From Ruditapes philippinarum (lineage: Eukaryota): DNA of 64,000 bases. Within the stretch, counting starts at the first letter, position 1; the number at the start of each line of letters is the position of its first letter. The translations under genes and the position numbers were made by a program. Location: contig NW_026864029.1 in the NCBI RefSeq assembly GCF_026571515.1, forward strand, positions 1-64,000, given 5' to 3'. Positions 1 through 64,000 of this stretch are shown one piece after another. Below the pieces are notes generated by a model. It saw nothing but the letters and a program-made list of their open reading frames with translations. It was not told the DNA's origin and made no database searches.

Positions 1-270
1 CGTAGAAAATATGTAGAAAATAATATCTATAAATTTTATCCTTTTTTTTGAAATGCATCTTTATAAATGCCAAAAATTGAATCAAAATATTCAAAGGTAA
101 AATCGAGGTTAACACCTTAGAAGGAGAAACAACGTCAAAAAAATTAGTAAAATTGCATATTAAAAGAATCACTAGCCCCTGCAATAAATCATTGAATGAT
201 AAAGAACAGGGTGTACCCGTGCCCTATCTATTTAACATGTTACACATTTTGTTTGAAACCTTTATACCAG

Positions 271-1875
271 GGAATACTACTCAATGCCCAGCAAACGTCC
301 AATCTGCATCAATGAAAGATAATTCAGTACTTGGACAATATAAATCCAGTTGTTATGAGCTGATACCAAATTATCGAGTAAGCTGGTCACATGGAGAACA
401 GGTGTGTGTACAGCGTGGCGGTCACCTTGCATATATCATTGATGCAGACGAGCAAGGATTTGTGCATTATTTCTTAAGTCGCTATTCTTCTAGGCATGCG
501 GTCTGGATTGGTCTTCATGACACAAAAATAGAAAACCATTTCGAATGGACGTCAGGTATGATAAATTTAGAAACGTGGTGAGTGAATCTCTGTATCGTTA
601 AGTCACGATTTATCGACCTGTGAGTAGAAGATATACGTTTAAGATCAGCGATAAAAGTAAAGATATATCCTATGTAATTGTGGAGCCTTTGTTTTGGGAG
701 GTTTGTACTGGATAAACATACCTACTGTTATGATATATCCATCACAATTTATCTGGCCAGTCAATAGAAGATAGGAGTTTAAGATCAGTAATTAAAGTAG
801 AGATTAACTAGGCCATGTAATACATGTAGTGGAGCTTTTTTGTCGCCGCCTATTCTTGTTGACCTTGTTTATCATATTTTGCGCTGGGTAACCTGAAATG
901 GGCTGACTTGATACGTGTTAGTACTGTTGCCCCATAACATTCGCACGTCACATAATACAATGTAGATGTAAGTGCACTGTAAAATACTTACCTGGACACC
1001 CTTTGAAGAAGGTGTAGAGACATACCACATACTTTTCGACGATCAAATCTAAAATATTGAATCTTTTATATAGGCATACGTATGACAGCAAACATTAATT
1101 ATGAGATGATGCAATAACAAACAATAGCTATACATGTGTACTTCATTACAGGAAGCAGTGTTAGTTACACAAATTGGGTCCCTGATCATTTGAATAATTT
1201 TGGCGCACATGGTTACGAAGATTGTGTTGCATTTGTACCGTATAAAGATGGCAAATGGGATGACATTCACTGTGGGGAAAGCATCAAGCTCATCGACCAT
1301 GACCTCGGAGAAGTTCATCCTGTAATTTGTCAATATGGTATGTCATTTGAAAGATAATTGGATTTCGATTCATAAAATGATTTTGTAGTATTGTTTTTGA
1401 ACGTGGCTCTGTGCAATAAATTAATCAAAAGTAAAAAAAAATAATACTTAGTTTAGTAATTTAGGGTTTTGCTGTACTGACACAATTTGTTGTGCATACA
1501 GTATTCATCAGTTCTTTTCCCTCTTAAGTATGCAATATATACTTTAAAAATGAGAAATTGTATAAGATGCCGAATCTGAATCAATCGCATTGTTTGTCGC
1601 TCTTGCTCCGTACCAATCTGGCGAAAGGCTAAGAAGGAGAGTCAGTAAAGATTTCATGAGATTGAATATGATAATAATACTAACCTCAGCAAAGCACATT
1701 TTAAAGGTGTACATTCATTGAAACGAAGTAACATCGACATACATAAGCCTTTAGTTGGTTTTGATTTATATATATCATATTTCGTTTAACATTTTTTTTG
1801 TCTTTGTAATATCTGATTAAATGTGATTTTAAATCTATTGCAGACTTGCCGATAGTTCAACAAGCTCTTGGGTAA
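271..1875 (+). CDS. C-type lectin gene A, last three coding exons (second CTLD and tail); 5' part lies upstream of the window
   Basis: Exons 271-555, 1152-1337 and 1844-1875 with phase-1 GT-AG introns. CTLD motifs CYEL, C.QRGGHLAYI, VWIGLHD, FEWTSG, YTNW, EDCV, WDD..C and ICQY. Ends DLPIVQQALG*, with AATAAA at ~1918. Confidence 0.9.
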
Positions 1876-3633
1876 AATAGACTCAGAAAGAAACAATATG
1901 TTATCTAGCGACATGTTAATAAAAATTGTGCTACTTGCAATGTTGTCTTTGTTTCTATTTTTCCACGTCAATTTGCTGTATTGGTATTTAAACTTATATG
2001 ATATTTTAAGCGTCTATCTAAATATGATATTTTAAGCGTACATCGTTTGAAATATCATAATGATAAAAAAATAATTCTCGTTATCACATTTGCAATATCA
2101 ACATAAAACAAAAATCGGTTAACAAATCGCAACCCAGTACAGAGTAGGAGCATACAAAACCCGAACTGACAACGTCAAATAGTATGTCAATAACATAGGA
2201 AATAATGAATCATAAAATATTTTAACTCAGATAACAAAAGATAAAATACCTAAAAAGGCAAAAAAATGACCGGAATACGAACTATATTATTTTTTTGATA
2301 GTTTCAAGACGTGTCAGACAGATTCATTTCCAATGGGATAATGCCGATATGCTCATACAAGTCTAAAACCGTTCTACGACATTTACGAGTATTTATCTGC
2401 AGCTTTACTTAATCTGCAAAATGCAATTATCCATAAAAATTATTTGTTTATGTATCATCGCGTCTGGGGAACAGTTTCGGAAAAGAGTGATAGTTTGTTT
2501 ACTTAACCATATCCCTGTAACTTTTGATATGATATATATTCTTCTTTATACTATTGCACAGTACATTTTTATCAGAATTTCTAATATATGTGGCCAACTG
2601 GTTTAAGAAACAAAATTCTTCCAGAGATCGTCTCTGAATAAGGACAAGTTCAAATTTAAAGGCCTTTAACGCCCTGTTTTGTGTGCTAACGCCTTTATAG
2701 TTTGATCTCGATAATGAAAAAAAGTTTTTGCATCTGTCTCCGATTACTGAAGCTTACAACTCGAAATTTGATATAGGTAACTAATTCTCTATAAGATGAG
2801 CAGAGATCCCGTACAAAGTTTATAACGTTTGTGTTTTAGCCATGCAAGGGAACTGGTCATTTATACGCGCATGACGACAGATGATAACCACGTCAATGAA
2901 CGCTTTTGTAGGCCCGTAACCCCCATAGTTGGGCCCCTTTGTTGTTGGTACATTGACAGAAGAAGAGTAATGTTGCAAAATTATTGAAGAACATTTACAA
3001 TTTTATGCTAGTGCAGTGGGTCAAAAAAACTTTATAAGTCATAAAAATCTACCATTTGTTATATTCGTACTCACATTTTATATGTATCAGAATATTTTTG
3101 TGTGTACAACAAATTTCACGTTATCTTAGCATTTTTGTTCTGCTTACAAAGGGACATCATTTTTAATTTTCTCAGATTAAAGATGCTATTTTCTGGCAAG
3201 TAAAAATCATAAAACGGTGTTCCATGACTTTGTATATACGCAAGTGTATAAGAAAATTATTGGTATTGTTTTATAATAACTTTGATTCTGTTGTTGGAAA
3301 GACTTAAGTTGCATAAGATAATGGAATAGAACAAGTACATAGCACATGTATACACGTTAATATTTTTAAAAAAGATCCTGGCTGGATCGTAAATAAAATG
3401 TATTCTCCAGTGAAAGAGCCATGTTAAGATAACCTAGGGAATATATATATGTCAAATACGTGTAAGTCATGTCTTATTTTGATCTTATCTATCATTTATC
3501 CATCATTGAGTTATTTTAATTTACGTCTATGTTTCAACAAAAAATTGATAAGGCTAGTTTGAACCTGTAGTATTTCAAAATTCACGACATTGTATGCACA
3601 TTTTCCTATTTATATTGACTTGGACTAACCATT

Positions 3634-6600
3634 ATGATTTTCAAATATTTTGTTTATATGTCTTTGATTGGTGCATACGTTAGGGCGGACTTTGATTGTT
3701 TATGTAATTACAATGTGGAAAAAAGTGTCCTCGCATCGGTAAGTGGACATTTTTAAATGTTTTTCAATAATTGACAATATGAATTAATATGCCATTTACG
3801 TGTACTTTATATGTTTATAGATGGATGAGTAGTCGGTAAGTAAGCCACAGAACGACAGTGTCAATAACGCGCTGAAAACAAACAACGTACAATTTGACTT
3901 TCTAATTAGGACAACGAAGACGTGGTCAATATATGATTAAAAATAACGAGTTCAAATAGTCCCAATATGGAACAACAGAAACAATAAAAATAACACATAA
4001 GAAGCGCTATTTGAATAATAAGTGAAATTTACGGCGGCATACTAAACGACACATTTATCGCCGTACAAAAGAAATTCAGTAGTACCAACGACTAAAATAT
4101 CATGTACATATTTTCTTCCTCACTTTAGACTTATTATACAATACGTTTCGGAAATTTAAATATTTTTCCTTATATGTAGGCCTCAGAACAAAGCCAACCA
4201 ATTGGCTACTTGTACGAGTTTGACTGTAAACCAACTTTAAGCAAGTCTTTAGCACCAGCCGAGTGGACAGTGATTGCCTATGAACACCAGGTATATGAAT
4301 TTTTAAATTTGTTTCTGATCTTTACAACGCGTATTATGTATAATGCACCATTAATTATGCATTGCTATTCTATAGCTATGTCATATAAAAAGTCATCAGC
4401 ATATAGTCATTGTTAATATTGTAGGCTCATTTTGACTGAGCCTGTTAATGGACGGCAGAGGAAGGTACAAGCTACCGTTCATGTCTACTAGAAATCGCTT
4501 AGACATTACTCAAAATCGAATTATAAAAGATATGTTTATTTTGGATCAAAACACATTTGCAGATGTGTACATACGTTATTGATCATGGAACATTGCACAC
4601 GAAATGCATTGAATGTGATGTGCTTTGGCCAAAAGCGATAAAACAATGGGCAGAATTCTGGAAGGAATTTTAAATGGAAAGTTTGATATATCAGAATGAC
4701 AAATTTAAGTTCATGTACTCTACTTTGTATCTTAAGGATAGAACAGGAAAACATTACTAGTATCACATAAGCCATTTCATTTAGATTTACTTCAACACAT
4801 TCTCTTGTTTATAAACACCTTAGTCATATATTTTTTTCAGACAGGCTTTGTTAAAACAGATGACCATACAAAAGTCCAAGTTTGCCCAGGCGAAGTATCT
4901 CCGGATGACAGATGTAAATTTTATCAAATGCTAATTTATACTTTCAAATTTTAACCCCACAGTATACTTTATACAAATAACGTTTTGACTTCCTGATTGT
5001 AATGTACATTATTACACACATTGAATACTTTGTGATAAATGAATATTTCACAATCATGCATATTTGGATCATAAAACTAATAATTTAGAAAATTTAAAAG
5101 AAAATTTGACATTATCGATAGAAGACATAAGATAATAAATTGTAGTATGTAAATAACTTTGTTGTCATATTGTTTCTGGTCCTTCGGGATCATTGATTCT
5201 TGCACGCTAGCAATGTGGCTTGAGAGACGTTACACCTTTTCATTATCTTTTATAAACAGGCTTTACAAAACTGAGTCTGTATTTTTCATAAAATATTGTT
5301 GTTTTCACTGCTTCAGAAAGATCACCCCTTTGCCATTTTTGTAATGTTATACATATCATATTTATTAATTAGTGACGACATTGTCTGCTCCCAATGTACA
5401 AACATCAACCTCACCAAGTGTACATTCAACTACAACCTATGTACAGACTTCCATGTCCACAAAGGTATCGACATCAACGGCGGCAGTTATGTCAACAACA
5501 ACGACAGCAGTAAAGTCAACAACACATTTAGCAACAACTTCAGAGACAGCAGTGATGCTTACGACAACATCACCTAATCCCACAACTACTGTAGCATCTA
5601 TTACAGTAACAACTGACAACGGAAATACAACAGGTTCATATACATAAATTTATTCCGCATCGAATATGACAGAATTGACGTTCACGTGGCCAAAATTGAG
5701 AATCACATAACATTAAGAAATATTTATTAAAGTACGGTCATAATTTCTTTAAATGATGTTATCATCTTCTGTAACTAGTACGGTTTTCTATAATTCTCTA
5801 ATGAATTTCAATCAAAACGACTTCAGTTGAGGTGAATTAGGCGAGAACTAATATATGCAATTAACAATATTAATACAATATGTAGAAAAAAATACTAACA
5901 TTGTCTGTATTTTGGACACATTTATGCTTAAATGATTTTTCATGAGTTTAATTCCATAACTGTGTTAAGGTCAACTGTGTTAGGGTCAGTGTATGAAACA
6001 TTTTCAGATTTTGCGATTGTTTGATATTTCACCTAAGAGAATATGTCGTATAATTGTGTATTTAAAAAAGTTTGAATTGCTAACTTATTTTATTTAAAAC
6101 AACAATGTTTCACAATCTTTCAAAATGCCAATTATTATTTGGGTTTATACTCAGGAGGGGAATTAGGCTGTCCAATGATAGTTCAACAAAGCGCTGCTCA
6201 GGAAAGTGGAACATTATTTATCAACAAGAATGACCAAAAATGTTATGAAATGGTTACAACTGTTCACAGCTGGGAGTATGCTGAGAGAGATTGTAAAAGT
6301 AAAGGCGGACATTTAGCAACAATTGGTGACGCCTTAGACGAGGAAATTGTGTATAAATATGTAAAAGCATATGGGCATCCCACATGGATCGGCTTACATG
6401 ATATGAATAAAGAGGAAACTTTCGAATGGGCTTCAGGTACCACCTAAGTATCCTTTTATTAACCCTTTCCCCCATGAGCATATTGTAAAAAAAGGCCGTT
6501 TTCTCTTAAAAACCTCCTGTTACAAGTTCAAACTGCTATGAAACTATGAAAAATGCTTCAATACTAATCAAACTTGGCACAAATTTGACTGGACCATTGC

Positions 6601-9600
6601 CTTTGTAACGATATGCTCAGTCTTAAATTTCCTGTTACCATGGCAACGAGGGGACATCTCAAAATTGCCAAAAATCACTATTTTGCCTCGATTTTTTCCA
6701 TCAAAATTTATTTCAAAGTGCTGCAACTTCTCAAAGGATTGAGATAGAGTCAAAGGCTTTTCAGCGTTGGTTACACGTTACATTTTGATCGACCTGGGGT
6801 CATTTTTAGCCTCTCACAAGTCCAAAATTTTCTTGGCGATGAGGGGGACTCCGCCCCCCTTCAAACCCCCCCCCTAACAGAAGGAGGCACACCCCCCTTC
6901 TGCCAACCCCCTGATGTATCTTTTGGATGGGGGTGGGGGGCGGCGCCGAAAAAGTGCTCTTTTTTAGCAACATTTCTCAAACTTAAACATGTGATTGGGG
7001 CCCAAATAGGACATTTTTTTCACTATTTGAGGTCTAAAAAAAGGGGGGAGGGTAGAAAGTGCGTTGTTTCGCGTATATATGAGGTAAAGGGTTAAATCAT
7101 TTGGAATGATGCTATTGCTTGAGCAATACATTTAAAGTAAATTTTCTTATTTTCGTTTCTTTAAAATATGTTGATGTGGCTCTCAATATTTTAATATGAA
7201 TATTTATATCAGAAATAACAGTCTTTTGTTCTAACATTTAATTACCTGCTACACAAATATATGAAATATTGGGTCATGCATCTAATACTTGCAAATACTT
7301 CAACGATATATAATTATTTCTAGGCTGATACTAAGTGCCATCAACGTAATTATCTATTGGATTACATACCTTCTATTTTAGACCAATACACTTAAAGCAT
7401 CAATAAATATTTTGAATGAGTACATGAATAAAGATATATCATTATGATGGGCGTTGTTGGTTATTATCTACGAGCTTGGTAACTTTGTTTCATATCTATT
7501 CATGTTTTGAGTAATCGCTATCAACTTACTGTATATACATTACAGGAGAACCTGTTGCTTATCTTAATTGGCACGCTGGCAGGAAAGATATATTTTTTCA
7601 TAATATAGAAGACTGTGTTGCCATGGGACCACTAACGGGTACCTGGGAGGATATGGACTGTCTAGATAGATATGCATATATTTGCGAATATGGTGAGTAA
7701 TGCAGTGTTATCAAAATTGTTTTATTTAATGCTTTTAAAAATAATTTATATTTACATTTTCCCCAAACAAAGCATTTTATAGAATTATATTAGATTGTTT
7801 AACCAATTACAAATACCATGGAATTTTGTTCATTTAGAAATGATTGAGGTAATGGTTTGAACAGAAAATGATAATAATAATAATAATGATAATAATAATA
7901 ATAACAATAATAACGATAATAATAATAGTATAGGATGATGCAAAAACAAGTAGTGTGATAGTCTATTTAAATGCCTTTATATTATAGACGAAGTTTATGG
8001 CGCCAATTATGTAGTGATAACCCCTCCTACAGGATCCTATACAGACGGTTTGTTTTATGTTGATATATAGATTTTTCTTTCAGCGTTTATATGTCTGTTG
8101 ATGGACGTCATTTGCTAAATAGAGAGAAATAAGAATCCCTAAAGAAAGCCCAACACGGCAGTCTAATATCCACAACCCAACCACCAGAACACCGATTTAA
8201 CATTAAACAAAACATTTCCACATATAGATATATTTTATTAGCTAAATTAATATAAGATTAAAAAAGTTACAGTTTCACTACTAAATACCTTTAAATGATT
8301 CAATATGCAAGGAAAAATCAACAGCTACGTACGTAATTGTTTTACGTCTGTACTCCTTTCAAGGCAATACGAATATGTGTTCTGCAAGCGTACAATCGGC
8401 TGCCCTCCGTGACAGTGCAGCTCTTGGCCAATATGGAAGAAGTTGCTACGAATTGATATTACACACAAAGGTTAGATGGGAGCATGGTGAAAGTATGTGT
8501 AAAAGCCGCGGCGGTCATTTGGCACATATATATAGCGCAGACGAGCAAGGTTTTGTCCAGTATTTCATGAATCGTCACTCACCTCAACATGCTGTTTGGA
8601 TTGGCCTGCATGATACAAGTGTTGAGGGACAGTTTGAGTGGACAACAGGTTAACCTGTTATTGTCAATTATATGCATGTTCGTTTCATTCCTGCAGATTA
8701 CATGTGAAATTTTAGGTTTCTTACACTAATTATTTACATCAAATACTTATATGTAATATATTTATCATTATAAGTCATATGGGAAATTAACCTAAAGATT
8801 TAAAAGGTTAAAGGATTTTATCATATTCTGTTTTATTAATATCAAGTTAAATTTAATCTTTGGTGTGTAGGAAATGCTGTTAATTATACCAACTGGATTC
8901 CTGGACATGAAGCAAATTTTGAAAGCTCCAAGACGGAAGACTGTGTTACATTCATCCCTTACAAAAACGGACAATGGGACGACATACCATGCGGTTATAA
9001 TTTTATTTTTGGAGACAGCGGAGAAACTCATCCTTTCCTCTGCCAGTTTGGTATGTTTCAATTTTAACAGCTTTACATTACTTGCTATAAACATTTTCAA
9101 TATCCCGATTAAAGTGATAACTGAAAGGTTTTCGTCCAATGTTATGTTACTTCATTTGCGACTAAAATGAAGCCAAAGAACGTGCCTGTAGGTTAAGGTT
9201 CATCATTAACCCTTTCACTGCCATAGAGACGGCTTATGCCGTCCCTGCTATTTTCGGCGTATTTGCCATATGGACGGCTATAGCCGTTTCTATAATAATA
9301 AAAGTAATAATAATAAAATGATAATAATAATAATAAAAATAATAATAAATATAAAGAAAATCATACCATCGACAAAATGATTAATATTATACTTACAGAT
9401 TTGGAAACATATATAATTATTATAATACTAATAACAAATAATAATAATTATATTAATTAATAATATAGTAATTTCTAAGAAAACCCTCTGGCAAATAGGT
9501 GATCAATAAAACAATAAACCTCTGGCAGCGAAAGGGTTCTATTGGTATTCAAATAGTAAACAAAATATATTATCATTATTAAAATAATCATGATGCCAAA

Positions 9601-9818
9601 ATATGTTTTATCAATTTCATGAAAACTTATAAATTGAAATATCTTTGTCTTAACATCTTTATAACGATAGCTTGTATGAAATATTGTTAGATAAAATTTG
9701 GTTCCTTGACAAAAAGAAATGTATGTTGTTAAAATCTAGAGATATCAGGTTGTTTTTGATCTTTTAATTTTGTCATTCTTTTTCAGACATCGATTCTTCT
9801 CAAATAGTTGTTGGATAA
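3634..9818 (+). CDS. Secreted C-type lectin B (~511 aa): signal peptide, Cys-containing N-terminal domain, mucin stalk, two CTLDs
   Basis: Ten exons: 3634-3738, 4180-4290, 4841-4913, 5373-5633, 6155-6436, 7546-7692, 7988-8047, 8364-8648, 8871-9050, 9787-9818. All are GT-AG and phase-consistent. Starts MIFKYFVYMSLIGAYVRA-DFDCLCNYNVEK, has two WIGL-type CTLDs and ends DIDSSQIVVG*. Confidence 0.9.
6463..7091. mobile_element. piggyBac-like non-autonomous element in intron 5 of lectin B
   Basis: TTAA on both flanks (6459-6462, 7092-7095). TIRs CCCTTTCCCCCAT / ATGAGGTAAAGGG. The paralogous intron in gene D (~26946) has a single TTAA empty site. Confidence 0.8.
7868..7927. repeat. (AAT)n microsatellite
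   Basis: Imperfect AAT run read directly; the paralogous position in gene D falls in the N gap. Confidence 0.85.
9210..9536. mobile_element. piggyBac-like MITE with internal AAT-rich tract, intron 9 of lectin B
   Basis: TIRs CCCTTTCACTGCCA / TGGCAGCGAAAGGG. Left flank is TTAA, right flank imperfect. Absent from the gene D paralogous intron (~29065). Confidence 0.7.
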
Positions 9819-11046
9819 TATTAAGTATAACATTTGCAGAACTTAAAACTTGTACAGATTTTTTTTATAGAAATATAAAGTTTGTCTCATTGACTTGAGT
9901 TTGTTTTCATTTGAGTCTTTTTGAAATTAAAAACATTTTAGTACCCACAGTGTTCATATTTGTACCGCATGTTAATGGAAAAATAAAAATATCATATGGC
10001 GCTTAGTTGTGTTTATATTAATTATTTACCTGCATTTGGGAAAATGTGAAACTATATGAAAGGCAAAACGCAGACAAAATTTCAAATGCACAATGGAATA
10101 TATTTTATACTTTCACTCACAATAATTGCCAGATATACCGGTATATTCATTATAGTACATCAAATAGTAGCTACAAACATTACATTGTTTTATGTAAAAA
10201 CGCACAGTGTATAACAAGTCTACTTCCTGTTATCGCATGAAAGATTCAAGTTGAAATATATAAGTTACCACGACAGGTACTGAAACAGTGATAGGAAGTA
10301 AAATGTGCTTGTAATTGCAAGACACGGTGCACATTGAGTTTAATAAACTTGCAAGACATGATGCAGTGATTTTTTTAGCTCTTGTGATTATATCAAACAT
10401 TTTACACTTAATATGTGAATGATAAGACCTTGATTTTATTTATTTAATGATATAATCTTTTTAAGTGTAAAATGATAAAATCAGATTTGTCCGACACATA
10501 TATTTCACTATATATCTTTATGAATAACATACAACACGAAATAATAGCAATATTGCAAATATTTTCAAAATATACATACACTGAAAACTATTTAAGATAT
10601 TATACATATACATGTATTGTCATGATGTAGTCAGCGTTGCTATTAATACTTTTAAAAATATACTTTCAACATATTTTCGTGTGATACATTTAGAATAAGT
10701 CACTTATATTTGTATTTCTTAGCACAAATATTAAAAGTTTTCCTTGCTTATTTAACTTATAGAACAATAAAGATCTATATATTTTGCTTAGGTCATAATA
10801 TGCAACACCCTTTCTATCAAGAAGTACAGTTTGATATGACATACAGCTATATTATATTCACGTTAAGCTTCATAACGTGCTTGATATGTTATCTGTTCTG
10901 TGAGGCAATGCAGTGACACACTTGCTTACTTCAACATAAATGTTAACTGCTTCTTTTAATCTTTACTATACCTACCTTTCTAGACTGTTGCCTTATTCAA
11001 ATATATATTTCATAGCATTATTTAACTTAAAACCACACTCGTTTGC

Positions 11047-11144
11047 TCAGGAAGAACAGTTCCACCCGGAGTTTCCCATTAACTTTTTCACGAAGCTGCA
11101 CAGCATGCTTACGTTCGCCGGTCCAGCAGATGATGTAGATTTTA
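11047..11144 (-). pseudogene. Orphan third exon (P0) of the cysteine-rich peptide family; exons 1-2 are absent
   Basis: Acceptor TTGCAG followed by (V)KSTSSAGPANVSMLCSFVKKLMGNSGWNCSS*, homologous to P1 exon 3 (30691-30791). Upstream similarity ends at ~11500, where LINE sequence begins. Confidence 0.75.
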
Positions 11145-11504
11145 CTGCAATATACACAATATATAGTTATAATATCTAATGCTAGTACTTTGTATGGCAG
11201 GAATTGCTACCTCCGTTATAATTTGTACTAGTTGTAAAATCAATTATAAGTTTTCTTCGTTTACATAAAAAATTAGAGAAAATTATTACGCTAACTTGTA
11301 AGAATTTGCCGGAGCAAATCAGTACTGTTAGTCGATGAATTTTAAAATTTACACCTTTTTTAACATTTTACTGTGCAGTTATTTATAAATATAACACATA
11401 ACTATTCATTTCGTAATTTAACACGCAGCTTGTCATAATCTCTGACGAACTGGCTAAAGCCTTGTGTGAATAAGCATTAAAATAGCTTCCAGTCACATCA
11501 GCCT

Positions 11505-13610
11505 AAATCGCGAATGTGAGAAAGGAGGCTTCTCTGACAAGACTATTATTACAAGTGAAGAAAAAACTCCAGAAAACCGTATATAAAGACCTGTTTATCC
11601 ATGCAGATCAGTCGAAATTGAACGCCTTGAATTCAATATTTTACGAGCAATGGTGAATGCAGTGAATAAAGGAAGTCTTCATACTAGCTGAGTATTTAGT
11701 GCTAATAGAAATTTTTCTAGCTATGATGAGTCACTAACTCAGGATAATAATACCTATCAATAGTGATGTTCCGATTGTCGCATGTCGTCGATAATCAGTT
11801 ACTGTTATGTAAAGCGACAATAATCGATTCACAAAAATTTGTTCCGCGACGTCGTCGAAAATGTTTAAAGTATCAAAGGGAATTAATTCTGACGGTAATT
11901 TCCTTTTAGGAACACCTTACCGATCGCAAAGAAAATATCTCAGAGACAATTTGGAGTTGAACAGGACCAATACGTGATGTAAACAATAGTTATACAATGT
12001 GATGTCAATGTTATTATTTGACATCCATTGGAAAATAAAAGCTTTTTCGTAAAATTATGACTATATAAGGTTTAAACTGTGTTGAAAAGTGCTAATTGAA
12101 GTTCACGTTACTGAATATAATAAAGTGCCTTGGGAAGAAATGTTTCTTTCTTATTTCTTTTTAACGCGACTTTATTCGAAAAGTTATCGATTATGTCCCA
12201 TCCGATTGAACCGATGATCGATTGGGACAAATACCATCCGATTTCCATCACTACCTATCAAACAGGCACCCACACTCAGAATAACAGTACCAATCAAGCA
12301 GGCAATAATCAATTACCTTCGAATAGTGCTTCACAGGGCAACGCGGGTTCTATTTATAGAGGTCAGGGGAACTGGGGTCAGCAAGATCGTGGGAAAAGTA
12401 ACAGAGGACAAGGACATGGAGGTCAAATGGGTCAAGGTCAAGGATATGGAGGGCAAGGACGAGGAGGAAGAAGAAAGGTTACTTCCGGTTTCTGGAATTT
12501 TAATGGGTGGAGTACCGTTAAAGACAGTGACAATTTTATTTTAAGAAGTGAATGTGTTCAGTTTTTAAATGTTGACATTTTAGGCATTGCTGAGACTCAT
12601 TTGTGTAATAATGATATTATTGAATTACCAGGGTTTGTTTGGTTTGGTAATAATCGTAAATCTTTACATATAAATGCAAGGTCGAGCGTTGGAGTTTTAA
12701 TTAAAATGGAACTGTTTGATTTTTATGATAAAGAAATTATTTATAGCAGTTTTGAAGGCATATTATAGTTAAAATTTTCTGATGAATTTTCAGGGTTAAA
12801 ATCTTATACATGCGTACGCTATCTGCCACCTTATAACTCTTCTAAACAAATTGATGTTAGTTATTGTTATGATACCCTATTATCTAGTATATATGTATAT
12901 CAAAATGATTGTCTATTATATATTTGTGGAGATTTTAATAGTCGTATGGTGACAATTGTGATTTTATTATTTGGGCTGACGATTTGCCAGACAGAGATAT
13001 TGTTGATGTTTTTTTTTTTGTAACGCTTATTGTGACAAGTTATTAGATTTCCTGATAGATAGTAACATGTGTTTATTGAATGTTCGAAATTTATATAAAG
13101 GATGATTTTACATCAATATCTACTAAAGGATGTGCAGTTGTTGATTATTGTAAAGTTGCACATGATAGTTTGAACCATTTTAAAAATTTCACAGTTATTA
13201 GAAGTACTGAAATTATTTCAAACATTCAAGTAAATAATGGCTTTATGCCTGTATCCATACCAGACCACTCTATATTAACATGGATGGTTGAATTTGATAA
13301 TTATAGTGAAAAGTTTTACAACCTGTATGTGAAGCAGTTAGTTTTGATAAGTTTGATTTAAAAAGTTTACAAGATAATTTTTAAACACTCATGATGTAAT
13401 TTCGTCACTTCATGATACAGTTTCTAAACTTGAATAAAGTTAACAGAGTCAGAGTTATATTTAAGATGCTTATTCTAGCCTTTGAAATATTTTAAAGAAT
13501 GAGATGTATGACAAATTATCTTCTAAATGTATTAAAATTGATTTTGGTATCTCTAACAAGAACAGAAATGTTAGTAAACCCTGGTGGAACAGCAACCTAT
13601 CTCGCCTATG
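11505..13610 (+). mobile_element. Degenerate non-LTR retrotransposon (LINE) fragment: Gly/Arg-rich putative ORF1 end plus APE endonuclease of ORF2; no RT
   Basis: APE motifs GFWNFNGW, DILGIAETHL, ICGDFNSR (~12921), VVDYC and PDHSIL, then KPWWN (~13577). Multiple stops and frameshifts. The left boundary is approximate. Confidence 0.85.
11761..12253. mobile_element. hAT-type MITE nested in the LINE fragment
   Basis: TIRs TAGTGATG / CATCACTA with a perfect 8-bp TSD CCTATCAA (11753-11760 and 12254-12261). Confidence 0.85.
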
Positions 13611-15242
13611 CTTTTCAAAAAGTAGATTTTAAATGTGTGTGCAACTATAACATAGATAAAGGGGTCTTTCAAACGGTATGTATTGTTTGTTTTTCGGCCG
13701 TAGGCTGTTTGAATCCGCTGCGACATTCGTTAGACTAAAAGCTTTTTGCCATCCTTTTGCCGGTTCTTTCCGATATAAAAAAGTTTTCTATGCCATTATT
13801 AAGCACTGATAATAGTTCTGCATGATAAGAACACTTTTAACTAATCGAGTATTACAAAAAGACATTTGTAAAATCTAGAAACAAATGGATCGATTTTTTA
13901 GTTGAACATTTTCAAATTTGCTCAATGGACCGTTGATATATATAAGGATTATACTCGGCGTTTTTTATGACCAATAAAGCACCGACATGACCGTGAGCAA
14001 GAAAAAAACACGTAAGCTGAGCGCTTTCAGAAACTTTAATGTAGTCCTCGTCTTCCCGATGCTGTGGCAGACTGGTGTTTTCTTTGTACCATGACTGGTA
14101 TATAGTACCTGGTATATTCAAAGTTTTTTTTTTTAATTACAGACATCAGAGAATGGCAAGGCTATTGGGTATCTTTATAAATTAGACTGTAAACCCATTG
14201 TTACCGAAACAAGTCTACCATCCGGTTGGTCAACTGTTGCATTTGAACATCAGGTAAACAACAAAAATCTTTTTGGACAAACTATATCCTTCTTCTTACG
14301 AGTTGCAACCTTTTTTTCACCTTGCCCATGATTTTCTTGTGTGTTAAGATAATATGCTTACACAAACAATAGTAGCAATTTTTCAGTATGATAAATTAAA
14401 AAGGTGTTTTCCTAGCAACTCATTCTCTCCCTACATTTATATTTTAAATAAATGCAGTGTATCTTTATATCTTAAGTATAAATTAAAGACTTATAAAATC
14501 ATCGGGCCGGTGCTATAATTGTACACATATAAGATTGGTATTTTTAATTGACTATGCACATGTCACAGTAATAAGAAATTTGCCTGCCTGCCTTCTGCTA
14601 CCTACCTACCTGTTTGCCTGCATGCATCCATGCCTATACCTACCTACCCTACTCCACCCTACCCGTCCTCTTGCTTTTGCTCTTGCTATATATCTAGCAT
14701 ATGTTTTCCTTCTATTTTTATTCCATACGAATTTGCAGATGCATATCACTTGATTCATGATTTATATTATTTCGTTCTTTGTAATGTGTGCTTTATTTCG
14801 GTAATTAGAATGATATTGTGTTAATAAACAGCATAAAGTTGTCAGTTTGATATTATACATCAGTTAAACAGGCATTTTCATAGCATGTATATATACGAAT
14901 ATATTTTAAAAATATATTGATAAAATAATTGAATTGTCATCTTTTACATTTTTTTCAGATTCTGTTTAAGCGCAAAATATTTTCATATGTTTCAAAATGC
15001 CTGATGATTCGATGATATTATAAGCCGTTGTATTGTAGTATCAGTTATGAATGGCCACCAACACGGATTCATTAAGACGACACTTACAATTATTGTATCC
15101 AGATTAGAAACTGAACGCTTTCTAAATAAGATGCTTTGGCAATCTTTCAAGTTTTAAATATATAAAAGAAAAAAAGCCAACAATCCCCACAAAAAAGAAA
15201 CACCCCACACTAAAAAAAAAAAAAAAAAAAAAAAAAAAACAA

Positions 15243-15283
<41 letters not shown>

Positions 15284-15460
15284 GGGAAAGGTGTAAGCTT
15301 ATTTTGTGAGGAAAAAACAAAACTTAAAATTATAAGAACGATTCCTTTCATCGTGTGTCCTACAACAATGTTAGCCGATGTAACAACTAATAAGTGCTCA
15401 AAGTCGTAAAGCATGTCAATTCTCCAACCCACTTATCAACTTTTTGCCACCGATACTTAT

Positions 15461-15655
15461 TTGAGCAGCGTCATGACAAAACCAACAAAGTGCGTTTGCG
15501 ACCAGCATTGATCCAGACCAGCCTGCGCATCCGCGCAGTCTGATCAGGATCCATGCTGTTCGCTTTCAGTTACTTTCCTTGTAATACAGTTTGTATGGTC
15601 TGTATCCATGCTGAGCGCACACGCACTATGTTGGATTTGTCATGACGCGGCTTAT
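15461..15655. mobile_element. Internally deleted copy of the palindromic MITE family
   Basis: Shares GCGACCAGCA..GATCCAGACCAGCCTGCGCATCCGCGCAGTCTGATCAGGATCCATGCTG with 31478-31717 and 61748-61986. Confidence 0.75.
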
Positions 15656-17229
15656 TTCTAATTGCAAGCATACACAATGTGTATGAACATTCAATATTAT
15701 TTTGTTTCAGAAAGGATATGTTCTAAGGGATCCTCAGACAAAAATAGAAGTGTGTCAAGAGGAAGTTGTCTACAGACATATGTAAATATTTATATTTAAA
15801 ACATTAACTTAAAGAAAGTATTTGCAAAATATTTACAATGATCAAATATAGAACAAATTGGCATTTATATAAAACATAAACGTCAACGTAATATCCTTTT
15901 TTCATAATTCATGATTAAGTATTTCATATACGATAACAAACTGTAATCTTCATCACGTGCACGTCTTCATATCTGTATAGGATTCAAAGTTAACTATGAT
16001 TCGATAACAATAACATTTAACAAACTATTTTGGTGATGCATATGTGCAGTTAATTTGTGTACCAAATGATGCATCATTCAAAACCTATAATTGCCATTCA
16101 GTGAAATTAGCATCACGACTTTGGACATAATATGCATTTATACTTTGTCGAACAAACAACAAATATGGAATATGGACAGGCTTTCAATGATGCTATAAGT
16201 TTTGAACGACGTGCCATCTTTTTCCATTTATTCACATTCATATGCAGTACATCGATGTTGTCACATAGTCACATAATGATTTGTATTATTTAAACAATTA
16301 CTGGTAAATCACTCAAGTTCGTTGGCCTGAAATTTGTGGATCTGTCACAAAGGACATTTCCTTGGGTTCTTAAATTCGCAGATTGTCTTTTTTCGAACAA
16401 AATTGAAATGCAAAATAATGTTACAGTAAACGAAATGAAATTCCGTTCAACTTGGATCTTGATTTCGTGAATCATTTGACCTGTCCACGAAAACCACGAA
16501 AAAAACCTCCACGAATAATACTGATTTTGAAGTAATTGGTAATGATTTTACATCGTATCATGATAATAAACATTAGAAATATCCATTTGTATGGTCTTTA
16601 CCATGTTATCAGATGATTAGACCTCTTTTTTGTACACAAGTGTCATCGACTAACAGTACAGATGTAACGACATCCACTACACAGCTCCCAACAACACCAC
16701 AACCAACAACAACAACAACACGGCCAACAACGACAACAACAAAATTGACTACAACAACAAAACCGACTACACCAGGTATATAGTAGTATTACCAGTAGAA
16801 AGAAAACAAAACAATTTTCAAAATACAGAAACCGAAACCCTTAAGAATACGCCAAACGGCAAAAATGAAATGATTGCGTCTGTCCTTTGGCGGCAGTAAT
16901 TAGTGGAAACTACCTTCCAGGTCCCTACCACCGGCTTTATTTATTTATTTATTTATTGTTTCGCTCATTGTGTTCTCGTTTAGGCCACACACATTCTTTT
17001 TTCTTGAAAGTCAGATGCCGCTTTTCATGGAATTGCACGAAAGTTTCACATTGAAGACGCCAGGATAACGACCGCATTAACATATCTGCAGATGTGTCTT
17101 TATTCCAAATTTCACCATTGTCATGTTTACATGTTGAATACTACTAAGTCTGTACGGTGATAAGCGGCGTGAACGGTAGCATTCATTTATTTTTAGTTTT
17201 TTTATTATTACTATTTTATTGCTTTGTGC

Positions 17230-17496
17230 CGTGGCCAAGTGGTTAAGGTCGTTGAATTCAAACCACTTGTCCCTCATCGCTGTGGGTTCGAATCCCGACA
17301 GGGACTTTGGATTCTTTCATGTAAGGAAGCTAGCCAGCTAGCTTACGGAACGTCAGTGATTCTACTCAGGTGCCCGTTCGTGCCTGAAATAATGCACGGA
17401 AGGGCACCTGAGGTCTTCCTCAACCAGTAAAGCTGGAACGTCGCGATATGACATATACTGTGTCGATGTGACGTAAAACCCAGAAACAAACAAACA
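17230..17496 (+). mobile_element. tRNA-derived SINE
   Basis: A box TGGCCAAGTGG, B box GGGTTCGAATCCC, (AAAC)n tail, 12-bp TSD ATTGCTTTGTGC (17218-17229 and 17497-17508). Decayed relatives at ~35110-35180, ~37200-37375 and ~61230-61430. Confidence 0.85.
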
Positions 17497-20400
17497 ATTG
17501 CTTTGTGCTTTTGAATGTTAAGCCGGATGTTTTCAAAATTAATGTTAATTGAACTTAGGAAATTGATTTTCTGTACCGTAATGCTTTACAATGGTTGTTA
17601 TTTATTTTTCTGTATATCCAATAGCCCCAGTTTATGTGTGTCCATCATCTATCCAAAAAGCGCATCACAGGAAAATACCATGCTTTTCATAAATAACAAA
17701 TTAAAAATGTGTTACGAAATGATGATACAGCCAGAAACATGGGCAAGTGCGGACAATGCTTGTAAAGTTAAAGGTGGTCATCTCGTCACTATATCAAGCG
17801 CCACGGACGAGCAAGAAGTATATCAATACGTCCGTTCATATGGACATGAAACATGGATTGGTTTGAATGATGTGAAGACAGAAGAGAAATTTATGTGGAC
17901 ATCTGGTACGTACGTACTCGTGGTTTTAATCTTTATCATTTAACATATATATAGTGTTAAAACAGTATTGCTTTTTGAAAGAATATGAGTATATTGTATA
18001 AGTCTATACATTGCATTCTAGCATATCAATTAACCTGCTGAAAACGATATATATCCAACACAAATTAACAATGCTTTATAGTGTGTGGGCTTTAAAACTT
18101 TTCTCATTCTAAATATTGTTAAAATACGTGAAGTGGTGGATAAGATATTTTCAAATTTAAGATAACTTGGATGTCCGTAACCTATCACCTATCTTCTTCT
18201 AACGCAGTCATTGCAATAAAAAACATCATGAAACAAGCCAGTTCTTACCCCTTTTGGTACCTATTTGGGTGCCGTTGCTTTATGATATTATTGTGGCTGC
18301 TTTTCGTAAAGGTTGTTTATCTATATTTTCATGTTTTATGCTTTTTATTTGTATGAAATGTGTAAGGGAGATGTAATGACTATTTTCATTTCCCTTCATT
18401 ACTCATTTTATTTGTTACAATAATTGGGAATACTACAGGTTTGAAGAAATTGTATATTGGCGCTTATAAAGGTATAAATGAATAAGCTGTGGATGCTTTT
18501 ATTGATTTCAATGATAATTATTTCTGAATGAGAATCATTAAAGATATAATAAACAAAACCTATACATAACTCCTTATTCGGTATTTCAAAAATTATATGT
18601 TTTATAATTATTTTTTATAGGTAAACCTGTTGTGTATTTAAATTGGTACCCAGGCCGGAAGAGTCCTCTTTCTCATGATATAGAGGACTGCGTCGCATTG
18701 GGTCCGAATACTGGGACATGGGAGGATATGGATTGTTCACTGAGACATGCGTATGTCTGTGAATATAGTAAGTGTATTCATATTTCCATATAGCTGATTT
18801 GAAGATATTTATTTACCCAAAACAAATGAATACAGGTTGCGCTACCCTAAATTTTGGTGCGCTACTTTAACGGCTCGGTACCTATTCATTTACATAAAAC
18901 CTTTTTAAGGGTAAAGGGGAAGTTTATCTTTATCCGTCTTTCCCTATTTGGAGAGTTCTAGCTTATGATATGTTAAAATATAACGGAATCGATAAAAATT
19001 TCTTGAAATGGGAAATAAAAATAAATATAAACGACAAAAATAAATACGAACCTACCTGTTAATTAAGGGAACACAACATGATTACTCTGAAAATGTACTA
19101 CTTGTGCAATATATATCCAGTAAGTTTGAACATGACAATCACCATTATAATGCCCTCTCCATGCTTGTTACAGAAGCAGTGATTGGGAACGCCAACGACA
19201 CTAATTGGCAGATGATAACAACATCACAGTCGTCAATATACTCAGATGGTACGGTCATATCTCCACATATCTATCCAATATAATAACTGTAATGTTGAAA
19301 TATATTCCTTTCAAGAACGTTTAGACCTATAACTTCATACCAATTTACAATTGGCCGTTTCAAACGTAGAAAATATGTAGAAAATAATATCTATTAAATT
19401 TTATCTGTTTATTGTAATGCATTTTTATACCTTTATAGAAAATAAACGCCAACAATTGAATCAAAATATTAAAATGTTAAATCGAGATCAACGCCTTGAA
19501 AGACGGAATAACGTCCAAAAGATAGCACAATTACATAATAAAATAATGTTTACTAGCCCATGTAATATACCACTGAATAATAAAGGACAGGGCTTACCCG
19601 TACCCGATCTATTTAACATGTTACACATTTTGTTTGAAACCTTTATACCAGGGAATACTACTCAATGCCCAGCAAACGTCCAATCTGCATCAATGAAAGA
19701 TAATACAGTACTTGGACAATATAAATCCAGTTGTTATGAGCTGATACCAAATATTCGAGTAAGCTGGTCACATGGAGAACAGGTGTGTGTACAGCGGGGA
19801 GGTCACCTTGCATATATCATTGATGCAGACGAGCAAGGCTTTGTGCATCATTTCTTAAGTCGCTATTCCTCAAGACATGCGGTCTGGATTGGTCTTCATG
19901 ACACAAAAATAGAAAACCATTTCGAATGGACGTCAGGTATGATAAATTTAGAAACGTGGTGAGTGAATCTCTGTATTGTTAAGACACGATTTATCGACCT
20001 GTGAGTAGCAGATATACATGATCATAAAAGTAAAGATATATACTATGTAATTGTGGAGCCTTTGTTTTGGGAGGCTTGCACTGGATAAGCATACCTACTG
20101 TTATGATCGATAAATCACAATTTATCTGACCTGTGATATTCGAATAGAAGATAGACGTTTAAGATCAGTGATTGAAGTAGAGATTTACTATGCTATGCAA
20201 TACATGTAGTTGAGCCTTTTTGTCGCCGCCTTTACTTGTTGATCTTGTTTATCATATTTTGCGGTGGGTAACCTTAAATGTGTTTACTTGATACGTGTTG
20301 TTACTGTTGCCCCATAACATTCGCACGTCACATAATACAATGTAGATGTAAGTGCACTGTAAAATATTTACCTGGACACCCTTTGAATAAGGCATTGAGA

Positions 20401-22199
20401 CATTCAACGTACTTTTCGACCATCACATCTAAAATATTGAATCTTTTATATAGGCATACGTATGACAGCAAACATTAATTATGAGATGATGCAATAACAA
20501 ACTATAACTATACTTCATAACAGGAAGCAGTGTTAGTTACACAAATTGGGTCCCTGATCATTTGAATAATTTTGGCGCACATGGTTACGAAGATTGTGTT
20601 GCATTTGTACCGTATAAAGATGGCAAATGGGATGACATTCACTGTGGGGAAAGCATCAAGCTCATCGACCATGACCTCGGAGAAGTTCATCCTGTAATTT
20701 GTCAATATGGTATGTCATTTGAAAGATAATTGGATTTCGATTCATAAAATGATTTTGTAGTATTGTTTTTGAACGTGGCTCTGTGCAATAAATTAATCAA
20801 AAGTAAACAAAAATACTTAGTTTAGTAATTTAGGGTTTTGCTGTACTGACACAATTTGTTGTACATACAGTGTTCATCAGTTCTTTTCCCTTTCAAGTAT
20901 GCAATTTCTGCTTTAAAAATGAGTATAAGATGCCGAATCTGATTCAATCGCATGAAAAGCAGATTGTCGCTTTTGCTCCGTACCAACTTGGCGAAAGGCT
21001 AGGGAAAAAGGGGTTTGTAAGGGGTATGATTTTATAATGGATATGATAAAAATACACCTGTTAAAAAGCCGCCAACAAACGAAAAATTTTCCCCCGTTTA
21101 AGAAACGCAAACAATTTTAAAGGTTTTCTTGAAAGATTAAAAGTTCGAAATCGACAAACCTTGGTTTTTTGGTTTTTAATTATTTATCATATTTCGTTAA
21201 CATTTAATTTTTCTTCGTAAAAATTGATTAATGATTTTTAAAAATTTTGCGATTGCCGAAAATTCAAAAAGCTCTTGGGTAAAATAGGCTCAGAAGGAAA
21301 CAATATGTCATCTAGCGACATGTTAATAAAATCATTGTCCTACTTGCAATGTTGTCTTTGTTTCTATGTTTTCCACGTCAATTTGTTGTATTGGTATTTC
21401 AACTAAATATGATGTTTTAAGCGTCGAACAAAATATGACATTTTAAGCGTACATCGATTGAAATATCATAATGATATAACGATTATATCAGTTCTTCTGT
21501 ATCACAATTGCAAATAATCTTTTACTGTTTAAAGCATGTGCCATCAACACAAAACAAAAATAGGTTCACAAATTGCGACTCAGTACAGATTAGGAGCATA
21601 CAAACCCCGAAACTTCACAGTTGACTGACAACGTCAAACAATACGTCAATAACATAGGCAAATAAGGAATCATAAAATATTTTAACTCAAATACATGTAC
21701 CTAAAATGACTAAAAATAACCGGAATACGTACTATGTTTGATAGTTTCAAGACTTGTAAGACAGATTCATTTCCAATGGGATAATGCCGATATGTGCATA
21801 CAGTTCTAAAACCGTTCTACGACATTACGAGTTAACTTTATTTGCCAAATGCAATTATCAATAAAAACTATTTGTTTATGTAGCATCGTGTCGCAAAAGA
21901 GTGATAGTTTGTTTACTTGTTCCATATCCCTGTAACTTTTGATATGATATAATTATATTCTTCTTTATACTATTGCACAGTAAAATATTTATAAAAATTC
22001 CTTATATATGTGGCCAACTGGTTCAGGAACAAAATTCTTCCAGAGATCGTCTCTGAACAAGAACAAGTTCAAATATAAAGGCCTTTAACGCCCTGTTTTG
22101 TGTGCTATCGCCTTTGTAGCTTGATTTAGACGACATGTATACTGCATGTATAAACCTATGCTGTTGTTTAATATTTGCAATTCAGCGATTGTGGAAGCA

Positions 22200-22610
22200 T
22201 TCAATACGATAAATCAAAATATAAGAAGGCGGCTTACAACTGACGAGATGAATAAAGGGGTGAGTATATTCCGGACAGTCATGTTTCAGATTCAGGTTGC
22301 CAGTATATTGAATGTTTCCCACCATTTTGTTCAACGAATAATGATTCGATTCCAAATCGAAGAAATTGTAGCACAATTACACGACGGTTAACGTTCTATG
22401 TGTATAACGCAGGCATAAGACAGATATATTGTGCTTAACGCCAATTGCAATTGTTTCCAGAACGCTATTTCGTTAAGAGACAGCTTGCAGAATTAAAATA
22501 ATGTACCGGAACTACCCAGAAATTATTATATAGATGGCATTATGCTGGTATGAATGTCGCACGACTTACCATTTGTTTTCCTTTGACGGATAACCACGTC
22601 AGTGAACTTT
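22200..22610 (+). mobile_element. Decayed Tc1-like transposase N-terminal (HTH) relic
   Basis: RRRLTTDEMNKGVSIF...QIQVASILNVSHHFVQRIMIRF, followed by TQA*DRYIVL and PLTDNH, resembles the Tc1 paired-like HTH region. Mostly absent from the paralogous region at 2700-2890. Confidence 0.6.
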
Positions 22611-23422
22611 TTTGTAGGCCCGTAACCCAAAAAGTTGGGCCCCTTTGTTGTTGGTACATTGACAGAAGAAGAGTAATGTTGCAAAATTATTGAAGAACAT
22701 TTACAATTTCATGCTTGTGCAGTGGGAAAAAACCTTTATCAGTCATAAAAATCTACCATTTGTTATATTCGTACTCACATTTTATATGTATCAGAATATT
22801 TTTGTGTACAACAAATTTCACGTTTTTGCAGCGAATAAAATTGTAGAAAATTGTAGTTGAACCTGATTTTTATCTTCGCATTTTTGTTCTGCTGACAAAG
22901 GGACATCATTCTATTTTTCTCAGATTAAAGATTAAACTATTTTCTGGTCAGTAAAAATCATAAAACGGTGTTCCATGACTTTGTATATACGTAAGTGTAT
23001 AAGAAAAGTATTGGTGTTGTTTTATAATAACTTTGATTCTGTTGTTGGAAAGACTTAAGTTGTATAAGGTAGTGGAATAATACGAGTACATAGCACATGT
23101 ATACAGGTTAATATTTTAAAAAAAAGATCCTGGTTGGATCGTAAATAAAATGTATTCTCAGTGAAAGAGCCATATTAAGATAACTTAGGGAATATATATG
23201 TGTCAAATACGTGTAAGTCATGTCTTATTTTGATCTTATCTATAATTTATCCATCATTGAGTTATTTTCATTTACGTTTATGTTTCAACAAAAATAGATA
23301 AGGCCAGTTTAAACCTGTAAAATTTCAAAATTCACGACATTGTATGCACATTTTCCTATTTTTATGTCAACTAGTAATATTTTACATTCATAACTGTTTT
23401 AAAGTGACTTTGAGTAACCATA

Positions 23423-26400
23423 ATGATTTTAATTATTTTTATTTATCTGTCTTTGATAAGTGCATACGTTAGGGCGGATTTTGATTGTTTATGTAATTAC
23501 AATGTGGAAAAAAGTGTCCTGGCATCGGTAAGTATACAATTTTTTATGTTTTTCAACAATATGAATATGCCATTACGTGTACTTCATATGTTTATAGATG
23601 GATGAGTAGTTGTCAAGTAAGCCACAGAACGACTGTGCCAATAACGCGCATGTAAACAAACGTACAAATTGACTTTCTACTTAGGACAATGAAGACGTGG
23701 TCAATATATGATTGAAAATAACGAGTTCAAACAGTTCCAATAGAGAACAACAGAAACATTTAAAAGAACACATTTGAAGCACAATTTTAATAATAAATAA
23801 TATTAGTAGTAACAACAACTAAAATATCATGTACATAATTATTTTCTTCCTCACATTAGACTTATTATACAATAGGTTTCGAAAACTTAAATAATTTTTC
23901 TTATATGTAGGCCTCAGAACAAAGCCAACCAATTGGCTACATGTACGAGTTTGACTGTAAACCAACTTTAAGCAAGTCTTTAGCACCGGCAGAGTGGACA
24001 GTGATTGCATATGAACACCAGGTATGTGCATTTGTTTTTGACCTTTACAACGCGTATTATGTAAAATTCACCTGTAATTATGCATTGTTATTTTATAGCT
24101 TTGTGATATGAAAGGTCAACATCATATAGTCATTCTTAATAATTCAGGCCCGTTTTGACATTCAAAATCGCAATTTAACAGATATGTTTATTTTGGATCA
24201 AAACACATTTGCAAATGTGAACATACGTCGATGATCTTTAAAACCTTGCACATGAGATGCAGCGTACGAGGGGAAGTATGAAAATATCCGGACTTTTGAC
24301 TCGTCCTCGAAAACCATTCAACATTTAAAAAAAACATTTCTTCCCTCTTTCAAAATATTCTCCACCTACGTCTACGCACTTTTGCCATCTTCGTGGGAGC
24401 TTTTGTACTCCCGCTGTGAACCATGACGTAAACCTATGTTTTAGGTTCTGTGTAACAGCAGATATCAAAGCCGCCCTGGTCTAATATTTCTTTCCCCCAG
24501 TTCTGGAAACAAATAAAAGTAACAGGGGGCTAGGTCTGGGCTATAAGGAGGGTGAGATTGCCAATTGCCATTTGTAAGAGTTGGTAACCTCCACTGTAGC
24601 TGCTGCGGTATGGGAGGGTGTTATCGTGAAGGGTGACATTTTTCTGGGGACGCATTTGCTTCAGCTTTTCTCTGAGATTTTTCAGAATTACTTCAGAATA
24701 GTACTTGGCGGTGACAGTTTGACCTTTTGGCATGAAATGAGTAAGTATCATTCCTCGTGAATCCAAGAAGGCAACAAGCATGACTTTGCCAGCCGAAGGA
24801 GACAGCTTAAACTTTTTAGGAGGTTGGGAACCAGCTCGTTTCCACTGCTTTGACTGAGCTTTTGTCTCAGGTTCGGAATAATGAACCCACATCTCATCTC
24901 CAGTGATAATGCGGTTCAAAAACTTATCTCCTTCACGATTAAAACGACTTAAATGTTCTTTTGCATTGGTTACTCTGGTTGCCTTTTGATCGAAACACCT
25001 ATCATATATCACAGGGCAAAATACTGTGTATACACAACTTTCTTTGAAAATAAACTGACCACGTTATTGTATAATAAAAGTATATATAATGTGTGTATAT
25101 AGCTGCACGTGGAAAGAGAGGAGCATGAAAAGTCTAGATATTTTCTGACCGTCCCTCGTATGTCTTATGCTTTGGCCAAAAGCTTTAAAACAATTGGCAG
25201 AATTCTTAAAGAAATGTTAGATTGGAAATTTGATACATCAAAATGACAGATTTAAGTACATTACTTTTTTATTTTAAAGACAATACAGCAAGACATTACT
25301 AGTATCGCATAAGCCATTTTATTTAGATTTACTTCTACACATACTCTTGTTTATAAACACTTTAGTCATATATTTTTCAGACAGGCTTTGTTAAAACAGA
25401 TGACAATACAAAAGTCCAAGTTTGCCCAGGCGAAGTATCTCTGGATGACAGATGTAAATTTCATCAAATGCTTATTTATACTTTCAAATTTTAACAACAC
25501 AGAATACTGTATACCAATAACGTTTTGACTTCCTGATTGTAATGTACATTATTACACACATTGAATACTTTGTGATAAATAAATATTTCACAATCATGCA
25601 AATTTTTATCATAAAACTAATAATTTGGAAAATTTAAAAGAAAATTTGACATTGTTGATAGAAGACATAAGATTATAAATTGTAGTATGTAAATAACTTT
25701 GTTGTCATATTGTTTCTGGTCCTTCGGGATCATTGATTCTTGCACGCTAGCAATGTCGCTTGAGAGACGTTACACTTTTTCATTATCTTTTATAAACAGG
25801 CTTTACCAAACTGAGTCTGTATTTTTCATAAAATTTTGTTGTTTTCACTGCTTCAGAAAGATCACCCCTTTGCCATTTTTGTAATGTTATATATATCATA
25901 TTTATTAATTAGTGACGACATTGTCTGCTCCCAATGTACAAACATCAACCTCACCAAGTGTAGAATCAACGACAACCTATGTACAAACTTCAATGTCAAC
26001 ACAGGAATCGACATCAACGGCGGCAGTTATGTCAACAACAACGACAACAGTAAAGTCAACAACACATTTAGCAACAACTTCAGAGACAGCAGTGATGCTT
26101 ACGACAACATCACCTAATCCCACAACTACTGTAGCATCTATTACAGTAACAACTGACAACGGAAATACAACAGGTTCATATACATAAATTTATTCCGCAT
26201 CGAATTTGAAAGAATTGACGTTCATGTGGCCAAAATTTAGAATCACATACAGTCATCAATTCTTAAAACTAATACGGGTTTCTATAATTCCCTAAGGTAT
26301 TTCGAGCAAAACGACTTATGTTGAGGTGAATAGGCGAGAACTTATATATACAATTAACAATTATATTAATACAATATGTACAATAAAATACTAACAGTGT

Positions 26401-29354
26401 CTGTATTTTGGACACATTTATTCTAAAATGATTTTTCATGAGTTTAATTCCATAACTATGTTAAGGTCAGTGTATAAATCATTTTGAGATTTGGCGATTG
26501 TTTGATAATTTACCTAAGAGAACATCTCGTATGATTGTGTGTTTTAAAAAAATTTAATTGCTAACTTATTTTACAAGTATTTAAAACAACAATATTTCAC
26601 ACTCTTTCAAAATGCGAATGACTATTTGGGTTTACACTCAGGATCAACATTAGGCTGTCCAATGATTGTTCAACAAAGCGCTGCTCAGGAGAGTGGAACA
26701 TTGTTTATCAACAAGAAGGACCAAAAATGTTATGAAATGGTTACAACTGTTCACAGCTGGGAGTATGCTGAGAGAGATTGTAAAAGTAAAGGTGGACATT
26801 TAGCAACAATTGGTGACGCCTTAGATGAGGAAATTGTGTATAAATATGTAAAAGCCTATGGGCATCCCACATGGATCGGCTTACATGACATGAATAAAGA
26901 GGAAACTTTCGAATGGGCTTCGGGTACCATCTAAGCATCCTTTCATTAAATCATTTCGAATGTTGATATTGCTTGAGTAATACATTTAAAGTAAATATAC
27001 TTAATTTTGGTTGCTTTGATATGGTTCTTGATATTTTAATATGAATATTTATATGAGAAATAAAAGTCTTTTGTTCTAACATTTAATTACCTGCTACACA
27101 AATATGTCGCGTCATGCATCTAACACATGCAAATACTACAACAATAAACAATTCTGTCGCGGCTGATACTAAATGATACTAAATGAGTCAACGTAATTAT
27201 CTATTGTTTTACATACCTTCTATTTTAGACCAATAACGAATCAAGAAATATTTTGAATGAATTCATAAATAAGGATATATCATTATAATGGGCGTTATTG
27301 GTTATTATCTACAAGCTTGGTAACTTTGTTCATATGTATTTACGTTTTAAGTAATCGTTATCAACATACTGTATATACATTACAGGAGAACCTGTGGCTT
27401 ATCTTAATTGGCACGCTGGCAGAAAAGATATATTTTTTCATAATATAGAAGACTGTGTTGCCATGGGACCACTAACGGGTACCTGGGAGGATATGGACTG
27501 TCTAGATAGATATGCATATATTTGCGAATATGGTGAGTATGGCAGTGTTATCAAAATTGTTTTATTTAATGCTTTTAAAAATAATTTATTTTTACATTTT
27601 CCCGAAACAAAGCATTTTATAGAATTATCCTAGACTGTTTGTTTTACAAAACAAAAATATCATGGCATTTTATTCATTGAAAGATGATCGTGGTNNNNNN
27701 NNNNNNNNNNNNNNNNNNNNNNNNNNNNNNNNNNNNNNNNNNNNNNNNNNNNNNNNNNNNNNNNNNNNNNNNNNNNNNNNNNNNNNNNNNNNNNNNNNNN
27801 NNNNNNNNNNNNNNNNNNNNNNNNNNNNNNNNNNNNNNNNNNNNNNNATATAATCGTTTATTTAAATGCATTTATGTTACATATGCAGTTTATGGCGCCA
27901 ATTATGTACCGACTACCCCTCCTGCAGGATCCTATACAGACGGTTTGTTTTTTGTTGATACAATGTATATAGATTTTTCTGTCAATGTGTATATGCCGGT
28001 TGATGGACGTCATTTGTTAGTCTAGTAACAACAACCCGACCACCAGAACACTGGCTTGGCATAAACAAAACATTTTCACTTATTGATATATTTTATTAGA
28101 TAATATTAAATTCAAAATGTAACATTTTTACGTTTCACTATTGAATACACTCAAATGATTCAATATGAAAGGAAAAAGCAAAAGCTTCGTATGTAATTGT
28201 TTAACCTTTGTTTTGCTTTCAAGGGAATACGAATATGTGTTCTGCAAGTGTACAAACGGCTGCCCTCCATGACAGTGCAGCTCTTGGTCAATATGGAAGA
28301 AGTTGCTACGAATTGATATTACACACAAGGGTTAGATGGGAGCATGGTGAAAGTATGTGTAAAAGCCGCGGCGGTCATTTGGCACACATATATAGCGCAG
28401 ACGAGCAAGGTTTTGTCCAGTATTTCATGAATCGTCACTCACCTCAACATGCTGTCTGGATTGGCCTGCATGATACAAGTGTTGAGGGACAGTTTGAGTG
28501 GACAACAGGTTTACCTGTTATTGTCAATTATATGCATGTTCGTTTCATTCCTGCAGATTACATGTAAAATTTTAGGTTTCTTACACTAATTATTTACATC
28601 AAATACTTATATGTAATATATTTATCATTATAAGTCATATGGGAAATTAACCTAAAGATTTAAAAGGTTAAAGGATTTTATCATATTCTGCTTTATTACC
28701 AAGTTACATTTAACCTTTGGTGTGTAGGAAATGCTGTTAATTATACCAACTGGATTCCTGGACATGAATCAAATTTTGAAAGCTCCAAGACGGAAGATTG
28801 TGTTGCATTCATCCCGTACAAGAACGGACAATGGGACGACATACCATGCGGTTATCAATTCATTTTTGGAGACAGCGGAGAAACTCATCCTATCCTCTGC
28901 CAGTTTGGTATGTTTCAGTTTTAACAGCTTTACATTATTTGCTATTAACATTTTCAATATCCCGATTAAAATGATAACTGAAAAAGTCTTCGTCCAATGT
29001 TATGTTACTTAATTTGCTTTACAATGAAGCCAAAGAACGTGCCTGTAGGTTAAGGTCCATCATAAAAATTCTATTGATATTCAAAAAGTAAACGAAATAT
29101 ATTATCTTTATTAAAATAATCATGATGCCAAAAAATGTTTTATCAATTTCATGAAAACTTACAAATTGAAATATCTTTGTCTTAACATCTTTATAACAAT
29201 ATCTTGTATGAAATTTTGTTAGATAAAATAATTTGGTTCCTTGACAATAAGAAATGTATGTTTTTAAAATCTAGAGATATAAGGTTGTTTTTTTATCTTT
29301 TAATATTGTCTTTGTATTTCAGATATCGATTCTGCTCAAATAATTGTTGGATAA
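23423..29354 (+). CDS. Secreted C-type lectin D (~509 aa), recent paralog of B
   Basis: Exons 23423-23527, 23911-24021, 25381-25453, 25913-26173, 26642-26923, 27386-27532, 27889-27942, 28224-28508, 28728-28907, 29323-29354. Open frame; ends DIDSAQIIVG*. Confidence 0.88.
24267..25158 (-). mobile_element. Internally deleted mariner transposon in intron 2 of lectin D
   Basis: TA TSDs (24265-24266, 25159-25160) and ~31-bp imperfect TIRs starting CGAGGG. Transposase motifs ITGDEMWVHY, KVMLVAF, HDN and a frameshifted PYSPDLAP. Absent from gene B intron 2. Confidence 0.92.
27695..27847. other. Assembly gap (153 N)
   Basis: Run of n characters. Confidence 0.99.
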
Positions 29355-30690
29355 TATTTAATATAACAGTTGCAGAACTCTAGTCTTAAAACTTGTACAG
29401 ATTTTTTATAGAAATATAAAGTTTGTCTTATTGGCTTGAGTTTGTTTTCATTTGATGTAAAACAATTTAGTACCCAAAGTTTTCATATTTGTACAGCATG
29501 TTAATAGAAAAATAAAGACTATCGTTAGGCGCTTAGTTGTGTTTATATTAAATAGTTACCTGCATTTGGGGAAATGTGAAACTCTATGAAAACGCAAAAC
29601 ACAGACAAAATTTCAAATGCACAGTGGAACACATAGTATACTTTCAGTCACAATAAATGTTAGATATAATTTTTTATTGTACATGAAATAGTAGCTACAA
29701 CCATTACATTATTAACCATTAAAACACACAGTGTACCACAAAAATATGGAGAAAAGGTGATCCCTCGGAACTATTCTTCACAGCAAAATTACATGAAAAT
29801 TGCAGACGCGGCTTGATTGAGACAGTTTTACTTCCTGTTATCGCAAAAATGATTCAAGTTGAAATATATGCTACCAAGAAAGGTACAGTGATCGGAAGTA
29901 TTAACATGGGCTTGTAATTGCAATACAGCGTATACATTGTATTGTTTAGGCTTGTAAGACAGGGTACAATGATTCTTTGATTCTTTTTATATGTTGAGAT
30001 TACATCAAACATTTTACACTTAATATGTGAATGATAAGACAATACTTTTATTCAATTATTTATAAAAAAGTAATTGTTTTATTTCAACAATATGTATAGG
30101 TTGAATGATAAAATCAGATTTTTCCGACAGATACATCCACTTTTTATCTTCATGAAAAAGCGTACAACACGAAGTAATAGCAATATTCTAAAATATTTTC
30201 AAAATATACATACACTGAAAACTATTTAAGATAATATACATATATTGACATGATGTAGTCAGCGTTGCTATTAATACTTTTAAAAATTTCCTTTCAACAT
30301 TTTTCGTGTGATACTTTTAGAATAAGTCACTTATATTTGTATACCTTGGCACAAATATTAAAAGTTTTCCTTGTTTATTTAAATTATAGGACAATAAAGA
30401 TATACGCATTTTGCTTAGTCCATAATATACAACACCGTTTTTATCAAGAAGTACAGTTTGATATTTTATACAACTCCTATGTTATATTCACGCTGCTGCA
30501 CAACAGGCTTGATATGTTATCCGTTCCGTGAGACAATGCAGTGACACTCTTGTTTTCTTCAACATTACTATTCAACGTTAACTGCTTCTTTCAATATTTT
30601 TTACCATATCTACCTTAAAGTTTCTAGAATGATGCCCTATTCATATATACATTTTATAACCTTATTTAACGTTAAACCACACTCGTTTGC

Positions 30691-32641
30691 TCAAGAATTA
30701 CAGTTTGATCCGGGTTTTCTCGTGAACTTTTTCACGAAGCTGCACAGCATGCTCATTACGTTCGCCGTTCCATGAGAGAATGAGGATGTAACTGAAATAT
30801 ACACAAAATATAGTTATAATATTTAATGCTAGTACGTTGTATGGCAGGTTTTTACTGCCCCCGTTATAATTTGTACTTTGGTAAAATCAATTTTAAGTTT
30901 AGTTCGTTTACACCAACACTTTTAGAGAAAGTTATAACGCTAACTTGTAAGAATTTGGTGGAGAAAATCAGTACAGTTAATATACATGTAGTATCAATGT
31001 CTCTGTATTTTACTCCCTTTTAAACCTTTAAATGTACAGTCATTTATGAACATAACACATAACCATTCATTTCGTAATTTAACATGCAGCTTGTCATAAC
31101 CTCGTACGGACTGACCCAAACCTTGTGTTAATAAACATTAGAAATAGCTTCCAGTCAAATCAACTGGGGTAAATTTCCAGAATTGCTATGTACAAAAGGA
31201 GATTCCTCTAATCATTATCAGACTAACTGAAGTATACAGATAAAAGTCATACCACTTTCACAACACCAACATGTTCCACAACCTGGATAATTTCCATTAA
31301 ATCCTTTTGTAAAGTTGCCGTTTCGTTTTTCGCACTGAGCTTTTTCTTTTGCAGTCGATGGCTTTGAGCCCATCTCTCTTCGATCTTCAGACGTCCATTT
31401 ATAGCATTTATACTCCGCTGAGGGTTTGTAGAATTTGTTTTGGGTGAATGTTATAATATTTGATAGTAAATCCTTATATGAACCGTGTCACGTCAAAACC
31501 AACAGAATGGTTTTGCGACCAGCATGGATCCAGACCAGCCTGCGCATTCGCGCAGTCTAATCAGGATCCATGTTGTTCGCTATCAGTTTCTCTACTTGTT
31601 ATAGGGTTTGTAAGCGAACAGCATGGATCCTGATCAGACTGCGCGGATGCGCAGGCTGGTCTGGATCCATGCTGGTCGCAAACCCATTATGTTGGTTTCG
31701 TCGTGACGCGGCTCATATATACCATACATCTATTTGTGTTAAACATCCAAAATTAGTTTCGATTTGCCTATTTATTCTTAAATTATAATAGAAGCAATAA
31801 CGGTTCGTCCCATTAACGATTCGCCACATAGCGTTTTGCCAAATTCTAATTGCAACTAGTCCAGGCAATAGCTATTCAAAATATTTTACCCTTTCAATCA
31901 AACTTATTAATTACCGAAAACAAAATTAAGAAACCCAAAATGGCTGGTTTGGAAGTAAATATTGTCATACTCGTGCGAGTCGTCGTTTACAATATTATTC
32001 TTGCCAACGTCTATAGGTCTTAGAGGATAGACATTTGAGATGTTATATTGCCTATCACTTTTGTTTTTCAAGTAACCTTTAAATCATTCAATTGGGCTTA
32101 ATATCATTTCAGTCCTAGGTGATATGTTCTTTCCTTGTATAAATTAATATCTTAGATTTCGTGTTCTTACCGCCTCACCTAATGCATCAACAACTGAATT
32201 GTAGCAAAAATAAAGCCATTTTCATCGTTAACTTTTTTATCTCAGGTTACACGATTTGGAAGATGTTGGTCATACAGTGTTTGGCATTTAGTAATAAATA
32301 TGTACCAAACTGTTACGCAGCGAATCGCTATGGGACATTTCACAAAAGAGGTAATTCGATATATTACCTTCAGGCGTCTAGTTAGTGTTGAGTAAATGAT
32401 AAAGTTCAAAGTAATAAATAGCAAAATATAAGTAAATAAGTAAAATAGATAAATAAATAAATTGTACATAAAAAAACAACAAAAAATAATTTTAAAAAAA
32501 ATAACAGTACTAAAAATAAATAAAACATTTTATATAAATGAAAGAAAATTAAGAATATAGAAATAACGACATACCGTTTGAACAAGGTACGAAAATGCTG
32601 ATGAAACAAATTATCCATATAACAATAACCCAAGCGTTCAT
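30691..32641 (-). CDS. Small secreted cysteine-rich peptide P1 (110-aa precursor)
   Basis: Exon 1 at 32641-32575: MNAWVIVIWIICFISIFVPCSN (signal peptide). Exon 2 at 31417-31253: AEYKCYKWTSEDRREMGSKPSTAKEKAQCEKRNGNFTKGFNGNYPGCGTCWCCES. Exon 3 at 30791-30691: VTSSFSHGTANVMSMLCSFVKKFTRKPGSNCNS*. Phase-1 GT-AG introns. Confidence 0.85.
31478..31717. mobile_element. Palindromic (foldback) MITE, ~240 bp
   Basis: Inverted arms of ~100 bp around a ~30-bp spacer; near-identical copy at 61748-61986. Confidence 0.85.
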
Positions 32642-34269
32642 TTTAGCAGCTAACAAATAAAAAAATACACTACTCTCGGTCACATTTGCATTAAATGTGA
32701 AAACACTGTTTTTGTACTTCTTTTCTTTATATTTATAAAGTCATCAAACTACATCAATCATTCGTTCGTAAACAATGCAAGTATGGTTAAAGTACATTCC
32801 CAGTTGATGACCTGTAGCTCGTGTATTCCTATCTAATTTCTAATATATCGAAAACACATAAAACGATACGATTTGTTTTAAGATGCACGCTTAATATATC
32901 TGTTTATAACACGGAGAGTTTTTAAAACAGCATAACTATTTTACCTTAAAATCTTAGACATGCATACAACAATAATATGTTATAGGTCAGTGACCTGTGA
33001 AAAAATTAAAGTAAAAGTAGATCGTTTCATATGAACGAATCAGAAACGACAAGAGAAAGTAGAGTATGTCATACGTTTAAGTCAAGATATCGCGTTCAAA
33101 ATGTGTGGAACTTGGATGTACGCGCATAACGATCATAAAAATTTAGATTTATAATTTTGCTGTCACAGCTACCATATTTCCGATTTGCCGAGGTTGTTTA
33201 ATACGACAAATACTCGTACGTATGCTATAATCGTATTTCATTCTTTAGATTCTATAAATAAATAAGTTATATTAAAATCGGCGTGTAGACAAATGTGCTG
33301 GTCTGTAATGTACAGTAATTTCTAGGATTTCTCAGTTCATAAACCACTTGAGGTTGCCCAATATGGCTAAACTTAAAATGTTACAGATTTACAGTTAAAT
33401 GTATTAAGGCACGCTGTCGTCCGCACAATCCTAGGACGGATACATGTTGATTAATTTTGTTTGTTTTGCTCATTAACACAATACAAGTCATATGACGCCG
33501 AAAAAGAAAAGATGAATTTGGCTTATCTTTAGTGTTACAAACTTAAAACAACACTAGCTGTAAGAACCACAACATCTGCTTGAGCTAAGAGTTGCATAGC
33601 CTTTAGTTATTCCAACCCATTAAGTCGCCTATTTTGATCTTGCAGGGATAAACAGTGGCTGAAATTCTGATGCCTCATCCCTTAAAGACAACTCCTCTGC
33701 CACAAAGGGGAACATATTGAATAATACCTTATAAATGGAATGCGGTATTTACATGAAAATTAATATTTCACTATTGATTTATTGCATTTTTCTTTTATTT
33801 TTAAAATGAGGTATAGGGATAAATTTCAATTCATGTGTTGGTTATAAAAAAGCTATTCCTTTATAGATGATCACCTTTAGGTAACCTAAATATAACTGAC
33901 GTGACGTATGTAACATTAATAATACTTGACAACAGCCTACGTGTATATTCACCTGTATATATTGCTCAAAATATATTATGATAATAATTTTGCTACTAGA
34001 AGATGGCATTGTATTTTGCCCATAATTTTTTTTTAATGTGCTCAGCACAAAAGTCAAATGCAACATAACCGGTATGTTACAATAAGAAAAAGCAAAGATC
34101 CCTACAAAACCAAGATCTTCCTTATCTGATTATAATAGAAATTGCACCACAGCACAATTGTTAAGAAAACAACACATGTCAATGGTAAAATCTTTTGTTT
34201 TTCAAATAAGGATCAATCCAATGTTTTATAATATCATCATAATTTAACATATCACAAAATCCATTTGTC

Positions 34270-37200
34270 TTAAGAAAAACACTGTCGATCAGAGATGCCC
34301 GTTATCTTTTTAAGGAGGCTGCACCTCATGTTTAATATGTTTGCCAATCCAAAAGATTCTCTTTTAGCCCCAAGGCTTACTGAAATAAATAAATAAATAA
34401 TCAAAGAATATATAAATAACTAAATAAATACAGTGTAATTGTAAATAAATAAAGTACCAGAAAGAAAGAAACGCTCAATTACACACAAGTTTTTCAATAA
34501 TTGGTATTCTATTGCTTTGAAAAAATATATTGCTGCCCGAGTGGAGATAAAATTGTAGAAAACAATTATTAGTATTATTTATTATGAATATTTACAATGA
34601 CAGCCGTTTTATTAAAATAGTTTTTCAATACGTACAATGGAATGACTAAAGTTTGGCATTTTTTTGCAAAAGTAATGTTTCCGAGTCACATCAAAACGAA
34701 AAATAGCCTCTAAAATACCAATGTAAAACTATAAATCTCTATGAATATAAATATATATACAAAAGATGTATCATTATAAAAAATACTCGGATTAATAAAG
34801 GAGTAAGGATGAATATTAATACATAAATAGATAATGACCATACCTCTTTTACAACACGAGCATGTCTCACAACCTTCATACGTTCCATTATTCTCTTGTG
34901 TAAAGATCAAGTGTCGCTTTTCGCACTGAGCTTTTTCTTTTGCAATAGAAGGTTTCGAACCAATTTCTTTTTGATCTTCGGCTGTCCACTCATAGCATTT
35001 ATACGCCGCTAAAAGATAGTTGTATGAAGAATTCTGTTTAAGAATGTTAGAATAAATCGAAGTATATGAAGCAAGGTAACACGCTTCAACACAAGGTAGG
35101 GTTGGGGTTCCTTTGCCGAGGTAAAAGCCGTTGACTGTTAACCACTTGCCCATATCAAGCGTGAGCTCGAATCCCGTCACAGTCCTACGCATAAACCCGA
35201 GATTTCCAGTTTTCCCCCCAAATTTCCTATCTCTGGCCAGTGATGAGCATTTAATTATAATTACATGGCTTGTCACTGTATCACTGATAGCAGCACCCTA
35301 GAATGTTTTATGATCCTATCATGTTTCAAGAATGTATAGTTTAAGCTTGAGGATATAGAGAACATTTTAGATATAAGGGAAACTACACTGTTGAACCCCC
35401 ACAGTGACATTGACCAGTCTTGTTCGCGACACACCATACATCTATGGTTATTTCATATATAAAAGAAAAATAAAAATCCTTTCATGCATACTGAAATTTC
35501 AGAGCGGACACGACCACCTTCTATATTTATATATAACATAAAAAAATGACAAAGTTCGAACCCCCACAGTGACATTGACCTTAGTCGTAGGAACCCGAGT
35601 CTCGTTCGCGACACACCATACATCTATGGTTATTTCATATAAAAAAAAATAAAATCCTTTCAGAGCGGACACGACCACCACTGTCTATATGTATAAAGCC
35701 TGACGGACTGATAGACTGACATACTGACAGACAGACAGACAGACGGTTCGATTTTAATATGCCACCGGGGGGATAAAAATCATCTAAGTTCAAAGGGGAA
35801 ATAATTTTAGAAATATTCATGCTAGAGTTATGAATCTTGTCACACATGTATAAGGAACATTTATTTTAAGTTAGAAGTATATACCTTAAGAAATAAAGAA
35901 GTAAGTAAAAAAGAAACATTTATGAGGAAAAAATGAGTTTAAGAAATAAAGAAGTAAGTAAAAAGTAACATTACTTGGGGAAAAAAATGAGTTCATGGGG
36001 AGATAATTCTGGAAAAATATTGGTGCTAGAGTTAATTACATTGTCACATATGATGTAGTTGATGGTAAGGAACACATATTTGAAGTTTGAATTCAATCAC
36101 TTATTATTAAATGAAGACGTTAGAGTAAAAAATAAAATTATTTTATGGAAAATTATATGTTCAAGGGGATATAGTTCTGGAAATACTGGGTTTTTGAGTT
36201 TAACACCTTATCACATGATGTGTATGATGATAAGGAATACATGTGTACATGTGAAAATTAATGACCCTTCAGGGCGGGGCCAAATTTTACCCCAGGGCTA
36301 TGATCTGAACAAACTTGATAGACACTCAGTAAAAGATGTTTCATACCAAATATCTAAGCTCTAGCTCTTTGGATTTTTTAAAAGAAGATTTTATAAGGGT
36401 TTTTTTGGTTGCTATGGCCAAAGTTCTGCATTGAACACCTTTGGTAGAGCTTTACGCAAGGAACACTCCTGCAAAGTTTCAACAAATTTGGCTTATTGGT
36501 TTAGGGGTAGAAGTTGTTTAAAGAAATTTTGACCTCAGATGAGCTAATAAAAAAAGTAAGAGATAAAATGTTTACTGCACATAAGCATTAATTTAAAGTA
36601 TGCACGCTGGAGCCGACTTACAAACCGAGGTGAGTAGCACAGCTCTCCATATACTTTATATAGTCGAGCTAATAATAAAAATATCACTTACCTGGTCACT
36701 TAGTTAAGAGTCTTGCACTTTGCAGTAAAAAATTACATCTGTAACAATGTTTGACTTTTTTTGTTTGTTTTTTATCGTGTTATTTTTCCGGGTAGGGCAG
36801 TTCACTCAGTAACATGAGTAACAGTGACACTTAACTATGGAAGTTTATTAATTAAGAAGATGATTATCACTTATACAGGTATTTCATTAAGTAGCTAAAA
36901 TTTATCTTGTGATATTAAGTATATTTACAAATAATTCAAATAATTGCTAAGTTTCACAATTCACTTTGGCCGCAGACTCAGAGAAAAAAATAACATCGAT
37001 AAAAGTGAGTGTATCTTAAGAAATTTGATCCCTCAACGTTAGGGGCCATTAGATAAGAATATACAGAGAGCTAATAATAAATGATGACAAAACTCTCACA
37101 CAGTGGACGTGTTAATGGGAGAAATACAGTTAGTAGTGATCTACTAGCTGATAAGCCCTTACTGAGATTCAGCAGGCTGGAAGGGTTTATGCGTAGGACT

Positions 37201-37905
37201 GGTCAGGGACTTTTGAATCTTTACAAATAGCTCAGAGAACGTCAATAATTCTTCAATGTCCGCTTGTGGTAGAAATAATGCAAGAAAGGCACCTGAGGTC
37301 TTCTTCCACCAATAAAGATGGAAAGTCGCCATATGATTTTAGAAGTGTCGGTGTGTTGCAACTATAACCCGAAATAAAATTTACTAAGACACAATATGCA
37401 AAATATGTCAATCATTTATTATCATTGGAAATTCTTTATTATTGTATTATATTTCAGTGAGGTGTTTCTTTTCTTTTTATTTCTTTTGTTTTGTTGCATT
37501 GTATCCTTTGAGCATTACGTAAGCACTTGACACTTGTTGTAATGTGTAGAAAATTATAAAAAAGCGAGGAGGCTTTAATGTTTTCTACCATATACCTCTA
37601 AAAAGATAGTATTTCTTCAACGTTAACATTTTTATCAAAATCTGACACGTCTTAACATTTTGGGCCGAATCGTATTTATAGCCCGACAAGTCGTTATGAA
37701 GCAATTTGTAATCAAGAAGGCATTTAAATAAAGAATTCGAAATGAAAAAAAAAAGAAAGTTCATATTATTAAACAGCAAAATGATAAAACATGTTATGAA
37801 ATTTTAATGATATAAAATAAATAGAAAAAAACACATACCATTTGAACAATGTATAAAAACGTTAAGGAAACATAATGTCCATATTACAAGGTTCCCAGCG
37901 TTCAT
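34270..37905 (-). CDS. Small secreted cysteine-rich peptide P2 (113-aa precursor)
   Basis: Exon 1 at 37905-37839: MNAGNLVIWTLCFLNVFIHCSN. Exon 2 at 35008-34844: AAYKCYEWTAEDQKEIGSKPSIAKEKAQCEKRHLIFTQENNGTYEGCETCSCCKR. Exon 3 at 34379-34270: VSLGAKRESFGLANILNMRCSLLKKITGISDRQCFS*. Confidence 0.85.
35390..35780. repeat. Interspersed repeat with two ~170-bp core repeats and a (GACA)n tract; possible Helitron/Helentron-type non-autonomous element
   Basis: AACCCCCACAGTGACATTGACC...TCGCGACACACCATACATCTATGG...GAGCGGACACGACCAC occurs twice, followed by a GACA microsatellite and a short GC-rich end. The class assignment is inference. Confidence 0.55.
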
Positions 37906-39005
37906 TATATCCAGAAAACTAAGCAAAAGAAACAAACATACGGTCCTTGGTCACATTTGAATCAGATATAAGAGCATGGTTTAAATTGTTCGTCTTATGT
38001 TAAAGTACTGTCCTGTATTCAGACCAGTCAATTATACACTACTACGCATCAATCTTGATCTTGTGAAAGGTATGTACCTTTATTAAGAAATAAATGAAAC
38101 CATTGAAGTGTATGTGTTTTTATATTAGAAAAAAACAACAACAAATAAAAAAACACAAAAAACAACCTCCCCGAAAAGAAATACCAACAAAAAACAATAC
38201 CCCCCAAAAAAACAAAAAAAAAACAAACAAAAAAACAAAGAACAAACAAAAGACAAGCAACAAAAAAAAAACATGCACTTTTACTTGATAAATATTCATT
38301 TATAAAATAGAAAGTTGAAAATGATTCACCTGAAAAATCGCATCATATTTTGTAATACAGTTGCATAGAGCAAATGCAAAAATATGTTAGTGACCGGTGA
38401 AAAAATATATCAAAAATTATAAGAAGTAAAAGAAGACCGTTTTTAATGAACGCGTCGGCAGCTCACCAAAGAAACAACGGGACAACAAAAATGTGTTTTT
38501 AACGTTATGCATAACGTAATAAATTTAGTTAAAATACAGCCTTAATAAACGTACAAAAATGTGTAGGTTAAAAATGCGAGATTTGAGACATTAAATTAAA
38601 TCCAGTTTTTTCAAGCCCAGGCAGTTTTGTCCGTCAATTTTGTATCGTTAGATAAACTATTTTACTCTCTCAATTACACGTAGATTTAATTTAGTCATAT
38701 TATCATCGGGGCTGAATTATTGCTTCATTTAATCGTTTAACAGCAGTCAAAACAACAACAACAACAACAAAAACATAGCTACAACGCCTTAAATTGCATT
38801 TGCATTAGTTGTTTTTATTTTGAAATTGAATGTAAGACATCGATTCAACTCGAAAAGTTATTGGTTTATGTTGAGCTTACAAAAATCTTTGTTTCTTTTT
38901 CTTTTTGTACACTCGCAGGGATCAAAAGTTGCCCGTTGCTTTCCTATTAGTCATTTAAAGGGTCGACTGTAATACAAAGGCTTTCATGAAACACTGCTTA
39001 TTCTC

Positions 39006-40361
39006 TCAAGTTGAACACAGTGATCCAGGCTTCGTCGTCAACTTTGTAAGGAGACTGCACCTCATTTTTAGTATGATAGACGTTCCATGAGACACTGTAT
39101 TTACAGGTCTTAGAATGCTGACTGAAAAATACAAAGAACGGTACCATGACAATTATGTTTCCAAATGTCTCAACTACAAATAAGTAATACGGGTAAGTTT
39201 TAAGTTTGAGGCGACTTTAGTCATGGACGCCATGAAAACTTGTTTACTGAGTTGTAACAAGTACATGTAATGGGTTAACATCAGACTTTTGTTAACCACC
39301 AATTGTAGTATGTAGAAACAATTATTACGATAACTCGTTGTTTGGTGGGAGAGTTCGGGATGTATTTACGTATTGTATTATGGCACTTTGGTTTGCTATT
39401 TTTCATATTTTATAAACATTGAAAGTTACCATTCTATCATAATAAAGCATGCTGTATGTAATAACTTGTCATCAAGTTATGACGGGCTACTCAAGGCTTG
39501 CATTGCAATGGCAAAAAGTGGAGCAAATTAGAATGTAAAATTTGAAAGCCTCGCCAAACATGACGAAACAAATATATTAATCCAAGATATTATGTCAAGT
39601 TTTACTCTGCTTAAAAAATCGGTAACATTTTACGATATGGTCATACTTCTTTTGCAGCACCTGCATGATCCGCAGCCTATATTCCCTTTATTATCCCCAT
39701 TTGAAAAGATGTTGTGCCGCTTTTCGCACTGGGCTTTTTCTTTGGATACAGAAGGTTTTGTACCCATTTCTTTTTTATCTTCAGCCGTCCATTCATAACA
39801 TTCATACGCCGCTAAAAGATCAAATCAATATTGATTTGAAGGATTTGAAGTTTATCAATAGATAGTTTGAAGCAAAAATGAAATTAAATATTAAATTTGA
39901 ATAAAAAGAAATTGAATTGGTCATTAATGGAAGCTATATTATAACATTAATAATTATGTTGTTATATTTAAAGTGACAACAAACCAAGAAAGAAATATAT
40001 ATCTAAATGGTACAGTTTTATCAATATTATAGATATTTATGGAAAATGTGCCGATAGTAAACCAATCCAATATTTTAAATGTTTATCAAATTATAATTAA
40101 AGGTGGGCAAATCGTTACAAAGCGTATCCCATGAGGAATTGGGCGTTTCACGAACGACGGGCGGCGACTTATTATTATCTTACCCAAAAATTTTCCGTAA
40201 TTGATAATTTAAGAATTATTAAAGAAAGTAGAAAGTTTAGAGTGTTTATTTTTAATACATTGAATAAAAAATGTTTAGAAAATAATATACATACCGTTCG
40301 AACAATGTAGAAAAAGGCTTATGGAACATACCACTTGCAAAATAAAGATCCAAGACTTCAT
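39006..40361 (-). CDS. Small secreted cysteine-rich peptide P3 (115-aa precursor)
   Basis: Exon 1 at 40361-40295: MKSWIFILQVVCSISLFLHCSN. Exon 2 at 39811-39647: AAYECYEWTAEDKKEMGTKPSVSKEKAQCEKRHNIFSNGDNKGNIGCGSCRCCKR. Exon 3 at 39121-39006: ISILRPVNTVSHGTSIILKMRCSLLTKLTTKPGSLCST*. Confidence 0.85.
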
Positions 40362-42635
40362 TTTTTCAGTTATCAGCAAATTAAACAAAAGATAAATACG
40401 CCGCGCTCGGTTGTATTTGCTTTAATGAAAACATCATTTTATAAATTACCTTTTCATAACATGTCGTTATAAAAAATACATCATTCAGCTGTTTGTAAGA
40501 AATGTCAGTCGTACGTATGCATGTTACCAGTTTCTAACCTTTTACCTTTGTACCATAAAGATCTTGAATGTATATCATTTGCATGTTTTTGTTGGTTTTT
40601 TTTGTTCATTTATAAACCATAAATTTTGCTGAAAATAATTATTTAAACAGTAAAAGTTTTAAGTGTTAATTTTCTTTCAACATTTTTGCATAATAGACAG
40701 ACAGTAAAAATGTTTAATAATATGATTATGCATATGGCAAATGCCAAAATAAGTAGGACAGTAAACGGTGATTAAACTGTGTATGTATTTATGACAAGTA
40801 AAAGTAGATCCTTTTTGCTTTTTGTTTTGTTTGCCTTTTGATGACCGCGTCAACAAGTAACTGAAGAAATGACATATTAATAGCTTATAACATATCTCAT
40901 TAAAGTCTCTTTCAATTATGAGAACAAACATGAATCGTGTTAATAATCTTTTTGTTACTACATGTAGGTCAGAAACGTTTCAGCAATACGCTCATCTAAG
41001 ATTTTTATCTAACCATCCTGTTACATCTATCATATCTTTTCTTTCAGCACGAGAAATTTTCCACTTTTATGGTGTTATGTATTTTGTTATTTTATTATTT
41101 AATCTGTTTTTATAGCAAATGGTATTTGAATTTATTTGTGGGTCTTTGCTAAGTTGCTTGCATGTGAACCGTATTGAAACAATGATAATAATATTATTAT
41201 AAAAAATTTGGAATTGTGTTGAAAATGCCTGTAATATTTTGATTTCTGGACATTTTGCATAGTTTATCATATAATCATATTAAAGAAAACACACGTAAAG
41301 TCTACGATATCGAATCAACACTCGTACTACAGCTGTTCCTTTTTGTTCGTGGTCACTCATTTTTCCATGAGATTTAAGTCATATTTATAAATTCCAATGG
41401 AGCAAATATAATAATTTGCTTGAGATTCAATCTCGTTTTATATGAAAGGATGTCAGTCGGTCTCAAATAAAAAAAACTACACTTTCAAGCTACAATTCAG
41501 ATTGTATAATCATTTAACAAAAATTCAATTACTATTAAAGGTAGACTATGATCAAATTTGATATTAGAAAACATTGAAAATTGCAACACAGTATCTTTGT
41601 ACATATAAAATAAACATGTTTTAACTTCATACAAAGTATAATGTTCTTGTGGAAATTCTACACACTATATGGGGAGGGGGGGGGGGGTCACAATATGAGT
41701 ATATTGTATTATTAAAAAAAGGGCTGGGTTTTTTTTAGAAAAGACCAACTTTACTTGATCTGTAATAGGGAACGATCGAAGCTTCCAATACACAGTTTAT
41801 TCATTCTTTATTTCAAATTAGACATATTAGGTAAGACTTTAATAGACTTCAATAAATTTCTGTGAATAAAATATTTTACTTAAGGGTGAGCATAGTTTGC
41901 CTTTAAGTGAAATGAGTACTACGCTTCAATGTAAGAAGATATATGTACGTCGGTCAAAACATCAAAGATTGTGAAATGTTGAAACATTATTTCAGTGCCC
42001 AGTGTTATCTTTAGTAGGTCATAATCCTATCATGTTGTAATTAAATACAAGTAGAAATGTGTTCGTATTAAAGTTTGTATGTGGAAATAATAACCTAGAA
42101 GGAAAAAAGGTAAACAAATGGTTTGATTTTGACGAACATAACCACAGGTTGGAGATGGTGAAGCTGGGGTACTCATGCATGCAAATTAACCGAAACAATT
42201 TGTTCTGCCATTTATTTCTATTGCTTCATTATACACTAGCTGCTAGATTGTTGTAAGGTTCTGTTGATACAATTGTATATCTATCATTGTGACAAGTGTG
42301 TCACTTTTAGTTATTGTCTGTTCTTTATGATTATGACAACAAAAGTGAAAACATATAAAGCAGTGGTTATAAAATAAAAAAAGATATTTAAATTGGAATA
42401 TCACTCTAATTGAAAAAAAAGGAGATAAACATTAAACTTGGATGCCGCCTATAGTAGCAAAATGTGCAAAATGTTTAATTTAACATTGAAGACAATATAA
42501 GATTATATTATACTAACGAACCACTGCTTTTATTCTGAATTAGTATTTCATAGAGTTTCAACTCTAAACTTTTCTCAGAGGAATATTATTGTTAAGATTA
42601 CTTTATGCCATTTACTTAGTTTATTTTCAGATACA

Positions 42636-45600
42636 ATGGATCTGTACAAAAGTAGGGTATTAACGGCGTTATACCTTTTCCTTCAAACTGTGATATGCGA
42701 CTACTCTTGTGTGTGCAATTACAATGTTGAAAAAGCGGTATTTCCATCGGTTAGTCAATGCATTCCATGTTTGATTATATAAACCCGTTCCTAATTTGAA
42801 ATAAGAGGTACCATTGCGCCTTGACAACCAAATAACTGAAAATACTGGCATGGGAAATTTGTTGAAAATCGCAGAAATATCATGGAAAAAGCCACATAAT
42901 TAATGCTCCTTAGCAACGGTTTAATCTGTATTCTAATATTAGCATTACTTGTATTAAATACAATGATTATAGAGAACCAGGAAATGCTTTAGAATGTTTT
43001 TAATATATTCTAAATTTAATGATAACTTAAGTCATACGTTACACGAGATTACATTAAATGCTTTTGTTAAGTCGTTTATACTTTAAATAAACAATTACAA
43101 TGTGTTATGTCACTTTCAGAAATCGGAGCAAGCACAGCCAATTGGTTACATGTATGAGTTTGATTGTAAATATCAGATAGGAACTGGTGACAGTGATAAA
43201 GATTGGATAAGTATTGGTTTTGAACACCAAGTAAGTTAATTAAGCTGTAATACTGACTTATAAAATTTGTGACTTAATCTATTATTGCTTTTGCTTTTGC
43301 TCGGGTTTTCAATTTGTAAACTGGTACAATATTTATATATTTTAAACATTGTACCATATACATTTTCTTCTATAAATGCCTGCGATTTCAACGGTTATTG
43401 CTCACCGTGGTAGTCATTGTATATTGACATAGCTGTTGAAACAAAAATGAAATTTTAGATTTTGATTTTTCAGATTGATAAAATGTTTTTGCATGGCATT
43501 TTGCTTAGTTCTATTATTTATAAAGGACAGGACAGTAGATGTCACCATTTACTTTTAAATAACCAGAAAGCTGTAATAGAATAGGAAAGAAATATGACAG
43601 AATTTGTAAAATTGTAAAATTCCTTCCCACCTTTGTAATCATACTAAAGGGAGAAATGTTGATTGAACTATGAATTTTATATGCATGCAATGTAGATTGG
43701 GTATATAAAGAAAGATGGACAGATAATGGTACAGATATGTGCAGGGAGCCGACCTGATGAAGATCTTGGTACGGCTTTTAGATATTACTTGTTACACATT
43801 AAAAGGATGGATATGAATAGGTTTCAATGGAATGTGTACCAAATATTATTTGATGTCAATCGCAAATAGGAATAAGATTTATTAAGAGCATTGTCATACA
43901 ATATTGCACGGAATAAAGGTCAGATATGCAGCTATCAAGAAGACCGATTGCAAACATGTAAATTTACATAATAAATATTGTCATCATACCACACTTGTGC
44001 TTTAACAACGAAAGGAACGGTGATTGGATTTGTGAGTGTTCATGTAACAGAATAGAAGAGCAAGTAAATATATAACGGGTTTATGCACAGTATCAGTCTA
44101 CAACCATAAGGGTAAAAATAAACAAACAGAATGAAACTTACTATAAATATATATGCCAATGTTTGACAGATTCAAAGGATAATTAGATGAAACAACCTTT
44201 TTGGTTTATTATTCCAAATATTCTGAAAATATAGGACAGTTAATAGCACGGATTTAAATACACTACTGACCAGTACTTGATGTTTTACGAATTCAGAAGT
44301 AATTGCAGCAATCGTGCATAACCACCATATGAATACATATGTTCCCTAATTCAAATGTTACTTTTCAGTGTTGAACTCTGCCTAAGTAGGTGTACTTTCC
44401 AGTACCGTCCATAAACGTTCTGTCAAACCGAGTCTGCATTATTTTAGTATCGATGTTTTGGCGTTCTTTATGGATTCTTTTTTTATTTCAACTTAATGTA
44501 ATAAGAAGTAAAGTATTTATAGTTAAGAAACTTGTCATTGTCTTTTTTCTTTCTTTATTTAAGTAACAACAACACCGGCACCACTAACAACAACACATTT
44601 TGTTACATCCTCTACGACTAAATTATCAACTCCAGAAAAGTCAACAGTATCTACTACATTAACAAAGCAAACGTCTACGACAGACCTGCCGACCACATCT
44701 ACCTTACCAACGCTATCTTCTACAGTGTTACCTTCAACAACTTCAGTTACTCCTTCAACGATACCAGCTTCCACGACAATACCGTCAACAACAATTAATT
44801 CGACCAAATTTTCTTTTCCATATTCTTCGTCTACTAGGATACAAACTACCAAACTTTCAACACCTGTTACATCTCCAAATACTGTTTCATCTTCACACAT
44901 GCCACTCTCCACATTAACTAGAGCTTCTACGACAAGAACAACTACACATACGGCCCAAACAAATGCTACAACTTCAAATTCACCTTCAACCTCAACAACC
45001 CAACAGACTACTTTAAAATCAACAACTTTACCACCAATTGTGACCACAACTTTGCGACCAATACAAACAACTATAGGTAACTTCTTGACCCTACTTTGAT
45101 GTTTTAATATAAGTTGAAATATATACATGTATACATTTAAGCCAGCTTAGGGTAGTGATAAAAGTGTTGTTTACAAAACAATAGAGAAAACAGAGTTCCG
45201 CAAAAAAACAAACACCAAATGACCTCATAATTGAAAATGTTGCAGGTTAAGTTTGAGCCTTTTCATACACAGTAGAGGTGATTGCAAGCTACCGTCTACA
45301 CTTCCTCTTGCACCGATTTAATCCAAATCCGATATATATATACAAGTCAATTATGAAAAATATAAATTAATGTGGTCAAGCAACAATTGAAAACAGTGCA
45401 TTTTTTTTACTATGGTATGTTTATTGTGATCCTTTCGTTGCAAACAATAGAAAATAATTCTTCGTTTGATAGTGTAATATATTTTAAACTTACTTCTTTT
45501 TATTTTGTTACTAGAATTTTTACTATATAACTAACAAATGATATCAGAATAAGTTATCAGATATTTCTGAATAGTGAAAACAAAAATCAATACTTTTTAA

Positions 45601-47948
45601 ACAAATGTTATGTAAAACAATGTTGTTAAATATTTGTTTAATGGATTTATCCAATCTCATTAAAATCAAAGCCTAACTGTCGCTCAACAACCTTTCGCTA
45701 GAAAGCGAAGAATTACGGAGCGAAAACGATGATCTGATTTTACTGAGATTGGGATCTATCCTGTCATGAATTAGGAACTTTTATTTGTCACTATAGATGA
45801 ATTAAGGTAGACGGCAGTTTAAAGACTTGTAAGCTGTTTCTGTTGAAAAGATGAAAATATTTGCCGACTAAGCAGCACTTCTAATTTGTATAGGAAATTA
45901 ATGTATTAACGTATCCTAATAATAATTTCAGGTCGTATTCTTGTCAACAGTAAACAGTACAGTCATATATGAAGGCCGTTCAGTAGGTTTCATATTTAAA
46001 TTAAATTAAATTACAAAAAGCTTGTTCTAATCTATATTTCTAGATACAACGCCATCTTGCGCTGTGTTATTGAAAGACGTTATATCTAAAGATAATGCGA
46101 CGCTATTTGCATATGGAGATAAATGTTTAGAACTCCTTTATATACACACCACATGGGTCAATGCTGAGCTAGAGTGTAAACGGAAAGGTGGTCATTTAAT
46201 AGAGATAGATAATTCCATTGAGCAAAGGGTTGTTCACCAAGTTATTGACACCTATTATCATGAATCTGTATGGATAGGCCTTCATGACAGACATCACGAG
46301 GAAAGGTTTGAGTGGACTTCAGGTAAGGTTAACATATATAAAACATTTCAATGAAATCAATTACAAAACAGTACTTTTACCTACCACTATTGTGTCAATG
46401 TACTCTGTCTGAGGCATACTTCTGAAATATGTTTGTTTCTTTGTCATATTTATGTAATCCGATATCTAAATCCAATAAGAAAAACAAATAGAGAAAAGCA
46501 TAATCCCTAATGAAGGCCCAAAACTTCATAATTGAAAATGTTGGAGACACGGTTTGATTGAGCATGTTCATGGACTGCTGTGGTAAATTTAAGCTACCGT
46601 CACTGTCCCGTAGCAATACTAACTAATTCTAATTGTCTAGTTTATCTCATATTTGATATATGAACTTAAAACCTCTTAAAACTACATCCAAAACGAGATT
46701 GTGAAGACATTTATGCACACATCAAATGAGTCAATGTAGAACTCGAGTGTGAATGAGTCATCTGTCATCATTTAGCCCTATTTTCGAATTTCAATTTATT
46801 GTACAGGAAAAGCCGTTGTTTACACTAATTGGTATCCGGGAAGATTAGATCCAAATAACCACTGGACAGAAGATTGCGTTGCCATGGCATTGAATAAATA
46901 TTCCGGCCGATGGGAAGATCGTGACTGTAGTGAGAAAAGGGGCTTCATCTGTCAGTTTGGTAAGTAATACGATACATGTAATTGAAAAAAGTTCGGGTCA
47001 AAAATGAAAATAATTATTTAGCACCATTCATATTAAGTCATTTGAGTTGTATAATGTTTTTCAAAGATGCAAGGCAACTAACAATATCAGCATTATATTC
47101 TCCATTCAGATCACAAATAGCAATTTATTAAATGGGTTCCTGACTACAATGGTACACATATGTTTTATTGTTTTTAAAAAGAAAAGAAAATCTTCGCAAA
47201 CGTTTGTCTAAATTAAATATGCGACAATAGCTTTTGTTTTTATGCCTTACTGCCACACCCACATGCTTTGTTTGTTCTTGTTTTTTTTTCTTTTACACGT
47301 CAGAGATGTATACCGATGCTACTATTAAAACATTTTCTCGCTCGAAATGTTTCCATTCATTCTTGTTCCATATCGAAATGTTTCCATTCATTCTTGTTCC
47401 ATATCGAAATGTTTCCATTCATTCTTGTTCCATATCGAAATGTTTCCATTCATTCTTGTTCCATATCGAAATGTTTCCATTCATTCTTGTTCCATATCGA
47501 AATGTTTCCATTCATTCTTGTTCCATATCGAAATGTTTCCATCCATTCTTGTTCCATATCGAAATTTAAAATCGATAGAACGACAAAGCCAAGTACATGA
47601 GTTCCAATCTAATCCGTGTAAAGTAAATACATGTTTCTCTATATGGACTTTGTTACATTCTTCCTTGATAATCCATTTTAAATTGATAAATGTTTTATTA
47701 TTGATGTTTCGCTATATCAGTTGGTATTGAAGTGTACATTTTTTTCATGATATTTTCCTGATGTCTAATAGAAAGTGTCATATACATTTGCCAACATGAC
47801 GCGAGGTACGTTCCATACTTTTAGGCTGCCGTTTCTTTTACTACAGGAAGTGCACAAGTATGCTTGTAGTAAACAATATTGATGTATCATTTATTTACGT
47901 CTTTTTTCAGGAAGGCACACTCTAAAATTACCAGTCCTGATTGGATAG
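42636..47948 (+). CDS. Secreted C-type lectin E: divergent family member with a long mucin stalk and a single CTLD
   Basis: Exons 42636-42749, 43120-43230, 43696-43768, 44564-45076 (171 Thr/Ser/Pro-rich codons), 46044-46322, 46807-46959, and a probable last exon 47911-47948 (GRHTLKLPVLIG*). The choice of last exon is less certain. Confidence 0.85.
47342..47565. repeat. 31-bp minisatellite, about 7 copies
   Basis: Unit TCGAAATGTTTCCATTCATTCTTGTTCCATA, head-to-tail and nearly perfect. Confidence 0.95.
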
Positions 47949-48544
47949 TTTCAGGAAGATTTGTCACAGACCAACCTAAATGAATCAAAAACAAATATAC
48001 AACTAATGTAACTAAAATTATATTGATGCCCCTATTGTAGTTGTTGTTGTTTTTTTCGAGTTAGATTATCTAACTCTATAATTTTGTTTTAAGTTATTTG
48101 TATTACTAGTTGGTTATATCATACCTATCTCTTTGAAAGGAATAAAAACACTTATATACACCCCTAATAATTATATAGAGCATTGTTAAAACAATAAACA
48201 TAACAGCCCTATCAAAGTTCTGATAACATAATGATCCTTGATAGATCTTTCCCTTACGATGCTGCAACCGGAAGTTATAAGCCATCCGTGCAGTCTGACC
48301 AAGATCTTCGCTAATGGCATACTATTATACATGTTCATCTTAATATCCCAAAATATTAATATTTAATTAATGGATAGTCTCGAAAATTCAAAGATTAGCT
48401 GGTCATTTTAAGACATTCAGCAGGGTAAGGGTTTCAACGAATTCGTAAGTCATATTACAAATAGAAAAATAGTTACCATAATAATGATGATGTGATGGAT
48501 ACCTCTGCTAAAATAATAAAATAATAATCACGGAACTTAGTTAA

Positions 48545-51500
48545 GGTAGCTCGCTACTTTCCGACCGAAATATGACAACATCTCAGATCTTGATGATTTT
48601 TTGTATGCAAACGTATAAATATGTGAGCTGTACTTCTGCAGTATTATTTTATAAATAAACAGCGTTACTATGACGTCAAAGCGCCCTCTATCGGTGGCGG
48701 CAAAATTGCGTCTTTTTTATCAATAAACCGGTCTGTTCTTATCAATTTTCATCCGATTTATTTCATTTTAATTTTATAATGTTCAGTAAATGAATGTCTT
48801 TGTAATGATGTCTTTCTTTAACATTTACTCAATAGTCTGTGATTTTACCTCATTTTTCTCTACGTTCTGACGTCCATATTTGATGCAAATATCGCGCGAT
48901 ATCGCAATAAAGATTGTGTAATAAAAAAAATCAACACGGTGAATTTTGCTATAATTTTCCGAGCGTGTAGTGAGATAGTGAAGGAAAATATTTATGCAAT
49001 AAAAATATAGGGTCAACGCGTAAGATATTTTGCTATTACTGTTTTAAAATAAAATAAAAGGTGAGTGAAACGTAATGATTTTGGTGACGTTAATAGATGT
49101 TGGAGTTCAAATAACAATTTTCTTACGTCAGACATTACGATAGTAAGTATAAACAACACAGGGACTTGATGAAATGTATATTTTTTAAATTGTTGATTAT
49201 TTTCTCATTGAAAGCATGTGCTAGATGAGCACATTTACAATGTTTAATCCGACAATCCCTTTTTAAATACTTTCCTAATTTGCAGGACACTGTCTCATAC
49301 ATCTTTTAATTCTAATTTTATAATGTGATGTTGTTAAAGTGTTATATTATTATATGAATTAACTAGTTTCAGCGCAAAAAATAAGATTCACATATTGCTG
49401 TATCAATGAAGTAAGAATATTAGTTTGCTTATCTTATACCCGTAGAATATTTATTTTACGTTACATTCAGCTTTAAAATCACATAAAGGCAGACGAGCCT
49501 CGGTGTCAAAACACATCGTAAAAATACAATTAAAATAGATATGCATACAAATGTGCCGAAATAAGTGATAAATAAAATTCAAATATGTTAAAGCGACTCC
49601 ACTGAGGTTTTTTGACATGATGGAACTGAAAATATTTTTTCCAGATAAATGTACCATTTGATGTAGGTTTAGACCATTAATCTTTGTGCAAAATTTCAGA
49701 GCATTCGCGCACTTCGTTTTTCCAGAATAATTATTCAAAATGAAAAGCGTTTAAACGCTTTTCACCCAAATCGGGCTAACAAAAGCATAAAAATACGATT
49801 TTCAATTTATTTCAAAGTATATTTCTTAACTATCTTCGCATATATTTCTGTTTAAAGTGCCCCAGCTCATTTATGTAAGAAATTCAAATGTTATGTGTTT
49901 GGCTTTTCAACCTCAGTGGAGTCCCTTTAAGAATATTTAAAAACAAACTGTACAAGAAACAAAAACCTTTATTTTATTTTTATTTTTGCTTACCATTTTT
50001 AAGTCTGTGCAATACATAGATTATATAATTATAATCTAATTAAAATGTCATGATAATTAGAAAATGAGCACTTATGTGACAAACGGAAGCAAAATCATAC
50101 TGAATAAAAAATATATAAGCATATTCGCAACTGCATTACTCAACTCGGATTCATTACCGCTTGTCATAACAGTATAACATAGCGGGCTCAAAGTATTATT
50201 TATTTCTAAAGAGCTCACTACATTTTACCTCTGTAGGGCAACCACTCTAGGCAACAAAGGGCATTTCTCTGTAAAGGTTATACTGTATATTTTAATTAAA
50301 TACAAAATATAATTATTAAATAACTTGTGCAACATTTGTTACCACTGAATACGAATAATGTATTATGTTGACGTTATCTTGTTCATTTTTTAATACAATA
50401 CAGTTTGCTTTAAAACAAAAATAAAAAAACAAGAAAAAAATAAACAACCTCAAAACACACACCAAAACACGTGTTCATGATGTAAACAATAAAGTGAACT
50501 TCTCCCTTATTAAGGGAGATCATAATCAGGTATTTAACTTTGAATATTCTTCTGTTGCCACGTTGTAATCGGTAAAGAGGTCTTACGCAGAATTCGGAAG
50601 GCATGGATTCGAGACACGACTGCGTATTGTACTGCGTATTATCCTTTAGAATTGTTTACTGTGAATGAAATGTTTCAAGGTCCACCTCGGACTCCTGTCA
50701 TTCATTTCCAAAGAGAAGTTGATACTGTGAGAAACACTGGTTTCGTTAAATTTCCTCCGCTATAATTGAAATACTGTTGAAAGCGGCGTTAAACCCAATA
50801 TTAAAAAAAATAAGAAGATATAAAACATAAAATGCATAGTTCATTATTTTGATAGGCTCTACATAGCATTGCATTATGTGCAGACAAACGAGCTTCTCCC
50901 ACAACCATAATCACACAAATTGAGAATCCTACATAATCGCCTTCAGTACAAGGGAATCTGTATTTAATATGCAAAATTCTCCGCTTCTGAACATACAAAA
51001 TAAATCAATGGATCTTTCGCCACTAATCGAGAAATGATCGCGGCTTCAGGTCGCCTCAAAGATGCGCTAGTAAACGCATACCGCGAGTCAGCTAGTTTAA
51101 AATAAATAAGAATATCTGTAATTATATGTGAAATACGTGAGAAATTAAAGCCATAGCATGAGAGCGTGATTCCTGCTTTAAATCTGAGTCCCACGCTTAG
51201 TGCAGGATATTTAGCTGCGAGAGAAAATAGAATAACTGATGGCTGTCAATAAATAAATTTTTATACGTGTAGAAATTTTTGAATTAAATGTCTGCTAGAT
51301 TTTATAATATAATTAAGACTACCAGTGAATCATGACTTACGTACAAATCGTTGCTACTTCCAGTTGATCATATATTTTTGAAACGTAAATTGGATTCATT
51401 TCCTACCAGAGACATAGATGTTATCTATGTCTCTGTTCCTACTAACTGATATAAAAATTATACAATTCAAAATTGTTACATATGATAATATGGAAGTTTG

Positions 51501-52446
51501 TACCGGGATACACATTGCGACTGCACCAGCCTGTTCATTCTCTTTTTCTGACATTCTTTGCAAAATTTGTTTTTATAATTTCCACTTAGGTGACCTTTTA
51601 ATTATATTTTTCAATGTTCTGAATTGTCTTTCAGTACTTGAGGTATTTATATCCATTCGTTGCAGTTTTTCAGAGATTGATACCAACTTTTGCAGACAGT
51701 TTTACCCTGAATTGTTGTACATGTATATATTTGAAGATATTCATCGAAATGCAGGCATCTCTGACAGGACTTTTAAAAAAAACATTTTTACGGAACATGT
51801 CTAAATACTATTGTTGTTAATGGTTTTCACACATTTTTATTCCTGCCAGTATGATATTTATCGAAAAAGTCGTGAAAATTTCCTTGAGAAAAATATTTGA
51901 CGTCACCAAAATCATTACGTTTTACTCACCCTTTATTTTATATTCAAATAGTAATGGCAAAATATCTTACGCGTTGACCCTATATTTTTATTGCATAAAG
52001 ATTTTCTTTAATGACTTCACTACATGTTAAAACAATTATAGCAAAATTCACCGTGTTGATTTTTTATTATTTCACAATCTTTATTGCGATATCGCGCGAT
52101 ATTTGCATCAAATATGGACGTCAGAACGTGAGGGAAAATAACGTAGAATCGCAGAGTATTAAGCAAATGTTCAAGAAAGACATCGTTACAAAAACATACA
52201 TTTACTGAACACTATAAAATTAAAATGAAGGAAATCGGATGAAAATTGATAAGAACAGACCGGTTTATTGATAAAAAAGACGCACTTTCGCCGTCACCGA
52301 TAGAGGGCGCTTTGACGTCATAGTAACGCTGTTTATTTATAAAATAATGCTGCAGAAGTAAAGCTTACATATCTACATGTCTGTATACCAAAAATCATCA
52401 AGATCGGAGATATTGTCAAATTTCGGTCGGAAAGTAGCGAGCTACC
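48545..52446. mobile_element. Non-autonomous DNA transposon with ~550-bp TIRs, Kolobok-like
   Basis: TTAA flanks (48541-48544, 52447-52450) and termini GGTAGCTCGCTACTTTCCGACCGAAA / TTTCGGTCGGAAAGTAGCGAGCTACC. Inverted similarity between 48545-~49095 and ~51897-52446. No transposase seen. Confidence 0.85.
49592..49926. mobile_element. Small TTAA-targeting MITE nested in the large element
   Basis: TIRs AGCGACTCCACTGAGGTT / AACCTCAGTGGAGTCCCT with TTAA on both sides. Confidence 0.8.
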
Positions 52447-52786
52447 TTAAACAAACAGTACAAACTCATCAGAGCAAAAAGACTTCGGTTGTTGCTGATT
52501 GGTGTCGTGTTAAATTCATTGCAAAGACAATGGAGCAAACTGTTCTTGTAAACAGGGCTTCTCTGCAGGAGTTGCACTGTATCAAAACGGTTATGTCAGA
52601 GAAAGTCATCTGCACAGTGAAAAAAGGATGAATCTTCTTATGCATCGCTAGAATACTATTTAATACAGTTCTGTTATCAACAAAGACAAATGAATGTAAA
52701 GAAAGCATGATCTGAGATTGAAATGCTAAACATCGTAAAGAAGTGACATGTGCACTTCATTATTTTCATCTGTCACAAGTTAATAT

Positions 52787-53268
52787 TTCGTTCCTGTGAT
52801 ATAATTTTCTTGTTCCCATGACATAATTATATTGTTCCCATGACATAATTATCTCGTTCCCATGACATAATTATATTGTTTCCATGACATAATTATATCG
52901 TTCCCGTGACATAATTATCTCGTTCCTGTGACATAATTATCTCGTTCCTATGATATAATAATATTGTTCCCATGACATAATTATATTGTTTCCATGACAT
53001 AATTATCTCGTTCCCGTGACATAATTATCTCGTTCCTGTGACATGATTATCTCATTCCCGTGACATGATTATCTTGTTCCCATGACATAATTATCTTGTT
53101 CCCATGACATAATTATCTCGTTCCCATGACATAATTATATTGTTCCCATGACATAATTATAATGTTCCTATGACATAATAATCTCTTTCCCATGACATAT
53201 TTATCTCGTTCCCGTGACATAATTATCTAGTTCCCGTGACATAATTATCTTGTTCCCATGACACAATT
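52787..53268. repeat. 22-bp minisatellite, about 22 copies
   Basis: Consensus CCATGACATAATTATCTYGTTC with sequence variants. Confidence 0.95.
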
Positions 53269-55852
53269 TTTGCTACTTTTATGACAAATTATTTCACATT
53301 CATTGCTTTTATTTTAACATAATAGAATTCATGTTTGCCTTTTCTATAGAAGAAATCTAGTTGTTTCTGAGGTATAATGTGCCTTTAATATTTATCAAAA
53401 TAACAGCACTGTTTCAAAAAAGCACACCATGATAACGTTACATATTGTAACACTCTAACCAGAAAGATCCCATCTGTACTTCTGAATAATATGTTTACAC
53501 TAATTCTGCTTCTCATTTGCTCTAAAAAAGATGAATATTTCTACATTTAACAAATGATGCTCAGAGTCTCCCCTGAAAATCACATAGCACTTCATCGCAT
53601 GAGCAACTATAACACATGAGAAATAGTTTTCACATTGTACGTTATAGAATATGAACTGTTGTTTTTCGTTTTCTTTTCTTTGTAGAAATTGGACATTTAT
53701 GCTATTATAATAAATGAAATGTGAAAAGTACATTGATAATTACACTAGGCATATACCTTTAAGTTAATAATATAAAATGGATTTAGAGCTTAAAATCATA
53801 CAAACGCTTTAGATTTCATAACGTTTAACAACGATCATCAGTGTTTTAAAAGAAAAACCCGGATATCCTCCCTAAAATTTAATGGGACATTTGATTATTT
53901 CTCACGTACAAATCACGCTGTTTCATAGTGCATTTTTATCACAATAATTGAGAACATTGATTGAATGTCACGTGACCAATTGTACTATAAGATACTCCTA
54001 CTTTCGACTATTCTTTAATTTCCTCTATTGAAGGACATTTTATAATTATCATACTAATGTATATCTAAAATAATATCTAAAATTGAAGAAGACCACTTGA
54101 ATTTAAAACTGTGTATAATTAAATGATATTGGTATTAGTCGTCAAATAATTTATGTGGTAAGTATAATTAGTATAGTTACTTTTCTCAATTTGTAGAATT
54201 ATGTTGTAAAATAAAGAACAACATATTGTAATAGAATTAAAAATTCAATATACATTGTCCGGTTGTAATTCTAAAATGTATAAAATTGATTTAAGAAAAA
54301 CAATTATTCCTCGTCCATAGCTTTTCAAAGATACTGGATTTTGTTTTTTTGAAATAATGTCTATCTGAGTTGTAAAATGCTTTCACTTACATGAAAAAAG
54401 TAACTATAAATATTTATGAAAATACATGTATGTAATATGAAAAAAGTTTTAAATATGATTGTTCGTTGTTGGAAAGTGAAAGTAACGTGGAGTGGACTAC
54501 AATTTTAACACTTTCGTCGCTTGTATTAGTAGCAGTGACAATCTTATTGTTTTGGACGATAAATTTCTTTAAAAGAATATTATATTATCTTTAACCTAAA
54601 AAAATCAGAAAAAAAAAGCAACTACAAGGAACAAAATAAATTAAATAGACTATTTTAGAGGCTAGGTAAGTTAGTTAAGAACGTACGGACCAACTGCTGT
54701 TTTCATCAACACGACCGATATATATGTTGTTTCTATCTCATCAACAAAAGTTTTTATAAACCTTTCTATAGATATTTTCAGAAACCGTAACGAGTTTTAA
54801 AGTTTGTTGAAATATTAAAACAAATATCACAAATTTGTCTATTATTACGCTTAACATAATGTTGTGATCGTTTGAAAGAGTATATCTTGTACTATTTTGC
54901 CTTTCTATAACCATATCACATTCCCAGAAAAGTTGAAAAATACTAAGTTAAGGCGTAGATTTAAATGGCAAAACTCTATTTACAGTGAAACGAAGAACGT
55001 TGTATAATAAGTTTGCGCATAGCTAATAAATTAAATTACAAGTTATTAATATATGTAAAATCCAATATTTCTTTCCTTTCAATCGTACGTGTTAAACGTA
55101 TGGTAGGCCATTTTAGTTTATTTATAATAAGTTATTTTAACATTTTGTCACTTCGTTAGTATCAAAAATGGTAGGAATAATGATAATTGAATTGTTCGCA
55201 TAAAATTTCAATAAAAGTACGTTTTCTTAAACTCTTGATATCGGTTTGTTAATATTTGTATTTTTATTAATTGGTCAAAGTGTGCAGTTGTAACCTTAAC
55301 GATGTTAACATTGCTTGCGACAAAAAATTCAACCCATGCAACTAGTGCAGACCAAGCCGAGTCCGTGCTGCTGTCTGTTCATGGTCTGCACTGATCGGTA
55401 TTCTGTCAGTACTTGAAATTTTACCTAAAAATGATGAATGGTTTTGTCCTGATTAAAAAGATGGACAAGTCGATTTAAGATATTTAGCGTGGTAAGGGTT
55501 TAATCCTTGTTTGTTATCACTTTACAATTGCGATAATAAGTCAAGTATGTAATGTCCTGTTTAAACTAGCACGTGCTTTACATGACAGCTTTGTTCTAAT
55601 TATATGATTCATCAAAGCTAGGGGTCCGTTAAAACACAATGGCAAGGCGTTTTACGTACAAATGAAGCCAAACATGTAAATGTCAACAAGTCTTTACAAG
55701 TATTTATAATTGTAAGAGTTAGCAAAATAAAATACTTAAAATGTCGACCAACTTAATTGTTCATTTAACAGAAAACAAAAGCTGATTGAACCTTAACCCG
55801 CTATTGTTTTTGTTAAAGAAAGTTTTCAGATTGAGACAATATATGCATAGTA

Positions 55853-58800
55853 ATGGAGTTTTTGCTGAAACTAACCAGAAAGAAGTTCATACGATTAGAT
55901 TCTGTAGAAGATACAAAACTTTCCAGATGTCTGAATACACTAGATCTTACAGCCTTAGGTATGTTTACACTTGATGGCTTAGATTTAGTTCATATGTTAA
56001 AAGCACAAAACAAGCTTAAAACTGACGCATAAGCTCCAGTGTAATATTTTGTAAAAACAACAGAGTTTTGTTGTATTTAAAGAATATACCCGAAAAACAA
56101 AAGAAACATATATGATACAGGTACCATTGAATCATATTCCATAAATAAACAATTATAAACCATTATATTTCATGGCCGGGTGTATCATTTGGTAAAACAT
56201 AAATTTAAATCTAATACAAACGGTATGTAACAAATAATAAATATATACTTTTCTTTCATATTTTGTAAAATGTGATGAATACACTTCCAGCATTTGCATC
56301 ACGTGATCGTCCAATATAAATCGTTATTGGATCAAATCTTATCAATGGAGCCTCGTTGTACAAACTATCTATATTAAGTCTATATTCTACTTCATCTTCA
56401 CTTCGTTTTCATCTCCAGAGTTCTAAAAATTCTTAGACTAATATTGTTTAAATAGTTACAAAGTTCGTCAAACTGGTCTAAAATGGTGGTGTGAAATAAA
56501 GAGGCCATTAATCTCACCATACAATATAAAGTCCTTTACTGATTCTATTGGACTCATGCACAGCTTCGCATTGTCCAATATAGGTTTGACAGCTGCATTA
56601 AACATGTTACACAGAATTCATTACTGTACTCAACAATGTATTATAACCTAAAACTATAATAGTAATACATGCATCTGTGTTTTTTCAAATGTCCAATCAC
56701 CATGTTACAATATTATATATGTATTATATACTTATATAATCACTTCAGGTATAGGAAGCACATTGGGAGCTGGTATCTATGTTGTAGCAGGTCAGGTTGC
56801 TAAGCAGGTTTCAGGTCCTTCTGTGTTTGTCTCCTTTCTGATTGCCGCAATAGCTTCAATACTTGCAGGTAAGATACTTATGAACGATTGCTGAACAGAC
56901 CTACATGCTACAGTATAAGTCCAATAATGAATTACAATGCGCTGGTGAATTCAAAGTGGCTTACTGCCATGGTCCGGAAAGTAAACTAGAAAAACCACCT
57001 CCATCAATTGCAATGTGGGTATGGTATTTAAATTATGCTTTACTTGTCTGATACATTTGTTTTCACAAATTGAAGATAATTTATTAATGCGTTGATTATT
57101 TTCATTAATTATGTAGGACTGTGTTATGCTGAATTCGGTGCACGTGTACCTAAGACTGGATCAGCATATGTGTACAGCTATGTTACTATAGGAGAACTTA
57201 TGGCATTTGTGATTGGTTGGAACCTTATACTCGAATATGTTATAGGTAGGTTATATTTTGAAATGTCTTTACATTGTTTGGAAAACATAACAATCAATAA
57301 TCGCAACCAGATTTCATTTTTAAATTATGAAAAATTAAAAAAAAAACAACTGAACTGTCAGTATCTATTTACATATTTTGACGGAACACTTATATAATAC
57401 AGGGACACTTATGTAATAAGAATGTTTTATTTAGACAATGTAAAGCAATATCATTAACATCATAATAGTAATCTCAACGTTGGTTACTTTCCAACCTATC
57501 TCGAGATCTTAAAATAAATCAAACAGCATTAATTACGCACGACGTCAATCCAACAAGTCCAGTCATTACTTTAGACGTTGTCCATATTTTACCAGGTACT
57601 GCTAGTGTAGCCCGAGCTTGGAGCGCTTATTTCGACTCTCTCATCAAGAATGCTATACAGACGTACTTTAAGGAGAATTTCCCCATGAACGTGTCCGGAT
57701 TATCACCATATCCTGACTTCTTTGCACTGGGGATAACACTTTTGTTGACAGGTTAGTTATAACTATCTTGATATGAATGATTTCTTTATTCAAGTGAGGT
57801 AGAAGTTAAATGTCATGACTGTAGCAATCTGAATCCTTTCACAATTAAGAAACATCATATTGATAGTCTCTTAAGGATACAAAATTTAGATCGATGTCGA
57901 GTTGACCTGATTAGACCTGTGTTGTATATTTTGTTTTGGGCTTAATAGCTTTAATTTCGATATATTGCTTTCCCTGCTTATAATTTGAAACTGTCAGTCG
58001 TTCATTTGATTAAACGTATTATGGTGATACTCAGTAGCCTAAGATTTAACTTATATAATAAAGGGTGGTTAGTTAAGGTGTCAGTGTAGTAGATGCTATT
58101 ATAGGTTAGTTCCTAAAACCTTTTGATGTTGATGTAGTATACCAATAACGTGAATTCAATCACTCCGTTTTTATTTTAAGATGAATCATTTTTATTGTGC
58201 AAAATTAGTCTAACAATTTCAATCCGAATATCGATTTTCACTTATTTTTTTCTTAATATAGTGTTTTTATATAGTTTTAAGTGCCTCATTTGATATCTGA
58301 ACGATTAAGAATTTTATGTTTTAAAGTTTTCGGCCTTAAAGGTGAAGCTTCTTTTATATGTGAAGAAATAACGTTAAAACAAATCTTTGAGTCGTTTTCA
58401 AACATTGATTTCTCCAGATAAATGTTACCACTGTTAATGACAAAACTCCTTTTGTACAGTGGCCGTTTGTGTTTTTCTTTGCAAAGGAATTGTTGGAATT
58501 TAGGCCGTTATATATTGCCTAATCGGTTGTTTACGTGTGATTTTAGTGATCCTAGCAGTGGGTGTAAAGGAGTCATCCCGGTTTAACAACATATTTACTG
58601 CAGTCAATCTTCTGGTTGTTACATATATTATTATATGTGGAGCTTTCAAAGCAGACCATACTAATTGGGAGGTGAACCCTAAGGAGGTAATTAACATCTT
58701 CTGTGTAATTATCGTGTCACGTTTAGTTTTCAGGCTCCGTTAAATGATTGAATCCGTCATATGTGATCATGAAAAAAGTAATATCACGTATGTCCCTCAT

Positions 58801-61800
58801 CGCCGGTCTAAGCACTTTGTCAAATTTAAACACTATAAGTTTTGGAATTAATGATCCCGAAGGACCAGTATACCCTTTTAGCTGCCATACAGCACTTACC
58901 TCTCTTACCATCTGCAAAGTTTTGTACAAATGACACTGAAACTAGCAGATACGACCATGAGAGTCAACTTTGTTAGTATGTAAGTCTTTAATGTATTTGA
59001 ACTTTTATTTAGGTCGTCGGCGTAAACTCTACCGTTGTAGGACAGGGCGGATTTCTGCCATTTGGTTTTTCTGGAATGTTATCAGGTGCTGCAACTTGTT
59101 TCTATGCATTCGTCGGATTCGATGCTATAGCAACGACTGGTAAAGTGCTAGATATATCCTGTTCTTCCGACTTACTTACGTTGACAATTGCCTTCTGCTA
59201 ATACCTCATTATTAAGTTATACCAATTCTTTGGCGTTCTTTATTAAATGTATATGTATAGTGCTAAAAATTAAATACGTTATATTAAATTTACATAAATA
59301 CGAAGATAATTATTGTTATGGTCATTCTTTATTTGTTTAGGGGAGGAGGTGAAGAATCCACAGAAGGCTATACCTATAAGTATTGTTGTGTCTTTATTTG
59401 CCTGCTTCTTCGCTTATTCTGGTATATCTATTGTTGTAACGCTGATGTGCCCGTATTACCTTCTGGACGGGAATGCTCCTCTGCCAGCAGTGTTTGACAG
59501 AGTTGGTTGGCATGTTGCCAGATATGTCATTGCCGTGGGTGCTGTTTGTGGATTATCAACAAGGTACTTTGAAATAGTGAAATGTATATTTATGTGACGT
59601 TATCCGGAACTAGGAAAAGTGTTCCCCCCCCCACCTAATCTGTAGGTACAAAATAACTTTTACCGTTATAGCTTCACAGTGCACTTTCCTTCATAATAAA
59701 TAAGTCAACCTGTTTCGCTTTTACTTGTACCTACGCTATTACCTGAGAAAACCCAAATATTCTTTATTCCGGAGTAAGCCTAGATATATCACAGGGTTAT
59801 CAAGTACATTTCAGATATATTATTGTCTATCCAAAGCATTTTATTCATATACACACAAATATTAAACATTAACAGTGTCTAATCATTTTCAGTCTTTTAG
59901 GTGCAATGTTTCCACTCCCACGTGTTATATACGCTATTGCCAGTGATGGTCTCATCTTTAAATTCCTAGCTAGAGTGAATGCCCGGTACAAAACTCCGCT
60001 TATTGCTACATTTGTATCGGGTTTGTTCGCAGGTAATTCAACTTTTATTTCAAAACGTTTATTTCATGCCTTTTCTTTTCTTTTTTTAAACATATGTATA
60101 CATCGATTAAGTCGGTAGATTCACCGAGGTACATGTAATTCTTTGGTTTGACATTTAATTATAAAATATCTTTTCTTTGACCATATTATCAATATCGGTG
60201 CTAGAGGGCGTGTGATAAATTGTACTTTAATAGTCGCAGTAAAGTCGAGTATATTTTCAACTGTATAATATTGTCTTTATTATCCTTGAACGCCTTCAAC
60301 TTTTTTATGAGTTTTACAAATATCTAACAATAAATTATATGTAGTATTAATTAAGAGATTAATACACGGCAGCGTAGGACCGGAAGGTGATAATCGGTCC
60401 GCAAAGATGAACAGTTTTTATCACCTTAAGCCGGCCTCTTTGAGACACTGTAACACAAGTTGAAAGGTTGTCCAACGGGCATCCTGAGCACATGCCTTCT
60501 GTTTTATTAATTTTATTATGTTTCAGATAAATTTTAATTTTTTATTAATCTCCCCAGGTTATTCAAATCTTATGTTGTTTCTTTTTTTTACTTCTTATAT
60601 GTATTTTTTAAACAGGTTTAATGGCAATGTTGTTTGACCTGAAGGAATTAGTGGACATGATGTCTATAGGGACCTTGTTAGCTTACACCCTGGTAGCTGT
60701 GTCGGTACTTTTATTGAGATACAGGGTGCATGGTATAGGTGAAAAAGAGCAATCTACTGATAGCTATACTCTAACGTGAGTTCACGTTATGTATTTTTGG
60801 TTCGATGTCTTTGGGATCGTTCAGCTTGGCATTGTTGTTGTTGTTTTTTTTGTGGTAGTTTTGTGGTTCTTTTCTTTTTTCTCTTTTGTCGAATATTTAT
60901 AATATTTCTACTAGAAAAAAACCCGTTTAGGTCACATTTATTCGCGGCTTACATGTGGACTGTGCATATATCTTTTCATAAAATCTTACAAAAGTCACGT
61001 ACATGAAAATTACATGATCACTGATAGATTATTTACCGAATGACATTTTTGGAACTGTATCTCTTCCCAGAAAGGTAATTCATGTATAACAGTTTTGGAA
61101 ATATATAGCCAAAGGAACCAAGTCTTGGGAAAAGGGAGGATTATGGGACCATGTCTTGGGAAAAGGGAGACTTGTGGAGGACGCTTATTATCTCATGCGC
61201 AATATTCTCTATCATATTGTGTGCGGATTAAAATATATGAAGTCGATGACTTCTAATCCAGTTACCTCTATCGCGTGGGTTCGATTCCCGGGAGATGCTT
61301 TGGTAGTTTAGCGCGGAGGAAGGTAGTCTAGTACTGGTGGAACTCTCCAGGAAAGATGGTTAGGAAACTACCAGCCTATATTACTCCAATACTGTTGGGA
61401 AAAGGCGTAAAATGAAACAAACAAACGAACAATAAAAATGCGAATTTGTCGATGCTACTTTTAGAACTAGTTGTTGCAGGACGATCTGTGTCCGGGCCGC
61501 ATCTTGAAACTGCATGTGCTTATCTTGTTATTGAATTAAGCTTTTTATTTACAATACAGTGTATATTGACGCGGCATTTTATCTTCACTATAAATGTTAC
61601 ACACGTTACGGTGAATATATCGAGAAGCGACTTACCTTTAATATAAAAATTCGGCCAAATGGCTAGGAAGCAATAAAAACCACATTTTTGGCCTTTAAAT
61701 GATTTCAGTCATTTTATGTAGACTGTAAAGCAATATGTTCTGCGTAAATGAGCCGTGTCATGACAAAACCAACATAATGGGTTTGCGACCAGCATGGATC

Positions 61801-63769
61801 CAGACCAGCCTGCGCATCCACGCAGTCTGATCAGGATCAATGCTGTTCGCTATCAGTTTCTCTACTTGAAATAGGGTTTGTAAGCGAACAGCATGGATCC
61901 TGATCAGACTGCGCGGATGCGCAGGCTGGTCTGGATCCGTGCTGGTCGCAAACCCATTATGTTGGTTTTGTCGTGACGCGGCTCAATTATTATGTCATTC
62001 GGTGATATTGTGAACGAGATAATCATATATGAATTGAAATGTTTTGTTTCGGTGTTCAGTCTATCTATTGTCTTAAAATTCAATTGGTATATATTTGCCG
62101 TGGGTTTTCACACAAAAAAGAACCCCAATTATAATAACAACATTATTTTTAAAATAAATATTGTATTCATAAAATAAGGTAATAATAAAATGAAAGGACA
62201 AACAAAAGGAAACATTTTTGTTTATTTATTTATTTATTATTCAGTAAATATCGATCTTTATAACTACATTAATCGCTTAATTTGTTTTGTGCATTAAGTG
62301 TTGACTAAATTTGATGTTAATCACTGTTTCTTATGGTATATTGAATCTTTGTCATGAATTATATGTAATGGCATAGACTATTGACAGAAACTTACATCTA
62401 TTTCAGAAATGGTACAATATTTTCAACAGCCTTTAATTTTAGAAACGAAAATCCGTCCAAGATAACAGAAAAAGTATCAGCGTATGCTGTTACTATATTT
62501 AGTAAGTGCAATCATCTTGACCTGTTTCATTTGCAAATACAGATTAGAAGTTTTTGTTTAATGCTATACTGATTGAATTGTCTTTATCAAGGGGCATCAG
62601 GTACAATTTTTACATATTTATAGAAAGGCTGCCCGCTAATATTGATACAAGAACCTCCTTAAGTATTATTTGTAATAGATAAACATTCACACATGATTGA
62701 TAAAGAAAGAAATGCATACTGTGGAAATATGGTTCGAGATCTATTTCCGGTCCCGGTCATAAATTCATTTCCATTTTCAGGTGTATTCATTTCCAATTTA
62801 AGGTATATTCATTTCCATTTTCAGGTATATTAACAGTAGGACTATCAATATTTCTAAAGTTTGCAGAAGATGATTTATCACATGGTAAACCATGGGCGAT
62901 TTTCATCACTGCCGTGTTTACGATAGTAATGCCGCTGATACTTATCTCACTTGCATGTCAACCACAAAACAAAACCAAGGTTTCTTTTAAGGTTTGTTCA
63001 TGTCTTCTTATAAATTTACATTCATTTATTTTCTGATTCATTTATTTACATATATAGTAAGATGTCAACTATTTTGAGTTACTGAGCAATTGTCAACAGG
63101 ATGCATACATTTGGACACGCGTCTTTATTGCAATTCAATTGGCTATCATCTGTGCAGCTTAACTGCAGATATTCAAATTCTAATGTTATATACTAAATTA
63201 TAATTATGTTGATTTGCGAATCATGTCTGTGTGTGTGACTATACCGAATAAATTAGTTATATTCAAATCACCATGTGATTAGTAGCGTGTGGGGGAACAA
63301 ATTTGCCCCGTACTTCATCTCAGGTTTGCTATGTTTTTAAATGGTATCCGTATAATATATTTCAATAGATTAAATACCGCTTAAGCCATGAGAGGTGATT
63401 CACATCACATCATGTATGAACAGACAATTAAAAACGCGTCTGCAATGGTCATTTATTTGCTTTGTTTGCATTTCTCTCCAGTGATATCGCCTTTTCCAGA
63501 TTTTAACAGTAATTATTGTTTTTTTAATTTATTCATCTTTTTGTTTGTTTTTAAAAAGAGATACTGTGTGGACATTAACTAAGTAATGTCAAAAGAAAGT
63601 CGCATTGCCGTCCCCATTGTACCTGCTATATATAATCTGGTTGATCTATCTTTTTTTCAGGTGCCTTTATTACCGTTTTTACCTGGCATAAGTATATTCG
63701 TAAACATATTTCTTATGCTTAGGCTGCCAACTGCGACATGGATCCGCTTTGCTGTTTGGATGGCGATAG
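55853..63769 (+). CDS. Cationic amino acid transporter (SLC7A1-4/CAT family, APC superfamily); 3' end beyond the window
   Basis: Exons 55853-55958, 56749-56868, 57117-57245, 57596-57751, 58547-58686, 59013-59139, 59341-59563, 59893-60032, 60616-60775, 62407-62501, 62825-62991, 63661-63769. Motifs [66 protein letters not shown] and FKVPLLP. Confidence 0.95.
61748..61986. mobile_element. Palindromic (foldback) MITE, second full-length copy, in a CAT intron
   Basis: Long inverted arms; near-identical to 31478-31717. Confidence 0.85.
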
Positions 63770-64000
63770 GTACATCGGTTTCTAAATTTTTATAATTAAA
63801 TATTGTATACCGCTTAAAGGTTATAAAAGGGAAGAAATAGTCTGTATGGTGGATACCATAACATGTATTCTATCTTTGTAAAAAAATCTTTATATTTTGA
63901 TGTAATTGAAAAAGAATCATTACAAAGATTTTTTTTTAAATCAATTAATTCAGCTTCCTACTGATTACTTTTATATATCATTTTGTCGTTTAAATTATGA

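What the first reader, a model, noticed from the sequence alone, without database searches (positions are those of the whole stretch)
271..47948. Interleaved lectin and peptide cluster: candidate recognition-plus-effector locus
Seen: five lectin genes (+) and four peptide loci (-) are intermixed. P3 and lectin E are head-to-head with ~2.3 kb between start codons, and P1 and lectin D are tail-to-tail. Both families are secreted. Inference: a co-regulated mucosal or immune module in which SH3b-like/CTLD proteins capture microbes or particles and the peptides act as effectors, possibly with shared regulatory DNA at 40361-42636.
Basis: inference. Interest (0 to 1): 0.7.

Follow-up and report, generated by a model that had tools for sequence, protein, structure and literature searches.

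The report
Peptide triplet inside clam lectin array
Three small cysteine-rich genes sit inside a duplicated row of clam lectin genes whose products are predicted to carry a bacterial-type cell-wall-binding domain, but the two families meet nowhere else in the stretches examined, so they are likely chance neighbours rather than a recognition-and-killing team.

Summary
The genes are real, but the 'interleaved module' is mostly duplication history. This Manila clam contig carries five plus-strand lectin loci and four minus-strand peptide loci. Only three lectins (B, D, E) and three peptides (P1-P3) are whole. P1-P3 form one block between D and E. The rest of the intermixing comes from a 19.4-20.5 kb tandem duplication: A matches C, B matches D, and 'P4' is only a copy of P1's last exon. 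Lectin C has lost its signal peptide to a LINE-like repeat. Head-to-head P3/E (2.28 kb) and tail-to-tail D/P1 (1.34 kb) are confirmed. The lectin N-domain has a predicted bacterial SH3b fold (Z 9.3). The peptides carry a mobile, Pfam-unnamed six-cysteine module plus a basic tail. The pairing does not recur: 0 of 13 other SH3b loci hold the module, and 0 of 9 other module loci hold these lectins (flanks only). One Mercenaria gene model joins the D and E orthologues, so D-E adjacency is old. Co-regulation is unsupported but not excluded. The parts are more interesting than their linkage: my searches found neither the SH3b-CTLD design nor the module in print. The scan had no look-alike finding on other DNA.

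The parts
271..1875 (+). Lectin A, 3' part only (last CTLD and final exon); the rest lies before the contig start; duplicate of C's 3' part
   Evidence: exons 96.5% and 100% identical to C
3634..9818 (+). Lectin B, intact, 10 exons, 511 aa: signal peptide, SH3b-like domain, Thr-rich stalk, two CTLDs
   Evidence: equals RefSeq XP_060564991.1
11047..11144 (-). P4: orphan copy of the peptide's third exon (79.6% nt, 61% aa to P1 exon 3); no module exon or signal exon found
11761..12253 (.). Dispersed repeat (39 other copies scored, 90-98% identical) at the break after P4
12484..13610 (+). Decayed LINE-like fragment (endonuclease region) whose end abuts lectin C exon 1
   Evidence: a close copy has a 1,179-aa frame with weak Exo_endo_phos matches
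13611..20709 (+). Lectin C, damaged: no start or signal peptide, apparent frame breaks in exons 3 and 5, last-exon acceptor lost near 21,250 (pseudogene, or partly local consensus error)
19365..31162 (.). Second copy of a tandem segmental duplication (first copy 1-11,500; offset 19.4-20.5 kb; 80-89% nt; B vs D dS about 0.11)
23423..29354 (+). Lectin D, intact, 10 exons, 509 aa, 94.5% identical to B
   Evidence: equals RefSeq XP_060564992.1
30691..32641 (-). P1, three exons (32,641-32,575; 31,417-31,253; 30,791-30,691), 110 aa, open frame; no database protein for it was returned
34270..37905 (-). P2, three exons, 113 aa
   Evidence: equals RefSeq XP_060564990.1
39006..40361 (-). P3, three exons, 115 aa
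   Evidence: equals RefSeq XP_060564989.1
41535..41907 (.). High-copy dispersed repeat inside the P3-E gap
   Evidence: 3,646 first-look candidates, 40 scored, 76-80% identity
42043..42107 (+). Untranslated upstream exon of E, spliced to 42,629-42,631
   Evidence: joint in 1 of 4 runs (X7, on record as RNA); matching loose end in X6
42636..47948 (+). Lectin E, intact: signal peptide, SH3b-like domain, long Ser/Thr stalk (171-codon exon), one CTLD
   Evidence: five internal joints seen in 3-4 of 4 runs and the last exon as a loose end in 4 of 4

Best explanation
This is a tandem array of clam lectin genes, reshaped by a 19.5-kb duplication and repeat insertions, in which an unrelated triplet of small cysteine-module genes has likely come to lie between two older neighbours as a passenger rather than a partner. 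Shown: gene order, the duplication, the damage to C and P4, and the absence of the pairing in the flanks of other loci of either family. Inferred history: (1) D-type and E-type lectins were already adjacent in a venerid ancestor; (2) one module gene arrived between them and triplicated (dS 0.6-0.9); (3) a segment holding a C-type lectin, a D-type lectin and the end of P1 was duplicated (dS about 0.11); (4) the duplication breakpoint or a later repeat-associated deletion left P4 without its first two exons and C without its start. Inferred function: each lectin is secreted, and its stalk, likely O-glycosylated, holds an SH3b-fold tip apart from one or two non-canonical CTLDs, so it likely binds bacterial cell wall and glycans and agglutinates microbes or particles on its own. 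The P proteins are likely secreted binding modules with a basic tail, driven by their own duplicated proximal promoters.
For: Duplication 1-11,500 / 19,365-31,162 accounts for A=C, B=D and P4=P1 exon 3. Only three module exons in the 110.9-kb contig, all in one block. The module exon matches 29 other places on 9 contigs; SH3b exon 2 matches 19 other places on 13 contigs; the two contig sets do not overlap. Profile scans of fetched flanks: module in 0 of 13 SH3b loci (469 kb), although 10 of 13 have CTLD exons there; SH3b or family-type CTLD in 0 of 9 module loci (298 kb). 0 of 88 module-bearing proteins match Lectin_C or SH3. Mercenaria model LOC123527086 joins a D orthologue (77% over the CTLDs) directly to an E orthologue (80-82%) across an internal signal-peptide-like stretch. 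A search with full-length P2 returned only P2 and P3, of 2 candidates. P1-P3 group apart from 28 other clam and 6 Mercenaria module copies (96/91 support). Upstream DNA is conserved among P1-P3 (67-76% nt). SH3b fold: pLDDT 88; best Z 9.3, rmsd 1.7 over 66 residues.
Against: Under a uniform model, the chance that at least one of ten module loci lies within 1.5 kb of a CTLD is only 0.6-2.3%, and 4-15% within 10 kb. The adjacency is therefore not trivially expected, though the test is post hoc and the genome is not uniform. P1-P3 are basic (net +4 to +8, pI 8.7-9.2) whereas three multi-module relatives are acidic (pI 4.4-4.8), and P1's tail is amphipathic (p 0.0025; P2 0.41 and P3 0.17 are not): this subfamily differs from the others, so their lack of linkage may not speak for it. 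The Mercenaria D-E fusion is a gene model; opposite-strand genes could hide in its joining intron, and I could not read that genome. Flank scans covered parts of contigs only, and the CTLD profile came from this family. B vs D dN/dS is 0.28 and the P pairs 0.37-0.54, so both families are under constraint.
Confidence: 0.7

Rival explanations
1. One reading: the lectins capture microbes, the basic P peptides act as effectors, and the P3-E gap co-regulates them as one immune or mucosal module.
For: Head-to-head P3/E and tail-to-tail D/P1 are real. SH3b fold; SH3b is reported to bind peptidoglycan and occurs in bivalve PGRPs (PMC11810698, PMC3308963, passages read). P1-P3 are cationic, with 8 cysteines in the mature chain. 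Low chance of close adjacency under a uniform model.
Against: No repeat of the pairing at 13 other SH3b loci or 9 other module loci. No CTLD or SH3 fusion among 88 relatives. P1 and P2 lie 10 and 4.7 kb from E's ATG yet share P3's upstream sequence. A high-copy repeat sits in the gap. No Pfam antimicrobial family matches the peptides.
Confidence: 0.1
2. Loose neighbourhood effect: both families are secretory products of the same mucosal or mantle epithelium and share an open chromatin domain, without a specific partnership; the P module is a binding or adhesion domain rather than a killing agent.
For: 10 of 88 relatives carry extracellular binding or adhesion domains above Pfam cut-off (WSC, SUEL lectin, VWD, Kringle, Xlink, tectonin, ricin-B, PAN, TSP1, Ig/cohesin), including Mytilus zonadhesin-like proteins. 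The weak fold neighbours of the P2 model include CTLD cores and a cyanobacterial lectin (Z 2.1-2.6).
Against: Z under 3 is noise level by the tool's own note, and the profile-profile comparison of module and lectin alignments gave 0.3% probability. No positive expression evidence links the two families.
Confidence: 0.15
3. The 19.5-kb duplication is an assembly artefact (two haplotypes written in tandem), so A/B/P4 and C/D/P1 would be alleles.
For: The assembly is fragmented (15,874 contigs, 1.41 Gb), the contig starts inside the first copy, and 20,990-21,280 reads like unpolished sequence.
Against: The copies differ by 11-20% over long stretches with many insertions and dS is about 0.11; the junction holds distinct repeats and gene C's 5' half. 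If true, it would reduce the interleaving further, not rescue the module.
Confidence: 0.05

Closest known systems
Bivalve multi-domain C-type lectin-domain proteins (Pfam PF00059; RefSeq labels 'C-type mannose receptor 2-like', 'macrophage mannose receptor 1-like'; reviews PMC10140915, PMC12842671, passages read)
   Same: Secreted CTLD proteins from an expanded, lineage-specific family (1,112 first-look CTLD candidates in this genome, 150 scored); non-canonical sugar-site motifs are common in bivalves.
   Different: An SH3b-fold domain on a Ser/Thr stalk at the N-terminus; 'SH3' occurs 0 times in the main text of both reviews; no EPN or QPD motif.
SH3b-containing bivalve PGRPs (MgPGRP5, PMC11810698; Mytilus edulis HE609081, PMC3308963; passages read)
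   Same: A bacterial-type SH3 domain joined to a recognition domain in a bivalve protein.
   Different: The partner here is CTLD, not amidase/PGRP; the domain has four conserved cysteines and escapes Pfam SH3_3; binding is untested.
Bacterial and phage SH3b cell-wall-binding domains (PDB 9ovi, 3pvq, 7pj3, 4krt; lysostaphin SH3b 6rk4)
   Same: Predicted fold: Z 9.3, 9.0, 8.7, 8.2 and 6.5; the 19 best rows are cell-wall-type SH3b domains, ahead of cytoplasmic SH3 (Z 5.9 or less).
   Different: 4-18% identity; no catalytic domain attached; ligand unknown.
Uncharacterised module-bearing proteins of bivalves and other taxa (XP_053385567.1, XP_060603017.1, XP_076108178.1, KAL3852085.1)
   Same: Same ~55-residue module: aromatic-Cys-x2-Trp start, a helix ending in Cys, and a CxxCWCC-type end.
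   Different: Those are repeats of two to four modules (acidic in the two venerid examples) or fusions; P1-P3 have one module plus a 33-38 residue basic tail with two more cysteines.
Cysteine-stabilised alpha-beta defensins (PDB 7jnn, 7lns)
   Same: Small, disulfide-rich, helix packed on strands; weak fold rows (Z 2.1-2.5).
   Different: Only one cysteine on the helix, so the CxxxC/CxC signature (recalled) is missing; the first and fourth cysteines co-vary as a pair.

Membership tests
C-type lectin-like domain proteins (PF00059) | CTLD profile match above cut-off | tested here: met
   D: 139.6 bits, 2 domains; 4 of 6 single CTLD exons of B and E pass the cut-off and the other 2 match just below it
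Canonical Ca2+-dependent C-type lectins | EPN or QPD motif at Ca2+ site 2 | tested here: not met
   0 of 6 CTLDs of A, B, D, E; E has DPN, the second CTLD of B and D has E-x-N; WND-type position reads WED or WDD (motif definition from PMC12842671)
Canonical Ca2+-dependent C-type lectins | Sugar binding | not testable with these tools
   needs a glycan array
SH3b (bacterial SH3) domain | SH3b beta-barrel fold | tested here: met
   predicted model pLDDT 88, seven strands; Z 9.3, rmsd 1.7, 66 residues; Foldseek top rows SH3b, best E 0.0075, TM 0.65; language-model atlas 0.90 with only 100 of 256 features shared, a lead
SH3b (bacterial SH3) domain | Sequence match to Pfam SH3_3/SH3_4 or to PDB SH3b sequences | tested here: not met
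   0 of 6 members; none in D; no SH3 among 16 PDB sequences up to E 10
SH3b (bacterial SH3) domain | Binds peptidoglycan or wall polymers | not testable with these tools
   inferred from fold only
CS-alpha-beta defensins | CxxxC on the helix paired with CxC on the last strand (recalled) | tested here: not met
   alignment of 44 shows one helix cysteine, C51
CS-alpha-beta defensins | Shared fold | tested here: inconclusive
   Z 2.1-2.5; the model included signal peptide and tail
Named antimicrobial peptide families in Pfam | Profile match | tested here: not met
   no such family for P1-P3 or among the top 25 families over 44 aligned relatives
Bidirectional, co-regulated gene pair | Divergent start sites close together (under about 1 kb, recalled) | tested here: inconclusive
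   ATGs 2.28 kb apart; E's transcript reaches at least 42,043, i.e. 1.68 kb from P3's ATG; P3's start is not mapped
Bidirectional, co-regulated gene pair | Correlated expression | tested here: inconclusive
   8 runs laid; none allows a proper comparison
Functional two-family gene cluster | Linkage repeated at other loci of the same genome | tested here: not met
   0 of 13 and 0 of 9, flanks only
Functional two-family gene cluster | Linkage conserved in related species | tested here: inconclusive
   D-E adjacency kept in a Mercenaria model; no P1-P3 orthologue found; no other bivalve genome could be read

The most novel reading that the evidence does not exclude
A young recognition-plus-effector module: two-headed lectins that grip bacterial cell wall with an SH3b tip and glycans with CTLDs have captured a triplet of cationic peptides built on an undescribed, cross-kingdom six-cysteine domain, and both are now driven from the P3-E gap and act together in clam mucus.
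Probability: 0.1. Interest if true: 0.6.

Novelty: new variant of a known kind. Interest (0 to 1): 0.27.

Why it matters
The locus itself is ordinary birth-and-death turnover of secreted genes. It is a caution that head-to-head placement and interleaving in bivalve genomes can arise from one duplication and one insertion. Two by-products deserve follow-up. First, a multi-locus family of SH3b-stalk-CTLD proteins, shared with Mercenaria and Dreissena, hides under generic lectin names because Pfam misses the SH3b domain; if it binds peptidoglycan, it is an unrecognised class of bivalve pattern-recognition protein. Second, the peptides' ~55-residue module has no Pfam family and no solved relative, yet recurs in bivalves, a copepod and unnamed metagenome proteins, often fused to extracellular binding domains. 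If co-regulation were shown, it would be a rare case of a sensor-effector gene neighbourhood forming within one clam lineage.

Tried and rejected
Expression: raw reads of 4 RNA runs (2 studies, 4-12% of each read) on 27,900-47,300 were dominated by repeats, and exon bins stayed near background for all genes, so they say nothing on co-expression. Contigs of 4 runs from 4 studies (1 on record as RNA, 3 guessed) on 38,900-47,300 show E spliced but no cover at all over 38,900-41,428, which holds all of P3. Contigs show presence, not absence, the likeness bar was 95%, and the runs were probably found through E, so I do not count this as evidence. I laid 8 of the 24 runs listed; A, B, C and P4 were not covered. 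Module fold: no match in PDB by Foldseek (best E 3.4), none at Z 5 or more by VIA, none in the viral library, none by profile against PDB sequences, no usable atlas hit; this does not show a new fold. The idea that the module is a shrunken CTLD rests on Z 2.1-2.6 rows and failed the profile-profile test: lead only. I first read the Mercenaria module genes on a 64.3-Mb chromosome versus lectins on a 76.4-Mb chromosome as loss of linkage; the tree places them with the acidic subfamily, so I dropped that argument. The tree has 56 columns and many open forks. No second haplotype copy of E exons 1-2 or C exons 5-6 was found in the genome. Pfam did not recognise the window's LINE-like fragment itself. 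No complex prediction was run: adjacency was the only reason for one. Linkage to the SLC7 transporter gene in other bivalves could not be tested. Literature: 9 searches; none found SH3b with CTLD, the gene identifiers, the CWCC module or a head-to-head lectin-peptide pair; one search gave three general papers and led to two reviews. The library lacks most subscription journals, and no supplements were read; those of PMC10140915 may list this architecture.
Full report
Setting. The window is the first 64 kb of a 110,893-base contig in a 1.41-Gb assembly of 15,874 contigs. RefSeq proteins identical to my models name it as Ruditapes philippinarum.

Anatomy. Left to right: A (+, 3' part, 271-1,875), B (+, 3,634-9,818), P4 (-, one exon, 11,144-11,047), two repeats, C (+, 13,611-20,709), D (+, 23,423-29,354), P1, P2 and P3 (all -, 32,641-30,691; 37,905-34,270; 40,361-39,006), E (+, 42,636-47,948), then an SLC7-type amino acid permease. 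B and D encode a signal peptide, an ~80-residue domain over three exons, a Thr-rich stalk and two CTLDs. E has a longer stalk and one CTLD. E's five internal joints appear in contigs of 3-4 of 4 runs from 4 studies, and one run adds an untranslated exon at 42,043-42,107. P1-P3 have three exons each: signal peptide, a ~55-residue cysteine module and a basic tail. They are 50-56% identical.

Where the interleaving comes from. Self-comparison shows 1-11,500 repeated at 19,365-31,162 at 80-89% identity. Exons of B and D are 89.5-98.6% identical, with dS about 0.11. The shared stretch ends about 90 bases short of P1's module exon, so the first copy holds only P1's last exon. A module profile finds exactly three copies in the whole contig. 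Beyond P4 come a 493-base repeat and a LINE-like fragment whose similarity to other copies stops at 13,610, inside C's first exon. C also shows frame breaks and a lost last acceptor. The intact arrangement is therefore one peptide block between two lectins. One inserted opposite-strand block necessarily gives one tail-to-tail and one head-to-head junction, so these two observations are not independent evidence.

What the lectins are. CTLDs pass Pfam, but 0 of 6 carry EPN or QPD. The N-domain has no Pfam or PDB sequence match. Its predicted structure (6 sequences, pLDDT 88) aligns best to bacterial and phage SH3b domains: Z 9.3, rmsd 1.7 over 66 residues, ahead of cytoplasmic SH3 domains at Z 5.9 or less. 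SH3b is described as peptidoglycan-binding and occurs in oyster and mussel PGRPs (PMC11810698 and PMC3308963, passages only). Two bivalve CTL reviews do not mention SH3 in their main text (PMC10140915 and PMC12842671, term searches and passages). PMC13186322's one hit was SH3BP1, unrelated. The family is old: relatives occur in Mercenaria and Dreissena, and at 13 other contigs here, 10 of them with CTLD exons in the fetched flank.

What the peptides are. A search of 1.84 billion representatives gave 88 relatives. None passes a Pfam family for the module, none matches Lectin_C or SH3, and 10 carry other extracellular binding or adhesion domains above cut-off. Four cysteines are invariant in a 44-row alignment. 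The first and fourth come and go together: 41 both, 2 neither, 1 truncated row; by pattern over the 88 proteins, 21 both, 7 neither, 0 discordant. That suggests a disulfide pair (inference). The predicted module is confident (pLDDT 81-95 over residues 21-80) but has no clear structural match. P1-P3 are basic (net +4 to +8), unlike the acidic multi-module relatives tested. Only P1's tail is clearly amphipathic among the whole genes. An effector role is possible; a binding role fits the fusions at least as well.

Is the linkage meaningful? Within the genome the module matches 29 other places on 9 contigs, and SH3b exon 2 matches 19 places on 13 contigs, with no contig in common (both are lower bounds). 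Profile scans of 469 kb around the 13 SH3b loci found no module; 298 kb around the 9 module loci held no SH3b or family-type CTLD. Across species, a Mercenaria model joins a D orthologue (77% over the CTLD region) to an E orthologue (80% N-domain, 82% CTLD) in one frame, so D and E are old neighbours. No P1-P3 orthologue came up (2 candidates, a word-based search of limited reach), and the Mercenaria module proteins belong to the other subfamily. I could not look inside the Mercenaria interval. Against my reading, a uniform model gives only 0.6-2.3% for one of ten module loci lying within 1.5 kb of a CTLD, and 4-15% within 10 kb; this is post hoc. An earlier scan note on this genome describes unrelated secreted VWA genes lying antisense in another C-type lectin array (e1-9867709; not checked by me), a lead that such nesting is not rare here.

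The proposed shared promoter. The ATGs are 2.28 kb apart, but E's transcript reaches at least 42,043, and a repeat with thousands of first-look candidates fills about 41,535-41,907. P1-P3 share 67-76% identity around and upstream of their first exons, as expected if each carries its own duplicated proximal promoter (inference). The RNA runs available could not test co-expression.

Verdict. The SH3b-like lectin reading is supported; the co-regulated recognition-plus-effector reading is not supported, though not excluded (about 10%). Best explanation: a passenger triplet in a birth-and-death lectin array (70%). Interest 0.27, carried by the SH3b-CTLD design and the unnamed module rather than by their proximity.

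Noticed in passing
window 55,850-63,770 (+): Multi-exon cationic amino acid transporter (SLC7/CAT-like); two exons tested match AA_permease and AA_permease_C. It runs on past the last exon read.
   Followed up: partly
window 48,541-52,450: Element with ~550-base terminal inverted repeats (90% complementary) around a ~2.8-kb core: a DNA transposon or foldback element.
   Followed up: no
window 15,453-15,657; 31,470-31,720; 61,745-61,990: Copies of a palindromic MITE-like repeat; the copy in P1's first intron draws very deep RNA read cover from elsewhere in the genome.
   Followed up: partly
window 47,342-47,565 and 52,784-53,268: Minisatellites: 31-mer x7 (99% alike) in E's last intron; 22-mer x22.
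   Followed up: no
window 20,990-21,280: Stretch that looks like unpolished long-read consensus relative to its paralogue at 1,620-1,880; C's missing last acceptor may be an assembly error.
   Followed up: no
G000:C5473:306,900-384,400 (L037-L045): A larger array of the same lectin family: 4 SH3b exons and 15 CTLDs in 100 kb, several CTLD pairs without a detected SH3b exon.
   Followed up: partly
G000:C7804, C4610, C5129, C13710, C11504 (L018-L036, L085-L088): A separate acidic subfamily with two or three module exons per gene, also present in Mercenaria.
   Followed up: partly
P0096/P0104 (Mercenaria LOC123527086): The RefSeq model looks like a chimera of two tandem genes: a second signal-peptide-like stretch and SH3b domain start at residue 529 of 950.
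   Followed up: yes
P0062, P0089, P0011, P0047, P0049: The cysteine module also sits on a DNA polymerase X/ligase protein, a BRCT/ligase protein and bacterial-type secreted or TadE-like proteins, so it is not limited to animals.
   Followed up: no
window 30,691-32,641: P1 is intact by my model but was not returned as a full-length database protein, unlike P2 and P3; it may be unannotated.
   Followed up: partly

Follow-up and report, generated by a model that had tools for sequence, protein, structure and literature searches.

What kind of protein is encoded by three short genes that lie one after another on a single contig of the Manila clam (Ruditapes philippinarum)? Bivalves depend on innate immunity and possess many lineage-specific families of secreted Cys-rich proteins, most of which are unstudied. 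A preliminary description had proposed that these genes are intact, share one exon plan, and encode a hidden family of small secreted peptides with eight cysteines. We analyzed them within a window of 64,000 nucleotides (the whole stretch of contig NW_026864029.1, positions 1 to 64,000, RefSeq assembly GCF_026571515.1).

Results

Three paralogous genes with one exon plan. Each gene model was found in the sequence as proposed, and we refer to the three here as genes A, B, and C (Table 1). All introns are GT-AG and in phase 1. Exon 1 ends in CSN and a single base of an Ala codon that the intron splits, exon 2 encodes C-x23-C-x17-C-x2-C-x-CC in all three genes, and exon 3 encodes C-x13-C-x2-stop, again in three of three. 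The claimed conservation of reading frame, Cys spacing, and stop position held for all nine exons, including the splice sites. The region was thereby shown to contain three tandem, same-strand paralogous genes with three coding exons each, which encode precursors of 110 to 115 amino acids.

Table 1. Exons and conserved upstream blocks of genes A, B, and C (positions in the window)
Feature	Position	Strand	Length	Description
Gene A, exon 3	30691-30791	-	101 nt	Cationic tail; net charge +4, pI 9.9
Gene A, exon 2	31253-31417	-	165 nt	Six-Cys domain; phase 1-1; AG acceptor and GT donor; aligned with paralogues
Gene A, exon 1	32575-32641	-	67 nt	Start codon and predicted signal peptide with hydrophobic core, ends PCSN; GT donor; aligns to exon 1 of B and C
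Gene A, upstream block	32642-32722	-		blastn match continues past exon 1 into 5' flank
Gene B, exon 3	34270-34379	-	110 nt	Cationic tail; net charge +4, pI 9.8
Gene B, exon 2	34844-35008	-	165 nt	Six-Cys domain; matches P0001 residues 24-77
Gene B, exon 1	37839-37905	-	67 nt	Predicted signal peptide; residues 1-22 of P0001 (XP_060564990.1)
Gene B, upstream block	37906-37996	-		blastn match continues past exon 1 into 5' flank
Gene C, exon 3	39006-39121	-	116 nt	Cationic tail; net charge +5, pI 10.3
Gene C, exon 2	39647-39811	-	165 nt	Six-Cys domain
Gene C, exon 1	40295-40361	-	67 nt	Predicted signal peptide; identical to P0157 N terminus
Gene C, upstream block	40362-40433	-		blastn match continues past exon 1 into 5' flank

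That the family had been hidden proved mistaken, as RefSeq already contains models of two of the three genes with identical splicing. The gene B product is identical, letter for letter, to that of LOC132724189 (113 amino acids; P0001, XP_060564990.1), and the gene C product is likewise identical to that of LOC132724188 (115 amino acids; P0157); no entry for the gene A product was found among the proteins searched. The database names of the family proteins are all “uncharacterized,” “hypothetical,” or “Secreted protein,” and a literature search found no paper on the domain or the gene family. Exon 1 is predicted to encode a signal peptide on the basis of sequence inspection and the labels on relatives. 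The split Ala codon yields S-N-A, which is consistent with the -3/-1 cleavage rule and would place the start of the mature protein at the first complete codon in exon 2.

In a search of the whole 1.4-Gb genome, the exon-2 translations matched one another with E values of 2.1e-18 (gene B) and 2.9e-15 (gene A to gene C), a likeness far beyond chance. By blastn, similarity among the loci was limited to the three exons and approximately 70 to 90 nt upstream of each ATG, and the introns did not align between loci. A GCAAATGTGACCGAG-like block is common to all three genes about 40 to 60 nt before each ATG; the conserved upstream blocks may represent either the 5' untranslated region or the core promoter. 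The same window contains three C-type lectin exons, in a genome rich in lectins.

The six-Cys domain. The first six Cys residues of each product belong to a 55-residue domain that ends in a G-C-G-x-C-W-C-C-like motif. The CxxCxCC core had been taken as the mark of a self-contained eight-Cys family; it is instead the end of this wider six-Cys domain, and the eight-Cys framework is a small subfamily within the six-Cys domain family. At least 33 copies of the domain exon are present in the R. philippinarum genome, and two domain exons elsewhere in the genome are broken by two to three internal stops. The paralogous domain exons are 150 to 165 nt long, have splice-like sites at both ends, and coincide with the domain boundaries in P0002; exon 2 of genes A, B, and C matched paralogues with E values of 1e-4 to 1e-8, one way, in the genome search. 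A profile search returned 174 cluster matches at an E value of ≤1e-3. P0001 matched profile A1 with an E value of 3.3e-17 in a library of 1.84 billion proteins, where the exons of genes A, B, and C were among the input sequences of the profile.

Ten positions (C4, W7, T8, E10, D11, C28, C46, C49, C51, and C52) are invariant in an alignment of 25 sequences that includes the three genes. Their products carry the six Cys residues in register together with the conserved W, T, E/D-D, C-E, and aromatic-T/S pair that define the domain, and they have the layout of the bivalve members, in which a signal exon is followed by phase 1-1 exons that encode one domain each. In a tree of the domain family, genes A, B, and C and P0014 formed their own clade (SH-aLRT, 97). 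The same domain occurs in Ruditapes LOC132756058 (P0002, three domains), LOC132728244 (P0004), and LOC132728243 (P0019, PAN plus domain) and, in four copies, in Mercenaria LOC128546054 (P0003). These venerid paralogues are 33 to 46% identical to the domain of genes A, B, and C, with W-T-x-E-D, C-E, F-T, and C-G-x-C-x-C-C conserved, and follow the same gene logic, in which a signal exon comes first and each domain has its own phase 1-1 exon of about 165 nt. They differ in having two to four domains, in ending a few residues past the last of these without the two-Cys cationic tail exon, and in falling outside the separate clade; they are likewise uncharacterized.

The profile matches came from venerid and unionid bivalves (the latter freshwater mussels), marine metatranscriptomes, and a contig assigned to a giant-virus bin. 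Signal-like N termini are present on relatives from Ruditapes, Mercenaria, Sinanodonta, and Potamilus that have two to four domains, and unionid relatives are labeled “Secreted protein” in UniProt. The domains found beside the six-Cys domain are Tectonin, Link, PAN, TSP1, Ricin B, VWD, and ShK, with a receptor-L/furin-like/fn3 ectodomain and extensin-like regions as further partners. In P0026, the six-Cys domain is inserted inside a Link module, and in P0115 and P0144, it lies at the N terminus of DNA ligase or PolX-ligase enzymes. The tandem arrays, the insertion in the Link module, and the adjoining lectin and adhesion modules in distant relatives suggest that the domain is a self-contained binding unit. 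The fusions to DNA enzymes constitute an intracellular context that is at odds with a purely extracellular, lectin-like role.

Predicted structure and disulfide bonds. AlphaFold modeled the gene C domain alone with a mean pLDDT of 90 and a pTM of 0.69. In the model of the full gene B protein, the domain had pLDDT values of 83 to 95 and the tail, with one helix, values of about 50 to 60. The order of elements in the modeled domain is strand, helix, helix, strand, loop, strand. Sequence searches of the PDB with the domain gave no match, and fold searches against solved structures gave nothing above a Z score of 2.6. Fragments of C-type lectin-like domains (CTLDs) and Link domains recurred among the top structural neighbors, with the order strand-helix-helix...strand (Z, 2.0 to 2.6). 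A CTLD is twice as large as the modeled domain and has a long-loop region and a Cys pattern that the latter lacks; the likeness is resemblance only, not evidence of homology.

All six Cys residues are retained in 139 of 157 domain instances. C1 and C4 are lost together in 8 of the 157 and neither is ever lost alone; C3 and C6 are lost together in 3 of the 157, with L021 as one more such case. This joint loss in relatives suggests the pairing C1-C4, C2-C5, C3-C6. The tails of genes A, B, and C have net charges of +4 to +5 and pI values of 9.8 to 10.3. The two-Cys tail exon was found only in these genes and nowhere else in the genome, and the sole other match of the gene A tail in the genome search was the gene C tail (E, 0.009). 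Wherever the tail is absent, the six Cys residues suffice to make the domain complete, and the two tail Cys residues therefore most likely pair with each other, closing a 13-residue loop.

Selection. Conservation among the diverged copies had been attributed to purifying selection. This was upheld for exon 2 (dN/dS of 0.24 to 0.31, and 0.10 to 0.14 for its N-terminal half in pairwise comparisons among the three genes) and was not clear for the last exon (dN/dS of 0.56 to 1.10), in which only the frame, the two Cys residues, and the stop are kept. The dS values among the genes were 0.7 to 1.1. The cationic tail evolves near neutrally; its dN/dS could equally mean relaxed constraint.

Comparison with known families. 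P0001 had no Pfam match at an E value of ≤1, and the exon translations had none at ≤10 except for two chance-level matches of the gene C tail to unrelated families. WAP domains (the crustin four-disulfide core) and Kazal, Kunitz, ShK, and knottin-type domains were rejected, as none of their Pfam models matched. No tested named family matched, in agreement with the view that the framework is unlike those of CS-alpha-beta defensins, big defensins, myticins, mytilins, and macins; a confident match to a characterized family was sought in Pfam, the PDB, and fold searches, and none was found. CS-alpha-beta defensins have the signature C...CxxxC...GxC...CxC. Like them, the domain is small, putatively secreted, and disulfide rich, with a helix tied to the C-terminal strand, and plant defensins were among its best structural neighbors, with Z scores far below significance (2.1 to 2.4 over 35 to 38 residues; root mean square deviation, 2.0 to 2.9). 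However, it has two helices rather than one and lacks the CxxxC helix motif and the GxC...CxC pairing; we rejected this assignment given the pattern C-x23-C-x17-C-x2-C-x-CC and the absence of a Pfam defensin match. Big defensins consist of a hydrophobic N-terminal domain and a beta-defensin-like C-terminal domain with closely placed Cys residues, ending in CC. The domain of genes A, B, and C also ends in CC, but its spacing (x23, x17, x2, x1) differs, no hydrophobic N-terminal domain follows the signal peptide, and no Pfam match was obtained, so big defensins were rejected as well.

Two bivalve families resemble the three genes in organization. The MEROPS I84 inhibitors (cvSI, scSI) have 12 Cys residues, six each in exons 2 and 3, with motifs of the type C-X5-C-X4-C-H-C (PMC9198434). 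Their genes are similarly small, tandemly clustered, and composed of three exons with phase-1 introns, and they encode secreted proteins with a six-Cys module in exon 2; they differ in having two six-Cys modules, other spacing, and acidic pI (PMC9198434). Neither sequence nor profile searches detected any similarity to the clam proteins. With 6 + 2 Cys residues in a different spacing, the clam proteins do not belong to I84 as described (PMC9198434). The nearest published case in concept is MgCRP-I of Mytilus galloprovincialis, a multigene family of small secreted Cys-rich peptides that was found from sequence alone, has conserved N-terminal and variable C-terminal parts, and has no assigned activity (PMC4558851). 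MgCRP-I genes are restricted to Mytilus and have four exons, with the array C(X3-6)C(X1-7)CC(X3-4)C(X3-5)C and all Cys residues in the last and a KR site in a conserved pre-pro region (PMC4558851). Array, exon count, KR pro-region, and range all differ from those of genes A, B, and C, which places the latter outside MgCRP-I as described (PMC4558851).

Discussion

The explanation that we favor, with moderate confidence, is that genes A, B, and C encode a secreted six-Cys binding domain with a cationic looped tail that acts as a humoral recognition or defense protein. The protein would be secreted into hemolymph or mucus, where the conserved domain may bind a ligand, perhaps a glycan or other polyanionic surface, and the looped tail would increase binding to microbial surfaces of negative charge or allow the protein to act on them. 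Together, these two properties would give the protein its role in humoral recognition or defense. The lectin neighbors are weak evidence for a recognition role, the genome being lectin rich.

A different division of labor is conceivable if the product is a processed precursor like that of a cathelicidin. The domain would then be a carrier or pro-region, and cleavage by a convertase at a basic pair where exons 2 and 3 meet would free the variable cationic tail, with its disulfide loop, to act as an antimicrobial or hormone-like peptide. Genes B and C do have CC-K-R at the boundary, with a second K-R inside the gene B tail, and the tail is cationic, partly amphipathic, much faster evolving than the domain, and encoded by its own final exon, as in known antimicrobial-peptide precursors. 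The basic pair is not conserved, however, being replaced by CC-E-S in gene A and by CC-M-K in the related exon P0014; the wider family has K-P or Q-P there between tandem domains, which is no cleavage site; and the domain is more constrained than a typical pro-region and stands on its own in many other proteins. We consider such processing unlikely. A role in shell matrix, periostracum, mucus, or adhesive secretion, with the domain as a cross-linking or packing unit, would account for the arrays of two to four domains in clam and Mercenaria paralogues, which are common in matrix proteins, and for the partners VWD, TSP1, PAN, and extensin-like regions, which occur in extracellular matrix proteins. 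We find this quite improbable, since genes A, B, and C encode single domains and have none of the repetitive or low-complexity stretches usual in molluscan matrix proteins, the occurrence of relatives in giant-virus bins and on DNA enzymes does not suit such a role, and proteome evidence for it was not found.

Protease inhibition, as by I84 or other small disulfide-rich inhibitors, is very unlikely: the small, putatively secreted, Cys-rich products, tandem copies, three exons, and phase-1 introns are those of I84 genes, but the 12-Cys pattern and count of I84 differ (PMC9198434), and neither a Pfam inhibitor family nor an inhibitor fold was matched. The tail dN/dS near 1 could also be expected of non-functional or barely expressed copies, whose conservation would reflect recent duplication rather than function. 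This is hardly credible for genes that are old (judging from dS) and still keep frame, splice sites, Cys residues, and stop in nine exons, with exon 2 under constraint while the introns have diverged past alignment; broken domain exons exist elsewhere in the genome for contrast.

Returning to the recognition or defense role that we favor, a broader and rather unlikely extension is that genes A, B, and C are the first known members of a class of bivalve host-defense proteins not described before. Such proteins would combine a six-Cys recognition domain of new fold with a fast-evolving cationic disulfide-loop effector tail, and marine protists and giant viruses would have the recognition module as well, there even on DNA repair enzymes. 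If this were true, the domain would be an ancient, mobile, and so far unnamed binding domain, and the nature of its ligand would account for why hosts and viruses alike use it. The three genes provide a clean, well-delimited example of a lineage-specific Cys-rich family in a farmed species, with a confirmed gene structure, a domain structure predicted with confidence, a testable disulfide map, and a clear split between constrained domain and variable cationic tail. Of wider interest is the domain as such, which has no Pfam model or solved relative and of which each clam genome carries dozens of copies. If it were named, one structure solved, and its ligand identified, hundreds of proteins would be annotated in a single step.

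A trio of paralogous genes with one exon plan

Genes A, B, and C are located on the minus strand between positions 30,691 and 40,361 and are built on a single plan. Exon 1, encoding a putative signal peptide, is 67 nt long and exon 2, encoding a six-cysteine domain, is 165 nt long in all three genes. Exon 3, encoding a cationic tail, measures 101, 110, or 116 nt, with the frame kept in each gene. All six introns are phase 1 and have GT...AG borders. The cysteine spacings reported in the preliminary description, C-x23-C-x17-C-x2-C-x-CC in the domain followed by C-x13-C-x2-stop in the tail, proved to be exact in every gene. The window contains 153 N.

Coordinates of the trio exons and of neighboring features in the window
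Feature	Position	Strand	Basis
Gene A, exons 1, 2, and 3	32575-32641, 31253-31417, 30691-30791	-	sequence reading
Gene B, exons 1, 2, and 3	37839-37905, 34844-35008, 34270-34379	-	sequence reading
Gene C, exons 1, 2, and 3	40295-40361, 39647-39811, 39006-39121	-	sequence reading
C-type lectin domain open frames	153-581, 17515-17943, 19417-19962	+	Pfam Lectin_C, E 9e-11 to 4e-10
Mariner-type transposase DDE fragment, 160-aa frame	24530-25012	-	Pfam Transposase_1, E 2e-18
Ser/Thr/Pro-rich mucin-like 124-aa frame	44725-45099	+	inspection; no Pfam match

Similarity among the three loci is restricted to the three exons and about 70 to 90 nt upstream of each start codon, including a common block about 40 to 60 nt before the ATG; the introns can no longer be aligned. 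Pairwise dS values within the trio are 0.7 to 1.1. In these small samples, dN/dS is 0.24 to 0.31 for exon 2 as a whole (0.10 to 0.14 for the first 29 codons and 0.39 to 0.69 for the remainder), 0.35 to 0.56 for the signal exon, and 0.56 to 1.10 for the tail. These copies are old yet constrained. The conservation under selection that had been proposed for the whole product is seen in exon 2 but not clearly in the tail, which, judging from its dN/dS, evolves almost freely apart from its frame, two cysteines, and stop.

When the open frame surrounding one of the exons served as a protein query, it matched an R. philippinarum RefSeq protein with 100% identity. The spliced product of gene B is identical, letter for letter, to P0001 (XP_060564990.1, LOC132724189, 113 aa), and that of gene C to P0157 (LOC132724188, 115 aa). 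Because similarity is confined to the exons and 5' flank, the copies are old yet constrained, and database proteins exist, we conclude that the trio consists of real, correctly read genes. The preliminary description had presented a hidden family; as P0001 and P0157 are the products of genes B and C, that term fits, probably, gene A only. The gene A product was absent among the candidates of word-indexed protein searches, despite several five-residue words in common with P0001, and gene A is probably unannotated. For analysis, the gene A exons were treated separately, and genes B and C were represented by the database proteins instead of joined models.

A 188-aa open frame on the minus strand (34710-35276) spans exon 2 of gene B and extends into both flanking introns. 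The RefSeq product is built from the 165-nt exon, so this frame is a chance by-product of the AT-rich introns rather than an extended exon. The three Lectin_C open frames place the trio some 10 kb downstream of a small cluster of lectin genes. A tRNA scan of the window found none.

The six-cysteine domain family is nameless in the databases searched

The framework had been described as matching none of the CS-alpha-beta defensin, big defensin, myticin, mytilin, or macin patterns, and Pfam, PDB sequence, fold, and literature searches revealed no named relative. Pfam scans that took in every exon translation, P0001, and the relatives assigned the domain to no family, and PDB sequences yielded nothing with two profiles or with P0157. 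Whether searched by motif, by accession, or by topic, the literature gave no description of the domain family, which is nameless in every database searched. I84 inhibitors, with 12 cysteines and different motifs, were ruled out on their defining cysteine pattern, as was MgCRP-I: its C-C-CC-C-C pattern has short spacers, it has four exons rather than three, and its KR site is conserved. Neither the cysteine pattern nor Pfam fits CS-alpha-beta defensins, big defensins, or WAP-type cores. The nearest relatives of the trio are uncharacterized tandem-domain paralogues.

The domain is widespread in the clam genome

When the clam genome (1.4 Gb, 15,874 contigs) was searched with gene C exon 2, and subsequently with one of its paralogues, at least 33 related exons of 150 to 165 nt were recovered. 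These are clustered on contigs C7804 (259-294 kb), C13710 (30-58 kb), C5129, C4610, C11504, and C15343, with single exons elsewhere. Within clusters, the exons are about 400 to 1100 bp apart, making tandem-domain genes. Internal stops are present in two copies, one at C3400:54300-54458 (two TAA) and one at C4610:32837-32998 (three TAG). Each paralogous exon has six cysteines in the same register, and the consensus reads C-[HY]-x-W-T-E-E-D ... C-E ... L-G-Y-T-F-T-Q-G ... Y-P-x-C-G-E-C-W-C-C-K-P. The paralogous exons encode the domains of RefSeq proteins P0002 and P0004, in which two or three tandem domains follow a signal peptide; in another protein, P0019, a PAN-like domain (weak Pfam match, E 9e-4) precedes one copy.

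Outside the trio, the clam genome has no copy of the tail exon. In a domain tree that is short and mostly unresolved, the trio forms a clade (SH-aLRT 97) apart from other venerid copies, and P0014, a 67-aa exon-like product of an ENA contig, falls inside it. The eight-cysteine framework locally elaborates a larger family: the trio is a distinct subfamily, with the domain joined to a cationic looped tail, of a widespread six-cysteine domain family.

The domain occurs in diverse protein contexts

Scored against 1.84 billion cluster representatives, a profile built from 25 clam domains had 174 matches with E≤1e-3, of which 31 reached E≤1e-10. Named matches come from Mercenaria (four domains) and the freshwater mussels Sinanodonta and Potamilus, where database entries are called "uncharacterized" or "hypothetical" or bear the label "Secreted protein" that UniProt assigns automatically. 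Other matches come from ENA, JGI, and Logan contigs and a catalogue of marine eukaryote metatranscriptomes. Among the longer matches, Pfam identified Tectonin plus Link beside the domain in P0012 and P0026, and PAN, TSP1, Ricin B, VWD, and ShK as other partners; in P0104, a receptor-L/furin-like/fn3 ectodomain accompanies the domain. P0026 (ENA, 1218 aa), which also has an N-terminal membrane anchor, apparently carries the domain inside its Link (Xlink) module, at residues about 370 to 425, whereas the Link module of its relative P0012 is uninterrupted. This apparent insertion is compatible with a module that has its two ends near each other.

In two matches, the domain forms the extreme N-terminus of a DNA ligase protein: P0115 (residues 4 to 58), a BRCT-ATP-dependent DNA ligase, and P0144 (residues 4 to 62), a PolX-DNA ligase fusion in which the first and fourth cysteines are both missing. 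These fusions caution that the domain could bind a polyanion, for example nucleic acid, instead of a glycan. DNA ligase proteins are also an intracellular-looking setting for a disulfide-rich module.

A 236-aa ORF ending in a clear copy of the domain is found at 2578-3288 (+) of L020 (IMG/VR contig GVMAG-M-3300021365-13_000001), a densely coded contig of 22 to 29% GC that was placed in a giant-virus genome bin. A gene for ATP-dependent PEP carboxykinase is next to the ORF. The ORF had no match in a phage collection (tblastn), and P0027, with a TadE-like N-terminus, had no relative in the bacterial and archaeal genomes scanned.

Modeled fold and predicted disulfide pairing

With input alignments of 76 to 77 rows, AlphaFold modeled the domain with confidence, at pLDDT 83 to 95 within P0001, and the gene C domain alone at a mean pLDDT of 90 and pTM of 0.69. 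In the models, a short strand is followed by two helices, a second short strand, a long loop, and a final strand. The signal peptide and tail were poorly modeled, the tail with one helix around its first cysteine. Foldseek found nothing at E≤0.001 in the PDB (both models) or BFVD. With VIA-align against 48,161 chains, the full model reached at best Z 2.6 and the domain model Z 2.5, neither of them significant. ESM Atlas gave no usable feature match, with structural rows at chance level only. The weak VIA-align rows consist of pieces of C-type-lectin and Link domains and of plant defensins, and we take them to show nothing beyond a common arrangement.

All six domain cysteines (C1 to C6, in order) are kept in 139 of 157 aligned instances. 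C1 and C4 are lost jointly in 8 and singly in none; C3 and C6 are lost jointly in 3, with C3 alone lost in 1. C2 is apparently missing in 4, at least one of which (P0129) reflects an alignment shift. C3 and C6 are missing in L021, a further clam copy. The joint losses suggest disulfides C1-C4 and C3-C6 and, by elimination, C2-C5. The two tail cysteines are most likely bonded to each other, since in tail-less proteins the domain is complete with six cysteines.

DISCUSSION

The trio proteins are probably secreted, judging from their hydrophobic N-termini, from the S-N-A site where exons 1 and 2 meet, and from the labels on relatives. The mostly extracellular lectin and adhesion partners, the tandem arrays, and the insertion point to the domain being a stable binding module, to which the tail, with a net charge of +4 to +5 and a pI of about 10, would add affinity for, or activity on, anionic surfaces. 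Given this combination, we favor a humoral or mucosal recognition or defense protein. Our confidence in the function is low and in the anatomy of the trio moderate.

The leading alternative is a precursor of the cathelicidin type that would be cut at the K-R present in genes B and C. However, the corresponding site is E-S in gene A, M-K in P0014, and K-P or Q-P in the wider family, and the absence of K-R at that point weakens the precursor model. We consider it less likely that the trio encodes matrix proteins or protease inhibitors, or that its members are inactive copies.

This family is one more among the many orphan cysteine-rich families of bivalves. The breadth of the domain, its lack of a Pfam or structural relative, and its copy in a giant-virus bin justify solving its structure and screening for ligands.
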